Shown here one piece after another: positions 1-58,503 of a stretch of DNA of 58,503 nucleotides; positions within the stretch are counted from its first letter, which is position 1, and each line of letters begins with the position of its first letter. Where the stretch lies: IMG/VR virus record IMGVR_UViG_3300032562_000025, positions 1-58,503 of that record; one strand, written 5' to 3'. The notes below the pieces were generated by a model that saw only the letters and a list, made by a program, of their open reading frames with translations, was not told where the DNA came from and did no database searches. The translations under genes and the position numbers were made by a program. The stretch comes from a virus (taxonomy: Duplodnaviria; Caudoviricetes).

Positions 1-1794
1 AATGGGAGTGCGGCAAGCGGGAAAACCTACCATGCTGCAAGCTCAGGGATAGCGTCAAATAGCCCATCATACCTTGAGATCTGTAACCTGACCATTCAGA
101 ATATCTTCATCAATACAGGCGGAAATGGTTCAGGGGCAACAGATTACACAGGGTTATTGACAAGGAACATTTTCATTGATGATGGAAGTGGGAGTTACTC
201 GAATGTGAATATCCATAACAATACCCTTAATAATGCCCGAACGGGTATATGGATGGCTTTTGAAGGGATAACCGTATCAGCCGTGAATATCTACAGCAAT
301 ATCATGGTAGATCACGCATGGACAATAATGATAGGCGCTGGTAGTAATAACTCGGTAATATCAGGCGTTGACATCTATAAGAATGAGTTTTCCGACTGGC
401 ATTTGTGGCAGTATCCAACGGCACAATATCACACAGATGGTTTGATTATTTACAGCAATACAGGGGCATCGACATCGCATTACGCCGGGAAGTTTCGAGA
501 CAATTATGCCCATGGCAACCTTGGAGCGGGTAGTCCTTCTGGTTTTATCGGTTCTGGTTGCGGTGGTCAGAATTTTCTTATCTATAATAACCTGTTCGTC
601 TGCAATAACGTAGACGGAGGTGAAACGAAAGGGGCATGTATAGTTGATTACAATGCAGGCCCTACAGGATGCACGGCAGGGCAACCAGTCAACACTACAC
701 TTTATAACAATACAATAATAGGCACGGCAACGCAGGCCAGTGGACAGGCGGGGCACGCTATAAAAGCGGCAAGAGCCGGAATCTACATGACGGTTAAGAA
801 CAACATATTTGTTAATTATTATGTGCCGCTTTATGATATGAACACTGATTTAAGCGGTTTTAGTGGTGCGAACGGCTCAGCAGATTACAATTTATATTAT
901 GGACACACCTATGCCGCCGCCTTTAACGATGGTGGAACTAAAGTATCCATAGCTACGTTTAAATCAACCTATAGCCAGGAGAATCACAGCGTAGCCGCTA
1001 ATCCTTCCATCGACGCAAACTATAAACCCGATGCAGTGGGCGACCCTATTGTGGCAGCAGGGGCAGACTTAACATCATTGGGAATTAATACCGATAAAGA
1101 CGGCAATGCTCGCCCTTCCGGTTCGGCTTGGACAATTGGGGCTTACGAATGGAACACAACTCCCGATACGACCCCACCCGCCTTAGTAACTATGACCGTT
1201 AATGTTTCAGGAACAACCGCCACACTAGTTTTAAATGAAAATGTCACGGTCAACTATGGCACAGGTTTTACCCTTGATTGTAATGGAGGAGTAGGAGAAG
1301 GCCTCTCTTTCGTCAGCGAAACTGTTGGAACCATCCTTTTTAACATCACAGGTAGGGCGATAGATATTGCTGAAAGTTGCACGTTTGGCTACACTACTGT
1401 CACCGATGGCATTGAAGATGCGGCAGGGAATGACCTTGCATCCATTGTGGGCGGGGCAGTAACCAACTCCTCAACCCATACCCCGACAGAAATCACTTAC
1501 ACAGTCACACCCTCAACATCAAAAGGATGTGCAGTGGCACCCGTTACGGCAAAGACGGTAGTCACGGGGACTACAACAACTTTTGCTTGCGCCCCCGATT
1601 ATAATTATACCTGCACAAATTGGACAGGAACGTGCGGTGGATCAGGGACAACCACTTTGACGACCTCGGCAATAACAGCAGACTGTACGGTGATTCAGCC
1701 ATGCAAACAAACGTATCCTGATGTGTCAATATGCGTTGCGGGAAGTTGTGCGACATGGACATTAGGCTCGGGGCCAGTAGTGACATTTCATTAA
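1..1794 (+). CDS. 5'-truncated right-handed beta-helix protein with choice-of-anchor-Q-like, Ig/SwmB-like and B-repeat-like C-terminal domains (tailspike/adhesin-like)
   Basis: Frame 1 is open from base 1 (NGSAASGKTY...). Parallel beta-helix repeats (NIHNNTL, IYNNLF, LYNNTI, VKNNIF), DKDGNARPSGSAWTIGAYE motif, then DTTPP and Thr-rich domains. Confidence 0.75.
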   Translation, partial: NGSAASGKTYHAASSGIASNSPSYLEICNLTIQNIFINTGGNGSGATDYTGLLTRNIFIDDGSGSYSNVNIHNNTLNNARTGIWMAFEGITVSAVNIYSNIMVDHAWTIMIGAGSNNSVISGVDIYKNEFSDWHLWQYPTAQYHTDGLIIYSNTGASTSHYAGKFRDNYAHGNLGAGSPSGFIGSGCGGQNFLIYNNLFVCNNVDGGETKGACIVDYNAGPTGCTAGQPVNTTLYNNTIIGTATQASGQAGHAIKAARAGIYMTVKNNIFVNYYVPLYDMNTDLSGFSGANGSADYNLYYGHTYAAAFNDGGTKVSIATFKSTYSQENHSVAANPSIDANYKPDAVGDPIVAAGADLTSLGINTDKDGNARPSGSAWTIGAYEWNTTPDTTPPALVTMTVNVSGTTATLVLNENVTVNYGTGFTLDCNGGVGEGLSFVSETVGTILFNITGRAIDIAESCTFGYTTVTDGIEDAAGNDLASIVGGAVTNSSTHTPTEITYTVTPSTSKGCAVAPVTAKTVVTGTTTTFACAPDYNYTCTNWTGTCGGSGTTTLTTSAITADCTVIQPCKQTYPDVSICVAGSCATWTLGSGPVVTFH

Positions 1795-1795
1795 A

Positions 1796-2083
1796 ATGGA
1801 GACGACATTGAGTGAAGAGACGACACTGAAATTCAAATTGGTAACTTTGGCAACAATCTCAATCGGGATTCTGAGTGCATGCATGATAGTCGCAGCAATA
1901 TGGATTACAAACATTTCAACCACTCAAGCCGACCTTGCAAAAGTACAAAGTACTCACGGAGAGGACATAGCGACACTTAAACAAAATGATATAAACCAAA
2001 AGGAAGCTCTATCTTATATCGTGAATCGTGTAGACGAAATAAGGAACGACCAGATAAGGCGATACAATCCAAGGAGTAAATAA
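1796..2083 (+). CDS. Single-TM coiled-coil membrane protein (possible holin/lysis accessory)
   Basis: N-terminal hydrophobic helix LVTLATISIGILSACMIVAAIWI followed by a coiled-coil-like segment, located after tail genes. Confidence 0.5.
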   Translation: METTLSEETTLKFKLVTLATISIGILSACMIVAAIWITNISTTQADLAKVQSTHGEDIATLKQNDINQKEALSYIVNRVDEIRNDQIRRYNPRSK

Positions 2084-2232
2084 CATGGGGAAGCAAAGCG
2101 ATTTACCTTATACCTCTGCAAATGTGGAATGTGTTTGTGCCACGGCAAGGAGCGAAAACCTACTCAACAGGATAAAGCCGATATTAAACGTGAGTGGGAG
2201 AATATCCGGTTCATAAAATGGGAGTGTAAATC

Positions 2233-2448
2233 ATGCCAGAGCAAATAATATGTCCACTTTGTAAACAACCCACAGATGGTGTTACGAGTGTAACTGGGAA
2301 TCAGGTATGTTCTAATCCCAATTGCTTAATTAAAGAGTTTGGTATCAGGACGGCCAATGAACAGGAAGCATACGCAAAGACATTTAAGTGGGCAACATTG
2401 AAGAAAGCAACACAGCCGACGGAGGGGAAACCATCGGTATGGAAGTGA
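2233..2448 (+). CDS. Small zinc-ribbon hypothetical protein
   Basis: CPLC...CSNPNC, with an RBS-like GGGAG upstream. Confidence 0.5.
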   Translation: MPEQIICPLCKQPTDGVTSVTGNQVCSNPNCLIKEFGIRTANEQEAYAKTFKWATLKKATQPTEGKPSVWK

Positions 2449-2651
2449 AACGAACTATCAAACATTATTTGTCAGTTGCCCTATTTCTAACCTCAATTTT
2501 GCCCCTCACTGCACTTTTACAGGAGGTAAGGGAGGATAAGACGCAGGCAATGATAAAAATGGATTGTGGGGCATCCTGTGAGCATGAAATTACAGGCTTG
2601 GAGATTCGGGAAGGTGAAATCATCAATAAACTATTGGAGGGAGAGAAATGA
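2439..2651 (+). CDS. Small membrane-anchored protein
   Basis: Basic N-terminus plus hydrophobic stretch YLSVALFLTSILPLTALL. Stop overlaps the next start (ATGA). Confidence 0.45.
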   Translation: MEVKRTIKHYLSVALFLTSILPLTALLQEVREDKTQAMIKMDCGASCEHEITGLEIREGEIINKLLEGEK

Positions 2652-3037
2652 AAGCAATTATCGGTTTGCCAACGGTGGCAAGGGCATCGGTTATGGTTAT
2701 TTTGGCAGTAATGTTGTTGGCGGGATGTGCAGGATTCTCGAACATGGGTGCCAAGGAAGTTATGAAGGTCGAAGAGGCCATTGTGTCCCTTGGACAGTCT
2801 AAGCTCACCGTACCATGCAAAGCGGGAATTATGGCGGGGCTTACCATTGCACCGGATACGAATAAATCAGTTGAAAATTTGGTTAAGGCAATGAATATGC
2901 TGGTTGATCCGAAAGATCCTGAATACATCAAATGCTATGGAGAGGCTCTTTACTTCTCGTTTCTTATTCACGGTGCATCTGATGTCAGCGATAAAATTAT
3001 ATCGAAATTGACTGAGCTTGGGGTGATACTTCCATGA
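2648..3037 (+). CDS. Putative lipoprotein
   Basis: Hydrophobic leader ending in lipobox LLAG-C, with RBS GGAGGGAG. Confidence 0.65.
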   Translation: MKAIIGLPTVARASVMVILAVMLLAGCAGFSNMGAKEVMKVEEAIVSLGQSKLTVPCKAGIMAGLTIAPDTNKSVENLVKAMNMLVDPKDPEYIKCYGEALYFSFLIHGASDVSDKIISKLTELGVILP

Positions 3038-3435
3038 TAACCAAATCAGAGTTTATAACCGATCTGGTCATTGAGTTGATTGACGAAGAGAAGAACATCT
3101 GGAAACTCCACGAACCTCTGATCTATCATAGTGTCCTCGCAAAGTGTTCTATCTGCGTACCAGAGGAGTTTATGACAGACCTTGCCAGTGTGCCGCGTGT
3201 ACCTATTCTGTACTTACGATGGGGGAACCGAGCCCATAGAGAAGCCGTCATTCATGATTACCTTTACTGTATTAATTCAGAGCCTGTCGTCACATTTGAC
3301 CAAGCTAACGATATTTTCAAAGAGGCCATGATTTCAAGAGGGAAGCCGGAAGATATTGTCGGGCCAATGTATGAAGGGGTTTGTGTCGGGGGTAAGTCAC
3401 ATTTTCATAAACGATACGTGGAGGATAAGCTATGA
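3034..3435 (+). CDS. DUF1353 family protein
   Basis: VPEEFMTDLASVPR, AVIHDYLY and ANDIFKEAM motifs typical of DUF1353. Confidence 0.85.
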   Translation: MITKSEFITDLVIELIDEEKNIWKLHEPLIYHSVLAKCSICVPEEFMTDLASVPRVPILYLRWGNRAHREAVIHDYLYCINSEPVVTFDQANDIFKEAMISRGKPEDIVGPMYEGVCVGGKSHFHKRYVEDKL

Positions 3436-3584
3436 AGTTTGATAACAACACCATTGCCCTTATCGGCCTGCTTATCATAGCCTTTGCATCGTTGTTCGCT
3501 ATGCCTGCTATTTCAGAAAAGGTTATCACGCTGATTGCTGGTGGAATAATTGGGTTTATGGCGAAGGAGAAAGGATCAGAGTAG
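3432..3584 (+). CDS. 50-aa two-TM membrane protein (holin-like), not in the ORF track
   Basis: MKFDNNTIALIGLLIIAFASLFAMPAISEKVITLIAGGIIGFMAKEKGSE, with RBS GAGGA and ATGA coupling to DUF1353. Confidence 0.6.
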   Translation: MKFDNNTIALIGLLIIAFASLFAMPAISEKVITLIAGGIIGFMAKEKGSE

Positions 3585-3600
3585 TTATATATTTATAATT

Positions 3601-3646
3601 AGAGGTAACGTAATTTTTACGTTAATAATATAATTACGTTACCTCT
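3601..3646. terminator. Perfect 15-bp inverted repeat between the convergent arms (bidirectional terminator), containing a CGTAA-N3-TTACG site
   Basis: agaggtaacgtaatt (3601-3615) pairs with aattacgttacctct (3632-3646). Confidence 0.65.
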
Positions 3647-3664
3647 TTAACTTAATTTATTACT

Positions 3665-4297
3665 TTACTGGATTTGATAAAACTTAATAATAAATTGTGG
3701 ATTTGCCGTTGATGTATGATAACCTGGCAATACCGCCAGCGCACCAGTCGAACCACCATTCGCATATTGTTCTGACGATCCCCCGCTTAATCCTCCGCCA
3801 ATACCGCCCGTTGTCACGCTGTCCTTAAACTGGACAACATACCTGATATTGCCCTTCAAACCCTGTGCCTTGTCAATGAGTGTTTTCTCAAGATCTTCAA
3901 GTCGTATCCGTGATAGGAATGAACCACTATATATGGCGAGGACCTTCACGACCACATCCTTCTTGTAATCAAGCGGGATAAGGGCAGGGTTGGCGAACTT
4001 TGGAAGGGTCGTATAATCGCCGATTCTACCATTAAGAAGGATAGGAAGTTCAATGGGAGTTATATTTGGAGTTGTCAGCAATGGCCTGTCTGTGACTACT
4101 GACACGCCAGTATTGTTGTTCATGGGTGCATTGATACCCTGCACCTGTCCTTGAAGTTGCCCCTGTTGCTGACCCTGCGTTTGTGCCTGTAGGCTTGTGA
4201 CTGTGATTTTTGCCGGTTCATTGCACTGCTGATTCGCAAATACCGGACTTGCCATTAATACCAATACTAATGCTACCATTACTAAGTTCTTTCTCAT
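3665..4297 (-). CDS. Secreted/periplasmic protein with signal peptide and Q/G-rich segment
   Basis: MRKNLVMVALVLVLMASPVFA-NQQ, QGQQQGQLQGQVQG, RBS AGGAGG before ATG 4297. Confidence 0.7.
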   Translation of the reverse strand: MRKNLVMVALVLVLMASPVFANQQCNEPAKITVTSLQAQTQGQQQGQLQGQVQGINAPMNNNTGVSVVTDRPLLTTPNITPIELPILLNGRIGDYTTLPKFANPALIPLDYKKDVVVKVLAIYSGSFLSRIRLEDLEKTLIDKAQGLKGNIRYVVQFKDSVTTGGIGGGLSGGSSEQYANGGSTGALAVLPGYHTSTANPQFIIKFYQIQ

Positions 4298-4359
4298 TTT
4301 GTTACCTCCTTTTATTTTGATATATACAACTCTTGTTTTCCCAAATTGTCTTGAATGAG

Positions 4360-4851
4360 TCATTCTCCCTCCATCCCTTTAATCAGCATTAACAACGCTG
4401 GTGATTTGATTGTGCCGGTCAAGTTGCAATTATTACATTTTTGACGGTCTGGATTCCATTGTGCGATAGGGCATTTGATTAGGCCCCATTCCTGATGATC
4501 ATAGAGATATTGCAGGAAGTTATCGGCTTGAAGTTGAGCGTTTACAACCATTGTGGCATTTTCTTCTCTCTCCCAAATTTCATAGGCAGTTTGTCTTAAA
4601 TATTTATCCCACACTTCCGGCATCTGCTCAACAATCTTGTCGATGGTATCGTAGGATAGGCGGGAGCCAGTGAAGGGATTGTATTGAGCAGTATGCAGAG
4701 GATACGGAGTATTTGAACAATTTTTTAGTGTTCTAACACCACATGAGCAATATCTAAATTCTATTCCATCAATATCAGTTTCATATCTATCCCACTCATG
4801 CCAGCACATCCCCAGCAACTTCGCCATAAATTCTGCTTTCCAGTCGTTCAT
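4360..4851 (-). CDS. Hypothetical Cys-rich protein
   Basis: RBS AGGAGGA before ATG 4851. CWHEW, CSC, CP..CNNC. Confidence 0.6.
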   Translation of the reverse strand: MNDWKAEFMAKLLGMCWHEWDRYETDIDGIEFRYCSCGVRTLKNCSNTPYPLHTAQYNPFTGSRLSYDTIDKIVEQMPEVWDKYLRQTAYEIWEREENATMVVNAQLQADNFLQYLYDHQEWGLIKCPIAQWNPDRQKCNNCNLTGTIKSPALLMLIKGMEGE

Positions 4852-4894
4852 AATCCTCCTTGAAAGGGTAGGGACAGGCACGTCGTGACTTGTT

Positions 4895-4922
4895 TTTCCT
4901 TGCTCAAGGGATGACCACACGT
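4895..4922. repeat. 28-bp repeat copy 1 (copy 2 at 18426-18453)
   Basis: tttccttgctcaagggatgaccacacgt vs tttccttgctcaagggaagaccatacgt, 26/28 identical. Confidence 0.8.
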
Positions 4923-4953
4923 CTTAGTTATGCGTTTCGCCCTACCCATTTTA

Positions 4954-5178
4954 TTATTTTCTTTTTGTGCAGGAACACGGTCTGTAAAAACAGATATGTC
5001 CTCCTTTTGTGTATGGTTTACTCTTGAAACTCCCCTTTCCATAACAGAAATGACAATTAGGGTTTGGCTCTTTGTCAAGTTCCGTCATTGAATGATCTAC
5101 TTGATTGAGCAACTCCTCAAATGTCTCTTCTACTTCTTTACTCTGGAATGTGTGGATGTGCCCGCTCTGATCGTCCAT
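4954..5178 (-). CDS. Small zinc-finger protein (CxxCxGxG)
   Basis: CHFCYGKG...RPCSC, RBS AGGAGG. Confidence 0.55.
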   Translation of the reverse strand: MDDQSGHIHTFQSKEVEETFEELLNQVDHSMTELDKEPNPNCHFCYGKGSFKSKPYTKGGHICFYRPCSCTKRK

Positions 5179-5179
5179 T

Positions 5180-5386
5180 CTATTCCTCCTTTAAAATCCC
5201 ATCGGTCAGCAACATTGCCTCATCATTATGCTCTGGGTGATTATCTATAATGTGATTTGCCATTTTCAGCCACCCAGACCGTCTTTTACCTTTCTTGGTT
5301 GTATACCATATGGGAGTTGTAAATACACAATATTTACAATGGATTATCCCTCTCGTAAACATATTCCCTCCTTCATCCACTTCCAA
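5180..5386 (-). CDS. Small C2H2-like zinc-binding protein (start may be internal MFTRG)
   Basis: HCKYC...NHIIDNH. Confidence 0.45.
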   Translation of the reverse strand: MEVDEGGNMFTRGIIHCKYCVFTTPIWYTTKKGKRRSGWLKMANHIIDNHPEHNDEAMLLTDGILKEE

Positions 5387-5569
5387 GCTGGATGTTCAAT
5401 TTTGCCTTGACTACATTTTACATCCAACCACTTAAAAGTTTAATAGCTTTCTTTCTAAACTTAAGTAAGTCCCAACCAGCATAGTCATCCTCGCACTTAT
5501 CAAATTTCCAGGTCAGCCATCCAAGTTGTCTATTAAATTCCCTTTTAATCTCAACCATTTTAAACCTCC

Positions 5570-6823
5570 TCATTTATTTTTATGCTTTTCATTATATTCA
5601 TCAGTCAATTTAACATAAAAGTCAGCATTATAAAACCACACACCACCTTCACCCTTCGGCCCAATAAACTGTTTAACAACACGCCCAGTTCGAGTTACCG
5701 TATTCATTACGTTATCAAATTTACTTGAATCCAAATCCCTCCAAGTCATGTCAATTAATTCCTTTTCATTAATTGCTTTTCTCAAATTCATTATCTGAAA
5801 TATTGTATCAATCTCTGAAGTTACTTCAGATTTACCAACAGCACGAAAGACATTGACCATATCAACTTCAATTTCTTCAATCAATTGAATTGATTCTTGA
5901 ATATAATCCCATTCCATACTTAACTTGCTTGTTTTTGCTGCTCCACAAACTTGAGCAACTTTCAATATGTAAGATGGTTTCCTTGAATACCAACCATTGA
6001 ATGTTGGATCTTTACATAAACGATCAGGATTATCTTCCTCATATTCATTATACCAATTATCCCACTTTTCACCTGAATCCTTAGAAAATTCATAATTTCC
6101 TACCATTCTTGAAATCACAAATAAGTCATCAATTAAATGTGCTTCCAATTTTTGAATTTCCTTACTATTTACCGGCCTCGAACATTTCTTATATTTTTGT
6201 GTAGCCCAGATGAATAATATTCTACTTGTCAAACCACCACCAATTGCTGAACTTGGAAAACATGAAGCAACTGAATCTGGTGTTGTAGCTGCAATTAAAT
6301 TTAAGAAAGGTGATGGAATCTTATTCGAACCTGAATGTTTTGTTCTGTACTTCCATGGAATTTCCTTTGAATCAAATAAATCAGTAAGCAAGACAAGCAT
6401 TTTTGTATTTTCCTTTTTCTGACCTAAAAATGATTCAAATTCCCTTGAGACGATGTTCAATGAAGAATGTCTAAATAATGTCCCATCTGGCATTTGTTCA
6501 TCAGTTGCTGATGTTTCCAAATCGTCGAGCAATGCTTCCTTCGATGTTGCATCTGCTGACTGAACCAACTCGGTTATGTTTGACATTATCTTAACACCAA
6601 AATCAATAGCTTGGCTCTTACGAGCCCGACCTGGTTCAGCAACAAATACTAAGTAAAGATTTGGATAAACACGCAATCGGCCCAAATTTAAGCAAATTTT
6701 TTTTCTCAATGCTCCAGCAATTACTGAAATTCCTGTCCATTTTTGAAATAACCTTGCTGGTTCGGTGTCCTCAGTATATTGCATATATGTTTTAAGCCAA
6801 TCCTTCAACTTACGATCAGCCAT
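5570..6823 (-). CDS. DUF3987/YfjI-like P-loop ATPase, putative replicative helicase
   Basis: YPNLYLVFVAEPGRARKS (Walker A variant), SREFESFL, LLTDLFD, IGGGLTSRILF. Lies downstream of PolA. Confidence 0.7.
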   Translation of the reverse strand: MADRKLKDWLKTYMQYTEDTEPARLFQKWTGISVIAGALRKKICLNLGRLRVYPNLYLVFVAEPGRARKSQAIDFGVKIMSNITELVQSADATSKEALLDDLETSATDEQMPDGTLFRHSSLNIVSREFESFLGQKKENTKMLVLLTDLFDSKEIPWKYRTKHSGSNKIPSPFLNLIAATTPDSVASCFPSSAIGGGLTSRILFIWATQKYKKCSRPVNSKEIQKLEAHLIDDLFVISRMVGNYEFSKDSGEKWDNWYNEYEEDNPDRLCKDPTFNGWYSRKPSYILKVAQVCGAAKTSKLSMEWDYIQESIQLIEEIEVDMVNVFRAVGKSEVTSEIDTIFQIMNLRKAINEKELIDMTWRDLDSSKFDNVMNTVTRTGRVVKQFIGPKGEGGVWFYNADFYVKLTDEYNEKHKNK

Positions 6824-7178
6824 TGATAATATCCCTGACCATTTGGTTTGAAATTAAACTTGACTTTGGTATTATTGGTATATTTAATTCATTTGCTAAC
6901 TTAATTTCGTCTTTCATTCCATTGGATATACACTCACCATATAACCATATTTCATCAATTATTCCTCGCTTAAATAATTCCTTACTATTTGCAATTCCTC
7001 TCATTCGTTCTCTCTTATTATCATCATTTAAGGCTAAGCAATCACTAATGTAAGGTGCATATGGAATAACATTATTAATTATTATATTTATATTTCTTAT
7101 AATATTTAATATTTTAGCTATATTATCTTCAACATTTCCACTTATCGGGTGAGCTATAAATACAACTTTAACTGACAT
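6816..7178 (-). CDS. DUF4406-like (nucleoside deoxyribosyltransferase-fold) protein
   Basis: VFIAHPISG...DEIWLYGECISNGMKDEIKLANELNIPI. Confidence 0.7.
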   Translation of the reverse strand: MSVKVVFIAHPISGNVEDNIAKILNIIRNINIIINNVIPYAPYISDCLALNDDNKRERMRGIANSKELFKRGIIDEIWLYGECISNGMKDEIKLANELNIPIIPKSSLISNQMVRDIING

Positions 7179-9558
7179 AATCTACCTCCCTTAAATCCTT
7201 CCAATTGTAACCGTATTTAAAATCAGAATCGACAATCATTTCTTCATGATTAACCATTATGACTTCCCTCATATGCTTCCTTAAATAATGCATCGCTTCG
7301 TACATTGTATCGTCAGTATCCTTAACCAAGACATAAACTGCATCATGCAATTGAAGCCATAAATGAATTAAGTCCACAATTTCATTATCTTCATACATTC
7401 TTACAATTGAACGATTCATTAAGTCACCAATCGTTGACTGTGGCTTGTATGAAAAGGCAGACTTAAATAATGAATCTCCCCATCTTTCTAAAAACCGATG
7501 CTGTCTTCCAAATAAATTAGCTAACGTTCGTGTTTGTCTCAATTCCTCAATAATTGAAGCTTGCCAAATTTTAAGTAATGGATTAGCAATATCATCCCTT
7601 TTTAATAATGACCTTGCCTCACCCAATGAGCAACCCAAGTGATCGGACAACGTCCCAGGCCCCATATCATAATTCCTTGCATGACGGATTGTTTTTCCCA
7701 CTTTCCTCATCTTCGGAGTTACATCATTTATATCTACACTGAATAAATCGGCTGCCTTCAAAATATGAACGTCCCATTCCTTATGCTTTTTACGCTCAGA
7801 AGTGGTTTTCCCAAATGATTCCTTAAACACCGAAATCATCCTTCGATCATTACTTAAATAAGCAACAACAACTGCTTCAGCTTGAATATAATCTGAAGTG
7901 ATGATTCTAAATCCCTTAGGTGCAATATACATTGATCTCGTGATTTCAGGAATGTTCTGCAAATTACCCGAACCGAAGGGAAGGATTATTGATTCAGATG
8001 AAGACCATCTTCCAAATGACTTCCTTCCTTCATCATCTTCATCCTTTGAATCAATTTTCTTACCTGTTATATTATACGAAGTATGAACCTTACCTTCAGG
8101 GCTTATATCAACATTAAGAAAGTTCAATAAGGTAAGGTTTTTCTTATGCTCAAGGATTAATGTAAATCCTGGATTATCCTTAACTGTCCGTTCCAAATAT
8201 TTAAGTGCATTTTTATCTGTGGTTATTTTTCGCTCATCACTTGCCTTCTTCCTTCGTTTATACTGAGTTGGTATATTAAGATCAGTATATAATAATTGTT
8301 GTAATTGTTTACTTGAACGATAATTAATTTTCTTCCCGAATAATTCCTCCAATCCTTTTTCAGTACTTTCAATAATTCCTTCAACTTCCTTAAGCAATCG
8401 TAAGCGTTCATCTTCATCAATCAATGTCCCTTGCAATTGAAGCATCATCGCTGGAGGTAATTGGCGCATTTCCCAATTATAAACATCCGTTTGATTAACT
8501 TCATTTAACTTTTTACTAAGCACATCAGCAATTCCATACATATTACAAACGTCACAAGCATTGTAATAAGATGGATGCTGAGTGTTGAAATGTTTCCAAG
8601 GTGGAACATCCAAACAAATTGAAGCCAAAAAACCCAAATCCCTTGGAAGTTCAGGCCATACGATATGAGCTGCAATTAATGTATCCATATGAATTCGCTT
8701 AATATGAATACCATGATTAAGCATTGTAACGATTGCATCGTAAGATGCGTTCTGAATGATGATTTCCTTTTCCTCAAGGACACGAGCAATCCAATACCAT
8801 AATTCAAACTCATCATTTTCAGGATAACAAGGAGACATTCCTCGCATTATCCAAGTTGACATTGCGTAATTCCTTGAATGGCCAAGGCCAATAATTGAGA
8901 TATGACTTCCTGGCTGAACGGTTTCAACGTCCAAGCCAATGACTTTCTTACCAGGGTCAATTAAGATTTCCCTACAATAATTAATAAATTGTTCCCTTGA
9001 TGCATCAGGGATAATTATTCGATTATCAACTGGCATTTGTGGATGCTTTGAGTGGAATTTTGCTTTCTTTAAATCCATAAGTGTTGGGAAGAAATTCTTA
9101 AACTCACGATTGATATTACTTGGATGATATGTGCATATAACCTTTTGGCCTTGAACTAAGTTTGAAGGAATGGTATATCCCCTAAACTTACTTATTGCTT
9201 TTTCACCAGTTAATGCCCACAACGCATATGATCCTAAGCCAATAACAACATTAGGCTTATTCCTTTCAATGTCTTCCTTCAATTCCTGAATCCATCCGCT
9301 TAATTCAGGTTTGGGCATGGTACATTCCTTATCAAGAAAATATTGATCCATCCTGTTGAATTGAGGTCGCTTCCTTGCCACGTTGACAATCAAACATTCA
9401 GCTCGATTAATCCCCGCTTGACTCAATAACCAGTTTAATGTTTTACCTGAAACTCCATTGTTTGAAAATGGCAAACCTTCCCTATCTTCATTTTCACCTG
9501 GAGCTTCGCCCACTATCATTATCTTTGAATGTTTTGGGCCAGTTAAACCAACGTACAT
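7168..9558 (-). CDS. polA: Family A DNA polymerase with N-terminal uracil-DNA glycosylase (family 4-like) and 3'-5' exonuclease domains
   Basis: UDG VGEAPGENEDREGLPF and TYHPS. Exo LDVET/QNASYD/YNACD. Pol motifs SDYIQAE, RKVGKTIRHARNY, LQLHDAV. RBS AAGGAG before ATG 9558. Confidence 0.92.
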   Translation of the reverse strand: MYVGLTGPKHSKIMIVGEAPGENEDREGLPFSNNGVSGKTLNWLLSQAGINRAECLIVNVARKRPQFNRMDQYFLDKECTMPKPELSGWIQELKEDIERNKPNVVIGLGSYALWALTGEKAISKFRGYTIPSNLVQGQKVICTYHPSNINREFKNFFPTLMDLKKAKFHSKHPQMPVDNRIIIPDASREQFINYCREILIDPGKKVIGLDVETVQPGSHISIIGLGHSRNYAMSTWIMRGMSPCYPENDEFELWYWIARVLEEKEIIIQNASYDAIVTMLNHGIHIKRIHMDTLIAAHIVWPELPRDLGFLASICLDVPPWKHFNTQHPSYYNACDVCNMYGIADVLSKKLNEVNQTDVYNWEMRQLPPAMMLQLQGTLIDEDERLRLLKEVEGIIESTEKGLEELFGKKINYRSSKQLQQLLYTDLNIPTQYKRRKKASDERKITTDKNALKYLERTVKDNPGFTLILEHKKNLTLLNFLNVDISPEGKVHTSYNITGKKIDSKDEDDEGRKSFGRWSSSESIILPFGSGNLQNIPEITRSMYIAPKGFRIITSDYIQAEAVVVAYLSNDRRMISVFKESFGKTTSERKKHKEWDVHILKAADLFSVDINDVTPKMRKVGKTIRHARNYDMGPGTLSDHLGCSLGEARSLLKRDDIANPLLKIWQASIIEELRQTRTLANLFGRQHRFLERWGDSLFKSAFSYKPQSTIGDLMNRSIVRMYEDNEIVDLIHLWLQLHDAVYVLVKDTDDTMYEAMHYLRKHMREVIMVNHEEMIVDSDFKYGYNWKDLREVDYVS

Positions 9559-9559
9559 T

Positions 9560-10876
9560 TTATTTATTCTCCTTCTGCTTTTCAATCCACTGCCCAATCC
9601 TTTCAACTGTAATCAAATAAGATTCATCCGAAATGTCGCAAGCAATTACGCTTAACTTTTGTTCAAGCCCCGCTTCAATAAATGCTCCACTCCCCATAAA
9701 TGGATCAGCCATAACCATACCCGGCAATGTGCATCGCTTAATTAATTCCATGCCAAGAGCTAATGGTTTTTCAGCTCCATGCTTTTTCTCACTTGGATTC
9801 ATTCGTGGCAACTGAATCCAATCAACCTTCCCTTCAACAATTAACTTCGATTCTGCTTTTCGAGCAAATAAACACATTTCATATGCTGAAGTTGGCCATT
9901 TACTTGGTTGGTTGGATTGTCCACTTGAACCCTTAATCCAGACAAACGGTTTTACATGAACAATCCAGCCGGCTTTTTCAAATATTTCCTTAATCTTCCA
10001 AAAATTCTCAGGGCCCAAAAACACCCAAGCATGTGCGTTGTCCTTTGTAAATCGGTAAGATTCAATTGCTAATGCTTCATATAAATCAAAGGCAATATCA
10101 TGGTCATCTTCATAAGTGAAACCCGTACCTGAAAACTCACCACCAGTTTGCCCACCGATTCCGATAGCAATTTCATCAATATCAATTCCATAAATCGGAT
10201 CAGTTAAAAGTAAATCAACTGATTTACTCGGAATTGTTTTCATAAAAACCTTCGCATCTGCCTTTGAAATAATCACTGGCAATTCAACATCCTTCGTCAT
10301 TTCTTTATATTTTTCAAGTGCATCAATACGTCTTACAACATTTTCAATGCCTTTGGCTGCTTTCTTAATCTCGGTTTTTGTTTTTGCTTCTTTCAATTCA
10401 GGATATTTGTGAATCATTTCTGCCAATTGTAACGCTTCCCTTACGTTACCTTCCGTTCTGCCCATTACTTCAGCCGTATCTTCAAGTCGCCAACCTTCAG
10501 GATTTGAACGATCTGAAGCTGACCCATGACGTTCAATCCTTATCCGATGCAATTCTTCAATTGCTAAAACTTCTTCAGCAGGAGTGAAATTTTCTCTCTG
10601 CAAATTTTCTTCAATTTCCATTTCTCTCATTTCACTTTTATCAAGTGTATCGTTAAAACAACAGTGTGCATTTATACCTAAAATCATGCAAGCGGCTAAT
10701 CGCCGACCACCTGCAATTAATTCATAATTTCGATTTATCAATATGGGTAATAACTGACCATACTTTTTGATTGAGTCGGCCAATTCATTTATTTTATTTA
10801 TATCTTGTCGAACACGTGGTAAATCTTCATTAATTTTAATTTGAGATGGATTAACTTCGAGGATTTCCTTACCCAT
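9560..10876 (-). CDS. ParB-like N-terminal domain + HTH fused to an N6-A/N4-C DNA methyltransferase
   Basis: LADSIKKYGQLLPILI, LIAGGRRLAA, EENLQRENFTPAEE, HTH WRLEDTAEVMGRTEGNV. MTase TDPIY, H..EKP, DPFMGSG (beta-class motif order). Confidence 0.88.
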   Translation of the reverse strand: MGKEILEVNPSQIKINEDLPRVRQDINKINELADSIKKYGQLLPILINRNYELIAGGRRLAACMILGINAHCCFNDTLDKSEMREMEIEENLQRENFTPAEEVLAIEELHRIRIERHGSASDRSNPEGWRLEDTAEVMGRTEGNVREALQLAEMIHKYPELKEAKTKTEIKKAAKGIENVVRRIDALEKYKEMTKDVELPVIISKADAKVFMKTIPSKSVDLLLTDPIYGIDIDEIAIGIGGQTGGEFSGTGFTYEDDHDIAFDLYEALAIESYRFTKDNAHAWVFLGPENFWKIKEIFEKAGWIVHVKPFVWIKGSSGQSNQPSKWPTSAYEMCLFARKAESKLIVEGKVDWIQLPRMNPSEKKHGAEKPLALGMELIKRCTLPGMVMADPFMGSGAFIEAGLEQKLSVIACDISDESYLITVERIGQWIEKQKENK

Positions 10877-10891
10877 TTAATTTCTCCTTAT

Positions 10892-11134
10892 TCATTCCAT
10901 TTTCATCTTCATTAAATCTTTTTGAGACAATCCCAACTTCTTAATCAATTCCTTTTCAGAGTCCGTCAACGTAAAATTTACGTTACCTGACTTCTTTCCT
11001 TTTGTAACCTTAACTTTTGAAGCAATATATGTTTGAATGTCAATATTCCTTCGTTTACGATATTCAGCAAACATTTTAACTTGTTCATCGTGAGTTGATT
11101 GAAGGAATAATGGTTTTAACTGTTCAAATCTCAT
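10892..11134 (-). CDS. Hypothetical protein
   Basis: ORF in the operon with coupled start/stop. Contains a CGTAA-N3-TTACG site at 10970. Confidence 0.6.
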   Translation of the reverse strand: MRFEQLKPLFLQSTHDEQVKMFAEYRKRRNIDIQTYIASKVKVTKGKKSGNVNFTLTDSEKELIKKLGLSQKDLMKMKME

Positions 11135-11310
11135 TTAATTACTCCATCCTTTTTCAATGATCTTCTCATGAAATCTGCGACAAGTTGTTCGTTTGATTCT
11201 TCCTTGAGTTGATCAGATGAACCAACTGAAGTTTCATAGCCAAACTCATCTTTAGCTTTACCATAATTCTTTTCATGACAAATCTTCATACCTAACTTTA
11301 ACTTTTCCAT
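11131..11310 (-). CDS. 59-aa hypothetical protein, not in the ORF track
   Basis: MEKLKLGMKICHEKNYGKAK..., RBS GGAGG, stop overlaps next start. Confidence 0.55.
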   Translation of the reverse strand: MEKLKLGMKICHEKNYGKAKDEFGYETSVGSSDQLKEESNEQLVADFMRRSLKKDGVIK

Positions 11311-11327
11311 AATTTACCTCCCAAAAA

Positions 11328-11433
11328 TAAGGGAAGGATGGTGTGCCGCAGATTATTATCCTCTACGCTGCCTTTCACACCACTTTCATATCGGTTTGTT
11401 GAGGAACCTACACCGATACTATCCCTTCCCTTA
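11328..11433 (-). ncRNA. Candidate structured RNA (three-way junction)
   Basis: Minus-strand stems aagggaaggga/tccttccctt, tatcggt/accgata, gtggtgtg/cacaccat and cgtaga/tctgcg, followed by a U tract. Confidence 0.45.
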
Positions 11434-11440
11434 ATTTAAT

Positions 11441-11992
11441 TTACGTTGTTACCTGAACCATCCGGTCAATCTCATTGCTGAATCTGCCTTCATACTCACG
11501 AATTTTGATTTTGACATCCACGCTCAACCCAATCCATTCCTTATTTGCAATTGCTTCAGCTACAATTTTCCCGCTATTCATATTAACCTTCATGTTCTTG
11601 GAAAACTGCATAAGCATATTTATTTTTGCCTGCCTTTTCGTTCCCCTTCCACTCGAATCGGGAATATTTTCGTCTCCAGGCAACGGCATCCAATTCCTGT
11701 AAAAATGTTTACTTCCATCAAGTGGAGTCTCACCATCACTCATCAAACCACCATTGTCGTTAAGGACGACTTCCCACTGAATTGCTTGTTTCTCAACATT
11801 AAATGTTACGTTTGTCACTGCACCGTGGTAAGTTCCGTTCGGAACCAATGGACTTGCCTTCCACTCACCATCAAGATCAAAATCAGTCTGAATACCAATG
11901 CCATCACCCATGCCTGGAACAAAACCTCCTTCATTTGATTTTTCATACTCTGGAACAAATTCATCGCTTGTTGCTTCGTTACGCTTAGCCAT
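11441..11992 (-). CDS. DUF669-like single-stranded DNA-binding protein
   Basis: LVPNGTYHGAVTNV...WIGLSVDVKIKIREYEGRFSNEI, downstream of an AAA_24 ATPase as in Sak4 modules. Confidence 0.7.
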   Translation of the reverse strand: MAKRNEATSDEFVPEYEKSNEGGFVPGMGDGIGIQTDFDLDGEWKASPLVPNGTYHGAVTNVTFNVEKQAIQWEVVLNDNGGLMSDGETPLDGSKHFYRNWMPLPGDENIPDSSGRGTKRQAKINMLMQFSKNMKVNMNSGKIVAEAIANKEWIGLSVDVKIKIREYEGRFSNEIDRMVQVTT

Positions 11993-12096
11993 GTTATTGG
12001 CCTCCTTTAAATATATTTTAGCTCATTACTGAGCTTGCTGCCTTTTGTTCTTTGTACTTATTTACTCCTATGCCCAATGTTGGGCTGGTGCTTTGA

Positions 12097-12285
12097 TTAA
12101 ATTGAATCTCCATTGATTCCCTTTACTCTTCTATTTAACTCACTTACCGTTTCCTGATATTGTCTTTCAAGATGTGGGGCTAAAATTGGATCTTTACCTA
12201 CTTTTTCAAGATCATTTTTAATCCTATCTCCAAAGGCAATACGATTTTGTAATTCTTGGTCAGTACATTCATTAACTGGCTTCAT
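12097..12285 (-). CDS. Hypothetical protein
   Basis: Coupled ORF (ATGA overlap). Confidence 0.55.
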   Translation of the reverse strand: MKPVNECTDQELQNRIAFGDRIKNDLEKVGKDPILAPHLERQYQETVSELNRRVKGINGDSI

Positions 12286-13022
12286 TTTTTCACCACCTTG
12301 TTTAAATGTTGCATAACTTCAATATAATTGTTACCAACAAAATCAGGAAGTAAATGTTCAATTCCACTCAAACGTGATCTTGCCCGTAAAAATCCAATTG
12401 GTACTGTTTGAAGTAAATATATTGTTTTGATTACTCCATTAATATTTTCCCTTTTTGTTGTAGCATAATAAACTTCATCGAAATAACCAGTAATTAATTT
12501 TGGTAGTTGGCCAGGTAATGATGGGTCAACTCTAATAACTGCACCTGTTGCTTTATCTGTAATAATTTCATCATGAGAAATTAAAACAATATTACAAGGT
12601 AAACTTATAATTTGTCTTAATTTACCCTCCATTAAGTTTCTTACTAATGAATAGTGTACTTGCCATAATGGACCACCTGCTTCATTCCTCTTCGGGTCAA
12701 GGGCTAATGCCTGTTCCATAGTTACTGACTCCATTGACGTTAAATCATCTACAACTACTGTCTGGTAAACTCCTTCTTTTGCTTTTTTAATAACTTCAAT
12801 ATGTGCTTTTTCGAATTCTCTCCAGCCTTGCTGTGTTAATTGGAATGTATCATAATCAAAATCTTTTCCTTTGTATGAAATTATACTGTTAGAAAAATCA
12901 TAAACATATCCTTTTGTAGGAAAAGTTGAAGCAAATATACTTTTTCCTGTTGAAGGAGGCCCAATAATTAGACATTTAATAAATTCAGTATTAACTGTTA
13001 CATCCATTGCACTTGATGGCAT
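12282..13022 (-). CDS. AAA_24/Sak4-like ATPase (recombinase)
   Basis: GPPSTGKS Walker A, VVVDDLT Walker B, NIVLISH, GYFDEVY, ARSR. Confidence 0.85.
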   Translation of the reverse strand: MPSSAMDVTVNTEFIKCLIIGPPSTGKSIFASTFPTKGYVYDFSNSIISYKGKDFDYDTFQLTQQGWREFEKAHIEVIKKAKEGVYQTVVVDDLTSMESVTMEQALALDPKRNEAGGPLWQVHYSLVRNLMEGKLRQIISLPCNIVLISHDEIITDKATGAVIRVDPSLPGQLPKLITGYFDEVYYATTKRENINGVIKTIYLLQTVPIGFLRARSRLSGIEHLLPDFVGNNYIEVMQHLNKVVKK

Positions 13023-13042
13023 TTTAAATCACCCCTTTAAAT

Positions 13043-13690
13043 TTAGTCAATTATTTTTGGATAAAAATCAACTGGAAACATTGCCTCAATAATTTCAGGC
13101 TTATTTTTAAATGCATCTCTGAAAAATCGTTGAGCAATTACTTTATCATTATCACTTAACTTCATATATTTTTCAAACATTGACTTTGCATAAGTTAATT
13201 CATTCTTGAATGACCATGCCTCGTCAACTTTTGCAAATACTTCAGATCTAATTGAAGATGTTTCTTTAACAAACTTATCATATTCATCTTTCTTTTTTGT
13301 AAACTCCTTTTTAAGCTTTTCATTTGTTATCAGCATATCCCTGACTTTATATATATTCTCCCCTGTGTAATATTTCTCTTGTTGCAATGATAAATCAGTA
13401 TCAGGTTCAGTCCATTGATATGAATAACCTATTCCACTGTAATCATACTTCATTTTGAGTACACTCATTTCAAGAACTTTTTGTGCGTCTTCTGCATTTT
13501 TAAACATCATACTTCCAACTTTAAAAACGATCTCGGTTTTTTGTAAGTCAAATTCACGGTATTCAGGTAATTGTGGTTCCATTACTGGCAAAATACCAGC
13601 AAATGCAATTTCAACATCAATTAAGTTTTGAATCTCATCCTGAGATAATTCCGTCAACTCATCATTAGTTAATTCATTAAAACGCTTCAT
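13043..13690 (-). CDS. Hypothetical protein
   Basis: 215-aa ORF with RBS AGGAGG. Confidence 0.65.
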   Translation of the reverse strand: MKRFNELTNDELTELSQDEIQNLIDVEIAFAGILPVMEPQLPEYREFDLQKTEIVFKVGSMMFKNAEDAQKVLEMSVLKMKYDYSGIGYSYQWTEPDTDLSLQQEKYYTGENIYKVRDMLITNEKLKKEFTKKKDEYDKFVKETSSIRSEVFAKVDEAWSFKNELTYAKSMFEKYMKLSDNDKVIAQRFFRDAFKNKPEIIEAMFPVDFYPKIID

Positions 13691-13766
13691 GTTTAAACCC
13701 TCCTGGTTTATTTATTTCAATTCAGATACCGTAAATATTACGTTATCAATTTATTGATTAATTGAC

Positions 13767-14870
13767 TTATTCTCCATCCTCAATCAACTCAACATCCCAA
13801 AATTGTTGCTTAAACCCTTCAGGAATGTTCTCAACAAATTCACTCGGTTCAGTGTTACTCGTACATAAGCCATAAAATTGACACTTACGGTTATAATCAA
13901 AGCAAGAATCGAATTGACATGGAAAATAATTACTTTTCTCACATTGATAAATATCTCCGCACGTTTTAAGGAAGGACATTTTCCACTTAAAAATATCATC
14001 ATCTGTAAATATTTGTGGAGTACGTGAAAAATCAATCGTTACCTTTCCATATTCACCTGACTTGCCCTTCCTTGAAAACAACTGGTGCAATGTCACCAAT
14101 GCGCCTGTGGCATCGAAGTTAAGCACACGTTTAGCAGCATAAGAATACCCAATGATTTGAGGGGAACGATATAAACGGGCTTCTTGAATAGCTAACGATT
14201 GTCCAGTTGTCTTAAATTCATCAATCCACTTCGTTTCGTTTAACTTCATTTGTAAATCCAACTTCCCTGTATAAACAATAGGTGGTAAGTAACCAAACAT
14301 TTCAGCTTCAATCTCCGTTTCCAACTCCATTACCAATGAAAACACTTGTTCAGTTGCAATAACTTCCAATGTATTTTGGTCAGCTTCAAAATGAGTAATG
14401 TAATTAATAAATGAAGTGGTACAATTTTCAAAGGTACGATAATCATCCCAGAACATTGCACCTTCACTACTTTCATCCCATGACTTTTTACCAAGTAAGA
14501 TCGCATTATTAATAGCAATACTTCGTTTAGCCCATCCGTATTGCTTAATTGTTCCATAAAACCCTTCCATAAATGCATGAAAACAACTTCCATATCTTAA
14601 TGCAGTTGAGCCATAAATGGATTTAAGACCAAGCATATGGCTTAACTGGAATTTTCGTAAGCATCGAACTGCCGTTGATCGCTTCGTATTGTCCAATCTA
14701 ATTTCAGTCAAATAAGAACGAATTGGTAATGTCTGAACTTGTTCTTGATTTGAATTGGTTAAGAATTGATTTTGATTTGAGTATGATGGTTTTATTATTG
14801 CTTCGGATTCTAAATTGAATTCTTCGATGACTTCAGTATTAAGGACATTAATCTCAATTTCATTTGCCAT
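13767..14870 (-). CDS. PD-(D/E)XK (RecB/Cas4-like) exonuclease
   Basis: RCLRKF, YGSCFH, GKLDL, IDEFKTT, QIIGY and the C-terminal Cys cluster SCFDYNRKCQFYGLC. Confidence 0.85.
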   Translation of the reverse strand: MANEIEINVLNTEVIEEFNLESEAIIKPSYSNQNQFLTNSNQEQVQTLPIRSYLTEIRLDNTKRSTAVRCLRKFQLSHMLGLKSIYGSTALRYGSCFHAFMEGFYGTIKQYGWAKRSIAINNAILLGKKSWDESSEGAMFWDDYRTFENCTTSFINYITHFEADQNTLEVIATEQVFSLVMELETEIEAEMFGYLPPIVYTGKLDLQMKLNETKWIDEFKTTGQSLAIQEARLYRSPQIIGYSYAAKRVLNFDATGALVTLHQLFSRKGKSGEYGKVTIDFSRTPQIFTDDDIFKWKMSFLKTCGDIYQCEKSNYFPCQFDSCFDYNRKCQFYGLCTSNTEPSEFVENIPEGFKQQFWDVELIEDGE

Positions 14871-14904
14871 TTTATCCACCTTTCCCTCATTTCAGGGTTT
14901 TAAA

Positions 14905-14960
14905 AACATGGCTAAGGATATGTGATCAAGGGGTAGGATTCACATTCCTTAGCTCATGTT
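14905..14960 (-). terminator. Long imperfect hairpin (terminator or RNA processing site)
   Basis: aacatg-gctaagga-tatgtga pairs with tcacat-tccttagc-tcatgtt, with a U run downstream on the minus strand. Confidence 0.55.
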
Positions 14961-14987
14961 GCCTTCAATTAAATGAAGGCTCGAAAA

Positions 14988-15437
14988 TTACAGTTTAAAT
15001 CCGAGTTTTGCAAGAAGAGCCATTGCAACTTCCTGGTCCTCACTGGAAAGACCAGCGATTTTGGACTTAACATCAGACTTACTGATTTTCTCAGCAGCAG
15101 GTGCACGAACTGTCCAATCGTTAGCCATAAGACCATTCCATACTTTTGTGATGGAAGTAACAACTTCCTGCCCTGATTTACCAGCACCGGCATCACCCAA
15201 CTTATGACCAAGACCAAATGGGCCAAGTTTGGCCTGAATTTCCATTGGAAGATCATTAAAATCGAAGTTTAATACCGTTCCGGTCACACCTTCAGTCAAT
15301 GTTACAATCGTACCTTCAAAACTTTTACCGAGTTTTTTCTTTTTTACTTCCGTTTCACCTGCTGGTGTTCCTACTTCATTTACATTTGTATCAAGTTCCA
15401 TACCTTCCTCCTGTTCTCCTTTTGATTTTCTGCTCAT
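14988..15437 (-). CDS. Hypothetical phage protein (probable paralog of 21603..22061)
   Basis: RBS AAGGAG. LPMEIQAKLGPFGLGHKLGDAGAG motif. Confidence 0.7.
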   Translation of the reverse strand: MSRKSKGEQEEGMELDTNVNEVGTPAGETEVKKKKLGKSFEGTIVTLTEGVTGTVLNFDFNDLPMEIQAKLGPFGLGHKLGDAGAGKSGQEVVTSITKVWNGLMANDWTVRAPAAEKISKSDVKSKIAGLSSEDQEVAMALLAKLGFKL

Positions 15438-15637
15438 TTTATATCTCCTTTTTGGTTTATATTCCTCAGGGAATTGCTCCCTTTTAAGGTCTCCTTTTTA
15501 CTTCTTTTCTCCTCAGTGGTAAGGAATAATTCGAGGGAATGTTTCAATAATTCGTCAAGTGTCATGCAACTCCTAACAACATAATCCTTCGCTTTAATAT
15601 ATAAATCAGTATCAATTTTTGCCTGAATGTGTCTCAT
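15434..15637 (-). CDS. Ribbon-helix-helix DNA-binding protein
   Basis: MRHIQAKIDTDLYIKAKDYVVRSCMTLDELLKHSLELFL matches the Arc/CopG strand-helix-helix pattern. Confidence 0.65.
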   Translation of the reverse strand: MRHIQAKIDTDLYIKAKDYVVRSCMTLDELLKHSLELFLTTEEKRSKKETLKGSNSLRNINQKGDIK

Positions 15638-15641
15638 TTCT

Positions 15642-15890
15642 TTATCCTTTAAGTGGAGGTATACTAACTGCAGTTATAATTGCATCAAGGGCATCTTCAA
15701 CCGTAATACCACCTTTCATTACATCAGTTAAGATTGACCTTGTATATTCAGTAATATCACTTGTGCAAATACAATCTCCCCACTTACAACTTATTACGCA
15801 AGTATCATTTTTCTCATGGAGTTCCTTATGCTTACATTTTGGTGAGTTACATTTTTCATTGTTTACACATCTAAAACTTTGTCCTTTCAT
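15642..15890 (-). CDS. Cys-rich hypothetical protein
   Basis: RBS GGAGG. First gene after the promoter at 15935-15963. Confidence 0.55.
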   Translation of the reverse strand: MKGQSFRCVNNEKCNSPKCKHKELHEKNDTCVISCKWGDCICTSDITEYTRSILTDVMKGGITVEDALDAIITAVSIPPLKG

Positions 15891-15934
15891 AAAACCTCCA
15901 TGATTTCATCATTAATCGTTCATTTAATACCCAT

Positions 15935-15963
15935 ATATTATCATAATTCAATGAAGATGTCAA
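15935..15963 (-). promoter_or_regulatory. sigma70-type promoter (leftward)
   Basis: TTGACA-17 nt-TAATAT with extended TG, nearly identical to the promoter at 20080-20108. Confidence 0.75.
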
Positions 15964-16003
15964 TATAAATATTGAAGTTCATGCAATTATATTAAGTTCA
16001 TAA

Positions 16004-16453
16004 TCATAATGGATATAATTTGCATGATAATTCCATTATCTTTTCAATTAATTCCTCCTTACTCATTTCATTTAAGATCATATTACATAATTTGCATCGG
16101 TTGTCAGTTGCATTTAAAACCCTGAATTCTTCTGGCTTAATGGATAAGTGAATCGCAATTAATGCTGTCCTTTCCTCATCCCAAGCCATTTTAAACCATT
16201 GTTCCCTAATGGTGTTACACGTTTTACACTTAATGATTGCAACTAAGTTATACTCCTCAACTGCTTTCTTTTTGGGTGACTTAATAAATGATTTGTTTAT
16301 CTTATTCATTCCTGCCTTAACGATTGCTTCAGGCACAATTCCCAATTTAACTAACAATTCAGCAGTTGCATTTCTCTTATCAATTGGTAAATCGTAAAGG
16401 AGTTGGGTTATCTTGCCTAACTTAATGTCCGTTTTATCACTCATTTTATTCAC
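16004..16453 (-). CDS. Hypothetical zinc-binding protein
   Basis: CKTC...CKLC. Confidence 0.6.
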   Translation of the reverse strand: MNKMSDKTDIKLGKITQLLYDLPIDKRNATAELLVKLGIVPEAIVKAGMNKINKSFIKSPKKKAVEEYNLVAIIKCKTCNTIREQWFKMAWDEERTALIAIHLSIKPEEFRVLNATDNRCKLCNMILNEMSKEELIEKIMELSCKLYPL

Positions 16454-16456
16454 CCC

Positions 16457-16798
16457 TTAATTAATTTTAATTCCTAACTTTTTCAAAACATTCATTTCAT
16501 CTTCAGTCAGCCATTTTGAAGTTGATTCCTGTTTTTGAGTTTCCCACTCAGCCCTTCCCAACTCAATAAATTGAGGGCATAAAAATAATCCTATGTTTAG
16601 CGTTAAACCCTTAAACAATGGAAATTTCCTTTCAATGTATTCATGAAACGTATCCTTAATTAATGAATGTGATAGTGTTATTTCTAAGCTCAATGGGCAG
16701 TCACCACCGTAATATTTACGCCCGAAATGGTACTTGTCGCAATTCAGACAAGTGATTAATGAATTATTAAGATTAACGCTTGGAATGTTTGGATTCAT
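16457..16798 (-). CDS. Hypothetical protein
   Basis: ORF in the operon, CLNC...CP. Contains a motif site at 16708. Confidence 0.55.
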   Translation of the reverse strand: MNPNIPSVNLNNSLITCLNCDKYHFGRKYYGGDCPLSLEITLSHSLIKDTFHEYIERKFPLFKGLTLNIGLFLCPQFIELGRAEWETQKQESTSKWLTEDEMNVLKKLGIKIN

Positions 16799-16949
16799 TT
16801 TCTTCCTCTCTTTGACTTAAGCACTCACGGATAATTAACTTCCGAATGATTTGGGAATATGATAAGTGTCCGGCAATCTTCCTTAACATTTCAAATTCAT
16901 TCGGCTTTAAGTAAACTGCTGCTTTCATTCGTCCGTTGTAACTGTGCAT
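16773..16949 (-). CDS. 58-aa ribbon-helix-helix-like protein, not in the ORF track
   Basis: MHSYNGRMKAAVYLKPNEFEMLRKIAGHLSYSQIIRKLIIRECL..., RBS GGAGG. Confidence 0.55.
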   Translation of the reverse strand: MHSYNGRMKAAVYLKPNEFEMLRKIAGHLSYSQIIRKLIIRECLSQREEENESKHSKR

Positions 16950-16952
16950 GGT

Positions 16953-17216
16953 TTAAACCTCCAATTTTGGGAAGATATATCCAATTATTTCTTCATCAAT
17001 CAATGGCTGAATTAATTTACCTTCTTCAGCCATAATTAATTGAAATACTGCATCGAATGTAGGTGCAGTTTTATAAATACCCTTATCAAGATAAATTGCA
17101 CACTCAGTTTGTATTTGTTTTTCTCTTCTTATATCTTCATTATAATGATAACTAACCGAAAAATACTTACCAGGAAATTCCTTTCTCATTGCTTCAACAC
17201 ACTCCTTAAATGTCAT
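16953..17216 (-). CDS. Hypothetical protein
   Basis: RBS AGGAGG, coupled ORF. Confidence 0.55.
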   Translation of the reverse strand: MTFKECVEAMRKEFPGKYFSVSYHYNEDIRREKQIQTECAIYLDKGIYKTAPTFDAVFQLIMAEEGKLIQPLIDEEIIGYIFPKLEV

Positions 17217-17530
17217 TGGATGTCCTCCTTTTTAATTGGCTCCCATTTTTCAATCTCTTTTAAGATTTCCATCAGATGCCAATAACCACAAAAATCCTTA
17301 GCTGCATCTTCCTTTTCATCCGTCAAATCATTTCCTTTCAACATCTTTTTAAGCTTATCATCCATTCGTAATTTCATTAAGTCTAATGCACTTCCTTTGG
17401 AATAAATGTTGATTGCTTCGAAGGCTGAATTTCCGTAAGCACGGTTTTTCTTAATTAAGAAATTTCCGTATTCAATCATATGCTTCCTTATTAACGATTC
17501 AACTTGTCTTTGTGTTGGTTTCCTTTCCAT
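17213..17530 (-). CDS. DUF1599 / nucleotide-modification-associated domain protein
   Basis: IKKNRAYGNSA, LRMDDKLKKM, EDAAKDFCGY. Confidence 0.7.
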   Translation of the reverse strand: MERKPTQRQVESLIRKHMIEYGNFLIKKNRAYGNSAFEAINIYSKGSALDLMKLRMDDKLKKMLKGNDLTDEKEDAAKDFCGYWHLMEILKEIEKWEPIKKEDIQ

Positions 17531-17819
17531 GTTTAATCCTCCTTAATTATTTATATTTTATTCATTTTTGCCGGTTTTGGTTTAATTAATCAATGGCAAT
17601 GCCATGCCATTTGACCGGAACATGGTTATTTTCTCGAAAAAATCGAGGTACATGGACAATCATACGCATTTTTGATTTTGCCAATATTAGCCCTCACTAA
17701 GGTTTACATTAATTTCATCCATACCGTAAATTTTACGATACCTCCCTCATGGCAATTTATTCAGTAAAATAACAAACAAAAAACCGAAAATTGGCCAAGC
17801 TAACCATAAGCAAATCACT

Positions 17820-18026
17820 TCAATAATTTCCATCACTTCCATAAGTCACCTCATCAATTGGATATTTCTTAATCAAATTCCATGCCCTTCCTTCACTTCC
17901 ACTTTTAATTAATATTTTAATCCTTAAATAAATGGAATAAGGCACGTCCCGATAATGGTATGCTTTTTTATTTGTGTAAATTGTCAACCTTGCTCCGTTT
18001 TCATTATAAGTATATGTTTTTATCAT
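17820..18026 (-). CDS. KTSC-like domain protein
   Basis: YHYRDVPYSIY...SEGRAWNLIK. Confidence 0.5.
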   Translation of the reverse strand: MIKTYTYNENGARLTIYTNKKAYHYRDVPYSIYLRIKILIKSGSEGRAWNLIKKYPIDEVTYGSDGNY

Positions 18027-18036
18027 TATTCATTCC

Positions 18037-18264
18037 TCAGCATAACGGACATTCGTCAAAATCTTGCTTTCCGTGAATTGGGCAGTCGTATCCTTCTTCC
18101 TCGTCCTTATCTGCATAATATTTTCTATCTGCTTCAATATAAACTCTCCAATCTTCATCCGTTTCCGTTTCCATTTCTATTTCCAATTCCCGCTCAGGAT
18201 CATATTCAGGAAATTCATCCAATTTATCCTCATTCTTAAATGTTTTAAGTGATATTATTGTCAT
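18037..18264 (-). CDS. Acidic protein with C-terminal zinc knuckle
   Basis: D/E-rich, CPIHG...CPLC, RBS AAGGAG. Confidence 0.55.
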   Translation of the reverse strand: MTIISLKTFKNEDKLDEFPEYDPERELEIEMETETDEDWRVYIEADRKYYADKDEEEGYDCPIHGKQDFDECPLC

Positions 18265-18425
18265 TTTATTCTCCTTTCAAATAAAATTCATTTATCGAAT
18301 AAATTCAAGCCATAAATAATATCCTGCAATTATCCAAGATACAATTGCAATTATTATTGACCAAAATATTATCTTCATTTTAATTAACCTCAATTTGAAT
18401 TCACGACTTAAGACAAATTTAAACA

Positions 18426-18453
18426 TTTCCTTGCTCAAGGGAAGACCATACGT
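18426..18453. repeat. 28-bp repeat copy 2 (intergenic)
   Basis: Matches 4895-4922. Core palindrome CCTTG-CT-CAAGG. Confidence 0.8.
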
Positions 18454-18487
18454 ACGTTTTTATTTTTGCTTAAGCCGTGAATTTCAT

Positions 18488-18706
18488 TTAAACTTCCTCA
18501 ACAATGATTTTAATTTTCCTTGCAAGTAACATTCCAACAGTTGTTTTCAATGCAATTGCAATATTTTCAAGCATGAACAACGAACATTCCTTTTTGCACC
18601 GCTCAACTTCATTAATATGGGTAACGGAAATTCCAACATTAATTGCAAGTTGTTGTTGGGTTAATCCATTCATTGTCCTGAATATTTTAATATTATTCCT
18701 TACCAT
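18488..18706 (-). CDS. XRE/Cro-family HTH regulator
   Basis: IKIFRTMNGLTQQQLAINVGISVTHINEVER...LENIAIALK. Confidence 0.88.
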   Translation of the reverse strand: MVRNNIKIFRTMNGLTQQQLAINVGISVTHINEVERCKKECSLFMLENIAIALKTTVGMLLARKIKIIVEEV

Positions 18707-18728
18707 TATTTCACCAATTCCTTAATTT

Positions 18729-19007
18729 TTAAAACCGATACATTTTAAATGCTTCGTCAGTGCATGGAACTAACTTACGAATTGATTCACGATTGAATAC
18801 CTTATCTCCCATTCGTGAAATTTCAGTATATGAATATGTATCCCAAAGGATATAAATTGTCCAGTCATGAATTTGTCCACGAACGGCAACCCATCTTAAT
18901 TGTTTACCCGTATTACACATATTTATTCCTTCAGGTGAATCAGTTACGATTCCCGTTGCAAAGTGACAATGTTCAGGCATTGCTTGTAACATTTCAATGT
19001 CAAGCAT
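18729..19007 (-). CDS. Hypothetical phage protein
   Basis: RBS GAGGTG. WVAVRGQIHDWTIY. Confidence 0.65.
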   Translation of the reverse strand: MLDIEMLQAMPEHCHFATGIVTDSPEGINMCNTGKQLRWVAVRGQIHDWTIYILWDTYSYTEISRMGDKVFNRESIRKLVPCTDEAFKMYRF

Positions 19008-19199
19008 TTTTCACCTCATTTTAAATTTATTTTATTCAACTCATCCTTTTTGCAGTGTTTAGCCATATTCTTATCACAAAACTTTTCCCAAGTGCATAAT
19101 GCACAACTTGTTTTTAAAATTAATGATTTTGGTAATTCATTATGCTTCGACTTCATTTCATTCCAGGTCATACACATGATTTATCCCCTTAATTTGAAT

Positions 19200-19448
19200 T
19201 TATTTGTTTACTGATTTTGATTTAGCCATAGGATAAATAATCATATCCAATGATTTCACTCGGCAAACATTCCCAACTGAACAATTCATTACTTCATTTC
19301 TTGCCATTGAAATCAATGATTTTGTTTGTTGTTGACTTCGGTAATATCCGAATGAATACGCTCCATAAATTATGAAGTAAATAACCGATATTAATAATAA
19401 GCCCCATTTAATTCCATTCACAATCTTAATCCTTTTTTCAGTTTTCAT
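19200..19448 (-). CDS. Membrane-anchored hypothetical protein
   Basis: MKTEKRIKIVNGIKWGLLLISVIYFIIYG, RBS GAGGTGG. Confidence 0.55.
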   Translation of the reverse strand: MKTEKRIKIVNGIKWGLLLISVIYFIIYGAYSFGYYRSQQQTKSLISMARNEVMNCSVGNVCRVKSLDMIIYPMAKSKSVNK

Positions 19449-19449
19449 T

Positions 19450-19758
19450 TCAATCCACCTCATTAATGAATTTTGAGTAATGTCCGTGACAAATATCATA
19501 TGCCAAGGCATGAAGAATGTCCTTATCATTTGACGTTAATCGGCTTGCAAATGTTGGGCTTAATAAATCCAAAAGAAATTGATTGAAGTAAAAATAATCG
19601 TTTTTGAGATCCTGAATGTGATATTGAGTTGGTTTGCTTAATTGAGACAATAAATCGAAGGCGGTTGAATACGTAATTAAGCGATGAAAACGTACCTGAA
19701 TATCATTTTCATTCAACTTCTCAATTACTTTTGAAGATGTAAAATTTGACCATTTCAT
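19450..19758 (-). CDS. Hypothetical protein
   Basis: Coupled ORF in the early operon. Confidence 0.45.
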   Translation of the reverse strand: MKWSNFTSSKVIEKLNENDIQVRFHRLITYSTAFDLLSQLSKPTQYHIQDLKNDYFYFNQFLLDLLSPTFASRLTSNDKDILHALAYDICHGHYSKFINEVD

Positions 19759-20012
19759 AAGTTCACCTGATTTGCAAATGTTTTAAGTACATTTCGAATG
19801 TCCTTCGCATTAATGTTTCTCCAATGTGTAATGTTATTTAAGATATACAAACACTGAATTTTCAATTCATGCCCTTCCATATTTAATGCCGCCTTGCAAT
19901 AATTCACGGCATAATTAAGGGAGGTTGAGTAAGAATTAATATCGGCCAAAATTTGCTTAATACATTTCCTGACATCGTCTTCACTGATTTTGATTTGAGT
20001 TGATTTTTTCAT
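19755..20012 (-). CDS. Hypothetical protein, first gene of the leftward operon
   Basis: RBS AAGGGG, downstream of promoter 20080-20108. Confidence 0.65.
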   Translation of the reverse strand: MKKSTQIKISEDDVRKCIKQILADINSYSTSLNYAVNYCKAALNMEGHELKIQCLYILNNITHWRNINAKDIRNVLKTFANQVNL

Positions 20013-20079
20013 TTCGTTCCCCTTTGTGTTTAAATTTTAAACCATTTTCATTAAAAACCATCATTGTATTCATGTATTA

Positions 20080-20108
20080 AATATATCATACAACCATGAA
20101 GATGTCAA
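20080..20108 (-). promoter_or_regulatory. sigma70-type promoter (leftward early)
   Basis: TTGACA-17 nt-TATATT with extended TG. Confidence 0.75.
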
Positions 20109-20206
20109 TGTAATTATTAAGGTTTTGAAATGTTTATTCAGCGTGTTTTATTTAATTAAACGTCAATTTTGCAATGGACAAAACCAAACATCAAACATTA
20201 TTAAAC

Positions 20207-20586
20207 CAATTGTCCATTGTCCATCATTCGATTATATTTTAATAAATGGCATCGTAAAAATTACGCTACCTCCCTCATGACTTTACTTACTATTTATTAA
20301 GCATTTTTCCTTTTAAGCTTATCTTTTCTTAAGTGTTTTCTTTTTAACTCCTTAGTTATCATTATGACCTCTTACCTTTTTGTTATATAATATTATATAT
20401 ATATATACATATATATTAAAATGTAAAACAAATGTAATAACAATAATAACAAATTAAAACAATACAATAAATAAACAATAAACACTTAAAAGTATAACTA
20501 AGTAAAATCATGAATCAATGGAGGTAACGTAATATTTACGACATCAATTATCAATATATTTTGCCATGATGGACAATGGACAATTG
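20207..20586. repeat. 380-bp quasi-palindromic element (candidate replication origin)
   Basis: Perfect 21-bp inverted repeats (20207-20227 and 20566-20586), inverted CGTAA-N3-TTACG sites 25 bp inside each, T-rich left arm, A-rich right arm, central (TA)n run. Confidence 0.75.
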
Positions 20587-20594
20587 CAAATTGC

Positions 20595-20629
20595 ACGTTT
20601 GACGTTCAATGTTCAACGTTCAACGTTTG
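20595..20629 (+). repeat. 7-bp tandem repeat x5
   Basis: acgtttg acgttca atgttca acgttca acgtttg. Confidence 0.7.
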
Positions 20630-20664
20630 GCCTTAAAATACTCAACCATAACTTAAGAATCAAA

Positions 20665-20693
20665 TTGACAGTACCCTTAATCCATGTTATAAT
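20665..20693 (+). promoter_or_regulatory. Perfect consensus sigma70 promoter (rightward)
   Basis: TTGACA-17 nt-TATAAT with extended TG, followed by an 11-bp tandem ATAATTAAAYC x3. Confidence 0.85.
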
Positions 20694-20744
20694 TAAACCA
20701 TAATTAAATCATAATTAAATCATTTAAAAATGGAGGTTTTTAAA

Positions 20745-21509
20745 ATGAATAAGGAAAAAGCTGATAGTTTATTTCAGGAAGTATTAATGGATTGTAAAGT
20801 AGGTCAAAAACGTTATATTGTATATGAAAAACGCTCCGAAGGTGAATCGGCAAGGTTAATGTTAAACCGTGTTAAGGATTTATATGGTAAAAGGAATCCT
20901 TGGCGTCAACTTGAAATTGAAATATATTCAGATACATTAATGGTTAATGGAGTTGAAAAGAAATTCATAATTATTGAAAAGGTTGATCCATTACACCCAA
21001 AGGTTAATTATGAAGTTTTTAAAGAAGATGAAAACGGTAATTTAGTTCCTTGGGTGGATAAAAACGCATACCTTCCCATTATTCGGCAGATTAAGCAATG
21101 GCAACAAGTCAATCCGGCTTCAGGTTATAATGAAATGTTTATTGATTTTAATATGAAATCTTGGGAAAGTGAGCAACGTGATTTATTTACAAAGGTATAC
21201 AATGAATTAAATAAAAATGTTGAGTATAAAATGGAATTTGAAATCCCATTATCAACTTCATTACCAATAAACCCACCAATTCCAACAATTCAAGGTGAAC
21301 AAAACAAAGATGAAATTTTAATGGAATTGAGTCATAAATGGCGTAGGCAATCAAGGGTATATTTGCAAGTTGATAATCCCGATTGCACGTTGGATGATTT
21401 CATTAACATAATGACAATAAATCCATTTACAAAGGAATTGAAAACGGACATCACCAATGATGATATTGAAGTTTTACGGATGTTATACGATGAAATGGCA
21501 GTTAAATAA
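20745..21509 (+). CDS. Hypothetical protein in its own transcription unit next to the putative origin
   Basis: RBS GGAGG before ATG 20745, with its own promoter and terminator. Confidence 0.7.
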   Translation: MNKEKADSLFQEVLMDCKVGQKRYIVYEKRSEGESARLMLNRVKDLYGKRNPWRQLEIEIYSDTLMVNGVEKKFIIIEKVDPLHPKVNYEVFKEDENGNLVPWVDKNAYLPIIRQIKQWQQVNPASGYNEMFIDFNMKSWESEQRDLFTKVYNELNKNVEYKMEFEIPLSTSLPINPPIPTIQGEQNKDEILMELSHKWRRQSRVYLQVDNPDCTLDDFINIMTINPFTKELKTDITNDDIEVLRMLYDEMAVK

Positions 21510-21542
21510 TTCATGAAATGAATTGGTTTACCGATTGAAGTG

Positions 21543-21582
21543 AAAACATGGTATGACCATAATTTAAGCCATACCATGTTTT
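21543..21582. terminator. Bidirectional intrinsic terminator
   Basis: aaaacatggtatg pairs with cataccatgtttt between convergent genes. Confidence 0.7.
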
Positions 21583-21602
21583 TGTTTAAACCGTTTACGA
21601 AT

Positions 21603-22061
21603 TTATTCGTGGTTATTTTCCCCGTCCTCAAGGGCCAAAATATCCAATTGTTTTGCCGTAAATTTGTACGAAAACAATCCGCCATTGACGGCAGTCCGTA
21701 ACATAATCAACCGTTCAACATCTTCAATTAAATTCAGCGTTTTTATTGTAACCGCAGGTGATTTATCGGTTTTCTCCCGCTCCACGTGGTGACCTTCATT
21801 AATTGCTTCCATTGTTTTCATCATGCCAACGCTCCGTTGCTCAGCGGTGAACCCCGCCTTGATTGTTAATCCCGCAACGGAATCAATAACAACATTCCGC
21901 GCTCCGATCAGGGCAAGACGTTTGAATAATTCATGGTTTTTGTCAAGGGTTAATATCCGTTTGATTCCCCCTGCCATAAATGACATCTCAGCCGTGTTGT
22001 AACTTGCTGATTCTTTTGCCCGCTTCCAATTTTCCGTTGTTTCTGTGTTTTCAATTGTCAT
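21603..22061 (-). CDS. Hypothetical protein (probable paralog of 14988..15437)
   Basis: RBS AAGGGG. Preceded by a sigma54-like promoter. Confidence 0.7.
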   Translation of the reverse strand: MTIENTETTENWKRAKESASYNTAEMSFMAGGIKRILTLDKNHELFKRLALIGARNVVIDSVAGLTIKAGFTAEQRSVGMMKTMEAINEGHHVEREKTDKSPAVTIKTLNLIEDVERLIMLRTAVNGGLFSYKFTAKQLDILALEDGENNHE

Positions 22062-22151
22062 AATGATACCCCTTGATAATGAATTTACCGTCAGGCGTGC
22101 GCCGTCAGGATTGTTGCCAATTTTGATGATTTTGCTTCATGTATTTAATAC

Positions 22152-22167
22152 TGCAATCGCCGTGCCA
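22152..22167 (-). promoter_or_regulatory. sigma54 (RpoN) -24/-12 promoter
   Basis: Minus strand TGGCACGGCGATTGCA matches TGGCACG-N4-TTGC exactly, about 90 bp upstream of the 22061 start. Confidence 0.7.
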
Positions 22168-22239
22168 CAATTGTAACGTGTTGAAATCATTCATGTTTTT
22201 AAATCAATCATGTTTTTAAACATCCGAAACGTTGAAAAA

Positions 22240-22437
22240 TGTAAACAATTCCGACAGATATTTTATGTAATATTCTCAGGATTTTCATGTAACCATGTAA
22301 AATTATTCGGTTTTTATTCAATTTAGCAAATTGTAAAGAAATTCGACAACGTTGTAAACATTTTCGACATTTTCAGAAACATGAATGATTTCAATTGGTT
22401 AAAGTGTAATGAAATCCGACATGTCAATTTATTGACA
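22240..22437. repeat. Four 17-bp direct repeats TGTAA-N7-CGACA plus palindrome TGTCAATTTATTGACA
   Basis: Copies at 22240, 22332, 22353 and 22405. Palindrome at 22422-22437. Confidence 0.75.
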
Positions 22438-22818
22438 CATTCCCGAATTTCCCGCCGTAAACATTACGATACCTCCGTCCGGTTCATTGCAAGCAATCGT
22501 CATGCAATCAATTAATCAATGAATACATTAGTTATACATTTATTCAGTCAATCAATGCAATACAATGGCTGACAATTGGATACATTGCTTGGCGTTAGCC
22601 AAGTACCCCCTACCCGTCAAGGGGGATTGACGGCCCATGCAGTCGCCACGCCACCCCAAAACCTAACCTTCCCTCCATGTAAACATACTTTTCACTTAAT
22701 TCAAAAGTTAATCGGTAAACCAATCGGACTTCCGATTTCGAAATTAATTAAGCACGGTCTTCGGAAAATAAAAATTTTCAAATTTTTTACAAAAATTAAA
22801 ATAACCTTAAAATAAATA

Positions 22819-22847
22819 TTGACAACTTCCGTATTTAGCGGTATCAT
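22819..22847 (+). promoter_or_regulatory. sigma70-type promoter of the packaging/structural operon
   Basis: TTGACA-17 nt-TATCAT immediately before ATG 22852/22855. Confidence 0.65.
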
Positions 22848-22851
22848 TACA

Positions 22852-23424
22852 ATGATGATACCATTTTCACCTCATTCCATTGAAGGGGCATTGGATTTCT
22901 CAAACACAACCGTGTTCAAATTCAATGCCTTAATTAAACCTGAAATAAACATAAATTCATACAAACAACTTTCACTTGAACCGTTGATTTATGGCTGGAA
23001 GGAAATTGGAAAATTACTTAATTGTACCTTAGGTATAATCAGGCATAAATTGAAGCGTGTTCTTCTTAAGGGAAGGTATGTATTTTTTCGCTTAGCGGTA
23101 AATTCGTGTGGTACGATCAGTAGAGTATACTGTACTTATAAATCATTACTTGCTTTATTTATTGCACGCTATTGTGGACTCGATAAAATTCCTGAGGTTC
23201 CTTGTATACTTATTATCGGAACTAAAGGGATATCTAAATTTTTAGGAGTATCTGACGAAGGTTTTAGAAGAAAATATAGAGATGTTTTTGAAAGTGATGG
23301 AATAATATATAAATTAAGTAATAAGTGTAAGCCTTACTTATGTGCCTTTACAAATATGTTAATTGCTTCATTAGTAAAACATCCTGAACTTGATTTTCGT
23401 GAGGCAACATATGTCAGAAAGTGA
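22852..23424 (+). CDS. Protein with two tandem Xis/MerR-like HTH repeats
   Basis: LIYGWKEIGKLLNCTLGIIRHK and LIIGTKGISKFLGVSDEGFRRK are internal repeats. Confidence 0.55.
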   Translation: MMIPFSPHSIEGALDFSNTTVFKFNALIKPEININSYKQLSLEPLIYGWKEIGKLLNCTLGIIRHKLKRVLLKGRYVFFRLAVNSCGTISRVYCTYKSLLALFIARYCGLDKIPEVPCILIIGTKGISKFLGVSDEGFRRKYRDVFESDGIIYKLSNKCKPYLCAFTNMLIASLVKHPELDFREATYVRK

Positions 23425-23827
23425 TTTAAGTCCAGAACAAACAATTAAGGATTTGTTATCCCCGATGCAGAAGGCACTGGAGGAATTGGGAATAACTCCA
23501 GAAATGCTTGGTAAAAAACTCCTTGAAGAAATGAACGCTGAAGAAACTAAATTCTTCTCTCATCAAGGAGAAATTAAGGATTCAGAAAATGTAATTGCTT
23601 GGGATGTTCGTCAGCGGGCAAGGCAAGACGCACATAAGTTAAGGGGTGATTATGCTCCTGAAAAACGTGATTTAAACATCCATGAAGATCATGATTATGA
23701 TCCTGAGGAAGAGTTGATCTTAACAAATGCCGCAAATGAAATTGCTCAAAAACGAATCGCTGAAATGCGAAATGATAATGAGCCAATTGAGCCAACCGAA
23801 CCAATTGAGGAAACAAAAAAGGATTGA
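23411..23827 (+). CDS. Putative terminase small subunit
   Basis: Directly upstream of and coupled to the large terminase. RBS GAGG before ATG 23411. Confidence 0.55.
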   Translation: MSESDLSPEQTIKDLLSPMQKALEELGITPEMLGKKLLEEMNAEETKFFSHQGEIKDSENVIAWDVRQRARQDAHKLRGDYAPEKRDLNIHEDHDYDPEEELILTNAANEIAQKRIAEMRNDNEPIEPTEPIEETKKD

Positions 23828-25521
23828 GTTCAAACCACAATCAAGTTGAGTTAAATGAAGCACAACGCTCATTATCCTTGAAAGATGTTGAGCGTTGTTC
23901 TGCTTGGTTTTGGGCTAATCAAAATAATATTAGATTATCTGGTGGAAATTATTCACTTAAAAACCATGAATATCAGGTTGAAATGCTCAATGCCCCTGAA
24001 AAATTAAGATGTCATAAAAAAGGCGCTCAGATGGGTGTCTCTGAAGCTGAAGTTTTAAGAACAATTCATGGAATGATTAATAACCGATATAATCAAGGTG
24101 TATTGTATTTATTCCCAAGTGCTGATGATGTATCTGAATTTTCAAAAGCCCGTTTCAATCCATTAATCGCTGATAATCCTGAATCAATTGGTTCATTTGT
24201 CCGTGCAACTGACTCAGCAACAATTAAGCGTATTGGTCGAGCAATGTTATACTTACGTGGAGCACGTGGAACTGCAAATATTGAAGGCTCAAAAAAGGAT
24301 TCCTCAAAATTAAGATCAATTCCAGTAGATAAAATAGTATATGATGAGTGCGATTTGATGGATCCTGACATGATTGATTTGGCTTCAGAACGTATTTCAC
24401 ACTCATTAATTCAAGAACAAGTATTCCTTAGTACTCCATCAATACCTGACTATGGGATAGATAAAAAGTTTCAAGAATCCGATCAACGTTTATGGATGAT
24501 TAAGTGTAAACATTGTAATGAATGGACTTGTCTCGAATTAGAATTCCCTGAATTAATTACACAACATGAAGATGGTTCCGGTATGCGCTTATGTAGAAAA
24601 TGCAAGCGTGAAATTTATCCTTACAACGGAACATGGGCAGCTCAATATCCTTCGCGTAAGAATAATTATGGAACTTGGATATCTCAATTGAATTCAGCAT
24701 ATGTTGATCCATGGAAAATCCTTCAATTATTTTTAAACCCACCTAACGGAAATATTCAAGAAGTTTACAATTCAAAATTGGGTATGGCTTACATTGCGGC
24801 TGAAAATCGTTTGCAAGCACATGACTTATATCCCTTAATGTCAAATGAAATTGGAATGTTTGACCATCCTGGACCGACAGCAATGGGAGTTGATGTCGGG
24901 AATAACCTTCATGTTACGATAATTGATCGCCCATCTGAAAAATCAAAACGAGTAATTAAGATTGTGGAAATTAATGCAAAAATGAATAAGGAAACACCCA
25001 TTGCTGAAATGATTAATTTCAGTCCAATTCATGATTTGATTAAGCAATTTAATGTTAAATCATGTGTTTTCGACTTCGCTCCCGTACAACAACAAGTAAG
25101 GGCATTTCGTGAATCCGAATTGACTTGTGAAGTGTTCGGTTGCATTTATCAAGAACATCAACGTGGCCCTGCATCTTGGGATGTTGTTGATGGAATTGTT
25201 CGTGTAAATCGTACTGAAATTTGTGATACAACTCATGCGTTATGTATGGAAAAGGGAGCATTGTCCATTCCAAGGCGTTCATCGGAAATTGATGAGTGGG
25301 TTACACATATGTGTAACTTGGCTAAAGTTTTGCAAGAAAATAAGGATACGGGGAGTAAGGAATATCATTATCGTAAGTTAGGCCCCGACCATTATCGTCA
25401 TTCACTTAATTATGCAATTCTCGCTTCACAACGAATTGGTATTTATGTTGCTCCGACAACAAATAAATCAAAGGGATCGAATTGGCGTGGCAATGATGCT
25501 GGTTCGTTTATGTCGGTTTAA
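23824..25521 (+). CDS. terL: Terminase large subunit, GpA-like
   Basis: KKGAQMGVSE (Walker A), VYDECD (Walker B), LSTP, CKHC/CRKC zinc finger, MGVDVG, GPDHYRH. Confidence 0.9.
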   Translation: MSSNHNQVELNEAQRSLSLKDVERCSAWFWANQNNIRLSGGNYSLKNHEYQVEMLNAPEKLRCHKKGAQMGVSEAEVLRTIHGMINNRYNQGVLYLFPSADDVSEFSKARFNPLIADNPESIGSFVRATDSATIKRIGRAMLYLRGARGTANIEGSKKDSSKLRSIPVDKIVYDECDLMDPDMIDLASERISHSLIQEQVFLSTPSIPDYGIDKKFQESDQRLWMIKCKHCNEWTCLELEFPELITQHEDGSGMRLCRKCKREIYPYNGTWAAQYPSRKNNYGTWISQLNSAYVDPWKILQLFLNPPNGNIQEVYNSKLGMAYIAAENRLQAHDLYPLMSNEIGMFDHPGPTAMGVDVGNNLHVTIIDRPSEKSKRVIKIVEINAKMNKETPIAEMINFSPIHDLIKQFNVKSCVFDFAPVQQQVRAFRESELTCEVFGCIYQEHQRGPASWDVVDGIVRVNRTEICDTTHALCMEKGALSIPRRSSEIDEWVTHMCNLAKVLQENKDTGSKEYHYRKLGPDHYRHSLNYAILASQRIGIYVAPTTNKSKGSNWRGNDAGSFMSV

Positions 25522-25530
25522 TCTGATGAG

Positions 25531-25550
25531 CGTAAAATTTACGGTATCTC
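25531..25550 (+). promoter_or_regulatory. Representative copy of the genome-wide CGTAA-N3-TTACG-nTAyCT motif
   Basis: Exact cores start at 3609, 10970, 13730, 16708, 17725, 20253, 20528, 22456, 25531, 32501, 35731, 43748, 52815 and 56233. One-mismatch copies at 5699 and 48427. Confidence 0.85.
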
Positions 25551-25586
25551 AATGGGTGAACGAAAAAGGAGAACAGGAGGTTCAAA

Positions 25587-26195
25587 ATGAATATTAATTA
25601 TTTGAATGGAATTTCGAAGGTTATTGGTCATGTTCAAGTTGTTGGAAATGAACGTGGTTATGAACCGGCTTTATATATTATTAATGAGAAATCACCACGA
25701 TTTCAAGGACATTCATTCATTATTGCATTAAGCGCATTTTATAAATACGTAAATCCATTCATCAACAACGCACATCCGAAGTTGATTAAGGAAGATCAGA
25801 TTAAATTTAATGAGCTTACAACACGTTTACATATTGAGAATGAGTCAATAATGAATATAATTACAATTGATAAACGTAAGGAATATATTAAAAATATGGC
25901 TTGTGTTGCATTCGCCTTGGCATTGTATAAAGCAGAAGGAATCCTCCTCGTCACTGGGTATAATTTAGGTCAGTGCATGACCATGTTTGAGATTGAGCCA
26001 ATTCCACAAGCAGCTTGCCAATTGTTACTATTCATTGAGGATTCATTGGACGATTTAAGACGTGCACCAATGCCATTCCCTGATTCAATTTACAATGCAG
26101 GTGGAATGAATGTATCCATTGAAGGGAAAAAGATTTACTCAGGTGATTGGCATATTACAGAGTCGGAATTAATGAAAGAACAATTGATTCAATAA
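25587..26195 (+). CDS. Hypothetical protein
   Basis: RBS AGGAGG, between terminase and portal. Confidence 0.7.
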   Translation: MNINYLNGISKVIGHVQVVGNERGYEPALYIINEKSPRFQGHSFIIALSAFYKYVNPFINNAHPKLIKEDQIKFNELTTRLHIENESIMNIITIDKRKEYIKNMACVAFALALYKAEGILLVTGYNLGQCMTMFEIEPIPQAACQLLLFIEDSLDDLRRAPMPFPDSIYNAGGMNVSIEGKKIYSGDWHITESELMKEQLIQ

Positions 26196-26205
26196 TAAGG
26201 AATAA

Positions 26206-28482
26206 ATGGAACGTAAAACAACTGATGTTTCAAATTATGTAAGGACATCAAATTTCAATCCACCTTCGGGTGGTTCTTCCTTATCATCAACCGCTGAAAC
26301 TCCAAATTTGACCATAATAAGTGCTCGTGGTTCGATTTTGGAAGGCCAATTGTGGCAACAACGTCTTGCAAATTTGCAAATGTTCAGGAATCAAGCCCGT
26401 CTTCAGCAATCATTAAACCGGATGGAGATGGCAATTGATGAAGATTTTTATGATTCAATTCAACTTGATATCAATGACATTGCAATCTTACAAGAACGTA
26501 AACAACCAATCTTAACATTTAATGTAATTAAGGATACAATTAATTGGCTCCTCGGAACGGAAAAAAAGTTGCGTGTTGATTTTTCAATTGTCTCAAAACA
26601 TAAGGGAGATGAGAAGGAAGCCAAGATTAAATCAGAAATTTTCAAGTTTGATTCGGACATCAACCACGCTGAATATGTTGTATCCAATGCCTTCGCATCA
26701 TCCGTTAAGGCAGGTGTTGGTTGGGTTGAAGCTGGAGCCCAAAACAATAATGATTCTCCAATTTTCATAAGGAATGAGAAATGGAGAAATGTCTGGTTTG
26801 ATCATTTGTCAACGGGCTTAATGCGAAGAATGTCAAGGTTCGTGATAAGGGAAAAGTGGGTCGATTTAGATGTTGCTCAGGTATTATTTGAGGATAGGAA
26901 GGAAGATCTTAAGGTAATGAGTCAGCATGTAAATTCCATTTATCCCTTCAATCCTGATGATATGGTTTTAAGTGATCCTGCTTCGGAGTTTGATGTTGAA
27001 GGACAAATGGATTCGATGTTCTCACCAAGGGGTGAGGTATTAAGGGAACGGGTTAAAATCGTTGAGTGTCAATATCGTATGCCTGCGAAGGTTCAACTTT
27101 TAAGGATGGTAGATAAATCAATCCCTTGGGGATCATTGGAAGGGTCAATTTATCGGAAGGGAAATCAAGATCAGGATTATTTGGTTAAGAATGGATATTT
27201 TGAGACGTTTGAAGTAATGCGAATGATCGTCCGTCATGCTTATTGGTGTGGACGGATTTATCTTAAGGACGTTTTAAGCCCATATAACCATTGGGAATTT
27301 TCATTAATTCCAATCTGGTGTTATGTTCGTGAGCGGGATAATATGCCTTATGGGGTAATTCGTGACCTTCGTGACCCACAAATTGACTTAAATAAGCGTA
27401 AAAGTAAGGCATTATTTTTGATGTCAGCCAATCAAATTCATGCTGAAAAGGGTGCATTTGATGATAAGATGGATGCAATTATTGAAGCTAATCGAGCTGA
27501 TGGTTTCCTTGAGTATAACGTGGGGAAGAAATTTGAAATTGTAAGAAATGCCGATCTTGGAGCAGCTCATTTAAGCATGGCCCATGATGATGAGCGTTTC
27601 ATTCGTTCGATTGCTGGCCATGTTGATCCTCAGGTTGCAGAATCGAAGAAGGATATTTCGGGGAAGGCATTAACTTCCCTTAAGGAAGGAACACAATTAA
27701 CAAGTGGAGTTTTATTTGACAATTATTATTTCGGTCTTCAATTAATTGGTGAGATTCGCTTAACATTGATTGAGCAATTCCGTGATGCTGAGGAAGAAAT
27801 AATGGTTGGGCAGGGCACGAATAAGGAAAGGTATGAAGCAATAAACCAACCACAAGAAGATGGTTCAATTTTGAATCCAATTACAAAGGCAAAATCACGT
27901 TTTGTAATCGCAAAAAGGGATTATCGTGAATCCGTTCGTGCTTCAATGTTGGAAACATTAACTGAAATAACAATGTATTTAACAAAGACCGCACCTCAAG
28001 TTGCAATTGCAATGTTAGACTTGGTCGTGGAATTTATGGACGATCTTGGTCCAATGAAAAGTGACTTAGTCGATCGTATTCGTAAGATAAATAAACAACA
28101 TCCACCAAAATCGGAAATGACTGAAGAGGAATTGAAGAAAGCAATTGAAGTTGATGAAGCTGAAATGAAAAAGAAACAAGCAATGGAACAAATTCAGTTT
28201 ATGATGGAACAGGCGAAGTTAAAATCTATGCAGGCAAAGGGAAATTCTGATGATTCGAAGGCAATTAAGGCAAAAATTGATGGGGTTGTTCGGGAATTGG
28301 AAGGTTACATGGCTGCATTGGAAGTTGCTGAAACAATTCAGCTCAACCCATCGGTCGCTGAAGCTGCTGACATGGTTATTAAGGAATCTAAAAGGGTAAT
28401 TTTGCCTGAAGGAAATGGGCAACAAAATCAGCAAAATCAAGGAAGACAAATTAATCCTGAGCAAAATCAAGGAGGTTTATAA
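26206..28482 (+). CDS. Portal protein (P22-like podoviral type)
   Basis: DEDFYD..Q, FNVIKDTINWLLG, KAGVGW, PYGVIRDLRDPQ..LNKR, SGKAL, coiled-coil C-terminus. Confidence 0.88.
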   Translation: MERKTTDVSNYVRTSNFNPPSGGSSLSSTAETPNLTIISARGSILEGQLWQQRLANLQMFRNQARLQQSLNRMEMAIDEDFYDSIQLDINDIAILQERKQPILTFNVIKDTINWLLGTEKKLRVDFSIVSKHKGDEKEAKIKSEIFKFDSDINHAEYVVSNAFASSVKAGVGWVEAGAQNNNDSPIFIRNEKWRNVWFDHLSTGLMRRMSRFVIREKWVDLDVAQVLFEDRKEDLKVMSQHVNSIYPFNPDDMVLSDPASEFDVEGQMDSMFSPRGEVLRERVKIVECQYRMPAKVQLLRMVDKSIPWGSLEGSIYRKGNQDQDYLVKNGYFETFEVMRMIVRHAYWCGRIYLKDVLSPYNHWEFSLIPIWCYVRERDNMPYGVIRDLRDPQIDLNKRKSKALFLMSANQIHAEKGAFDDKMDAIIEANRADGFLEYNVGKKFEIVRNADLGAAHLSMAHDDERFIRSIAGHVDPQVAESKKDISGKALTSLKEGTQLTSGVLFDNYYFGLQLIGEIRLTLIEQFRDAEEEIMVGQGTNKERYEAINQPQEDGSILNPITKAKSRFVIAKRDYRESVRASMLETLTEITMYLTKTAPQVAIAMLDLVVEFMDDLGPMKSDLVDRIRKINKQHPPKSEMTEEELKKAIEVDEAEMKKKQAMEQIQFMMEQAKLKSMQAKGNSDDSKAIKAKIDGVVRELEGYMAALEVAETIQLNPSVAEAADMVIKESKRVILPEGNGQQNQQNQGRQINPEQNQGGL

Positions 28483-28877
28483 TGAGTGTAGGTGATCTGA
28501 CTAAATTACCAACAGCGGGCATTCAAGCAGTTGGTCATGTGACAAGTGTAACTGGGACTTCAACCACAATGTATCTTGGATATGACAATGGAAAGGTAAA
28601 AACCTTAACAACATCTGGTGTTGTTGCTGATTTGACTACAAAAGTTATCCTTCCAGGTAAAATTGTTTCACTTGTTTATACTGGACTAACTGCCATTTTA
28701 TGTGCAATAACTGCCGATGGTAAGATTTATAAGATTACATCACTTGGTGTTGTTACGTTACTTAAAAATTTGAATATGGGAGTTTGTGGAGCTTATTATG
28801 TCTCCAATTATTTGTACATTGTCCTGGACTCAATGCAGCAGGAAAAAAGTAATTTACTTAAACTTCAATTGGCATAA
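28482..28877 (+). CDS. Small beta-propeller-blade-like protein
   Basis: MYLGYDNGKV and LCAITADGKIY repeats. Confidence 0.55.
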   Translation: MSVGDLTKLPTAGIQAVGHVTSVTGTSTTMYLGYDNGKVKTLTTSGVVADLTTKVILPGKIVSLVYTGLTAILCAITADGKIYKITSLGVVTLLKNLNMGVCGAYYVSNYLYIVLDSMQQEKSNLLKLQLA

Positions 28878-28886
28878 GGTGGTATT

Positions 28887-29423
28887 ATGAGCTTAACTCA
28901 CTTAACATATATCGGTGAAACGGCTGCAGCTATTATCAGTCATGGTGCAGTAACTTATATAGGAACCTTGAAAGGTAATATATTAAGGATGAATAATGTT
29001 ACTAAAGTGCTAACCAATATTGGTAAAGTACAGGGTGAGATAAGATCATTATCCATTAATTATCCTTTATTATACATAACGGATAATGAAGGTAATATTA
29101 CCACTTACACAATATCCTCATCTGATGATCCGTCCACTTCATACGGTACTGCAGTTATTGATTTTGGAGCTACATTAACAGATGAAGCTACACTGGTAAT
29201 TACAAATATGCCAGCAATGAAAACGACTTCACGTATTATAGTGTTTATTGAGGAAGATGATACAACATCAGATAATAACGCAGAAGCACATAAAAGTCTT
29301 GCTTCATTCTCAACTTGTCATGCAACGAGTAGAGTAGCTGGAGTTGGGTTTACAGCAGCAGTAAGGCTTTGGAATGGATATGCAAGTGGTACGTTTAAAA
29401 TCAATTATATTTATGGAGAATAG
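28887..29423 (+). CDS. Virion-associated protein with propeller-like N-terminus
   Basis: TYIGTLKGNI and LYITDNEGNI resemble the upstream gene. Beta-rich C-terminal domain. Confidence 0.55.
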   Translation: MSLTHLTYIGETAAAIISHGAVTYIGTLKGNILRMNNVTKVLTNIGKVQGEIRSLSINYPLLYITDNEGNITTYTISSSDDPSTSYGTAVIDFGATLTDEATLVITNMPAMKTTSRIIVFIEEDDTTSDNNAEAHKSLASFSTCHATSRVAGVGFTAAVRLWNGYASGTFKINYIYGE

Positions 29424-29434
29424 GGAGGCTTAAA

Positions 29435-30943
29435 ATGAGTTACGGGCAGAAGATAGTAGGGAGCACATCAGGAAATATAGCTGAAGTTGATGTTAATAAA
29501 AACCTTAATGTGGTAAATCCAAGTACGTCAATTAAGTCAGGTTTTGTTGTTGGTGCAGGTGAGCATGATGCAGGTACACTTCTTGGTACACGCTCAACAA
29601 TTGAAGCGGACTATTCAAGGGATTACCGTGCAAGAGTAGCAGTGGATAATATTTTGTTTAATGAATGGTTTTCAGGCACGACAATTAATACTTCAAAATG
29701 GGCAACGCCAAGTGCAACTGCAACGGTGGCTCAGGCAGCTGGATTGTTGACACTGAATTCAGCTGCTTCATTGGTTTCAGGGCAAGGATGTATTGTAAAG
29801 TCATGGCGAACATTTCCAATTTTTGGTGCATCTGGAATGTATTTTGAAATGAGAGCATCATTGTATTCTGATTCAACACTTTTCAATAACAATACATCTG
29901 AATGGGGTGCAGCAATTACTGCAAATACAGTAGCAACTGCTCCTACTGATGGTATTTACTTCAGATATACAATTGCTGGATTGTATGCGGTGGTTATGAG
30001 TAACTCAGTTGAAGTTTATGCATCACTTTTATCAACAGGATTACTTACAACGTGGCCAACTTTTGACATTACCAAGATTCACCATTATACTATTTACGTT
30101 TCTGAAGATGAGGTTGAATTCTGGATTGATGATAAGTTGGTATATGTTGTTGATCTCCACAATACCAATGTGCCAACTCCAATATCATCTATGCAATTAT
30201 GTGTATATGCAAGATGTATTAATACAGGTACGAATACACTTACTGCGCAAAAAGTCAACATTGCAAGTGTTAATGTGTCAAGTGCAGATATGGAAACAGC
30301 AAAGCCTTGGGCACATAAGATGGCCGGCATGCATGAATCAGTACAATGTATGCCTACTGGTGGTACAACTGGAAAATCATGTACGGCATATACTCAGACT
30401 GCAATGCCAACAGCAGGGACAACAATTTTAGCAACTGCCCTTGGAACAAATGCAGTAGCAGGAATCGGTGGATTTCAACACTTTGCAGGTGCTACTGGTT
30501 TATCCCTAACTGCAGATACAGCATATCAGATATTCTCAACATTAATCCCTGCTCCTACAGTTGCAGAAGCAAAAGGGTTAATGATATGTGGTATTGATAT
30601 TACTTTAATTTCAAGAGTAGCTGTCGGTGTAAATGCCACTGTTGTACCATTTGTCATGGAACTTTGTTTTGGCTGTACTAATGCTGATCCTGCAACGGCA
30701 GAAGCAATAACAACAAATACCACTCCAGTTAAGGGTGTAAGAAAACAGATCATTGGTATGGGTTCGTTATCAATTAATACTGCTGTAGGCACAACAGTAT
30801 CAATGACTTGGCATCCTCAAGTACCAGTATATTGTGAAGCAGGTACATATGTTACAATAACATTCAGACCTGCAATAACATATAGTACTGGCCCTACACA
30901 AGATTATTTATTTGCGTGTGCTGTTGACGGATATTGGGAGTAA
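29435..30943 (+). CDS. Beta-rich structural protein with ConA/LamG-like domain
   Basis: FSGTTINTSKW, DGIYFRY, HHYTIYVSEDEVEFWIDDKLV. T/A/G-rich. Confidence 0.6.
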   Translation: MSYGQKIVGSTSGNIAEVDVNKNLNVVNPSTSIKSGFVVGAGEHDAGTLLGTRSTIEADYSRDYRARVAVDNILFNEWFSGTTINTSKWATPSATATVAQAAGLLTLNSAASLVSGQGCIVKSWRTFPIFGASGMYFEMRASLYSDSTLFNNNTSEWGAAITANTVATAPTDGIYFRYTIAGLYAVVMSNSVEVYASLLSTGLLTTWPTFDITKIHHYTIYVSEDEVEFWIDDKLVYVVDLHNTNVPTPISSMQLCVYARCINTGTNTLTAQKVNIASVNVSSADMETAKPWAHKMAGMHESVQCMPTGGTTGKSCTAYTQTAMPTAGTTILATALGTNAVAGIGGFQHFAGATGLSLTADTAYQIFSTLIPAPTVAEAKGLMICGIDITLISRVAVGVNATVVPFVMELCFGCTNADPATAEAITTNTTPVKGVRKQIIGMGSLSINTAVGTTVSMTWHPQVPVYCEAGTYVTITFRPAITYSTGPTQDYLFACAVDGYWE

Positions 30944-30944
30944 A

Positions 30945-32537
30945 ATGTTAGAATTAATTACGCTTGGTATAATTGTAATTGTCCTTCCCTTACTGAAAAC
31001 CAATATCAGTTTGGGAGGGGCATTTAAAATGAAGGAAAATGTCTTCATAGTTATATCCATAGCGTACCTTTGTTATGCAATGATATTCAGGGGAGTACCC
31101 AATTCTCCCCTGATATATCTTGTTTGCTTTATAACAATGTCAGCAATGTGGTCAACAAATATACATCAATCTTGGCAAGATATTGCAAAGTGGTGGGGAT
31201 TGTATGGCTTATTTGTATTGGTATCATTCTTACCAATGAATACAGTATTAATGATATCAATGATACCAATTCCATTTATGCTTATTTGGGGGTTCATGCA
31301 GAAATTTGGTCTTGAGCCATTTGATAAACTTATGCAATTTATTACCAGTGATTCTTACAAATCAAAATCTTCAATGTTTAATACCTCAATGGGAAATGTA
31401 AGTTATGCAGCTGCTTTTCTTGCACCATATATCTTCATATCAATTTACCTTGGAGTAAATGTATCACAGTGGTTCTTCTTAATTACACCATTCATTGTAG
31501 TGGGAATCATCATTTCGAAGTGTTATTCAGCAATGGTAGGAATTCTTGCAGGATTATGTGTGATGTTTCCATTATTACTTATCCCATTAGTTGTTAGTGT
31601 TTTTGTTCTTGTATATCTTAGAACGTTTTATAGAACAGTATATGATAAATGGGTAGGGAAGAAGGAATACAATTTATTATCAAGGACATATTTTTGGAAG
31701 ATTGCTTTTAATCTATGGCTTAAAAAACCATTGTTTGGCTGGGGAATAAAGACATATCAAAAAGAACAGTTTGTAATGGCACCAAAAATAAATATGACTA
31801 TTTCACGTTTTCCCTTACGTGTTCATAATGATTATATGGAAATGCTTTGTGAGTGTGGACTTATCGGCTTGGTATTGATGGTGTACTTCATTGTTTCGAT
31901 CATTTATCCTGCACTTCAATCAGGTAATTATATTTTACTTGGAGGTATCATATGTTTACTCGTGCATGGAATATTTTTATACACTTTGTCGATATTTTCA
32001 TATGTACCATATATAATTCTGGCCTCTTGTCTTTCAAGTCAGACGATGGAACATATGCAATTACCTCTAATGGTAGCTTTAATATGTTCAGTTGGTTTAA
32101 TAAAAATGGTAATAAATTATGTGATAAAGATACAAATGTCTCATTACTGGACCGCAAAGTTTGAATCTTCAACGAATGCTGGAGATAAATGTGAATATGC
32201 TAAAAAGGCATTAGAAATGACTCCATATGAAGGGACAGTACTTACAAATAGTACACTAACACAAGGACTGATAAGTGCTGAATTAGCAATACCATACCTG
32301 GAAAAATCAATTTATTTCTTTGATGGAACAATGAATCTTGCTGAATTATGGTTGACATATGGAAATACACAAAGGTTGATCGGTGATTATGAAGGAGCGA
32401 AGAAATCATTAAATTATGCTTTGTATTTAAACTCAGATTTAAGTCAAGCAAATTTTATCTTGAGTATGATAAATAAAGCAGAACGAAATTTTAACGGTGG
32501 CGTAAAAATTACGTTACCTCCAAATATGAATAAATAA
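30945..32537 (+). CDS. O-antigen ligase / O-oligosaccharyltransferase (Wzy_C) family membrane protein with C-terminal TPR
   Basis: About 12 TM segments, SMGNVSYAAAFL, RTYFWKIAFNLWLKKPLFGWG, RVHNDYMEMLCECGLIG, TPR-like LWLTYGNTQRLIGDYEGAKKSLNYALYLN. Confidence 0.85.
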   Translation: MLELITLGIIVIVLPLLKTNISLGGAFKMKENVFIVISIAYLCYAMIFRGVPNSPLIYLVCFITMSAMWSTNIHQSWQDIAKWWGLYGLFVLVSFLPMNTVLMISMIPIPFMLIWGFMQKFGLEPFDKLMQFITSDSYKSKSSMFNTSMGNVSYAAAFLAPYIFISIYLGVNVSQWFFLITPFIVVGIIISKCYSAMVGILAGLCVMFPLLLIPLVVSVFVLVYLRTFYRTVYDKWVGKKEYNLLSRTYFWKIAFNLWLKKPLFGWGIKTYQKEQFVMAPKINMTISRFPLRVHNDYMEMLCECGLIGLVLMVYFIVSIIYPALQSGNYILLGGIICLLVHGIFLYTLSIFSYVPYIILASCLSSQTMEHMQLPLMVALICSVGLIKMVINYVIKIQMSHYWTAKFESSTNAGDKCEYAKKALEMTPYEGTVLTNSTLTQGLISAELAIPYLEKSIYFFDGTMNLAELWLTYGNTQRLIGDYEGAKKSLNYALYLNSDLSQANFILSMINKAERNFNGGVKITLPPNMNK

Positions 32538-32548
32538 GGAGGTTTGAA

Positions 32549-33616
32549 ATGGAACCAAAAGAGGATAAAAAGGAAATAATTGAGGATGAAATTAAGGCTC
32601 CAGAAATAACGAACGGGGATATTGCACCTGAAGGATATACTCAATCTGAATGGGATCGTTTATCCAGTGGAGATAAAGAAGGGATTTTAGATTTACTTAA
32701 AAATCCTGACCTTAATGAGGATGAAGATGAAATTGTAGTTGAGGGTGAAATCAAATCGGAAGTTAAGGTTGATGAAGAAGTTAAACCTGAAGTTGTAATT
32801 GAGCCGGTTATTGAACCAATAATTGAAGTTAAAAAGGAAGAAGTTGAAGTTTCAGATATGGACTTGGTTTCATTCAGACCATCGGTGACAAGTAAGGATT
32901 TGGAATCATGGTTGGCAAATCAACCTGAAGATGTTAAAAATAAGTACATTGTTAATGTTCCTTCAGATATGGTTAATGCACATAATTCGGCATTAAGTGA
33001 ATTGAGGACAAAGTTCGATGCTGATGAAATTTCCAGGGATGAATATGAAGATCAGCGAGATGAAATTAAAGAAAAGTTAGCTGAGTATAAAATCGTTGAA
33101 AGGGAACGTTTGCGAGATGCACTTAAGGATGAGGTTACTTGGGACAGGGAACAAGCTGCATTTATGGGTGCAAGGAAGGAATATGTTGGGGAAGTCCAAA
33201 CTGATGGGACAATTAAGAAAACATCGAGAAGTACATTGTTACTTGGTGCATTACAAGCAGCAATTAAGGAAGTTGAGGCCACAACCCCAGGGTTGCCAGG
33301 AATACAATTATTGGTTAAGGCTGACAAAATTGTTAAGGATGCATTTGGATTGAATAAAAAGGTTGAGGAAATTAAGAAAGTTGAGGAAAAAAAGGAGGAA
33401 AAGAAAACTCCAGCAGAAATACTTAAAGAAAAAGGAATTTCGAAGTTACCGGATGAAGCAAATTTGGGGGATGTGCCTGAAGCAGGGAAAAATTTAACAG
33501 AAGATGGATGGGGTGCAATTGATCGCTTACCTGATAAGAAAAGGGAAGAATGGCTTGCTAAGCAACCACAAAAAGTTGTTGATGCTTATGTTAATTCATT
33601 GGCAAGTGGGCGGTAA
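32549..33616 (+). CDS. Capsid scaffolding protein
   Basis: Acidic, helical, E/K-rich, located before the MCP. Confidence 0.7.
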   Translation: MEPKEDKKEIIEDEIKAPEITNGDIAPEGYTQSEWDRLSSGDKEGILDLLKNPDLNEDEDEIVVEGEIKSEVKVDEEVKPEVVIEPVIEPIIEVKKEEVEVSDMDLVSFRPSVTSKDLESWLANQPEDVKNKYIVNVPSDMVNAHNSALSELRTKFDADEISRDEYEDQRDEIKEKLAEYKIVERERLRDALKDEVTWDREQAAFMGARKEYVGEVQTDGTIKKTSRSTLLLGALQAAIKEVEATTPGLPGIQLLVKADKIVKDAFGLNKKVEEIKKVEEKKEEKKTPAEILKEKGISKLPDEANLGDVPEAGKNLTEDGWGAIDRLPDKKREEWLAKQPQKVVDAYVNSLASGR

Positions 33617-33619
33617 GTT

Positions 33620-33817
33620 ATGGCACTTAAAAAAGAAATTTCAGTTGGAGATGAATTGGATTTCGATTTGTCTCACCAATCGGGCTTAACTAATGTTAAG
33701 ATACGTTTAACGGAAGTTGTAGGAAGACGAGCAATCTTGGTCATAATGGCGAATAAGGAGTCAGTACCAATTCGTCATACAAAGTGTAATCATTATAAAA
33801 AAGAGAGTATAGGATGA
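33620..33817 (+). CDS. CsrA-fold-like small protein
   Basis: MALKKEISVGDEL...VKIRLTEVVGRRAILVIMANKESVPIRH parallels the CsrA beta pattern. Confidence 0.5.
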   Translation: MALKKEISVGDELDFDLSHQSGLTNVKIRLTEVVGRRAILVIMANKESVPIRHTKCNHYKKESIG

Positions 33818-33981
33818 GGATAATTAAATCAACTAATGGATTTGATATTCAAGTTGACAATGAAGCAGTAGCTAAATTATATGGTAGTAACGCTGTACTT
33901 AATAAAATTGCAGTATGTGAAAAACATGAGGTTTCTCACTTGGATGTAGAACAAAATAAAAAATATGCCAGGATGGTTTAA
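33814..33981 (+). pseudogene. Possible internally deleted HNH-AP2 endonuclease remnant (55 aa)
   Basis: MRIIKSTNGFDIQVD joined directly to NEAVAKLYGSNAVLN, resembling the two termini of HNH-AP2 proteins. Confidence 0.4.
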
Positions 33982-33995
33982 AATGGAGGCACCAA

Positions 33996-35108
33996 GTGGG
34001 ACAAACCATGGTTGGATTAAATGATGCCAAAGCCGTCAAACGGTTTAGTTCAAGCCTTACGGTTGATGCAGCAAGAAAAGGTCAGTGGACTTCGAAGTGG
34101 ATGGGTGGAGGCCCAACTGCAACACAGCCGATTTATTCAGTACCTGATCTGGAAAATCAACGTGGGGAGCAGGTTTCGTTTGATATTTCAATGCAGCTTA
34201 ATTCACAGCCAATTGAAGGTGATGATGAGGCTCGTGGTAAAGGTGAGAAACTATTTTTCTACTCTCAGGTTGTTTATATTGATCAGGAGAGGGAAGTTGT
34301 TTCTACTGGTGGTCGAATGACTCAGAAACGTACACTTCATGATTTGAGACAGGTGGCACGCTCAAGGACGGCAGATTTATGGGGCCGTGTTTTTGACCAG
34401 ATAATTTTCATTTATTTAAGTGGAGCTCGTGGAGTAAATTCGGATTACGTCTTCCCGACGACATGGACAGGAAGGGCGAATAACTCATTAAGTGCACCTG
34501 ATTCAAATCATATCGTTTTTGGTGGAGTTGCTACTGTTAAAGGTGATATGACAGTTACGGATACAATGACCACACTTCCTATTGATAAAGCAGTTGCATA
34601 TGCAAAAATGATGGGTGGTGGAGGGCCGGCTTATTCTGAGGTTCCTCAGATTCAGCCAATTAATGAGTCAGGGGAAGAAGTATTCCTTATGGTAATGAAT
34701 CCTTGGCAGGAATTCAATTTGAGAAGGAATACAACGTCTATGGACTGGGCAGACATTCAGAAACAGATTGCAATGTCTTCAGGGAAAAATTCTGAATTTA
34801 TGAAAGGTGGCCTTGGTATGTGGAATAAGGTTGTCCTTCAGGTACACCAGAATTGTATTCAGTTCAGTGATTATGGTACAGGAAGTGATGTTGCAGCAGT
34901 TCGAGCATTGTTTTGTGGTATTCAGGCTGGAACAATTGCTCAGGGTCAGGGTGGTGGAGCAATGACTTATGGCTGGTTTGAAGAAGCTTATGATGGTGGA
35001 AATCAGCTTGATATTTATACGGATACAAAGTGGGGTTTTGTTAAGACAAATTTCAATGGCAACGATTTTGGAGTTATCGCCATTGATACTGCGGCTGCAA
35101 AACCGTAA
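33996..35108 (+). CDS. Major capsid protein, N4-gp56/DUF4043-like
   Basis: MGQTMVGLNDAKAVKRFS, GGRMTQKRTLHDLR, YLSGARGVN, FNGNDFGVIAIDTAA. GTG start with RBS GGAGG. Confidence 0.9.
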   Translation: MGQTMVGLNDAKAVKRFSSSLTVDAARKGQWTSKWMGGGPTATQPIYSVPDLENQRGEQVSFDISMQLNSQPIEGDDEARGKGEKLFFYSQVVYIDQEREVVSTGGRMTQKRTLHDLRQVARSRTADLWGRVFDQIIFIYLSGARGVNSDYVFPTTWTGRANNSLSAPDSNHIVFGGVATVKGDMTVTDTMTTLPIDKAVAYAKMMGGGGPAYSEVPQIQPINESGEEVFLMVMNPWQEFNLRRNTTSMDWADIQKQIAMSSGKNSEFMKGGLGMWNKVVLQVHQNCIQFSDYGTGSDVAAVRALFCGIQAGTIAQGQGGGAMTYGWFEEAYDGGNQLDIYTDTKWGFVKTNFNGNDFGVIAIDTAAAKP

Positions 35109-35136
35109 GAAGTAAAATAAATAAGGAGGTCAAGTC

Positions 35137-35688
35137 ATGACTAATACGCTTAAAATAGCTACTGATCTGTATTCCAAACCTGCCCTTAATGCGTTAGGTG
35201 GGGCAAGAGTATCATATCGGAAAGTTACATTACTTACTACCGATTTGATTACTACACAGATTTATGCCCTTAATATTCTTCCAGCTGGCCATCGGTTGGT
35301 AGATGCTTTTATTGAATCAAAAACACTTGATTCTAATACAAGTAAAACAATTTGTTTGAGTGTTGGTGTATTGAACACTTATTTTGGTGATCCTGCTGCA
35401 ACTGCGGCAGTACCTGCTGCTTATTCAAGTGGTGGAGCAACTGCAACTGATGTTGATCCTCAGTTGGTAAGTGGGCAGAATATAATCACTGCTTCAGTTG
35501 TTGGTCAGGGTGGTGGTCGTGTTCGTGCTGGTATTTCAACATCTTCATACTCATTGACTCCTTCAAATGATATTGGAGTTGATAAAATTAAGGATAGAAT
35601 TATTGCAATGCAGGTTACTTATCTTCCTGCAACTGCAGTCGGTGGTGTTTTTGTAACTGGTCTTGTTGTTGAAAGGGATCAGGAGTAA
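35137..35688 (+). CDS. Capsid-associated (cement/decoration) protein
   Basis: Follows the MCP with a strong RBS. LPAGHRLVDAFIESKTLDSN motif. Followed by a terminator. Confidence 0.6.
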   Translation: MTNTLKIATDLYSKPALNALGGARVSYRKVTLLTTDLITTQIYALNILPAGHRLVDAFIESKTLDSNTSKTICLSVGVLNTYFGDPAATAAVPAAYSSGGATATDVDPQLVSGQNIITASVVGQGGGRVRAGISTSSYSLTPSNDIGVDKIKDRIIAMQVTYLPATAVGGVFVTGLVVERDQE

Positions 35689-35707
35689 TTAAAGAATGTT
35701 TGTAAAT

Positions 35708-35762
35708 TGCAAAATGGGGCAGATGACGGACGTAAAATTTACGTTACCTGCCTCATTTTGCA
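35708..35762 (+). terminator. Terminator-like hairpin with a CGTAA-N3-TTACG site in its loop
   Basis: tgcaaaatggggcag pairs with ctgcctcattttgca. Motif core at 35731-35743. Confidence 0.65.
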
Positions 35763-35792
35763 TAATCATAAAAGGAGTGAAGGAGGTTCACA

Positions 35793-36458
35793 GTGTTAAT
35801 TGAATGCTTAATTTTGCGTGAAGGAATGACAACCGTACCATTTAAGTTACATAATTATGAGTTTATGCCAATTCCAGGAACAAATGAAGGAGAAATGGGT
35901 ACTTCGGTTTGTAACATTGCTGATCAGGAAGCAATTGATTATTTACTTGGCAATGAGAAAAGAGGGATGAAACCGAAGGCAAGTTTTCGTCCTTATCGTC
36001 CGAAGCAAGCTCAGGATGATATGTATGCAAGACGGGCTGAAAAGGAAAAAGTTACTGGTAAATTTAAGGGTTATTCGATTGAAGTCCTTAATATTATGGG
36101 TAATGATAAGGGGTATGTTATTAAGAAAGATGTTAAAAATGAGCCAATGTCATTTTGTGGGATGAATGGAAAGTGGACTGATGATGTTCAGAAAATCTGG
36201 CCATTTACCAAAATCGGTGATGCTGATACATGGCTGAAATCATTTTTAAGTGGAGTATCAATGGATGCTCCGAAGGTTGACGGTACACCATATCATTGTG
36301 GAGAATGTGAATTGATTTTCAAGGATCCAATTCAACTCGCAGAACACTGGAAAAATGTACATCAGAAAAAAGCGGAGATAATTCCTGAGGATATTGCGAA
36401 AACACTCCCAAATGTTGCTGAAGTTAAAACATACAAGGAAGTTCCAAAAGGTAAATAA
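35793..36458 (+). CDS. Hypothetical protein with C2H2 zinc finger
   Basis: YHCGECELIFKDPIQLAEHWKNVH, RBS AGGAGG. Confidence 0.7.
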   Translation: MLIECLILREGMTTVPFKLHNYEFMPIPGTNEGEMGTSVCNIADQEAIDYLLGNEKRGMKPKASFRPYRPKQAQDDMYARRAEKEKVTGKFKGYSIEVLNIMGNDKGYVIKKDVKNEPMSFCGMNGKWTDDVQKIWPFTKIGDADTWLKSFLSGVSMDAPKVDGTPYHCGECELIFKDPIQLAEHWKNVHQKKAEIIPEDIAKTLPNVAEVKTYKEVPKGK

Positions 36459-36460
36459 AT

Positions 36461-37420
36461 ATGAGTTATACAATTGCTGAACTTACAACGGATTTGATTC
36501 AACGGGTTGGACGACTTGAAAATGCAGCTGGCATAACATTGCTAAGTGCCGTTAATTCAATTCAGTCTATGTTAGCTAAACGGTTACTTGATCGTAAATC
36601 CGACTTGCTCGTTGAGCCAAATTCGTTAAGTTTATCGATTCCATTTTACGGTTGTTCTGCAACCTTACCTGATGGTTTCATATCAATGGCTGAGAAGCCA
36701 AAATATCAAGAGCTTTACACTGATTGGATGCTTGGAAATGTGGTTTCTTACAATGTGCTTACTGGTGAGTTGGTTTTATTGGTTACAGATTACGAAGGAA
36801 GTGATACATTAAGTTCTTGGAATATTTCGACAGTACCCGTGCCTGGAGAAGAGTCCCAAACCATTTCTACCTCAACAACCTCCTTTACAGTGATAACTAC
36901 CGGACACAATGCTACCTTATTCATTGACATCGGACTTGTTTTATCTCCAGGCACATCCCTTTACATTACTTCAGGTTCAATGCCGAGTGGATTGAATATT
37001 TATCAGCAAACAATGCAACCATCTTATTTAACGAGTGATGAAGATCATGACGATGTTGAGTGGTGGTCTTGGTATGGTTTATATGGCTGGAATATTGAGT
37101 CACCATCAAGGACACCAAAACATTATAAGATAGTTAATACATTAATGTATATAAGACCGTATGCAATTTATCCACTTATAATAACGGGTAAGTATTTTGG
37201 TTTACCTGCAAAATTGATAAGTACATCAACCTTACCATTTAACGGTTTGTTTGATGAGATTTTTAGAGAAGGTGTTGTAAGGATAATTTCTAAAGGAATT
37301 TCACTTGTTGAAATGGATCAGGACTTCAATTACTTTTTACAAAGGGAATTTGATTCAGTCATTAATTCAAGAATGAGTATTATGGATAAGACAAGAACTT
37401 CACATAGTAATTTTATGTAA
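36461..37420 (+). CDS. Head-tail adaptor-like protein with inserted beta domain
   Basis: Position after the head genes. TLPDGF, PKHYKIVNTLMYIRP, LPFNGLFDE. Confidence 0.6.
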   Translation: MSYTIAELTTDLIQRVGRLENAAGITLLSAVNSIQSMLAKRLLDRKSDLLVEPNSLSLSIPFYGCSATLPDGFISMAEKPKYQELYTDWMLGNVVSYNVLTGELVLLVTDYEGSDTLSSWNISTVPVPGEESQTISTSTTSFTVITTGHNATLFIDIGLVLSPGTSLYITSGSMPSGLNIYQQTMQPSYLTSDEDHDDVEWWSWYGLYGWNIESPSRTPKHYKIVNTLMYIRPYAIYPLIITGKYFGLPAKLISTSTLPFNGLFDEIFREGVVRIISKGISLVEMDQDFNYFLQREFDSVINSRMSIMDKTRTSHSNFM

Positions 37421-37442
37421 TGGTATAAGGCGAGGAATTAAT

Positions 37443-38123
37443 ATGGCAATCTTAGATGGTGGATCAGCTTCAGTATCACCTACAACTTCAGTTACATTAC
37501 CAATTACGACTGAAATCATTGTTACTGTTCAAAGACAGTTGCAAGATGTTACTGGAGTATCATATCCAGCTGAAGATTTAATTCCATATATGAACCTTTT
37601 CTTTGCTGAATTAATTGGTGTTGTTCCTTCAGCATATAATGTAACTGAAGATATTGGATTGGTTGCAGGTGCAAAGCAAACATTACCAGAAGGAACTAAA
37701 AAGTTACTTAATGTTATTTGCAATATTTCGGGTAGTGTATATGTTGGGCCGGCTCCTACGATTTTACCAAGATCAACATTGGATACATTGATTCCAAGTT
37801 GGCAATTATTTACTTCTAGTAAGACAGTCCTTAATGTTATAAGAGATGAAGATGATTCTTATGTATTTTATACCTTCCCTCCTCAGCCGGTCGGAACTGA
37901 TCAAAAATTGAGGGTAATTTTATCCATGCTTCCAACAGCGATTGAAGATCAATCAGATGATTTTCCACTTGAAGAATCATACAAATTACCTTGCATTAAT
38001 TATATGTTATACTTAACTTTAAGGGAGGAGACAACAATACCTAACGCTCTTAATAAAGCAAATATGTGTCTTGAAATGTTTTATAAAGAGTTGGGTGTTG
38101 AGATGACTCAGCAAAAGAAGTAA
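37443..38123 (+). CDS. Head-tail adaptor protein (DUF6682-like)
   Basis: QLQD...YPAEDLIPYMN, LVAGAKQTLP, LDTLIPSW, FYTFPP. Confidence 0.7.
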   Translation: MAILDGGSASVSPTTSVTLPITTEIIVTVQRQLQDVTGVSYPAEDLIPYMNLFFAELIGVVPSAYNVTEDIGLVAGAKQTLPEGTKKLLNVICNISGSVYVGPAPTILPRSTLDTLIPSWQLFTSSKTVLNVIRDEDDSYVFYTFPPQPVGTDQKLRVILSMLPTAIEDQSDDFPLEESYKLPCINYMLYLTLREETTIPNALNKANMCLEMFYKELGVEMTQQKK

Positions 38124-38140
38124 TAAAAAGGGAGTCAGGA

Positions 38141-41020
38141 TTGATAATTAAGATTGAGAAGTTTGGTGGAATAATTCCAAGGGTTGTTGACCCCTTTGCA
38201 CTTCCACCTGAGAATGCACAACAAGCAATTAATTGTCGCTTTGATTTGGGTGGCATTGCTCCATATGCTGAAGATGATGTAATTGATGATTTATATGCAA
38301 CTGGAACTGTTACACTTGCAAATACAAATTTAAGTTTAGTAAACGGGTCTGCATTTTTTGATGCTTCAGGGCCTAATCTTAAATATCCTCGTCGTAAACT
38401 TACCCTTACTGATTCAGCCGGAAAGAAAGCAATTGGTTATATTGGTAGTGAAGGAATTGGGGAGACACTCGATACTAATAAGCTTACTAATGGTGATTTT
38501 ACTTCAGACGCATCTTCATGGAGTGCAACTGATTGTACACTTGCAAGTTCTTCAAATGCTTGTGTAATGACAAGAACAGGTGGAACATCTCAAAAAGCAG
38601 ATCAGGTTGTCGGTGCCTTAACAGTTGGAGCGTTGTTCGAAGGTTCGATTTATATTAAAACTGGATCGAGTGGAGCTGAACTTGCTGAGGTGTTATTTAA
38701 GAATGGATCAACTTCGTTTAGTAAAACATTACTTACAACAGGGTCTTATGTAAAATTATTTATCCGTGGGGTTATTGATGTAGCTGGAAATTGGGGATTT
38801 GAGTTTTATAAAACAACAGCTACAGCTGGCACAATGTTGTTTGATACGGCTTCGCTTAGACAAGTATTAACACCAAGTGCAACTGGTGTAACAATTACCT
38901 CAACCCCTGGAGGCACAACCCAAAATTGGACAAGTATTGAAAGTGGGTTTAATTACAATGATTCGGGTGGATATACTTATGAAATAAGTCCAGTTATTGA
39001 ATCAATGTATAAGTATTATAATTCAGTTGAAGATGCTTTTTTATTATTTTCAGGTGATGTAAATGTTGTTAAGGCACCATTACTTGGAGATATTTTTAAT
39101 CGTGTATTTTATACTGAGGATGGTTTACTTAAGGTAACTGACGAAACATTATTCAATACAACTGGTTCACAATTAATCGGAGCTTGGGTTAATGGATCAC
39201 CTGGTTATGATACATTAACATCCTTACTGAAAGATATAACTTCAGCAATTAATACTGCTGGTACATCTGAAAGTGCTTATAATATTTCGAGTGCATTGGT
39301 TTCAGGACGAACGTATCAACTTGTTGCTAACTTAACACTCAATTCAGGTCAAGCACCAACATTATCATTTACATATCCAACAACTTCCCAATTATTGGTT
39401 GAGGGTTTGAATGTAATACCATTTACTGCAACTTCAGTTGTAACTACAATAACAATGCTTAATACATTAGCATCAAATTGGGAGTGCAAATTTGATTTGT
39501 ATGCAACCCTTGATTTGAATTATCCCTTAGCATATCGTTATCCAAGTCCACCTGCTCCAACAAGTGTTCCGATTGCTACTCCAGTAAGTTCAGTTGGAAA
39601 GGTACATACTTTAGATATAACCGTTGCTGCTTGTGTAGAAAGTAATGGAACCTATAATTTAGTTTTTAGTGGTGGTGGTGGATCATCAGCTGCTGGAACT
39701 TACACGGTACTTTCAAATATCATCACAGCGGTTAATTTAACAGTTCAAGGAAGTGGATATACTTCAGCTCCAACTGTTGAAACAATAAGTACAACTGGAA
39801 CGATTAAGGCAGGAGTTGGGGATATAACACTTCAGGAGACAAGGGGTTGGGTTTATACCTTTGTTAATAAATATGGAGAAGAAGGGCCACCTTCATTGGT
39901 GTCAAACTTAGTTGATGTTTATGATGGAGATACGGTTGCATTAAGTGCAATTGCATCAACTGGTTTTTCGGCATTATATGAATTGACTGGAATAAATATT
40001 TATCGCTTAAATCAATCATTGACTGGATCACAATTTCAGTTTGTTGAGCGCATACTTATAAATGCAACAACATACTCAGATTCGAAATTGGATGCAGCCC
40101 TTGGTGAGCTTTTAGTTACAGATGAATGGGAAAGTCCTCCATCCGGAGCTAAAGGATTGATTGCCTTACCTAATGGAATACTTGCATGTTATTCAGGTAA
40201 TACATTATGCTTAACTCCCCCAAATTATCCTCACGCTTGGCCACCATCTTATCAAAAAGCAGTGGATAGGGATATAATGGGTCTTGGAAGTGTTGGTACA
40301 ACAATTATTGTTCTTACCGAAGGTCAGCCTTATGGTGTTGTTTGCAGTGATCCATTGAACGCAGTAATGGAGCGTATTGATGGTGGCTTGTCAAATATGT
40401 CAAAAAGGAGTGTAGTTCAGGTTGAGACTGCAGGAATAGTTGCTTACGCATCTCCTGAAGGTATAATGACAATTGGGCAAAGTGGAGCTAAATTAGTTAC
40501 TGATGTAATTATGACAAGGGAAGATTGGAATGAAAGGTATAATCCGTCAACGATAAATGCTTATTATTGGCAAGGTAAGTACATTGGGTTTTATACAAAT
40601 GGAAATGTTGAAGCTGGATTTATGCTTGATGTAAGTAATGGGAATTTTGTGGACTTGGATTTTTATGCTACTGCAGGATTTCATGATCTTACTGATGGTA
40701 AATTATACTTAGTCATTGATGATGAAGTTGTATCGTTTAATGATTCACTTGAATTACGGGAATATAATTGGTTAAGTAAGCGATTTATCTTCCTTCCAAC
40801 TTCATTTAATTGGATTAAGGTTGTTGGTTCAACTTATCCAATTGATGTTGAGATTATATTAAGGGATGTACCAGCAACGATATGTCTTACGGTAACTTCA
40901 AGGAAGCCAATTAGGATTGGAAAAACAGGAATTATTGAAACAATTGAAGTAAGGATAATGGGAAGTGCACAGATTTCAGCAATTTATTTATCAAGTATTC
41001 TTGAGGAGATGCCAGTATAA
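38141..41020 (+). CDS. Tail nozzle / stabilisation protein with inserted carbohydrate-binding-like domains
   Basis: IEKFGGIIPR..LPPENAQQAINC, WVYTFVNKYGEEGPPS, GLIALPNG, PHAWP, YASPEGI. Insert beginning LTNGDFTSDASSW. Confidence 0.75.
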   Translation: MIIKIEKFGGIIPRVVDPFALPPENAQQAINCRFDLGGIAPYAEDDVIDDLYATGTVTLANTNLSLVNGSAFFDASGPNLKYPRRKLTLTDSAGKKAIGYIGSEGIGETLDTNKLTNGDFTSDASSWSATDCTLASSSNACVMTRTGGTSQKADQVVGALTVGALFEGSIYIKTGSSGAELAEVLFKNGSTSFSKTLLTTGSYVKLFIRGVIDVAGNWGFEFYKTTATAGTMLFDTASLRQVLTPSATGVTITSTPGGTTQNWTSIESGFNYNDSGGYTYEISPVIESMYKYYNSVEDAFLLFSGDVNVVKAPLLGDIFNRVFYTEDGLLKVTDETLFNTTGSQLIGAWVNGSPGYDTLTSLLKDITSAINTAGTSESAYNISSALVSGRTYQLVANLTLNSGQAPTLSFTYPTTSQLLVEGLNVIPFTATSVVTTITMLNTLASNWECKFDLYATLDLNYPLAYRYPSPPAPTSVPIATPVSSVGKVHTLDITVAACVESNGTYNLVFSGGGGSSAAGTYTVLSNIITAVNLTVQGSGYTSAPTVETISTTGTIKAGVGDITLQETRGWVYTFVNKYGEEGPPSLVSNLVDVYDGDTVALSAIASTGFSALYELTGINIYRLNQSLTGSQFQFVERILINATTYSDSKLDAALGELLVTDEWESPPSGAKGLIALPNGILACYSGNTLCLTPPNYPHAWPPSYQKAVDRDIMGLGSVGTTIIVLTEGQPYGVVCSDPLNAVMERIDGGLSNMSKRSVVQVETAGIVAYASPEGIMTIGQSGAKLVTDVIMTREDWNERYNPSTINAYYWQGKYIGFYTNGNVEAGFMLDVSNGNFVDLDFYATAGFHDLTDGKLYLVIDDEVVSFNDSLELREYNWLSKRFIFLPTSFNWIKVVGSTYPIDVEIILRDVPATICLTVTSRKPIRIGKTGIIETIEVRIMGSAQISAIYLSSILEEMPV

Positions 41021-41304
41021 TGTTTCCAACTATTTCTACAATCACAAATTTTAATGATGTTAAGAGAGCATTGGATAGTATAAGAAGTTATTTTGCAGTT
41101 ACACCTTCAGTTGGGAATGTAAATGTTACACAACCTGCAAATAGTTCAAGGCTTACAATTATTGATGGTAAGGAATTGAAGGTTACGGAAGTATGGGAAT
41201 TACGAAATGTTACTGGTGAATTGGAAAATCAAGTTTTGGATTCAACAAAAATGGTTGAGGTTTTTATTAATGGAGTTCGTGTTAAGTTGGCAGTTTTGAA
41301 GTAA
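41020..41304 (+). CDS. Hypothetical virion protein
   Basis: Coupled to the nozzle gene. Confidence 0.55.
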   Translation: MFPTISTITNFNDVKRALDSIRSYFAVTPSVGNVNVTQPANSSRLTIIDGKELKVTEVWELRNVTGELENQVLDSTKMVEVFINGVRVKLAVLK

Positions 41305-41334
41305 TTAAATAAAGGATTAAAAAGGAGAAAGAGG

Positions 41335-42729
41335 ATGAAGGACTTATGTGTGGTAACTTCAATTACAAGGAAGAAAGGGATGTATAATTTGCTTGAAAAA
41401 CAGTTGGATGAGGCTGGAATTGATTTTTATACTGTTGATCAGCAAAGTGATTATGGTGATAATATATTCAGGTTTTGTACTGTTGAAAATAGACTTAATT
41501 TGTTTCAGGATATGGTTACATCACTTGATGATTATGAAAATATTGTAATTGTCGATGGTTGGGATACTTTGTTTTTTGGTAAAAGGGAAGATGTTATTCG
41601 TAACATTCCAAAACATACGGTAATGGTTGCAGCTGAGAAGAATTGTTATCCAAATATTTCAATTGCAAATGATATTCCTGATGAAGGTACACCTTGGAGA
41701 TATGCAAATTTTGGTGGTATGGCAGGTACTCGTGAAAATTTAATTAAGTTTATTGATGAAGTTAAGCGAAATATGCATTTGTCATTAATTGATATGGATC
41801 AAGAAGTTTTGAATGAATTACTTGCTCAAGGTAAAAATTCAACCTTTGTTTTGGATTCAAATACTCAAATATTTTATTGTATGATGGAAGATGAAGGTGA
41901 AATTGTAAATTACAATAATCGTCCACTTAATGTATTAACTGATCAGTTGCCAAATTTTATTCATTTTAATGGTCAGTCAAATCATTCTCATTTTTATTCT
42001 GAATTTGGATTGGCTGAAGATAAAAAAGTAATAAAAACAAAGTTTGATTATATGTTTTGCTTACCTGGAACTCCTTCAAGTGGAACGCAAGGAATAAGTA
42101 CATGGTTGGCAATATATGAACTTATGGCACTTGGGAAAAGTGTAGCAATTAAAACTGCTTCATCATGTAATATTTATCTTGTTAGAAATTTATGCTTAAC
42201 AAATAAATCATTTCAACTTGAACAATTACCATTTGAAGATTATTGTGAAGATTATGACAGGATTGTTTTTGTGGATTCTGATAATTATGTAACTTCAAAG
42301 GATATACTTAAATTAACATCCCATGATGAAGATATTGTAGCTGCTTGGTATGTGCAAGCTCCAAAAGATGTTGAAGCAATTGGTGTTCATATTCCAGCAA
42401 CTTGTGGGGTGTATAGGGATATTAATAAACCCTGGACTGTACGCCCATTTTTAGCTGGAATTATTCCATATATTAAGCGAAATGAAAAGGGATTGGTTCA
42501 AGTACAATATTCAGGAATGGGCTTGATGGTTATTAAGAAAGGAGTATTTGAGTCAATTGGATTCCCTTGGTTTAAATCATGGATTAAGGAATATGAAATT
42601 TGTGGAGTTAAAATGGCTGAGCCTGTAACTGATGATGAGGGTTTTTGTTTAAGGGTTCAGGAAAAAGGATTTAAGATATTTATCGATCCTGAGATTAAAA
42701 TTGGCCACGAAAAACTTACAATTCATTAA
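41335..42729 (+). CDS. Two-domain glycosyltransferase (PLOD-GT-like + GT2-like)
   Basis: N domain VDGWDTLF, AAEKNCYP, YANFGGMAG, DQ, IHFNG. C domain FVDSD, GMGLMVIKKGVFE, DDEGFC, IDPEIKIGH. Confidence 0.8.
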   Translation: MKDLCVVTSITRKKGMYNLLEKQLDEAGIDFYTVDQQSDYGDNIFRFCTVENRLNLFQDMVTSLDDYENIVIVDGWDTLFFGKREDVIRNIPKHTVMVAAEKNCYPNISIANDIPDEGTPWRYANFGGMAGTRENLIKFIDEVKRNMHLSLIDMDQEVLNELLAQGKNSTFVLDSNTQIFYCMMEDEGEIVNYNNRPLNVLTDQLPNFIHFNGQSNHSHFYSEFGLAEDKKVIKTKFDYMFCLPGTPSSGTQGISTWLAIYELMALGKSVAIKTASSCNIYLVRNLCLTNKSFQLEQLPFEDYCEDYDRIVFVDSDNYVTSKDILKLTSHDEDIVAAWYVQAPKDVEAIGVHIPATCGVYRDINKPWTVRPFLAGIIPYIKRNEKGLVQVQYSGMGLMVIKKGVFESIGFPWFKSWIKEYEICGVKMAEPVTDDEGFCLRVQEKGFKIFIDPEIKIGHEKLTIH

Positions 42730-42738
42730 GGGGATTAA

Positions 42739-43182
42739 ATGTTAATTGGTAAACTTAATACAAATGATATTAATTACATCCTGGAAAATATTTCATTCAG
42801 TAGCTTAACTGAACTTGCAATATTTAACAAGTCAATTGAGTCTGCACGAATTAAGTTTATGCATTATATTGGGAAGGAGTTTACTGGTGTATTTTACGAT
42901 AATAACAAAAATCCTCAGGCAATGATTCTTCTTGAGTTAAATGGAGAAGATAAATGGTTGGTTAACTTAATAACGGTAAGTGGAGCATGGAGTAAAATTG
43001 GTATTATTCTTACAAAATTCTTAATGCAAATGAGTTCAGATATGATTGAACGATCAGGTGGTACGATTGAAGCTTATTCACCATTTAGTTTACATAAGTA
43101 TTTCAATTGGTTTGAGTTCATGGGTTTCGTTTGTAAGGAAAAAAATAATAATGTTTATCACTATGTTAAACAGGTGAGGTAA
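42739..43182 (+). CDS. GNAT-like protein (position of T7 gp13-like internal protein)
   Basis: C-terminal NWFEFMGF motif, between the nozzle and ejection genes. Confidence 0.5.
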   Translation: MLIGKLNTNDINYILENISFSSLTELAIFNKSIESARIKFMHYIGKEFTGVFYDNNKNPQAMILLELNGEDKWLVNLITVSGAWSKIGIILTKFLMQMSSDMIERSGGTIEAYSPFSLHKYFNWFEFMGFVCKEKNNNVYHYVKQVR

Positions 43183-43185
43183 ATT

Positions 43186-43731
43186 ATGGGTGGTGGTGGA
43201 GGTAGTGAGGATGAACTTAAGTATACTTCAGACCAGCAAGCGCAGCAAATAAAAAATGCAAAGCTCTGGAATTATTATGAAGAAAATTATTTACCTCTTC
43301 AGCAAAAGTATATTGCACTGGAAACTGATCCAGCAACAACGAAGCAAGAAGAGAATCAAATTAAGGGTAAGATAAATGCGGAAGCGGTTAAGAAATTAGA
43401 TCCGCTTAAATTAAGTACCAATCCTGTAGCTAATGCAAGGAGTCTAAATAATTTAGGGAAGACAGAGACAACTGCACAAGTTACGGGGGAGGGGCAGGTT
43501 AGGTCGAGGGAACTTGCAAATCGACAAAACATTATAAATATTGGTCAGCAAAAAGAAGTTGGTGCAGTTACTGATTTAAATACATTAGCAGGTAGATCGC
43601 TTGATGTAGCAATAAGTGATTTGGACAGGCAGGAAAAAGTTGGGGCAAGTGCTGATAATGCAATTGGAGCTGGAATAGGAGCTGCCGCTGCCGGTTTAAA
43701 TCGAGCGTGGGATAAGTCAACAACAAAATGA
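43186..43731 (+). CDS. Putative ejection/internal virion protein
   Basis: MGGGGGS start, Q/N-rich helices, C-terminal GAGIGAAAAG. Confidence 0.6.
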   Translation: MGGGGGSEDELKYTSDQQAQQIKNAKLWNYYEENYLPLQQKYIALETDPATTKQEENQIKGKINAEAVKKLDPLKLSTNPVANARSLNNLGKTETTAQVTGEGQVRSRELANRQNIINIGQQKEVGAVTDLNTLAGRSLDVAISDLDRQEKVGASADNAIGAGIGAAAAGLNRAWDKSTTK

Positions 43732-43773
43732 AAAATGAAAAAGGTAACGTAAATTTTACGTCGGGGTGCTTAA

Positions 43774-44349
43774 ATGGCAATGTATGATCCTTCAACGGGT
43801 TCATGGTATGAATATTCTCCTGGAGCAACTACACCTTCAAATACTCCTTATTCAGGACTTGGTGCAAATTTATTTGAGGGTGTTGGTGGAGGAGTTACAA
43901 ATCCAGCATCTTTAAATAAAGTTGCTCGACCAGGAAATGTTGGAAGTGAAGAAACTCCAAATTATGTTGATCCATCTGGTGATCCTCATAATATCGCATC
44001 AAATTTAATTAATGCACAATTTGCTGAGTGGGAAAAAACATTTAAGCCAATTGAGTTGGAACAAATTCAGCAATATTCACCTATTAATCCTTCGGTCTTA
44101 ACAACCGCTGTTGACAAAGCTGAGAATACTGCAACTCAAGCATCAGCTTCAATGGGTGGTATTTTACAAAGGCAGAATGAAAAAATGGGAGTAAATGCAA
44201 CTTCTGATCAAAAGAATGCAATGGGTAGGATGCTTAATTTAAGCACTGCTGAAAATATAGCAAATGCAAAGAATACCGCCCGATCTGATGTAAGGGAACA
44301 AGATCAGCAAATTTTAATGGGCACTTCAACCAATCTTACTAAGGAGTAA
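43774..44349 (+). CDS. Putative ejection/internal virion protein
   Basis: A/N/Q-rich, located in the ejection cluster. Confidence 0.55.
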   Translation: MAMYDPSTGSWYEYSPGATTPSNTPYSGLGANLFEGVGGGVTNPASLNKVARPGNVGSEETPNYVDPSGDPHNIASNLINAQFAEWEKTFKPIELEQIQQYSPINPSVLTTAVDKAENTATQASASMGGILQRQNEKMGVNATSDQKNAMGRMLNLSTAENIANAKNTARSDVREQDQQILMGTSTNLTKE

Positions 44350-44352
44350 TTT

Positions 44353-44772
44353 ATGGGTGGGATAATAAGTACTGGTGAAAATTATCGTAAATTGGCAATG
44401 CAGGGATTTATGCAGGAAAGTGCTGATGCAACGAAAATTGATGAAGTTAATAAAGATCTTGAAGCAAATAAAAAGATGCAGAAGGATAAAACGGGTACTC
44501 AGGCAATGGGTCTTGCTGGGGCAATTGCTCCAAGGGTACTTGATAAAGCTGGAGTTTTTGGAGCTGCACCATCAATTGCTGCTACTGGTTTAGAAGAGTC
44601 AGCAGCATTGAGTACAGGTGTAATGGCACCAACTGCTGAATTGGGAGCTGCTGGTCTGGCTGCTGCTGAAACAACCGTAGGAGTGGGAACTGTATTGGCA
44701 GCAGAAACAGCATCAACTGCATTAGCAGCAGAAAGCTTAATGGAATTTGCCCCTTTGTTATTATTTCTTTAA
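44353..44772 (+). CDS. Putative ejection protein with Ala-rich hydrophobic C-terminus
   Basis: Ala/Gly-rich C-terminal half ending FAPLLLFL. Confidence 0.55.
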   Translation: MGGIISTGENYRKLAMQGFMQESADATKIDEVNKDLEANKKMQKDKTGTQAMGLAGAIAPRVLDKAGVFGAAPSIAATGLEESAALSTGVMAPTAELGAAGLAAAETTVGVGTVLAAETASTALAAESLMEFAPLLLFL

Positions 44773-44786
44773 TATGAGGAGAATTT

Positions 44787-46718
44787 ATGGGAAGATTTTT
44801 AAATAGTACACAATCTGATCCGGTTAGTGCAGGTATTAATGCCTATACTTCACTTACTGACTCATTTAATAGGGATGATGCTGCGAAGGAGACAAGGCAG
44901 TTAAATGCCATGAAGATTCAAGAAATGCAAAGGGAAGTTAAGGATAGAAATGAAGCAAGGGAAGATGCTGAAAAGTTTGCTCAGTTAAAAGGTGAAAAGG
45001 ATAAGTTAGATGCAATGGCTGAGAAAATGTCAAACGTAACTGGTATGTCTAAGGAACAAGTAATTGAGATAATGCCGAAGGTTAAACAAGCAATGGATTT
45101 TTCAAAGAATGGTGAGGATGGAAAAATTACACCTGACCATGAAAAGGCAGTGCTCAAGTTGGCAGCTGCAACTAAACAAATACCTGATGATATTAATAAC
45201 TTGGATAAGCACGCAAGTGCAGTTTCAAGTATAAATAAATTCGTGACTCAAATGGGTTCAAACCTTATGTCTAAACCACCTGGAACCTATAAAATAAATA
45301 ATAAGAATTTCATTGATAACTTAAATATTGTTGAAGAGGAAAATAATAATCAAGGAATGAATAAATTTGGTCTTAAGGCGAAAAAATCAATATCTTATAT
45401 TGTTGTTGATACTACAAAAAATCCACCGGCAAGCACAAAGGTGTATAAAATTGATTCTTCACTTAAGGATGGGGAGATGTTTCAGCGTGAAAATAAGACA
45501 AGGGCATTTTCAGCTGACCCTGAAAATAAGGCAAGTGTAATTGGAAATACAGATATAAATAAAATACCAATAAGGATTAATGTTGATAAGGATGGAAATA
45601 GAACTGTATCTACTGTAAGGAGTAAAAGTTTTGAGATTGATGGAAAGGAAGTATTGCTTAATACGATAAGTCCAAGTGGTAAATTACTTAACGATGAAGA
45701 AACAATTGAGCAGTATAAAAAGACAGGTGAGCATTTAGGTATATTTGATACAGTTCAAGATGCAAATGAAGCAGCTGAAAAGTTACATAATTATAAGGTT
45801 GAAGGGGAGGATTTCAGTAAATATACAAAACGAGATCCTAATGATGAATATGAAGCTCCTGAAACATGGATGAGAAGTGGGAAGGGTGATGATGCAATTA
45901 AGCAAAAACCAGTAACACTTGATCAAGCACGGTTTCAAAAAACTGAAGAGCTTAATAACTTGGTTTTGAAAATGAGAGCAAGGAATCCTAAAATTATTGA
46001 GGAATATGCTGAGGAAGTTAAGCAAAGGGATATTAATAAAGAAGTACAAAAAGTGTTTAAGAATGTTCCTGAAGGATTGGATGAGACGAAGAAGCATGAA
46101 TGGCTTAGATCAAACAAACCAGATGGAATTGGATGGAAGGAATGGGGAGAAATAATAAGTCCGAAGGTTGACTTTCAAGCTGCAACGTTTGAACTGAAAA
46201 AATTAGAATTGGAACTTAAGGAAAGAAGGGAAGATTCAAGAGATGTTAAGGATGATAGAAGATATGAATTGGATAAACGAAAAGTTAATGTTTTAGAAAG
46301 TAAAGAAGGACGCCTTGAAAGTGGTGTTAAGGAAGATAAGGAACAAAAAAGAAAAGATTCTGAAATAAAATTACTTGAGAAATATCGTGAAAATGCTCTT
46401 AAGAAAAATCCAGGTGATCCAATATTTGAGGATAAAATAGATACACAAGTGGAGGAAATGACAAAAGCAATTAATAGTGGTAAGGTTAGGACAGCAACCG
46501 AAGCTAAAACTAAAGTTATGAAAGAAGGTAATAAAAAGGAAATTGCATCGGTAAATAAGATTAAGGCATTAAGTGAAAAGTTTCCAGCAGAAAAATTTAA
46601 GGATAGAACCCATACTGATAAAGAAACTGGAATACGTTATATAAGTAAGAAAAATAAATTAACGGATAAGTATGGATGGGTTAAGGATGAAAGTGGAAGT
46701 AGTGGAGATATTGACTAA
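44787..46718 (+). CDS. Putative ejection protein
   Basis: Charged coiled coils with an inserted globular segment STVRSKSFEIDGKEVLL...TGEHLGIFDT. Confidence 0.6.
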   Translation: MGRFLNSTQSDPVSAGINAYTSLTDSFNRDDAAKETRQLNAMKIQEMQREVKDRNEAREDAEKFAQLKGEKDKLDAMAEKMSNVTGMSKEQVIEIMPKVKQAMDFSKNGEDGKITPDHEKAVLKLAAATKQIPDDINNLDKHASAVSSINKFVTQMGSNLMSKPPGTYKINNKNFIDNLNIVEEENNNQGMNKFGLKAKKSISYIVVDTTKNPPASTKVYKIDSSLKDGEMFQRENKTRAFSADPENKASVIGNTDINKIPIRINVDKDGNRTVSTVRSKSFEIDGKEVLLNTISPSGKLLNDEETIEQYKKTGEHLGIFDTVQDANEAAEKLHNYKVEGEDFSKYTKRDPNDEYEAPETWMRSGKGDDAIKQKPVTLDQARFQKTEELNNLVLKMRARNPKIIEEYAEEVKQRDINKEVQKVFKNVPEGLDETKKHEWLRSNKPDGIGWKEWGEIISPKVDFQAATFELKKLELELKERREDSRDVKDDRRYELDKRKVNVLESKEGRLESGVKEDKEQKRKDSEIKLLEKYRENALKKNPGDPIFEDKIDTQVEEMTKAINSGKVRTATEAKTKVMKEGNKKEIASVNKIKALSEKFPAEKFKDRTHTDKETGIRYISKKNKLTDKYGWVKDESGSSGDID

Positions 46719-49700
46719 TGGAACTTGAATTAGACCCCATTGAGAAAGAAGTAAGTAAACCTTCTCCTGCAATTACACAAAAGGGAAGTGGTGGATTGCA
46801 ACTTGATCCAGTTAAGGGTGGTGAAGAATCATCAATGATTGATAAGTTTATGGGAATGTTTAAGCCTAATGATAAACCAACAAACTCTAATTTGATTAAC
46901 TTAATTGGTGATGATGTAAGTAAGGCTGAACCTAAGCAAGTTGACAATTCAGGTGCATTAACTAAAGCAAGTAGAAGAATGATTGAACAAGCAATTAATA
47001 TTAATGCAAGAGTTGTTGGACAAATGGGCTTAATGACGAATCCTGAACCCGCTGAGAATCCTGGTTTACTTACAATGGTTGGTAAGAATATAAATGAAGC
47101 AACGCAAAGACAACTTAGTATTCCCGAAAAATTTCTAAGTTTAAGGGAAACATTAATAAGGCAAGCGCAGTCGGAACCACATAAGACTGAAGGTGAAAAT
47201 ACTCCTGAGCGTAAGTCCAAGACAATTGATTTTATTACTAAAACAATTCCAGATAGTTTGAATAGACTTATATATCAAACAGTACATCAACCTGAACAAT
47301 TGTATAATGCTTATAAACCTTCGGTAAGTAAACTCATTGATGCTTATACTGGTGTGACTAAAGATAGAGGAAAAGATTTAAAGGAAGGTTCTGAAGAATT
47401 TTTAAGTACTACTGGTGAGGTAGTTAAGGGAATTGGTGATTGGTTTAGTAAGGGAATTGGTGGAGTTGAAGATAAGGAAAAGTTTTTAAGATTTTCATTA
47501 GACCAACTTAAGGAAAATTATTCAACTGATCCAGTGGGAAGTGCAGCTTCACTATTTACACTTTATAAAACAATAGGTTCAATTGGTAAAGGTGCAGGAG
47601 TACAAAAAATATCAGACCATTCAAGAGAAGAATGGCTTAATGTTATTGATGAAGAAATGAAGAAACGTGCTCCAAAACAATTGAAGGGGGAAGTTGGGCA
47701 AACTGAGGATATACCATATGCTAAGTGGGAAGATGTTAAACAGAAAGTTTTACCTGAAGGAATGAAAAATGAAATTAAAGCACTTAATGCATCCAAAGAA
47801 CTTATCTTAGATGAAAAAAGTACCAAAGGTAAAATTTATGATGAAGTTGCTAAATCAAGGGAAGAAGCTAAGGTAAGTGAGCCTGAAATCGTTAAATCAT
47901 TACCCAGTGAAGAAAGATTTAAGCATGGTGCATTAGTTCAAATTAATTCCCTTACTCCAGCAATAATTGAAGGCAATGGAATCATTGTTGGCAAGGAAGG
48001 TGGGACACATCCTGATATACTTAAAGAACATGACATGGAGCCGGAGACGGTTCATGAACGTGGATTTACAACTCCTGAAGGATTATTCCTTGATCGAAAG
48101 GAAGGCAAGGAATGGATTGAAAATAATCAACCTGAAATTCATGAAGAATTGGTTAAAATGAATGGTAAGGATTATGAACTTCATTCTCAGGATTATAATA
48201 AGGCTAAGGAAAATTTGAGCGAGGAAAAGGAGGCAATTGATGCCACTGAAAAAGGGAAAGTCCCCGAGGGTAATATCGGAGAATATAGTGGAACTGATAA
48301 GATCGGGGAAACCCCAGAAGCAGGCGAAGGCAATCGCTTACCGGAAGGCGGGGAAATCATTGAAGGAGAAGGGAAGGGAGCTGAAGAAGGATTAAAACTT
48401 GATGAAGGTTCGATTAAGGAACCCGACGCAAAAATTACGGTATCTGAATCGAAATCAATTGAAGAACAAGCAAAGGAATTAGGTTTAACTGCAAAGAAAT
48501 GGCCAGATCATGATATGTATACAATTGTTGATCCTGAGAATAAGGGTAATTTTGAAGTTAGGGTTGGTGAAAACGTAAAGGATAAACTTGAAAAACATCG
48601 GAGTAAGGGATGGGATGAAATTAAACCGAAGGAAGAATTGAAAGGAAGTGATCGTTGGAAATCACCAACCGCTGAATTTTTAAATAAGCAATCTGAAACG
48701 AAGATGCCTCCTGAAGAATGGGGAAAAAGGATTGATGCTTGGGAAAATAAGAATCCACATATTAAGGATGAGAATAAATTTAACGGGTTGAAATCATTTA
48801 TTGAAAGTAAAAAAGGGGATAAAACACTTAATAAAAAGGACATAACTGAATTCCTTGAATTGAGTAAGAAAGATTGGGCAGTGAGGGATCAGGTTGCAGG
48901 TGACACACTTAATAAAAAAGAAAGAGCACGTTGGCAAGAACTTGCTGAGAAAAAAGAATTAAGTGAAATTGAAGAAACTGAATTTGATAAACTACAAGAA
49001 AAAGAAATTGAAGATAAAGATAGATGGGAATCTCATAACATACCTGGAGGAATTAAGGGGAGTGAAAAAGTTTATACGATTTCGCTTAATAAGCCTTCAA
49101 GAATGAAAGCAAATGAACGTCTCGATAAATTTAATACTGAAGCAATAAATAAACATGGAGATGTAAGTAAATGGCCTGATGATGTTTTTGATGAATATAT
49201 GAAACTTAAGGATGAATTTAATAATACTGAATATGGTTATCAATCTCCTCATTTTCCTGAGCAGACGAATGTCATCCTCCACTTCCGGACTCAGGAACAT
49301 CTTGATGCTAATGGAAATAAGGGATTAATGATTGAAACGATTCAGTCGGATTTACATCAAGAAGCTGCAGGACGTTATAAAGGAGATATTGTTTTTAAAA
49401 CAGGCAAAGAAAATGATAAGTGGTTTGTATATGATGTAAAACATAAAAATGATAAAGTTTTTGAGCATAACGGTAAGCAATTAAATGAGGATACAGCTAA
49501 TAAATTAATTAAAAAGTGGAATGATGAACTTCATCTTGATCAATATTATCCACCAAATGCTCCATTCGAAAAAACATGGGCTGAGGTTGGATTAAAACAT
49601 GCCCTTGACATTGCAACTAAAGATCCTGAAATTAAATGGGTTGCTTGGCCGAACGGTAAGGTTCAGATGGAAAGGTGGGGGAAAGATATTACTACTGACG

Positions 49701-52700
49701 AACTTGGTAAAAAACAAGGATCTGATTTCCTTGAAATCCTTTATGACAAGCGCATCCCAAAATTTGCTAAGAAGTATGCTAAGGATTTAGGTGGAGAATA
49801 TAAGGATGATGTGATTAAGTATAAAGCAACTGAATTAGATAATGAAATTCCACAAGAATATGGAATCCATCGAATTGATTTAACTAACAAAATGAGGGAA
49901 TCCATAAACACTGAAGGACAAACATTATTTTCAGATCCATTTGGAATCCACAATGTAGTTAATTGGTTAGGAAGTGGAGATAAAGCAATCAATGATTTTG
50001 TTCACGCAATGGAAGATGCAAAAATCATAGTTAAGACATATAATCCAAAAGAATTTGGAGACAATTTGCCAGATAGAAGGAGTGTTGGATTACCTTCAGA
50101 AAGTCCAGTTACAATAAATGATAAGGATTTACCAAAATGGAAGTTCAATTTATCTCCACATACTGCATTAAGAGGAGCATTTGATCCTAAAAATGATCCA
50201 GTTATTGATAATCTTAAATCGAGAATGAAATATTATGCAAGTAGTAAGGATGCAATAACATATGCTAAGCATGCACTTAAGGATATACCTGATCCTGAAT
50301 TATATGTTAAGGAAAAAATTCAACCATTATTTGATAAGCATGAAGGTTTAATTGATAAACTTAATTTAGTTAGAGATAAACTTGCAACTGAACAAAGGAC
50401 ATTAAGTAAAATTCCAGAACATCGTGGGTATGAAAGGATTCAAAGGGAAGTAGTTAAGCTAACAAAACAATTACGTAAGGCTGAGAAAAAGTTGGAAGAT
50501 CTTACAAGTCCTCATGCTGATAAAAAGTTTGAAGATTTGAAAAATAAAACAATTAAGCAATATGAAGAAAAGATTGCGAGTATGAAAAATGAAGAAGCTA
50601 AGTTAAGAAAGGAAGGTTATCTTAAGGCAATTCAAAAAGTTAAAGAAAAGGTAAGGGAAACTGAAATTAATAAATTAAATGCTCATATAAAACGTGTAAA
50701 GAAAATGATTGACGGAAGGGTTGTTAAAGCAGATAAAATGTATGCTGAATTTAAGCGTATTGCACATTATGAAGATATTGAAAAACGCATTAAGGATTTG
50801 GAAGGTGAGGAAAAATTACTCGAACCTGAATTCAAATTGATGTCTGAGGAATTTGATAAATTATATCCTCAGATGTGTAAGGAATCTTCAGGTGTTCGTG
50901 TATTTGCAAATGCTGATGGTTCATTACCTGAAGGAATAAAATTAACTCCAGAAGAATTAAGAGCATCAAATATGATAAAAGCATATATGGAAATGACACG
51001 AAATGAACTTGAAGATTTAAGAATACCTGTAATCAAAGAAGGTTCATACATGACTCATTTACTTGAGCCATTAATGAAAGGTGATTCATTATTTAAAAAT
51101 ACTAAAATAAAATCAAAGCCAACTTTATTAAGATTCATCTCAAGGATGCCATATTCACGTCCTTGGTTTCCATCTCCTCATGCAGTTATGGAAGCATATA
51201 TTCCAATGGCTGAATATCGTTTAGCTTACCAACCATTTTTAGATAGATGGAGACCATATATTGATTCAATTCAAAAGCCACAACTTAAGGAATACATGGA
51301 GAAATGGCTTGAAGCAAATATGACTAATCAAGATAAAGGAACATGGGATAAGATATTAAATGCTACTGTTGCTTTTGAATATGCAAGAACAATTGGTTTA
51401 TCGTTAAGTGTTGGTATCAAACATTTAGTTAAATTGTTTGGAACTCCTGCTGAGTATGGTACAATTTCAATGGTTAAGGGATTACCTCATGTAATGGTAT
51501 TACCTTTTCAATCTGGTATTAATTTAGTTAAGGCACACTTTCCAACATTTGCTAAGGCACTTAAAAAGATCGGAGTTGAAGGGCATGATGAACAATTAAG
51601 ATTATTTAAATTGTATGTAAATTCAGGTGATATCATTCGGATGATGACTGAGATTCCAGGCATACAAAAGATGGATGATATATGGTTAAGTGCAGAAACA
51701 AGTAAAACAATTAAGGGTGCTGCAAAAGTATTGGAAATGGCAGTAAGGAATGTAATATCACAGCCAGTTAAAACTGTTGAAATGTTTGATAATGGTGCTT
51801 CAATTATGGCTGGAGTTATTGCTGGAATGAAGAAAGGTGTTAATCCAATAATGATTGACAGGCACATAATTGAAAGTATTCTTGATGTAAATTTTAGAAG
51901 TGGGCCTGATCAAGCATTGTATCAAAAAAATGTTTTGTTAAGGGCGTTGTCAATGTTCCAACAAACACCACAAAAACTTGTTGAGCGTATTGGTAAGTGG
52001 GGCCATGATGCATTTGCAGTTACTAAGGATGAAAATGGTAAGTGGCAAATTGGTAAGAAAGATATTTATGGAACTCATGGATTTTCAAAACTATTTAGAT
52101 TCTTAATTTATGTTGGAATTGCTGAGTCAATAGCAAGAGAAAATGATACTTCATTACTTGGAATTGCAGTAGCACATATTCCATTTACTGGAGAATTAGT
52201 TGAACCGACGAAAGAATTTCCATTTTATGAGTGGAAAAAACCAAAGATTACAACATCACCTGTATTCCAGGATTTGTATGATTTAAGTAAAAGTAACATT
52301 ATGGATGTAGTTATGAATCGGGTTACTGATTTTAATGTTTTAAGCAAAATGGATAAATATAATAAGGAGACATATCCTACTTCGTATGATTCATCACTTA
52401 AGTATATACTTGGCTTAAGGCGTGTTGGTTCATCCTTTGATAATTATGCAACTGAATTATCCTCAAAAAAAGTTTTCAGCCAGCCAACTGCTGAAAGTAA
52501 ATTGAAAAGCGACTTAACAAAAATGTATAAAAGGGGTATTATTGAGAGTAAGGATTTAACTGATGCTGTTAAGGATAAGTTAATTACACAGAAAGAAAAG
52601 GAAAGTATTATTGAAAAAAGTAAAGAAAATTTAACTGCAATTGAAGCAAATCGTATGGATTATACTGAATTAATTAATGGAGTTAAGCATGCTGATGAGG

Positions 52701-52819
52701 AAGAATTAAAAATTATAAAACCAATTTTACTTAAAAAAGTTACTAATGCTCATGCAAACGGGAAGATAACTGGAAGTTTATATAAGGAGTATATGGAAGG
52801 AATAAGGGAATTGCCGTAA
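46718..52819 (+). CDS. Giant (2033-aa) ejection / polyvalent internal virion protein
   Basis: Largest ORF, last in the ejection cluster. Coiled coils plus globular motifs ([12 protein letters not shown]; HFR...[10 protein letters not shown]...PNAPFEKTW). Confidence 0.7.
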
Positions 52820-52838
52820 AATTTACGGTATCTGAATA

Positions 52839-53138
52839 ATGCGGAGGTTAAGCAAAGTGAATATGAATAGAGATTTACCACTTGAAGAAGGATATTATAT
52901 TTTCAATGTCGTGTGTAAGGAAGAAGGTGGGCCTGAAATCGTGGCAAGGATGTTGACGATTAAGATAAGGGAGGCACAAAAGGATTGGGATATTGAATTT
53001 ATAAGTAATGCTAAAATTGACGCAGACTCAGGTGGTCATGGACGCTCGATATATTTCGGGGCTCAATGTACTGTCTTACGTAAAAAGAAAAGAATGGATG
53101 AGGCTAAAATTCCTCCAGCAGCGGTGAAAATAAAATGA
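52839..53138 (+). CDS. Hypothetical protein
   Basis: Coupled to the ATP-grasp gene. Start could be at MNRDL. Confidence 0.55.
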   Translation: MRRLSKVNMNRDLPLEEGYYIFNVVCKEEGGPEIVARMLTIKIREAQKDWDIEFISNAKIDADSGGHGRSIYFGAQCTVLRKKKRMDEAKIPPAAVKIK

Positions 53139-54427
53139 AAGATTTATCTAAACTCAAATGTAGGGTTTATGATTATGGTTTATTTACTTCAGTTGCAATG
53201 GCACTTGGACCATTAAACAATGGCTTTGGAACTGTTGAGTATTATTCACCTTGGATGGATTCCTTCCCCTCCCCGAATAAGCGATATATTGGAAGGGACA
53301 TTCCTGGCCTTACCCGAATATGGGAGTTCTGGGATGATCTTGACTCAGTTGATACGTTTGTTTTCCCTGATGTTGGTGACGTGTCTGAACAACGTGAGTT
53401 GAGACGGCAAGGTCGAGCCGTATTTGGAACTGGCGGGATTAAAAAGGATAAGGATATTGCTGAACTTGAAGTTGATCGTGAGTTATTTAAGAAAACATTA
53501 ATTCGTCGTGGTTTGGCTGTACCCAAATGGAAGTTGATTAAGGGTATTGACAATTTACGACAATATGCTAAGGACAATCCAGGGTTTTGGGTTAAGCCAA
53601 ATGTTGGAGAACGGGGAGTATTTGAAACATTTTATGTTGATTCTTATGGTACTTCAGCAAGTAAGCTTGACCAAATTGCCCATGACTTAGGAGTTGCAAG
53701 AAATGTATGTGAATTTATGACAGAGAAACCAATTGAAGGAAGTGAACCTGGAGATGATATGTTCATCTGCAATGGAATTCCATTTGAAATGGGCTTATAC
53801 GGTTGGGAGAATAAGGGTGATTCATATTCATGCCGAGTGATTAAAATGAATGAAGTTGTTTTACCACTTAAAAAGATACATACTGCAATGCTTCCAATTT
53901 ATAAGGATACAAATGTCAACGGAGCAATTTCAACTGAAGTAAGAGTAGGTAAAAATAAGGTTCCATATTTCAGTGATATTTGTTCACGTTTCGGAAATCC
54001 TCCAGCTGGTGTTATAACATCCATCTATGAAAATTTTCCTCAGATTGTTCATGGAATTGCACATGGAGAAATAATTGAGCCTAAATTCAGGGCTAAATTT
54101 GGGGCTGAGTTAAGTGTTGATTCAGCTGATGCTGGAACCGAACCTGTCCCGTTTGAATTTAATCCTAAGAATGATTTACTTACTATTAAGTTAAGAACAG
54201 TATGTAAGGTTGGCGGAATTTTTACTCATATTCCTTTTCCAAGAAATGGTTCAACAATTGTTAAGGCTGTGGGATTGGGAAATACACAAGATGAGGCTGA
54301 AGCAAATTGTATGGAAGCTGCTGAAAAATTTCAGTGTCCTCATAAAAGTTATAATAAAACTTCATTTGATGACTTACGCAAATGTATTGAAGAAGGAAAA
54401 GCAAATGGCCTTGGAGGAACATTATGA
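53135..54427 (+). CDS. ATP-grasp ligase, PurD-like fold
   Basis: AELEVDRELFK, WVKPN, EKPIEGSE, STEVR, DICSRFGNPP. Confidence 0.75.
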   Translation: MKDLSKLKCRVYDYGLFTSVAMALGPLNNGFGTVEYYSPWMDSFPSPNKRYIGRDIPGLTRIWEFWDDLDSVDTFVFPDVGDVSEQRELRRQGRAVFGTGGIKKDKDIAELEVDRELFKKTLIRRGLAVPKWKLIKGIDNLRQYAKDNPGFWVKPNVGERGVFETFYVDSYGTSASKLDQIAHDLGVARNVCEFMTEKPIEGSEPGDDMFICNGIPFEMGLYGWENKGDSYSCRVIKMNEVVLPLKKIHTAMLPIYKDTNVNGAISTEVRVGKNKVPYFSDICSRFGNPPAGVITSIYENFPQIVHGIAHGEIIEPKFRAKFGAELSVDSADAGTEPVPFEFNPKNDLLTIKLRTVCKVGGIFTHIPFPRNGSTIVKAVGLGNTQDEAEANCMEAAEKFQCPHKSYNKTSFDDLRKCIEEGKANGLGGTL

Positions 54428-56178
54428 GTGGAACGATATTTGAAACAATTAAGATGAGAAGAGATACACTTGCAAACTGGACGGTTAATAATCCAATTTT
54501 AGAGCAGGGTGAAATTGGGTATGAGTATGATACATATCGAATTAAGTTTGGTAATGGTATTACTCATTATTTAAGTCTTCCTTACATTGGAAATGTATAT
54601 TCAAATTCAGTTACAACAATGACAGTCGGAACCGGAAGTAAAACATTCTTACTTGATGTTGGATTGGCATTTGCTCCAAATATGGTTGTAACAATTTCTT
54701 ATGCAACTGATCCTACAGTTTATATGATTGGTGTGGTTACGAGTTATAATCCAACTACTGGATATATTATCATTAATGTCACTTCAGTTGCTGGGTCAGG
54801 ATCGAGTTTAACTTCTTGGATTATATGGGCATCAAGTGGTGCACAAGGGCCTCAAGGTGTTGCTGGGCCACAAGGTATTCAAGGAACTCCAGGTAATTCA
54901 GGAACAAATGGAGTTGGTGTTCCTTCAGGTGGAGAAGTTGGACAAATCTTAGCAAAAAGTACAGTTACGGATTATGCTACTGAATGGATTGGGCAGATGC
55001 ATCCAAGTGCACGACAAACTGTTTTATCATCATTACTCGATGCAAATGGCTTACCAAATTTTATTTCAGTTGGAACGGGCTTGTCCGTAAATATTGCAGC
55101 ATTAGCAACACCAATCTTACTTTCATTTGCTGCGGGATTTGACGAACTTGGTGAGATTAATTACATTGGAGAAATAAGTGCTGATACTACAATTCCTTCA
55201 CTTACTGCAAATGTTATAAATTATTTATATGCTGAGCGTAATGCAATTACCGGAGCAATTACGTTGGGAGCAACTCCATATAAACCTAATTATGATGTTG
55301 TGAGTAAATCTCAATATGCTTCAACATATCCAACTCAAGATGCTTCCCATGTGAAGGCACTTTACCATGATGCAAATTTTTACCCATACTTTGCTACTGA
55401 TCCAACTAAATCACTCACTGGAACAATGAATGATAATTCATGGAGAAGTGTATATTATTCAGGTGTTCAGTATAGGTTTCATGTTGATCTTGGAACTGCT
55501 AAACTTATAGATAGGATAATGGTTGAAAATTTTCATGATTCAGGAACTGCAACTGATAATGGAGTAGGTGTATTTGAAGTATGGGGATCGAATACTGGAA
55601 GTTCTTTTGCTGAACTTACATATGGAACTGATACTGGATGGGATTTACTTACCACAAGTAAGGCAAGTTTAGTACATCATTACACCGCAGACGTTTCAGA
55701 TCCTCAGTATATAACGGTTACAAATACAACTCCATACCGTTATTATGCTGTAAAATGTGTCTCAAGTGATGGTGTTACATCAGTTGGAATACGAAGAATT
55801 GAATTTCAGCAAAAAGTTGATAATAGTTACTGGTTTGACATTATTAATTATATAATGAATAAATCAGTAAGTTCAGTTAATTATCCAAAGCAAATAGTGT
55901 TCCTTGGTGAAGCATTATGTGGTGTTTCAACAGTTACAAGTGTAGTTAATTATGCTTTAAATGGAGTTTATAATAGTGGTAATGTGGCTACAACTGCTAT
56001 TTTAACCACCAAGAATCATAATATTGGGACTGATTTAATTAACTTAACATTAAGTGAAGGAGAAGAAGGTGGAAGAAGGCAAATTGCAAGTGTTGATTTA
56101 GTTGGACTTACACATAAATCAGTAAGTTGGGTAGCAGCATTAGGTACTTCACGGTTAATAATTAAAAGGTTATTTTAA
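54424..56178 (+). CDS. Tail fibre: Mtd/hyaluronidase-type N-terminal anchor, short collagen repeat, discoidin (F5/8C)-like domain
   Basis: IKMRRDTLANWTVNNPILEQGEIGYEYDT..KFGNG..LPY, GAQGPQGVAGPQGIQG, VDLGTAKLIDRI..VWGSN..YRYY. Confidence 0.8.
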   Translation: MSGTIFETIKMRRDTLANWTVNNPILEQGEIGYEYDTYRIKFGNGITHYLSLPYIGNVYSNSVTTMTVGTGSKTFLLDVGLAFAPNMVVTISYATDPTVYMIGVVTSYNPTTGYIIINVTSVAGSGSSLTSWIIWASSGAQGPQGVAGPQGIQGTPGNSGTNGVGVPSGGEVGQILAKSTVTDYATEWIGQMHPSARQTVLSSLLDANGLPNFISVGTGLSVNIAALATPILLSFAAGFDELGEINYIGEISADTTIPSLTANVINYLYAERNAITGAITLGATPYKPNYDVVSKSQYASTYPTQDASHVKALYHDANFYPYFATDPTKSLTGTMNDNSWRSVYYSGVQYRFHVDLGTAKLIDRIMVENFHDSGTATDNGVGVFEVWGSNTGSSFAELTYGTDTGWDLLTTSKASLVHHYTADVSDPQYITVTNTTPYRYYAVKCVSSDGVTSVGIRRIEFQQKVDNSYWFDIINYIMNKSVSSVNYPKQIVFLGEALCGVSTVTSVVNYALNGVYNSGNVATTAILTTKNHNIGTDLINLTLSEGEEGGRRQIASVDLVGLTHKSVSWVAALGTSRLIIKRLF

Positions 56179-56200
56179 AATAAATTAAGGAGGATTTAAA

Positions 56201-56638
56201 ATGAGAAAGTTTTTATTGTTTTTGATGTTCATCGTAATATTTACGCTACCTCCAATGATCCCAAATTCATACTCTGCAACAACGTGCGTTGTTTCTCAGG
56301 TTGATTTGGATAACATATCACGGATTACTTGGGTGTGTACGGGTGCTTCAGGTACGGGTACTGCATCCAAGGCAGTTCGTGGGTGGGTTTACAATGTTGA
56401 TGTTACTCCAGGCGGAACTGGTCCGACAGTTGGAAGTGGGTTTACATTAGTTACTTCAGATAGCAATGTTGATGTTATGGGAGCTAATGCATCTGCAATG
56501 TTTGCAGCTACACCAACAAGGGCAGTACCATTATCAAGTGGCTGGGTTAATGGTACATTAAGTCCAGTGATAAGTGGCAATGTTGTTGTTAATGCAGTTG
56601 TTACAATACGGGCATGGATCTGGAAACAAAATAATTAA
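56201..56638 (+). CDS. Signal-peptide-bearing beta-rich protein
   Basis: MRKFLLFLMFIVIFTLPPMIPNSYS-A, RBS AGGAGG. Confidence 0.7.
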   Translation: MRKFLLFLMFIVIFTLPPMIPNSYSATTCVVSQVDLDNISRITWVCTGASGTGTASKAVRGWVYNVDVTPGGTGPTVGSGFTLVTSDSNVDVMGANASAMFAATPTRAVPLSSGWVNGTLSPVISGNVVVNAVVTIRAWIWKQNN

Positions 56639-56653
56639 GGAGGTGATAATTAT

Positions 56654-57556
56654 ATGAAATTAAGAATATTTATTATTACATTTATTTTAGTTTTTATATC
56701 TTCATTTTCATTTGCAGGAGCACCTCCTCCTTTTATAATGGGTTATGGAAATGGTGGTACTGTTTCACTTGCTGCTATTACTGGTGTTGATATTACTCTT
56801 AATCCTCTCCGTAATGACTGTACAAATGGTACAGTACCTTATTTCACTGGTGGAGTATGGACGTGTGCGGCAACCCTTAATATGCAATTCGGTGATGCCG
56901 CAGCTCAAGGAATAGGCTCAACCGCAGGACATCTTGGCTTGTTATGGTTTAAGCTGGCGACCTCAACAACTGGCAAGACATATAGTTTTGTATTCCCTCA
57001 CACTGACGATAGGACGGTCACGTGGCAGGATACCGATGGAACGGTGGCATTTACGAGCCAGACCTTCTATATCGGTACAACTCAGGTAGCAATTAACAGG
57101 GCCTCAAACGCTTTGACGCTGGCAGGGTTGACATTTACCTCCCCCGTTATTGGTGATGCGACAGGAACATCCCTCGCAACTACTGGAATCATAGACGGCA
57201 AGGTTAATGTCACGGTAACAACCAACGCCACTACGATTGATTCAGCCGTTCAGAAGCAGGGATACTTCATAAACAATGGCGATTCGGCAGCAAAAGGAAT
57301 CTACACGCTACCTACAGCAGCCCTCGGATTGCAATATTGCATTGCTCTCTATTCAGAGCACGCTACAGGTGCAACGGCTGTAATGAAGTTCCAGACATCG
57401 GCAGCAGCACAATATATCGCTCTGGATGGAGTTAGGACGGCATCAGGGGGATTGATCAAATCCACAGGGGCGGCGGGTGATTCTGCCTGTGTTGTCGGGA
57501 TAAGCACGACTGAATGGGTGGCGTTTCATAGCAGTGGAACGTGGAGCAAAGATTGA
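56654..57556 (+). CDS. Signal-peptide-bearing tail-fibre-like protein
   Basis: MKLRIFIITFILVFISSFSFA-G, followed by fibre-like motifs DRTVTWQDTDGTVA, FTSPVIGDATGTSL, YTLPTAALGLQY. Confidence 0.7.
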   Translation: MKLRIFIITFILVFISSFSFAGAPPPFIMGYGNGGTVSLAAITGVDITLNPLRNDCTNGTVPYFTGGVWTCAATLNMQFGDAAAQGIGSTAGHLGLLWFKLATSTTGKTYSFVFPHTDDRTVTWQDTDGTVAFTSQTFYIGTTQVAINRASNALTLAGLTFTSPVIGDATGTSLATTGIIDGKVNVTVTTNATTIDSAVQKQGYFINNGDSAAKGIYTLPTAALGLQYCIALYSEHATGATAVMKFQTSAAAQYIALDGVRTASGGLIKSTGAAGDSACVVGISTTEWVAFHSSGTWSKD

Positions 57557-58302
57557 TGAAAAAACTAATCTTAATATTATTTGTAATCCTTCTCATCCCC
57601 TGCATGAGCATGGCTGGTATGCTTCAAGGAATAGTTGGTGGAGGAGGGGCCGTCACTTGTTCAGCCGCCTATTTTTCAGATGATTTCACAGCCGCAGACG
57701 GGGCCGATGCTAAACGGGCAGTGTGGACAGGAGAGACAGATACAGGTTCACTTCTCTCTATAGCGTCAAATGCACTCCTTTTTACCCATACCGCAACCAC
57801 CGTAGGTTATGTGTCAAAAACCCTCGCATCGACCTATACGGAAACATGGACACAGTTCACGTGGAAACCGTCTGATATAGCTATGGGTGGGAATACCACC
57901 TATATGAATATCATATATCTTAGGAATACAGGGGCGGCTAACTCTATCTACGTAAGGGTATTAAATAACGCAGGTGGCTCGATAACAAAAGTATTTCTTT
58001 ATTATTATACCGATGCTGCGGTATCAACGGAAGTGGGGAACTACACGTTCAACCCTTCTAATGGAACAACCTACACATTTAAAATTCATACTAAAATATC
58101 TACTGATGTAGACACAAGCGATGGCGTTGCCACGCTCTATATTGACGGTACAAGCAGAATAACGGCCAGCAATTTAGACTTTTTTACCTATGCAGACATC
58201 AAATATGTTGACCTCGGCAATAAGTATTCAACCTTCACGGATACGGCAGGGAAAACATTCACATTTGATAACTTTTCCATAAGAGGTGACGATTGTTTCT
58301 AA
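57556..58302 (+). CDS. Signal-peptide-bearing lectin/ConA-like protein
   Basis: MKKLILILFVILLIPCMSMA-G, FSDDFT, DGVATLYIDG, FTFDNFSI. Confidence 0.7.
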   Translation: MKKLILILFVILLIPCMSMAGMLQGIVGGGGAVTCSAAYFSDDFTAADGADAKRAVWTGETDTGSLLSIASNALLFTHTATTVGYVSKTLASTYTETWTQFTWKPSDIAMGGNTTYMNIIYLRNTGAANSIYVRVLNNAGGSITKVFLYYYTDAAVSTEVGNYTFNPSNGTTYTFKIHTKISTDVDTSDGVATLYIDGTSRITASNLDFFTYADIKYVDLGNKYSTFTDTAGKTFTFDNFSIRGDDCF

Positions 58303-58503
58303 AACGACTGATAATATGTATTGTTCTTTTATTGGGGTTTTCTTCAATATCCTTTGCAGAGGACATTTATCTTGCCTCGGCCTCAGCCGGTGACGATTCC
58401 GGTTCGTCTTGTGCTAACGCAAAAATATATACCTGGTTCGCCACGGCTGGTAATTGGGGGGCAGGTGCAGGGAAGATCAGCGCAGGCGATACTGTCCATG
58501 TTT
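58293..58503 (+). CDS. 3'-truncated signal-peptide protein, probable N-terminus of the beta-helix gene at 1..1794
   Basis: TTG start after GAGGTG. MFLKRLIICIVLLLGFSSISFA-EDIYL...AGDDSGSSCANAK...NWGAGAGKISAGDTVHV, open to the end of the window. Confidence 0.7.
   Translation, partial: MFLKRLIICIVLLLGFSSISFAEDIYLASASAGDDSGSSCANAKIYTWFATAGNWGAGAGKISAGDTVHV

Follow-up and report, generated by a model that had tools for sequence, protein, structure and literature searches.

A Recurrent Palindrome with a One-Sided Tail

What reads a palindrome that recurs throughout a phage genome? The question is raised by a 58,503-nucleotide contig from a lake-water phage (IMG/VR record IMGVR_UViG_3300032562_000025; hereafter the window), in which a direct pattern scan found 14 exact cores of the form CGTAA-N3-TTACG, reproducing every position listed in the original prediction, together with the two one-mismatch cores that it had reported, at 5699 and 48427, and no others. 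In 100 dinucleotide-preserving shuffles, a check that it had proposed, exact cores averaged 0.04 with a maximum of 1, so that none reached 14, and the mononucleotide expectation is 0.07; both agree with its estimate of fewer than 0.1 copies. The spacer is all A/T, as claimed, in 13 of the 14 exact sites (22456, with ACA, is the exception). The one-sided tail described in either orientation is also borne out: nTA[CT]CT is matched exactly in 14 of 16 oriented sites (14 exact plus 2 one-mismatch), and exactly or nearly in 15, 5699 having the near match TTATCA and 16708 no tail. The spacer is asymmetric relative to the tail, with AAT/AAA in nine sites versus ATT/TTT in one. The string TTACGnTA[CT]CT occurs 16 times in the window, 12 times on the plus and 4 times on the minus strand, comprising 13 exact sites, 48427, and a half-site with tail at 3634 and at 10441. 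The last two were absent from the earlier list: one (ATTACGTTACCTC; 3633..3645, +) forms, as read from the sequence, a 13-bp inverted repeat with 3602-3614, and the other (TTACGTTACCT; 10441..10451, +) stands alone within the gene of a ParB-methyltransferase fusion (ParB-MTase).

A Wider Family of Palindromes

Judged by sequence comparison, the window motif is this lineage's version within a family of 13-bp palindromes (5-3-5) with flanking arms, found among phages that have the window's replication module and hold 11–15 copies distributed evenly along their genomes. The commonest form is AGAAAn-GTCAA-N3-TTGAC-nTTTCT. Its core, GTCAA-N3-TTGAC, was counted 132 times across 1.29 Mb from 79 viral ParB-MTase loci, all found through ParB-MTase homology and including some near-duplicates, versus twice in 1.38 Mb from 163 control loci, which are shorter on average (14 kb vs. 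19 kb). At least one such site is present in 55 of the 79 loci and none in the other 24; palindromes with at least four dispersed copies were found in 19 of 59 loci versus 0 of 32 in one control set and 1 of 11 in another, and many ParB-MTase loci show no palindrome whatever. Among whole genomes, G009 carries 15 sites and G010 and G008 carry 11 each, the reversed control pattern giving 0, and a Desulfofustis phage has nine copies of GCTAT-GTCCCAAnTTGGGAC-ATAGC. In Microcystis phage Mel-JY34 the fusion protein is present and the motif not clear, and palindromes were not found in three unrelated phages with ParB-domain proteins.

The consensus of 116 distinct family sites is a symmetric 25-bp palindrome, as expected for a dimeric reader. 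The GTCAA core is common to phages whose core proteins are just ~45–50% identical, and between related phages, with hosts of 32–53% GC, the motif differs while its geometry is kept, which fits a phage-encoded factor. The motif is best explained as a putative site at which a dimeric protein encoded by the phage recognizes double-stranded DNA. Membership of the window motif in so much wider a family had been missed by the original prediction.

We find it quite improbable that the sites act instead as hairpins in intercistronic RNA, serving as processing sites, mRNA stabilizers, or translational operators. Such hairpins would resemble T7 RNase III sites, and a published precedent exists in the start-associated sequences (SAS/ESAS) of Cluster K mycobacteriophages, which are described without an assigned function (PMC3203893). 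Transcripts of both strands would form the same stem from the palindrome, ribosome-binding sites lie just downstream of the sites, and the ACCTCC part of the tail is complementary to the Shine-Dalgarno sequence and at 32501 could pair with one 15 nt downstream. However, taken by itself the core folds into a weak hairpin (−1.4 to −3.4 kcal/mol), and folding energy differs widely from site to site. Non-Watson–Crick positions are without G.U excess both in the flanks (53 GU, 74 AC, and 156 other) and in the cores (6, 3, and 13, respectively), a pattern that is DNA-type, not RNA-type. Moreover, both one-mismatch window sites disrupt pairing without compensation, the stem sequence is constant within a genome rather than covarying per site, the motif matches no Rfam family, and copies occur in origin-like DNA between two outward-pointing sigma-70 promoters.

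Position of the Sites along the Genome

Eight of the 14 exact sites lie entirely within the 6.4% of the window outside ORFs of at least 50 aa, and 8–9 can be counted as non-coding, for a non-coding share of ~6%; the only coding overlap of 52815 is a stop codon, and 20253 counts as coding solely through an ORF of 51 aa, judged spurious, in the central non-coding region. Sites sit at module boundaries, with the following ribosome-binding site and start codon typically 11–60 nt downstream. The core at 3609-3621 (3603..3621, −, tail TTACCT) marks the convergence point of two gene arms. Intergenic sites are found at 13724..13742 (−, GTATCT), 39 nt ahead of where gene 13043-13690 starts; at 17725..17743 (+, ATACCT) and 43742..43760 (−, TTACCT), where the tail opposes the local gene direction; and at 35731..35749 (+, TTACCT), which forms the tip of a more extended hairpin (−19.6 kcal/mol). 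The site at 22456..22474 (+, ATACCT) lies in a 514-bp non-coding stretch preceding the packaging genes, that at 25531..25549 (+, GTATCT) follows the TerL stop codon by 10 nt and precedes the next start codon by 43 nt, and that at 52815..52833 (+, GTATCT) overlaps the stop codon of a gene encoding a 2033-aa protein. Two more copies, at 20253..20271 (+, CTACCT) and 20522..20540 (−, TTACCT), lie left and right of the AT-rich center of a large non-coding region, their tails facing each other. This replication-origin-like control region (20040..20730) contains a leftward and a rightward sigma-70 promoter, GTTCAACG iterons, a GGACAATGGACAATTG inverted repeat, and a (TA)n center.

The earlier statement that sites occur within coding sequence is literally correct for six of them but misleading, as exact sites are strongly intergenic, a placement that the original prediction had not noticed. 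These six are 5699..5717 (+, one-mismatch core CGTATTCATTACG, weak tail TTATCA), within a DUF3987 primase gene; 10970..10988 (+, TTACCT), in an 80-aa ORF, with the ParB-MTase start codon 94 nt downstream; 16708..16720 (tailless and thus unoriented), in a 113-aa ORF; 32501..32519 (+, TTACCT), in the last 12 codons of a Wzy_C-like insert gene, with the next start codon 35 nt on; 48427..48445 (+, one-mismatch core CGCAA..., GTATCT), within the 2033-aa gene; and 56233..56251 (+, CTACCT), in the signal-peptide codons (IVIFTLP) of gene 56201-56638. The description of sites every few kilobases in both arms holds: the 16 window sites are spaced more evenly than random placement would give (CV 0.56, P = 0.01, with the 79%-complete contig handled as a circle), as are those of the relative G001 (P = 0.002) and of the Desulfofustis phage (P = 0.03).

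Proximity to gene starts could mean that the sites serve as promoters specific to the phage, or as elements close to promoters, with transcripts starting in or near the tail and made by a redirected host RNA polymerase or an unrecognized phage polymerase. Sites lie upstream of gene starts, with the tail toward the gene at 13730, 22456, 25531, 32501, 35731, and 52815; the A/T-rich center resembles a −10 element (TAAAAT), and consensus host promoters are scarce in the window. The 5-bp stem and 3-nt loop recall the hairpin promoters of the phage N4 virion polymerase, and in T7-like phages promoters and polymerases change specificity together. Nevertheless, we regard this as improbable, since the family motif is symmetric, window tails point both ways (8 with the genes, 6 against) and are reversed in three of eight syntenic pairs with the relative G001, and some sites lie at gene convergence, within genes, or in origin-like DNA. 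At the distance from the TTGAC half that a promoter requires, a −10 element is found in 8% of sites versus 8% of background, and in many relatives the start codon comes just 11–25 nt past the palindrome. A T7-like polymerase (PF00940) was not found in five genomes by a search whose positive control also gave no match, nor did a simple pattern search find polymerase motifs in the 2033-aa virion protein. That the sites are unlike ordinary promoter operators, as first suggested, agrees with our finding neither sigma-70 promoter geometry, nor terminators, nor a known RNA family at them.

Conservation in a Related Phage

Conservation in relatives, another check named originally, was found in G001, whose proteins share ~70% identity with those of the window (26–88% for individual proteins). 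It carries nine exact sites of the form CGTAAT-n-ATTACG with tail nTAATCTT, so that the consensus shift affects all sites together, and all nine match window site positions: 46576 corresponds to 3609, 36490 to 13730, 31323 to 17725, 27360 to 20528 (same layout, within the same architecture at 27109-27718), 22949 to 25531 (also syntenic with 2484 in locus L074), 15576 to 35731, 8119 to 43748, 1017 to 52815, and 56730 to 56233, the last pair sharing the same signal-peptide codons (IVIITVF in G001). The site at 16708 has no G001 counterpart. Such synteny, the concerted change of consensus, and the even spread support the view that the sites are sequence-specific marks for a phage-encoded factor.

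Phage T5 provides an example of strand-specific nicking, and the window sites could likewise be strand-specific nicking targets, or else recombination hot spots exchanging gene modules. The 12:4 strand distribution of window tails would suit such a role, as would the position of sites bracketing regions divergent between the window and G001: 32501 is at an edge of the 28887-32537 insert, and a variable host-interaction region is delimited by 56233 and 3609. A PD-(D/E)XK nuclease also belongs to the core gene set. However, the G001 tails are without strand bias (4 vs. 5), which leaves the programmed nicking and ejection pausing proposed earlier without support. Given further that the family motif is symmetric and that the sites have no associated nicking enzyme, we give this explanation little credence.

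The G001 motif core also resembles the 7-1-7 Zur box of the Fur family in Bacillus subtilis, but it is very improbable that the sites are host transcription factor boxes or another host-wide repeat. Window spacers never fit T-n-A, and scanning for core plus tail gave one match in 65 of 68 viral stretches and two matches 66 bp apart in three, and hits in at least 120 genome-contig stretches where, among the matches listed, all were single except one tandem repeat. Matches across these whole-collection scans are essentially single chance matches, and the constant geometry across hosts of differing GC content again fits a phage-encoded factor.

Candidate Readers

The original proposal of genome-marking sites for a phage protein is supported in part, by the conserved positions, the concerted consensus change, and the even spread, but most of the readers it named lack support. 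Homologs of the XRE protein and of the 20745-21509 protein were not found in G001, complete motif-bearing relatives lack the two-HTH protein 22852-23424, and Pfam scans of 59 window proteins found no RHH protein. The favored candidate among those named is ParB-MTase (9560..10876, −), for its DNA-binding domain, its place among the core genes, and the covariation of its recognition helix with the palindrome core, so that parS-like loading is the best supported of the roles first proposed. It consists of a ParB N-terminal domain and helix-turn-helix fused to a CcrM-like beta-class N6/N4 DNA methyltransferase (Pfam ParB_N, 7e-10; N6_N4_Mtase, 1.3e-17). PDB sequence matches are to Spo0J, Noc, and ParB, with the sequence alignable to ParB proteins up to about residue 160, and its AF2 model (pLDDT 87) matches CcrM, Noc (7nfu_B), and ParB (7bnk) in Foldseek, aligning with the NTD+DBD structures of Noc and ParB over 190–195 columns.

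The group core comprises seven genes, each present in 48–50 of 50 loci, and only ParB-MTase among their products has an identified sequence-specific DNA-binding domain, although the family loci were all retrieved through ParB-MTase itself, so that co-occurrence can neither single it out among the seven core genes nor be told apart from common descent. In the lineages examined, its recognition helix covaries with the palindrome core: none of 19 distinct helices from GTCAA-type loci has K, R, or Q at helix positions 7-8, whereas R, K, or Q is found there in all four variant-core lineages compared (window/G001, CGTAA; L311/L315, GTGAA; L280, GTAAA; L241/L242, GTTTA-N5), in counts that ignore phylogeny and cover the four of five variant cores with an extractable helix, the remaining one being GTTAA-N3-TTAAC in L309.

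A different phage DNA-binding regulator might use the sites as operators, controlling or blocking transcription from the gaps between gene modules, a possibility that we consider rather unlikely but worth weighing. Candidates would be the core 149-aa protein (14988-15437), whose fold is without match among solved structures and which, like the core 183-aa protein, is without functional assignment, or a fast-evolving small regulator. Dispersed C1 operators are known in phage P1, and the arrangement also resembles the stoperators of Cluster A mycobacteriophages. The intergenic placement at module boundaries, the two copies in the central control region, and the concerted consensus change all suit such a regulator; good sigma-70 promoters in the window number just two or three, so that extra regulation would be needed, and the asymmetric tail suggests a reader or partner beyond a simple symmetric dimer. 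On the other hand, the XRE and 20745-21509 proteins are missing from G001 and the 22852-23424 protein from complete motif-bearing genomes, and the persistence of the GTCAA core across such divergent phages implies that the reader must be a conserved core protein. Pfam scans of 59 window proteins and a reading by eye of 13 translated G001 ORFs turned up neither an integrase nor an immunity repressor, tail orientation is independent of transcription direction, and in a densely packed phage genome any 19–25-bp element ends up close upstream of a start codon.

Proposed Mechanism and Comparison with Known Systems

We tentatively favor the reading, which we judge to fall just short of probable, that the sites are parS/KorB-operator-like docking sites for ParB-MTase. 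Its helix-turn-helix would be the most likely reader of the palindrome, with CGTAAAATTTACG (plus tail) as the predicted docking sequence. By analogy with the ParB family, the docked protein may then form a closed, NTP-dependent clamp that spreads over the adjoining DNA, and with a site every 3–4 kb it could cover the entire phage genome. The purpose might be methylation of the phage's own DNA, gene silencing, or both. The catalytic motif is DPIY in the window and G001 versus DPPY in the family, suggesting that their methyltransferase may be impaired. The one-sided window tail, reversed in three of eight syntenic pairs, is without explanation under a symmetric ParB-dimer model, and the Pfam scans of 59 window proteins revealed no ParA. 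Canonical ParB has a C-terminal dimerization domain, whereas ParB-MTase carries the methyltransferase in its place. As working parallels to the window sites, we propose the parS sites of ParB and the O_B operators of KorB on plasmid RK2.

Number, Sequence, and Placement of the Sites

The palindrome CGTAA-N3-TTACG occurs in 14 exact copies in the window (cores starting at 3609, 10970, 13730, 16708, 17725, 20253, 20528, 22456, 25531, 32501, 35731, 43748, 52815, and 56233), as the original prediction had stated, and the only one-mismatch copies are the two that it had named, at 5699 and 48427. In 100 dinucleotide-preserving shuffles the mean was 0.04 copies and none reached 14; the enrichment thus holds against shuffled genomes, and the earlier rough estimate of fewer than 0.1 expected copies agrees with it. 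The one-sided tail announced for most copies was also recovered: window-type sites read CGTAAAATTTACG with a tail nTAyCT, and nTA[CT]CT lies on one side of 14 of the 16 oriented sites, 5699 having the near match TTATCA and 16708 having no tail. The longer string TTACGnTA[CT]CT occurs 16 times (12 on the + strand, 4 on the − strand), including extra half-site copies at 3634 and 10441. The spacer is asymmetric relative to the tail (AAT or AAA at nine sites, ATT or TTT at one) and, given both asymmetries, the functional unit should be about 21 nt long, CGTAAAWTTTACGnTAYCTS.

Placement within coding sequence, which had been put forward as a feature of the sites, stands for some copies (e.g., 56233), but the set as a whole is strongly intergenic: ORFs of at least 50 aa cover 93.6% of the window, yet 8 of the 14 exact sites lie wholly outside them, 52815 touches a stop codon only, 20253 is coding solely via a spurious ORF, and 32501 falls in the last codons of its gene. 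The sites are located in short gaps between consecutive genes, at the convergence point of the two arms (3609), and in the central noncoding region, where two of them flank a (TA)n-rich center beside iterons. Their spacing is more even than random placement would give (CV 0.56, P = 0.01), their tails run with the local gene direction at eight sites and against it at six, and the distance from a site to the start codon varies between 11 and over 100 nt.

At the arm convergence (3602–3645), a doubling of the motif creates a perfect inverted repeat of 13 bp (GAGGTAACGTAAT ... ATTACGTTACCTC), its arms separated by 17 nt, and an analogous arrangement (GGAGATTAG ... CTAATCTCC) is found at 46548–46597 of G001, a close relative of the window phage. 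The 690-bp noncoding region at 20040–20730 has an origin-like layout, with GTTCAACG iterons, a long inverted repeat (CAATTGTCCATTGTCC / GGACAATGGACAATTG), the (TA)n-rich center, and outward consensus promoters (TTGACA-17-TATAAT at 20665; TTGACA-17-TATATT at 20108, − strand). The elements follow in the same order, with AACGCCTAAACGCCTAAAC repeats, at 27109–27718 of G001 (locus L076).

Gene Layout of the Window

The record is linear, 58.5 kb long, estimated to be 79% complete (IMG/VR), and stems from metagenomes of lake water or freshwater; it seems to represent a lytic podovirus. The leftward arm (20012 to 3665) contains the early and replication genes, encoding PolA fused to a UDG-like domain, the ParB-methyltransferase, a DUF3987 primase, an AAA_24 protein, and a PD-(D/E)XK nuclease; the rightward arm, from about 22.5 kb, contains the packaging and structural genes, encoding a gpA-type terminase large subunit, a P22-like portal, a 933W/GP4-type capsid protein, and a 2033-aa protein. 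Megablast of 24 kb of the window against GenBank phages gave no match, and no tRNA gene was found in the whole window.

Several other features of this genome were recorded. The family A DNA polymerase (7168–9606) carries an N-terminal uracil-DNA-glycosylase-superfamily domain (PF03167, E = 1.7e-22), a fusion kept in 50 of 50 related loci. A three-gene block at 28887–32537, within the structural module, is missing from G001; it includes a Wzy_C (O-antigen ligase/polymerase-like) membrane protein (30912–32537, E = 6.4e-15), has site 32501 at its right edge, and looks like an inserted host-surface-modifying gene, which hints at a Gram-negative host. The tail-fibre-like protein (54424–56178) has an Mtd_N domain (major tropism determinant N-terminus, E = 2.7e-12). 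A near-consensus promoter, TTGACA-17-TATCAT (22819–22860), ends 5 nt ahead of the ATG (22852) of the gene for a two-HTH protein, a geometry that suggests a leaderless transcript. Run X5, from a freshwater metagenome of another year, was aligned to window positions 13000–32999 and yielded a diverged relative (contigs 80–95% identical) with 836 differences, of which 834 are substitutions, and with small replacements in the early region (18030–19821) and near 22525–23587. In run X3, the loose ends seen at positions 32501 and 32537 reflect nothing but cross-alignment of the 3609 region via the shared motif.

Conservation in a Syntenic Relative

By using TerL and capsid queries, we identified G001, an IMG/VR contig of 59.4 kb that is syntenic with the window and circularly permuted, with proteins 26–88% identical. 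It contains nine exact cores and no one-mismatch copy. All nine have the sequence CGTAAT-n-ATTACG, with an nTAATCTT tail on one side and nTATTTAA on the other, and all nine lie between or inside orthologous genes matching window sites (52815, 43748, 35731, 25531, 20253/20528, 17725, 13730, 3609, and 56233). Site conservation in relatives, raised in the original prediction as a check, was thus observed in this one, and it extends to an intragenic copy, kept at the same codons: the 56233 pair occupies an identical position within a signal-peptide coding region (IVIFTLP vs. IVIITVF), each copy fitting the consensus of its own genome, which points to selection acting on the DNA and not on the peptide. 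Positions that are kept while the sequence changes in concert are the signature of a cis-element, here presumably coevolving with a trans-acting reader. Tail orientation is the same in five syntenic pairs and flipped in three, and the strands of the G001 tails (four vs. five) do not show the + strand bias of the window.

The G001 record is labeled linear and 75% complete. Because the ortholog of window gene 53135–54427 is split over both G001 ends and gene order wraps round, G001 is probably a complete, circularly permuted genome. Just upstream of its site 36490, the sequence at about 36440–36480 (L076) resembles by eye the 3′ end of a tRNA gene (GGTTCAAATCC). The five distant capsid relatives (G003–G007) have only structural genes in common with the window, and no analogous motif was found in them.

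A Wider Family of Palindromes

The ParB-methyltransferase of the window (hereafter ParB-MTase; 9560–10876, − strand) has hundreds of full-length homologs on phage-sized contigs, and a 40-sequence alignment of it retrieved 80 viral loci, each of at most 21 kb. Viral scans with PolA alone and with a two-sequence ParB-MTase alignment gave almost no matches, and a metagenome scan with a PolA alignment returned only unrelated loci, 27–28% identical. In de novo gapped-palindrome scans, many ParB-MTase loci proved to have a dispersed palindrome of their own with 5-3-5 geometry, most commonly GTCAA-N3-TTGAC; variants are GTTAA-N3-TTAAC (locus L309), GTGAA-N3-TTCAC (L311), GTAAA-N3-TTTAC (L280), and GTTTA-N5-TAAAC (L241 and L242). 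With the reservation that control loci were shorter on average and that some ParB-MTase loci are near-duplicates, GTCAA-N3-TTGAC was found 132 times in 1.29 Mb of ParB-MTase loci (at least once in 55 of 79) and twice in 1.38 Mb of 163 unrelated loci, and at least four dispersed palindrome copies were present in 19 of 59 ParB-MTase loci of at least 12 kb, in none of 32 random viral loci, and in 1 of 11 capsid-relative chunks. Three whole genomes with GTCAA-type sites confirm the genome-wide dispersal: G009 (47 kb, 99% complete) has 15 sites, G010 (44 kb, 100%) has 11, and G008 (37 kb, 84%) has 11, with no occurrence of the reversed control pattern in any of them.

Among isolated phages having the ParB-MTase–PolA–primase order, the results vary. 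The Desulfofustis phage (LS06-2018-MD01 lineage; L237, OP947158.1) contains nine evenly spaced copies of a 25-bp palindrome, GCTAT-GTCCCAAnTTGGGAC-ATAGC, and the Vibrio phage (vB_VspS_VS-ABTNL-3; L238, MF497422.1) four copies of CAATCG-N6-CGATTG, so that palindrome-bearing members exist among isolated or named phages; the Microcystis phage has no clear palindrome. Many ParB-MTase loci are likewise without a detectable one. No dispersed palindromes were found in the ParB-domain phages Staphylococcus phage EW, Siphoviridae sp. ctl617, and Streptococcus phage Javan105, a result that bears little either way because their alignments to the window protein end before or within the HTH.

The 116 distinct GTCAA-type sites yield the consensus AGAAAn-GTCAA-www-TTGAC-nTTTCT, a symmetric 25-bp palindrome. 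The window tail nTAyCT matches one arm of this family flank, the other arm having decayed in the window and G001.

Probable DNA Sites Rather than RNA Structures or Promoters

A hairpin selected as RNA should tolerate G·U pairs on the transcribed strand. Non-Watson–Crick flank positions comprise 53 G·U, 74 A·C, and 156 other combinations, and one-mismatch cores 6, 3, and 13, respectively, all near the chance ratio of 1:1:4. Together with a stem that is invariant within each genome and with copies in apparently untranscribed origin-like DNA, the G·U counts favor a double-stranded DNA site, presumably read by a symmetric dimer. A stable RNA structure was rejected, as the core hairpin reaches only −1.4 to −3.4 kcal/mol (whole sites, −1.4 to −19.6). 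Rfam 15 gave no match at gathering score over the whole window, and none of the 23 terminator-like matches (G+C-rich stem plus T run), which are no commoner than in shuffled sequence, coincides with a site.

The right half-site (TTGAC or TTACG) might be read as the −35 element of a sigma-70 promoter. When hexamers 16–18 bp apart were sought, a −10 was correctly spaced in 1 of the 14 window sites and in 8% of the 116 family sites, against a background of 8%; the earlier statement that the sites do not behave like ordinary promoter operators agrees with the lack of sigma-70 geometry in both sets. The window shows no enrichment of promoter-like sites (87 found vs. 84.9 expected, the other two segments being similar) and has only two or three strong sigma-70 promoters. 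A T7-like RNA polymerase (PF00940) was found in none of five genomes, two of them 99–100% complete, but also in none of 14 control genomes. The 2033-aa protein was rejected as a virion RNA polymerase, a pattern search having revealed no DxDGD or T7-type motifs in it; its one Pfam match, DUF3696, is below threshold (E = 4.4e-4, 20.9 bits vs. a cutoff of 22).

A host-wide repeat (REP element, uptake sequence, or transcription-factor regulon) seems unlikely from scans with core plus tail: 65 of 68 stretches in viral_contigs had one match and three had two matches 66 bp apart, and among the at least 120 stretches listed from genome_contigs there were single matches in unrelated taxa and one tandem gene repeat. 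Taken jointly, the readings of the sites as promoters, RNA elements, nicking or recombination sites, or targets of a host factor seem improbable to us. The mixed orientation of the tails (eight with gene direction, six against) led us to reject a stoperator/immunity-repressor system, and neither integrase nor repressor was found among the 59 window proteins (Pfam) or the 13 translated G001 ORFs read by eye.

Candidate Readers of the Sites

The GTCAA core is constant across phages whose proteins are only about 45–50% identical, so its reader is expected among the conserved core proteins. Homologs of seven window proteins are present in 48–50 of the 50 loci that reach 15 kb or more: the DUF3987 primase, PolA, ParB-MTase, a 183-aa protein, the AAA_24 protein, the PD-(D/E)XK nuclease, and a 149-aa protein (14988–15437). 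Among these, only ParB-MTase has a recognizable sequence-specific DNA-binding element. Pfam detects ParB_N (residues 4–93, E = 7e-10) and N6_N4_Mtase in it, its first 112 residues match structures of Spo0J, Noc, and ParB by sequence (phmmer, E down to 7.6e-12), and the GxRR arginine patch of box II (G56 G57 R58 R59) is invariant in 40 homologs. An HTH follows right after the N-terminal domain, at about residues 128–160, and is spanned by tblastn alignments with phage ParB-like proteins; the Pfam HTH_ParB model gave no match. In the AF2 model (pLDDT 87), the N-terminal half matches Noc 7nfu_B (195 columns) and ParB 7bnk (191 columns), both NTD+DBD constructs, and the C-terminal half, a CcrM-like methyltransferase, matches CcrM and M.BceJIV; the C-terminal dimerization domain is missing. 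A Pfam search of 59 window proteins revealed no ParA-type ATPase, the AAA_24 match being of a different family; as the contig is 79% complete, such a gene might be located in the part not recovered. Motif IV of the methyltransferase is TDPIYG in the window and G001 versus the canonical TDPPYG in 38 other homologs, and it is in this very lineage, whose palindrome core has changed, that enzyme activity may be altered or reduced.

Recognition helices were compared across cores, L309 (GTTAA) being left out and lineages being counted regardless of phylogeny. All 19 distinct helices from GTCAA-type loci fit x-[ST/A]-[KR]-x-x-[VI]-hydrophobic-(E/D/small), and the four variant-core lineages with an extracted helix carry, at helix position 7 or 8, a residue that is long and either polar or basic: TEGN[VI]R in the window and G001 (CGTAA), DRSSVSK in L311 and L315 (GTGAA), THATIIR in L280 (GTAAA), and TKG[AS]ISQ in L241 and L242 (GTTTA-N5). 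This is suggestive of covariation between recognition helix and palindrome core. The ParB-MTase gene is preceded by a site, at most 170 nt away, in 17 of 79 loci, and the kilobase upstream of it is the richest in sites (23 of 132), with none in the first kilobase of the gene itself, a distribution compatible, if weakly, with autoregulation.

The sites might instead be operators or roadblocks for some other regulator. Of the readers proposed originally alongside ParB-MTase, the XRE protein and the 20745–21509 protein drop out as neither has a G001 homolog, and so does the two-HTH protein (22852–23424), which is missing from complete relatives; for the latter, Atlas leads point to HTH_17 (scores 0.89–0.93), with two word-index homologs. 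The 149-aa core protein is an alternative candidate: Atlas placed it in unnamed viral clusters only, and no solved fold resembled its AF2 model (pLDDT 82) at E ≤ 0.001. PHROGs assigned no family to any of 10 candidate reader proteins. We consider a regulator other than ParB-MTase unlikely.

A Proposed Docking Model

The palindromes may be docking sites for ParB-MTase, a reading to which we give somewhat less than an even chance. On the model of parS–ParB and, above all, of KorB–O_B of RK2, they would serve as loading sites; with a site every 3–4 kb, a spreading protein could reach the entire genome, and the fused CcrM-like domain would deliver methylation onto the phage's own DNA, KorB-like silencing being a further possible role. 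The earlier description of the sites as parS-like fits their palindromic nature, their length in the 13–16-bp range, and their occurrence in several copies specific to the replicon, with no multicopy occurrence elsewhere among the matches listed. A more specific proposal, drawn by analogy and one that we regard as doubtful, is that the sites would recruit a sliding ParB-clamp-methyltransferase to the phage chromosome, so that the whole genome would be methylated, marked, or silenced in cis and site-free host DNA spared. The docking model leaves several observations unexplained: the one-sided tail of the window and G001, the tail flips between syntenic sites, the ParB-MTase loci without palindromes, the DPIY motif, and the missing dimerization domain and ParA.

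Fusions of a ParB fold to a methyltransferase rank among the most frequent ParB-type proteins of phages, and a concrete candidate cognate site is now supplied for them. As this site comes with a natural series of variant cores (CGTAA, GTCAA, GTTAA, GTGAA, GTAAA, and GTCCCAA), four of them paired with matching recognition-helix changes, the question of the reader is directly testable. If docking is true, clamp loading of the parS/KorB kind, used in segregation and plasmid silencing, would also serve to deliver an enzyme on a viral genome, illustrating how phages could confine a DNA-modifying activity to their own DNA; if marking in cis is true, the result would be a self-addressed epigenetic system, which would explain why phage ParB-methyltransferase fusions are so common. 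Whichever protein reads it, the evenly spaced, coevolving, genome-wide cis-element common to a large group of uncultured podoviruses is a regulatory layer missing from current phage annotation.

Comparison with Known Systems

Dispersed, coevolving phage sites (stoperators, SAS/ESAS) and ParB-family operators dispersed on a replicon (KorB) are already known. What is new here is an evenly spaced palindrome family across a large group of uncultured podoviruses, together with its link to a ParB-methyltransferase. Within the open-access literature, we found no description of this family or of this link, and no paper giving ParB-fold–methyltransferase fusions a DNA site.

Stoperators are asymmetric, read by a monomer, oriented with transcription, and typical of temperate phages that encode an immunity repressor. 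In Cluster A mycobacteriophages, many such repressor-binding sites are described as spread over the genome, mostly in intergenic positions (PMC9283540), and their specificity is reported to coevolve with the repressor (PMC6550527). The window phage resembles them in its many genome-wide, mostly intergenic sites, and differs in that the core is palindromic and of mixed orientation, repressor and integrase were not found, and the only XRE protein of the window is not conserved in G001. The SAS/ESAS of Cluster K mycobacteriophages comprise a 13-bp repeat found 11–19 times per genome beside translation starts, about half of the copies being preceded by imperfect inverted repeats, with a function given as unknown (PMC3203893). 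They share with the present sites consensus differences specific to each genome and positions conserved across relatives (PMC3203893). In contrast, SAS lack symmetry, almost always share one orientation, and are linked to the start codon, whereas here the palindrome is the main element and sites also occur at gene convergence, in origin-like DNA, and inside genes.

The 16-bp palindrome parS occurs in clusters close to the origin and functions in segregation with ParA. Like ParB and Noc, ParB-MTase has an N-terminal NTPase fold with a GxRR box followed by an HTH, and a multicopy palindrome is present as its candidate target; the phage sites differ by being genome-wide and evenly spaced, with no ParA found among the 59 window proteins, and in a system where a methyltransferase is fused to the ParB protein. 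In a 2025 survey, ParB-CTPase-fold–methyltransferase fusions are frequent in phages and enriched in prophage regions, and their domain architecture is identical to that of ParB-MTase (PF02195 + PF01555); in its accessible text, the survey leaves their function open, "perhaps in anti-defense," assigns them no DNA site, and does not contain the cognate-site proposal made here (PMC12704722). According to a 2026 paper, a phage ParB-like protein activates a DNA-modifying dioxygenase (PMC13229309). On that account, ParB modules partnering DNA-modification enzymes have a precedent.

RK2 carries about a dozen dispersed O_B copies on a replicon of about 60 kb. The O_B operator of KorB is a 13-bp 6-1-6 palindrome (TTTAGC-G-GCTAAA in the oligonucleotide described), from which KorB slides as a CTP-dependent clamp, acting up to 1.5 kb away (PMC11790492). 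In the window phage, the ParB module is fused to a DNA methyltransferase in place of the C-terminal dimerization domain, a KorA-like or ParA partner was not found, the replicon is seemingly a lytic podovirus, the sites have a one-sided tail, and binding and sliding are only proposed. The likeness lies in a 13-bp palindrome dispersed on a replicon of about 60 kb, with copies either adjacent to promoters or distant from them, and in an HTH protein of the ParB family, of which KorB is the member that loads at O_B, slides, and acts as a global repressor.

Follow-up and report, generated by a model that had tools for sequence, protein, structure and literature searches.

IMGVR_UViG_3300032562_000025 is a lake-water phage that encodes a ParB-type module fused to a DNA methyltransferase. 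Its record of 58,503 nucleotides, analysed here over its whole length and referred to as the window, carries dispersed copies of the palindrome CGTAANNNTTACG (CGTAA-N3-TTACG). Are these palindromes the sites that the fusion protein reads, as a sequence-only reading of the window had proposed? The protein has 438 aa and is translated from an ATG-started ORF, the 3′ end of which shares 47 nt with the beginning of the DNA polymerase gene (7168..9606). Its parts are:

9560..10876, minus strand: ParB (N-domain and HTH)–DNA methyltransferase fusion gene (ORF, Pfam, PHROGs, structure)
10598..10867, minus strand: ParB N-terminal (CTPase-fold) domain, aa 4–93 (Pfam and six-frame family search)
10406..10495, minus strand: ParB/Noc-type HTH, about aa 128–157, WRLEDTAEVMG-RTEGNVREALQLAEM (DSSP, Foldseek and family alignment)
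10289..10378, minus strand: long connecting helix between HTH and methyltransferase, aa 167–196 (AlphaFold2 secondary structure)
9608..10219, minus strand: beta-class N6-adenine/N4-cytosine DNA methyltransferase domain, aa 220–423 (Pfam, PDB profile, Foldseek and dimer prediction)

That ParB motifs, an HTH and a DPIY/FMGSG methyltransferase share one protein, as first read from the sequence, was borne out by translation, Pfam and Foldseek. AGGRR lies at aa 55–59, EENLQR at 89–94, DPIY at 226–229 and FMGSG at 393–397; PHROGs matches were to DNA methyltransferase and ParB-like families, and the AlphaFold2 model had a mean pLDDT of 84.9. ParB_N (PF02195) matched aa 4–93 with E = 7e-10 and 39.3 bits, against a cut-off of 26.3. 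All three pocket boxes of the N-domain are present (a Box I-like LPRVR, GGRRLAA for Box II and EENLQR for Box III), and with the ParB_N match, Box I, the GxxRxxA of Box II and the ENxxR of Box III, the domain belongs to the ParB-CTPase fold of the ParB/Srx superfamily. Residues R21, R23, G56, G57, R58, R59, E89, N91 and R94 are invariant among 31 homologues. The nucleotide preference of such folds is reported not to be predictable from sequence (PMC12704722), and in the accessible text of that PNAS 2025 survey N6N4-MTase fusions are not named among the CTP and ATP binders.

The HTH region of the model contains helices at aa 131–138 and 142–157 (DSSP), with a putative recognition helix starting at G139. 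Foldseek aligned the model over 191–195 columns with Noc (7nfu_B) and ParB (7bnk_B and 6sdk_B), identifying a central HTH of the type found in ParB, Noc and KorB clamps; these structures are C-terminally truncated constructs, and the aligned length spans the N-domain and the HTH DNA-binding domain. Pfam gave no HTH above cut-off in the fusion, only a weak Sigma70_r4_2 match (aa 127–152, E = 0.032), and the HTH segment alone found no ParB match among PDB sequences. Because the correspondence was drawn by motif inspection, we infer rather than observe that the HTH residues are equivalent to ParB 170–180; by the same inspection, aa 142 would correspond to the ParB specificity residue R173.

N6_N4_Mtase (PF01555) matched aa 220–423 with E = 1.3e-17 and 64.9 bits (cut-off 26.7). 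With this profile match, and with motif IV (DPIY) preceding motif I (FMGSG), the domain belongs to the beta-class N6A/N4C family. D226, P227, G395 and S396 are invariant in the alignment of homologues. The second proline position of motif IV is I in this predicted enzyme and P, I, L, A or M among the homologues, while the D, the P and the aromatic residue are kept throughout. PDB profile matches were to M1.HpyAVI (E = 9e-19) and CcrM, and Foldseek matches to CcrM (6pbd), M.BceJIV (8urk) and M1.HpyAVI (5hfj) had E values of 4e-13 to 3e-11. The C-terminal half of the protein is thus methyltransferase, in place of the ParB-type dimerisation domain that closes the ring. The fusion is predicted to dimerise through its methyltransferase domain, with an interface at aa 289–353 and 381. 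The homodimer prediction reached an ipSAE of 0.71, compared to 0.00 for the best of three controls, although the score may reflect likeness to solved structures, since beta-class methyltransferases crystallise as dimers. Among proteins solved as same-chain pairs, 20 of 30 attained the 0.71 mark, compared to 1 of 23 single-chain structures; contacts agreed between runs by at least 56%, and the partner pLDDT was at least 74.

The earlier observation that no parA or integrase is recognisable also held. A family search of the record, which is 79% complete, found neither ParA (AAA_31, CbiA) nor tyrosine integrase, and the ParA-activating LG-R/K-GL motif is absent from the N-terminus, MGKEILEVNP. 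Both marks of a ParABS partition system, the ParA partner and the activating N-terminal motif, are thus missing from the record at this level of completeness.

The palindrome occurs in 14 exact copies in the window and in 16 copies with at most one mismatch, compared to an expectation of 0.67 for the latter; none of 100 shuffles reached 16, and the reversed-pattern control gave no copies. Ten of the exact copies lie outside ORFs, nine of them fully intergenic and one overlapping an ORF end, with 92% of the window being coding sequence (binomial P = 8e-9). The 5-bp arm of the core is conserved and the 3-nt spacer is variable. Including the outer arms, the window's composite site reads AGGTA/AGATA, N, CGTAA, W3, TTACG, N, TACCT/TATCT; this 25-bp layout, 5-1-5-3-5-1-5, is clade-wide. 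The sites, A/T-rich and 13–25 bp long, are found genome-wide at about one per 4 kb. Copies are listed here without strand, together with their counterparts in G001, the closest relative (about 70% aa identity):

3609..3621: copy at a convergent gene junction, outer arm GAGGTA on the left; syntenic with G001 site 46576
10970..10982: copy 94 nt upstream of the fusion ATG, within the 80-aa ORF 10892..11134; no syntenic G001 copy
13730..13742: intergenic copy beside a PD-(D/E)XK nuclease gene; syntenic with G001 site 36490
16708..16720: core in ORF 16457..16798, without outer arm, possibly non-functional; exact match
17725..17737: intergenic copy, outer arm TACCTCC; syntenic with G001 site 31323
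20253..20265: left arm of a 67-nt inverted repeat between divergent consensus promoters; exact match
20528..20540: right arm of the 67-nt inverted repeat; region corresponds to G001 site 27360
22456..22468: copy in the divergent early/late intergenic region; exact match
25531..25543: copy 10 nt past the large terminase gene; syntenic with G001 site 22949
32501..32513: copy 24 nt before the stop of a Wzy_C-like gene; exact match
35731..35743: intergenic copy in the structural module; syntenic with G001 site 15576
43748..43760: intergenic copy in the structural module, outer arm on the opposite side; syntenic with G001 site 8119
48427..48439: one-mismatch copy (CGCAA...) within the 2033-aa gene, from the scan allowing one mismatch
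52815..52827: copy that overlaps the 2033-aa gene's stop codon; syntenic with G001 site 1017
56233..56245: copy within ORF 56201..56638, 32 nt from its annotated start; syntenic with G001 site 56730

A second half-site lies near copy 3609, at 3632–3645, and the flank GTATCTGAAT is common to copies 48427, 13730 and 52815. Copy 10970 is the one that had been placed about 95 bp upstream of the fusion start codon, a position correct to within a nucleotide. A copy just upstream of the fusion gene was found in 5 of 21 relatives, belonging to two lineages, and is absent from G001; the position is not conserved, and with so few relatives sharing it, an autoregulatory site was rejected.

The sites themselves are conserved. 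G001 contains nine exact palindrome copies, compared to none for the control, and eight of the nine are at gene boundaries syntenic with those in the window. Among 80 relatives selected by their polymerase, 37 loci contained at least three exact copies of one palindrome (lnP ≤ −11), 30 of them of the GTCAA-N3-TTGAC type. Six whole records had seemed empty within ±10 kb; four of these contained 5–7 GTCAA sites, compared to none for the control. At 118 sites in the relatives, the outer arm was one-sided in 71, present on both sides in 22 and absent in 25. The sites lie at a median of 9 nt after a stop codon and 26.5 nt before the next start, and the flanks AGAAA and TTTCT were seen. The palindrome CGTAANNNTTACG itself occurred in none of 80 fusion-selected loci (L007–L086), but this apparent refutation was dropped when class-agnostic palindrome scans found variant palindromes in relatives.

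Other searches contributed little. Scanning viral contigs with a single protein found no close relatives, megablast of 25 kb against GenBank phages gave no match, and the relatives found by tblastn had <33% identity. An 18-nt motif scan of viral contigs returned two contigs, each with a single copy; as these have no protein in common with the window, they are considered chance matches. Motif discovery by k-mers was abandoned, being swamped by coding bias and failing to recover the window's own motif.

What is new here is that the fusion is a core replication-module gene, adjoining the DNA polymerase across a large clade of uncultured phages, and that the 25-bp composite palindromes of this clade form a single evolving family. 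Microcystis and Vibrio isolates and a Desulfofustis phage record also belong to this clade.

Does the fusion read these palindromes? The proposal stands in so far as the protein is a ParB–methyltransferase without ParA and that, of the recognisable domains able to read a palindrome, its HTH alone is conserved throughout the phages with the motif family; the tests applied to it do not discriminate. The fusion was present in 71 of the 80 polymerase-selected relatives, and the other nine are cut off upstream of the polymerase. This agrees with the co-occurrence that had been suggested as a check, but because the fusion is universal, a relative with the motif and no fusion cannot be found and the check does not discriminate. 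Palindrome enrichment shows no statistical association with the fusion: strong dispersed palindromes were found at 8 of 43 loci with the methyltransferase domain only, compared to 2 of 10 close and 1 of 12 distant fusion loci. Four of five control phages with palindromes lack ParB_N, including one 100%-complete genome that has 11 palindrome copies in a 20.6-kb locus. Some phages carry the fusion without a clear array: G011, a whole record that is 100% complete, has at most 3–4 weak sites, none were found in G012 (75% complete), no clear palindrome family was seen in Microcystis phage Mel-JY34, an isolate more distantly related, and Vibrio phage vB_VspS_VS-ABTNL-3 has only a weak one.

An unbiased scan for covariation with the motif covered about 177–178 eligible fusion columns; only two separate the motif classes, aa 130 and 146, and both are in the HTH; the chance of both falling in aa 128–157 is 0.006. 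At aa 142, all 19 GTCAA-class sequences have K or R, and both CGTAA-class sequences have E. However, class-discriminating columns were also found in the controls (PolA, 8 of 357; helicase, 2 of 198; a 183-aa protein, 2 of 66; AAA_24, 1 of 90), PolA column 686 and AAA_24 column 140 show the same pattern as column 146 of the fusion, and the motif classes CGTAA, TTCAA and TTTAA form one clade. The covariation, being no stronger than in control proteins, was rejected as specific evidence. (The 183-aa protein itself gave only a lead to DUF669 SSB-like clusters.) As the specifically bound site of a ParB clamp, the conserved palindrome family is thus a candidate, with co-occurrence, association and covariation all non-discriminating. 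From the site pattern and the domain content of the protein, we regard docking of the fusion on these palindromes as a real possibility, somewhat short of probable.

Nearly the same standing, on the doubtful side of possible, is given to the palindromes being operators or gene-boundary regulatory sites for another, unrecognised phage protein or a host factor. In that case the fusion would be a methyltransferase of the ordinary anti-restriction kind, with a ParB module for nucleotide-regulated activity, non-specific binding or nicking, and a ParB–MTase of a B. cereus prophage is reported to nick non-specifically (PMC3592412). The conserved positions at gene boundaries fit a role in gene expression for such a factor equally well, and it would account for palindromes in phages without ParB_N and for fusion-bearing relatives without an array. 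Most early proteins have no Pfam or PHROGs match. Candidate readers would include conserved small proteins; for example, a 149-aa protein (14988–15437) conserved in more than 50 relatives has no known fold (model pLDDT 85; best Foldseek E 0.27 and best VIA Z 4.3, with no significant PDB match). On the other hand, no other conserved DNA-binding domain was found, and the ParB-type HTH of the fusion would have no target. Related phages differ in their motif, which makes a host factor unlikely. The clear alternative in the window is its only other recognisable sequence-specific HTH:

18488..18706, minus strand: 72-aa XRE/Cro-type HTH_3 protein, window-specific, rival candidate reader (family search, ORF)

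Its HTH_3 match is above cut-off (E = 9.2e-8, 28.6 bits), but no homologue was found at E < 1 in the relatives' loci examined, including the whole of G001, nor any HTH_3 in G001 at E ≤ 0.1. Sub-threshold HTH_3 matches in G003 and W01 fall within open frames of 449 and 435 aa that are consistent with fusion genes, the one in W01 lying inside the annotated fusion CDS. Absent from motif-carrying relatives, the XRE repressor does not co-occur with the motif.

If the sites acted in RNA instead, they would be hairpins that terminate, process or stabilise transcripts, comparable to RNase III sites, weak terminators or PeSLs. Their intergenic placement just past stop codons is suggestive of this, copies 32501 and 10970 fold well (−11.8 and −10.8 kcal/mol), and the AGAAA/TTTCT flanks in relatives resemble an A-tract and a T-tract. 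Yet the conserved core amounts to a 5-bp A/U-rich stem: folds of the 14 sites with ±12 nt ranged from −1.8 to −11.8 kcal/mol, and 6 of 14 (z-score > −1) were no better than shuffles. None of the 14 window flanks has a U tract, and the G+C-rich stem-loop with U tract of an intrinsic terminator is not seen; the 7 terminator-like sites predicted in 3001–23000 coincide with no copy. Outer arms are mostly one-sided, and flank orientation is mixed relative to transcription (by our own reading, four syntenic sites in G001 agree and three differ). Nor do the sites resemble sigma-70 promoters or PeSL cassettes, with −35 and −10 elements paired at a fixed distance. Consensus sigma-70 promoters were found elsewhere, at 20665–20693, 20108–20080, 22819–22847 and 15963–15935, and a −10-like hexamer 16–17 nt past TTTACG is limited to copies 20253, 20528 and 35731. 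The position matrix of the 118 relatives' sites has no −10 element, and flanks, matrix and promoter prediction together led us to reject the palindrome as a −35 element for most copies. A hairpin-promoter-reading virion RNA polymerase was also considered for the 2033-aa protein and rejected, as there was no DxDGD-type motif and no Pfam match. Action in RNA is thus very unlikely, and a role for the palindromes as protein-binding sites in double-stranded DNA, rather than as RNA hairpins or sigma-70 promoters, is supported by their sequence features. Least probable of all, and scarcely to be expected, are origin-like or priming sites, hot spots of module shuffling or nick sites that serve replication, recombination or packaging without any link to the fusion. 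Two copies do lie in the 67-nt inverted repeat, which flanks an AT-rich (TA)n stretch between divergent promoters, and a 3-gene block absent from G001 (28887–32537) ends at a site. Against this, the sites are palindromic and spread over both genome arms, while known phage nick motifs are reported to be strand-specific and non-palindromic (PMC11780129), and most sites are single copies between ordinary co-directional genes.

If the fusion is the reader, its domain order suggests how it might work. The protein would be a homodimer in which the ParB N-domain and HTH are joined by the long helix to a methyltransferase that replaces the ParB C-terminal dimerisation domain. The 25-bp sites, kept at gene boundaries, would be read as double-stranded DNA by a dimeric protein, most likely through the fusion's own pair of HTHs, and would serve, in the manner of parS or OB, to dock the methyltransferase on phage DNA by tethering or loading it. 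Nucleotide binding could then close the N-gate, allowing the enzyme to slide and methylate between sites. The domain architecture, pocket motifs and predicted dimer, like the placement and conservation of the sites, come from the data; from these we infer binding and sliding. CTP-gated sliding methylation between sites is, taken overall, improbable. In its fullest form the model has a nucleotide-gated ParB clamp with a methyltransferase dimer that loads at private sites, methylates self-DNA only and uses an address code that differs by lineage, and this too we hold to be unlikely. Such a clamp would have a private loading palindrome about every 4 kb and would diffuse from one to another, so that only DNA with the phage's own sites would be methylated rapidly and completely. 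Palindrome and recognition helix would co-diversify (GTCAA, CGTAA, TTCAA, TTTAA, GTGAA, TACACA), so that every lineage would have an address of its own.

Fusions of a ParB-CTPase fold with a DNA methyltransferase are reported to be among the commonest ParB fusions of phages (PMC12704722). If this fusion does read the palindromes, that would be the first example of an enzyme directed to its own replicon by a ParB-type switch, and would give phages a new means of marking self-DNA. The window and its relatives provide candidates: the 25-bp site, its natural variants and two or three differing positions in the recognition helix. Should the link fail, the palindromes would still constitute a conserved signal at gene boundaries, shared by a large group of mostly uncultured phages. 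The statement in the sequence-only reading that no link between a ParB–MTase fusion and a site array had been described agrees with our literature search, which found no paper making that connection.

Compared to known systems, the catalytic half is closest to CcrM, M.BceJIV, M1.HpyAVI and MboIIA, with which it shares the fold, the order of motif IV before motif I and, by prediction, a catalytic-domain dimer; these enzymes have no ParB module, and their motif IV is DPPY rather than DPIY. The OB sites of RK2 are dispersed over a replicon of about 60 kb. KorB is described as a CTP-dependent sliding clamp and repressor of the ParB family that loads at the 13-bp palindrome OB on RK2, with OB sites near to or far from promoters (bioRxiv 10.1101/2024.02.16.579611). 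The window resembles this system in its ParB N-domain and HTH, in its 13-bp odd-centred palindromes dispersed at or near gene starts and, as far as KorB is described there, in a regulatory function that does not need ParA-driven segregation. KorB differs in having its own C-terminal dimerisation domain, a KorA partner and no enzyme, whereas the window protein ends in a methyltransferase.

ParB–parS and Noc–NBS share the N-domain boxes and the HTH fold with the fusion. The recognition helix starts with G-K-[ST]-[RK], resembling G170-K171-S172-R173 of ParB as reported in PMC7383237, an equivalence made by inspection. Unlike these systems, the window protein is without ParA, the LG-R/K-GL motif and the ParB C-terminal domain, and its sites are spread genome-wide at about one per 4 kb instead of being clustered near an origin. 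The same pair of domains, a ParB-CTPase fold with an N6_N4 methyltransferase, is reported in PMC12704722 (PNAS 2025) to be enriched in phages and prophages, where an anti-defence role is suggested; the accessible text of the survey gives no DNA target, site array or mechanism for it. A further parallel is ParB176, which is reported to activate the phage thymine dioxygenase 5mYOX176 in a post-replicative modification and to be needed on double-stranded DNA (PMC13229309). There, too, a phage ParB-like protein is coupled to a DNA-modifying enzyme, and mutations in its nucleotide pocket are reported to have had no effect (PMC13229309). ParB176 is described as a separate protein with no obvious DNA-binding domain (PMC13229309), while in the window the ParB module is fused to its enzyme, a methyltransferase, and carries an HTH.

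The phage genome is represented by a linear IMG/VR virus record of 58,503 bp (≈79% complete, G+C 36%), and all near-identical DNA found came from metagenome runs on lake water and fresh water. The genes that bear on the argument are arranged as follows:

≈3.7–22 kb, minus strand: early and replication genes
7168–9606, minus strand: 812-aa protein with an N-terminal UDG-superfamily domain and a family A DNA polymerase, kept in relatives
9560..10876, minus strand: ATG-started ORF of 438 aa, the ParB–methyltransferase fusion
14988–15437, minus strand: 149-aa protein, kept in >50 relatives
18488–18706, minus strand: 72-aa XRE/Cro-type HTH_3 protein (E = 9.2e-8), overlapped by a spurious plus-strand ORF; a classical alternative candidate for the reader of the palindromes
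from ≈22.8 kb, plus strand: terminase (gpA type), P22-like portal and structural genes

The 3′ end of the fusion gene overlaps the start of the polymerase gene by 47 nt. Within the structural module, a three-gene block (28887–32537, plus strand) without orthologues in the closest relative, G001, ends at the palindrome copy at 32501; one of its products, of 541 aa, has a Wzy_C O-antigen-ligase domain (E = 6.4e-15), and the block may be inserted cargo modifying the host surface. The 584-aa protein at 54424–56178 (plus strand) has an N-terminal Mtd_N (major tropism determinant) domain (E = 2.7e-12). The 2033-aa ORF at 46718–52819 (plus strand) matches no Pfam family and lacks a DxDGD-type motif; its counterparts in relatives are giant genes of 870–1555 aa with 23–25% identity, and the homologue position in the Vibrio phage is annotated “putative DNA methylase”.

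The sequence-only reading had described the fusion as a ParB N-domain and HTH joined to a methyltransferase, and Pfam, PHROGs and Foldseek together bear this out. Pfam placed ParB_N at residues 4–93 and N6_N4_Mtase at 220–423, both exceeding the curated cut-offs, and PHROGs concurred. All four motifs that had been picked out were found (AGGRR, 55–59; EENLQR, 89–94; DPIY, 226–229; FMGSG, 393–397). In an alignment of 31 homologues (44–71% identity), the Box I-like R21/R23, Box II G56-G57-R58-R59 and Box III E89/N91/R94 were invariant. The AlphaFold2 model built from this alignment had a mean pLDDT of 84.9. Its C-terminal half matched CcrM, M.BceJIV, M1.HpyAVI, MboIIA and RsrI in Foldseek, while the N-terminal ≈195 residues matched a C-terminally truncated Noc (7nfu_B, 195 columns, 27% identity) and ParB (7bnk_B, 6sdk_B and 1vz0_A); thus, the fusion contains both the N-domain and the ParB-type HTH domain. 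As previously stated, neither ParA nor an integrase was found in the ≈79% complete record, and there was no second ParB_N in it.

A homodimer of the fusion was predicted with an ipSAE of 0.71, compared to 0.00 for the best of three controls, a mark attained by 20 of 30 proteins whose solved structures are pairs of one chain and by 1 of 23 whose structures are single chains. At least 56% of the contacts were common to the runs, the partner pLDDT was at least 74, and the predicted interface is symmetric and lies within the methyltransferase domain. Solved β-class methyltransferases are known as dimers, so this result may reflect likeness to solved structures.

The palindrome CGTAANNNTTACG is present in 14 exact copies in the window, or 16 with at most one mismatch (0.67 expected), while the reversed control pattern has none. 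Coding sequence makes up 92% of the window, yet nine of the 14 are intergenic and a further one lies over a stop codon (P = 8e-9). The flanks define a composite site with the layout 5-1-5-3-5-1-5, in which an outer arm (AGGTA/AGATA) is followed by any base, the inner arm CGTAA, three A/T-rich bases and the mirror image; the outer arm is mostly one-sided. The copy noted ≈95 bp upstream of the fusion was located at 10970–10982, 94 nt before the ATG and within an 80-aa upstream ORF. Elsewhere, a 67-nt inverted repeat (20207–20586; arms 81% complementary, 246 nt apart) has a palindrome copy in each arm, encloses a (TA)n run at ≈20385–20403, and is flanked by divergent consensus sigma-70 promoters at 20108–20080 (minus strand) and 20665–20693 (plus strand); it may be a control region or an origin. 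Where genes converge, at 3583–3664, a second half-site (3632–3645) comes after copy 3609, and the two make up inverted arms of 33 nt that are 16 nt apart.

With a weak, A/T-rich 5-bp core, a 3-bp spacer that varies, a flank that is optional and one-sided, and no fixed orientation, the sites fit recognition of double-stranded DNA by a dimeric protein; an RNA element or a directional promoter is a poor match. Strong sigma-70 matches lie elsewhere, at the two positions flanking the inverted repeat and at 22819–22847 (plus strand) and 15963–15935 (minus strand). Folds of the 14 sites range from −1.8 to −11.8 kcal/mol, six being no better than shuffles, no U tract follows in the flanks of the copies, and none of the seven terminator-like hairpins in 3001–23000 coincides with a copy, so that an RNA-level role is improbable. 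A role in replication, recombination or packaging is very improbable. A symmetric structural element was rejected on the relatives' sites, whose outer arm is one-sided in 71, two-sided in 22 and absent in 25 of 118. The median distance of these sites is 9 nt from the preceding stop codon and 26.5 nt to the following start.

The fusion family is very large: 2470 proteins scored E ≤ 0.001 among 8000 candidates, and both Pfam domains were present in 107 of the 120 matches listed. A family-alignment search found relatives encoded in 220 of 595 candidate IMG/VR stretches. The closest of these share a module with the window, comprised of a DUF3987 primase/helicase, the UDG-fused PolA, the fusion, a 183-aa protein (an SSB-like lead), an AAA_24 ATPase, a PD-(D/E)XK nuclease and the 149-aa protein. 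The same backbone is found in three GenBank phages, Microcystis phage Mel-JY34, Vibrio phage vB_VspS_VS-ABTNL-3 and Desulfofustis phage LS06-2018-MD01. Among 80 loci selected by polymerase, the fusion lies just upstream of the polymerase in 71, and each of the other nine ends ≤1.2 kb upstream of it. The fusion is a core gene of the clade; co-occurrence of fusion and motif, the check that had been proposed, therefore cannot discriminate.

The window motif itself was found in none of 80 fusion-selected loci. Class-agnostic scans showed that many of these loci have palindromes of their own, with geometry equal to that in the window. The classes are listed below.

Palindrome classes, where they occur (L-numbers are relatives' loci), and residue 146 of the fusion
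GTCAA (GTCAA-N3-TTGAC, outer arms AGAAA/TTTCT): most relatives, 118 distinct sites; I, V, A, T or Y
CGTAA: window and closest relative; R
TTCAA: L088; I
TTTAA: L007, L089, L090; S
GTGAA: L014, L160, L162; S
TACACA: L106; E

At least three exact copies at lnP ≤ −11 were present in 37 of the 80 polymerase-selected loci, 30 of them of the GTCAA type. Six whole records had seemingly empty ±10 kb loci; four contained 5–7 GTCAA sites (0 for the control) and the other two no clear palindrome family, nor did Mel-JY34 have one. The Desulfofustis phage (L169), with the fusion–polymerase backbone of the clade, has six dispersed GTCCCAA-N-TTGGGAC sites (249, 2251, 15474, 23059, 29970 and 41281) with outer arms GCTAT and ATAGC. 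The complete record G011 (L173–L176) lacks GTCAA sites and has 3–4 GTCCA/TCCAA-type palindromes (247, 58503, 59748 and 60594) clustered near the record ends, perhaps a local group of sites rather than an array spanning the genome.

G001 (59,395 bp, ≈70% amino-acid identity) has nine exact CGTAAT-W-ATTACG copies, against none for the control. Eight have syntenic counterparts among the window copies, all at gene boundaries. Three of the eight are in the structural module; of the other five, one follows the terminase, one follows the giant gene, one adjoins the nuclease gene, one lies in the early region and one at the convergent junction. Read by eye, the side of the asymmetric flank agrees at four syntenic sites and differs at three. 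The clade carries two elements, a ParB-HTH-methyltransferase as a core gene and a family of composite palindromes that evolves while staying at gene boundaries.

Known ParB/Noc/KorB-type HTH proteins read 13–16-bp palindromes. The fusion has an HTH of this kind, is a predicted dimer and is always present in the clade, and its docking on the palindromes, though tentative, is the best single explanation. An unbiased scan found 2 class-discriminating columns among 178 eligible in the fusion, residues 130 and 146, both in the HTH (P = 0.006 for this location). Residue 142 is K/R in 19 of 19 GTCAA-class sequences, but E in the CGTAA class. HMM and sequence searches gave no alignment for the HTH; by motif inspection, residues 139–142 would correspond to ParB G170-K171-S172-R173, and R173 is described in the available text of PMC7383237 as the residue that chiefly sets the specificity of ParB apart from that of Noc. 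Class-discriminating columns occur at similar rates in other proteins (PolA, 8/357; helicase, 2/198; 183-aa protein, 2/66; AAA_24, 1/90), two control-protein columns behave like column 146, and CGTAA, TTCAA and TTTAA form one clade in a quick maximum-likelihood tree, leaving only about three independent departures from GTCAA.

That another, still unrecognised protein reads the palindromes is a serious possibility. Strong dispersed palindromes are as frequent in control loci (8 of 43 loci whose phages gave only methyltransferase-domain hits, against 2 of 10 close and 1 of 12 distant fusion loci). Of five such control phages, four have no ParB_N; the 20.6-kb locus examined from one of these four, a complete genome, contains 11 copies. 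No clear array accompanies the fusion in the relatives G011 and G012 or in the isolate Mel-JY34. A palindrome precedes the fusion gene in no more than 5 of 21 relatives, which belong to two lineages, and not in G001. The conserved 149-aa protein is a candidate reader; its model (pLDDT 85) has three strands followed by five helices, with no significant PDB match and no recognisable fold. Against another reader, the XRE/Cro-type protein has no homologue among the relatives examined: G001 has no HTH_3 match at E ≤ 0.1, and faint matches in the relatives G003 and W01 fall within 449- and 435-aa open frames consistent with fusion genes, that in W01 inside the annotated fusion CDS. The full model of the sequence-only reading, in which the palindromes load a CTP-dependent sliding methylase that marks phage DNA only, would require nucleotide binding, then gate closure, then sliding of the fusion, and is unlikely.

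The ParB–methyltransferase architecture is already in print (PMC12704722). The available text of PMC3592412 mentions non-specific nicking for a B. cereus prophage ParB-MTase, and that of PMC13229309 describes a phage ParB activating a DNA dioxygenase. Our literature search found no paper tying such a fusion to a site array; new here is the extension from one window to a clade-wide fusion and palindrome family. The fusion differs from ParB in missing the C-terminal dimerisation domain. For docking on palindromes, a close precedent is KorB, a CTP-dependent clamp that, according to the available text of the preprint (bioRxiv 10.1101/2024.02.16.579611), loads at the 13-bp palindrome OB on RK2.
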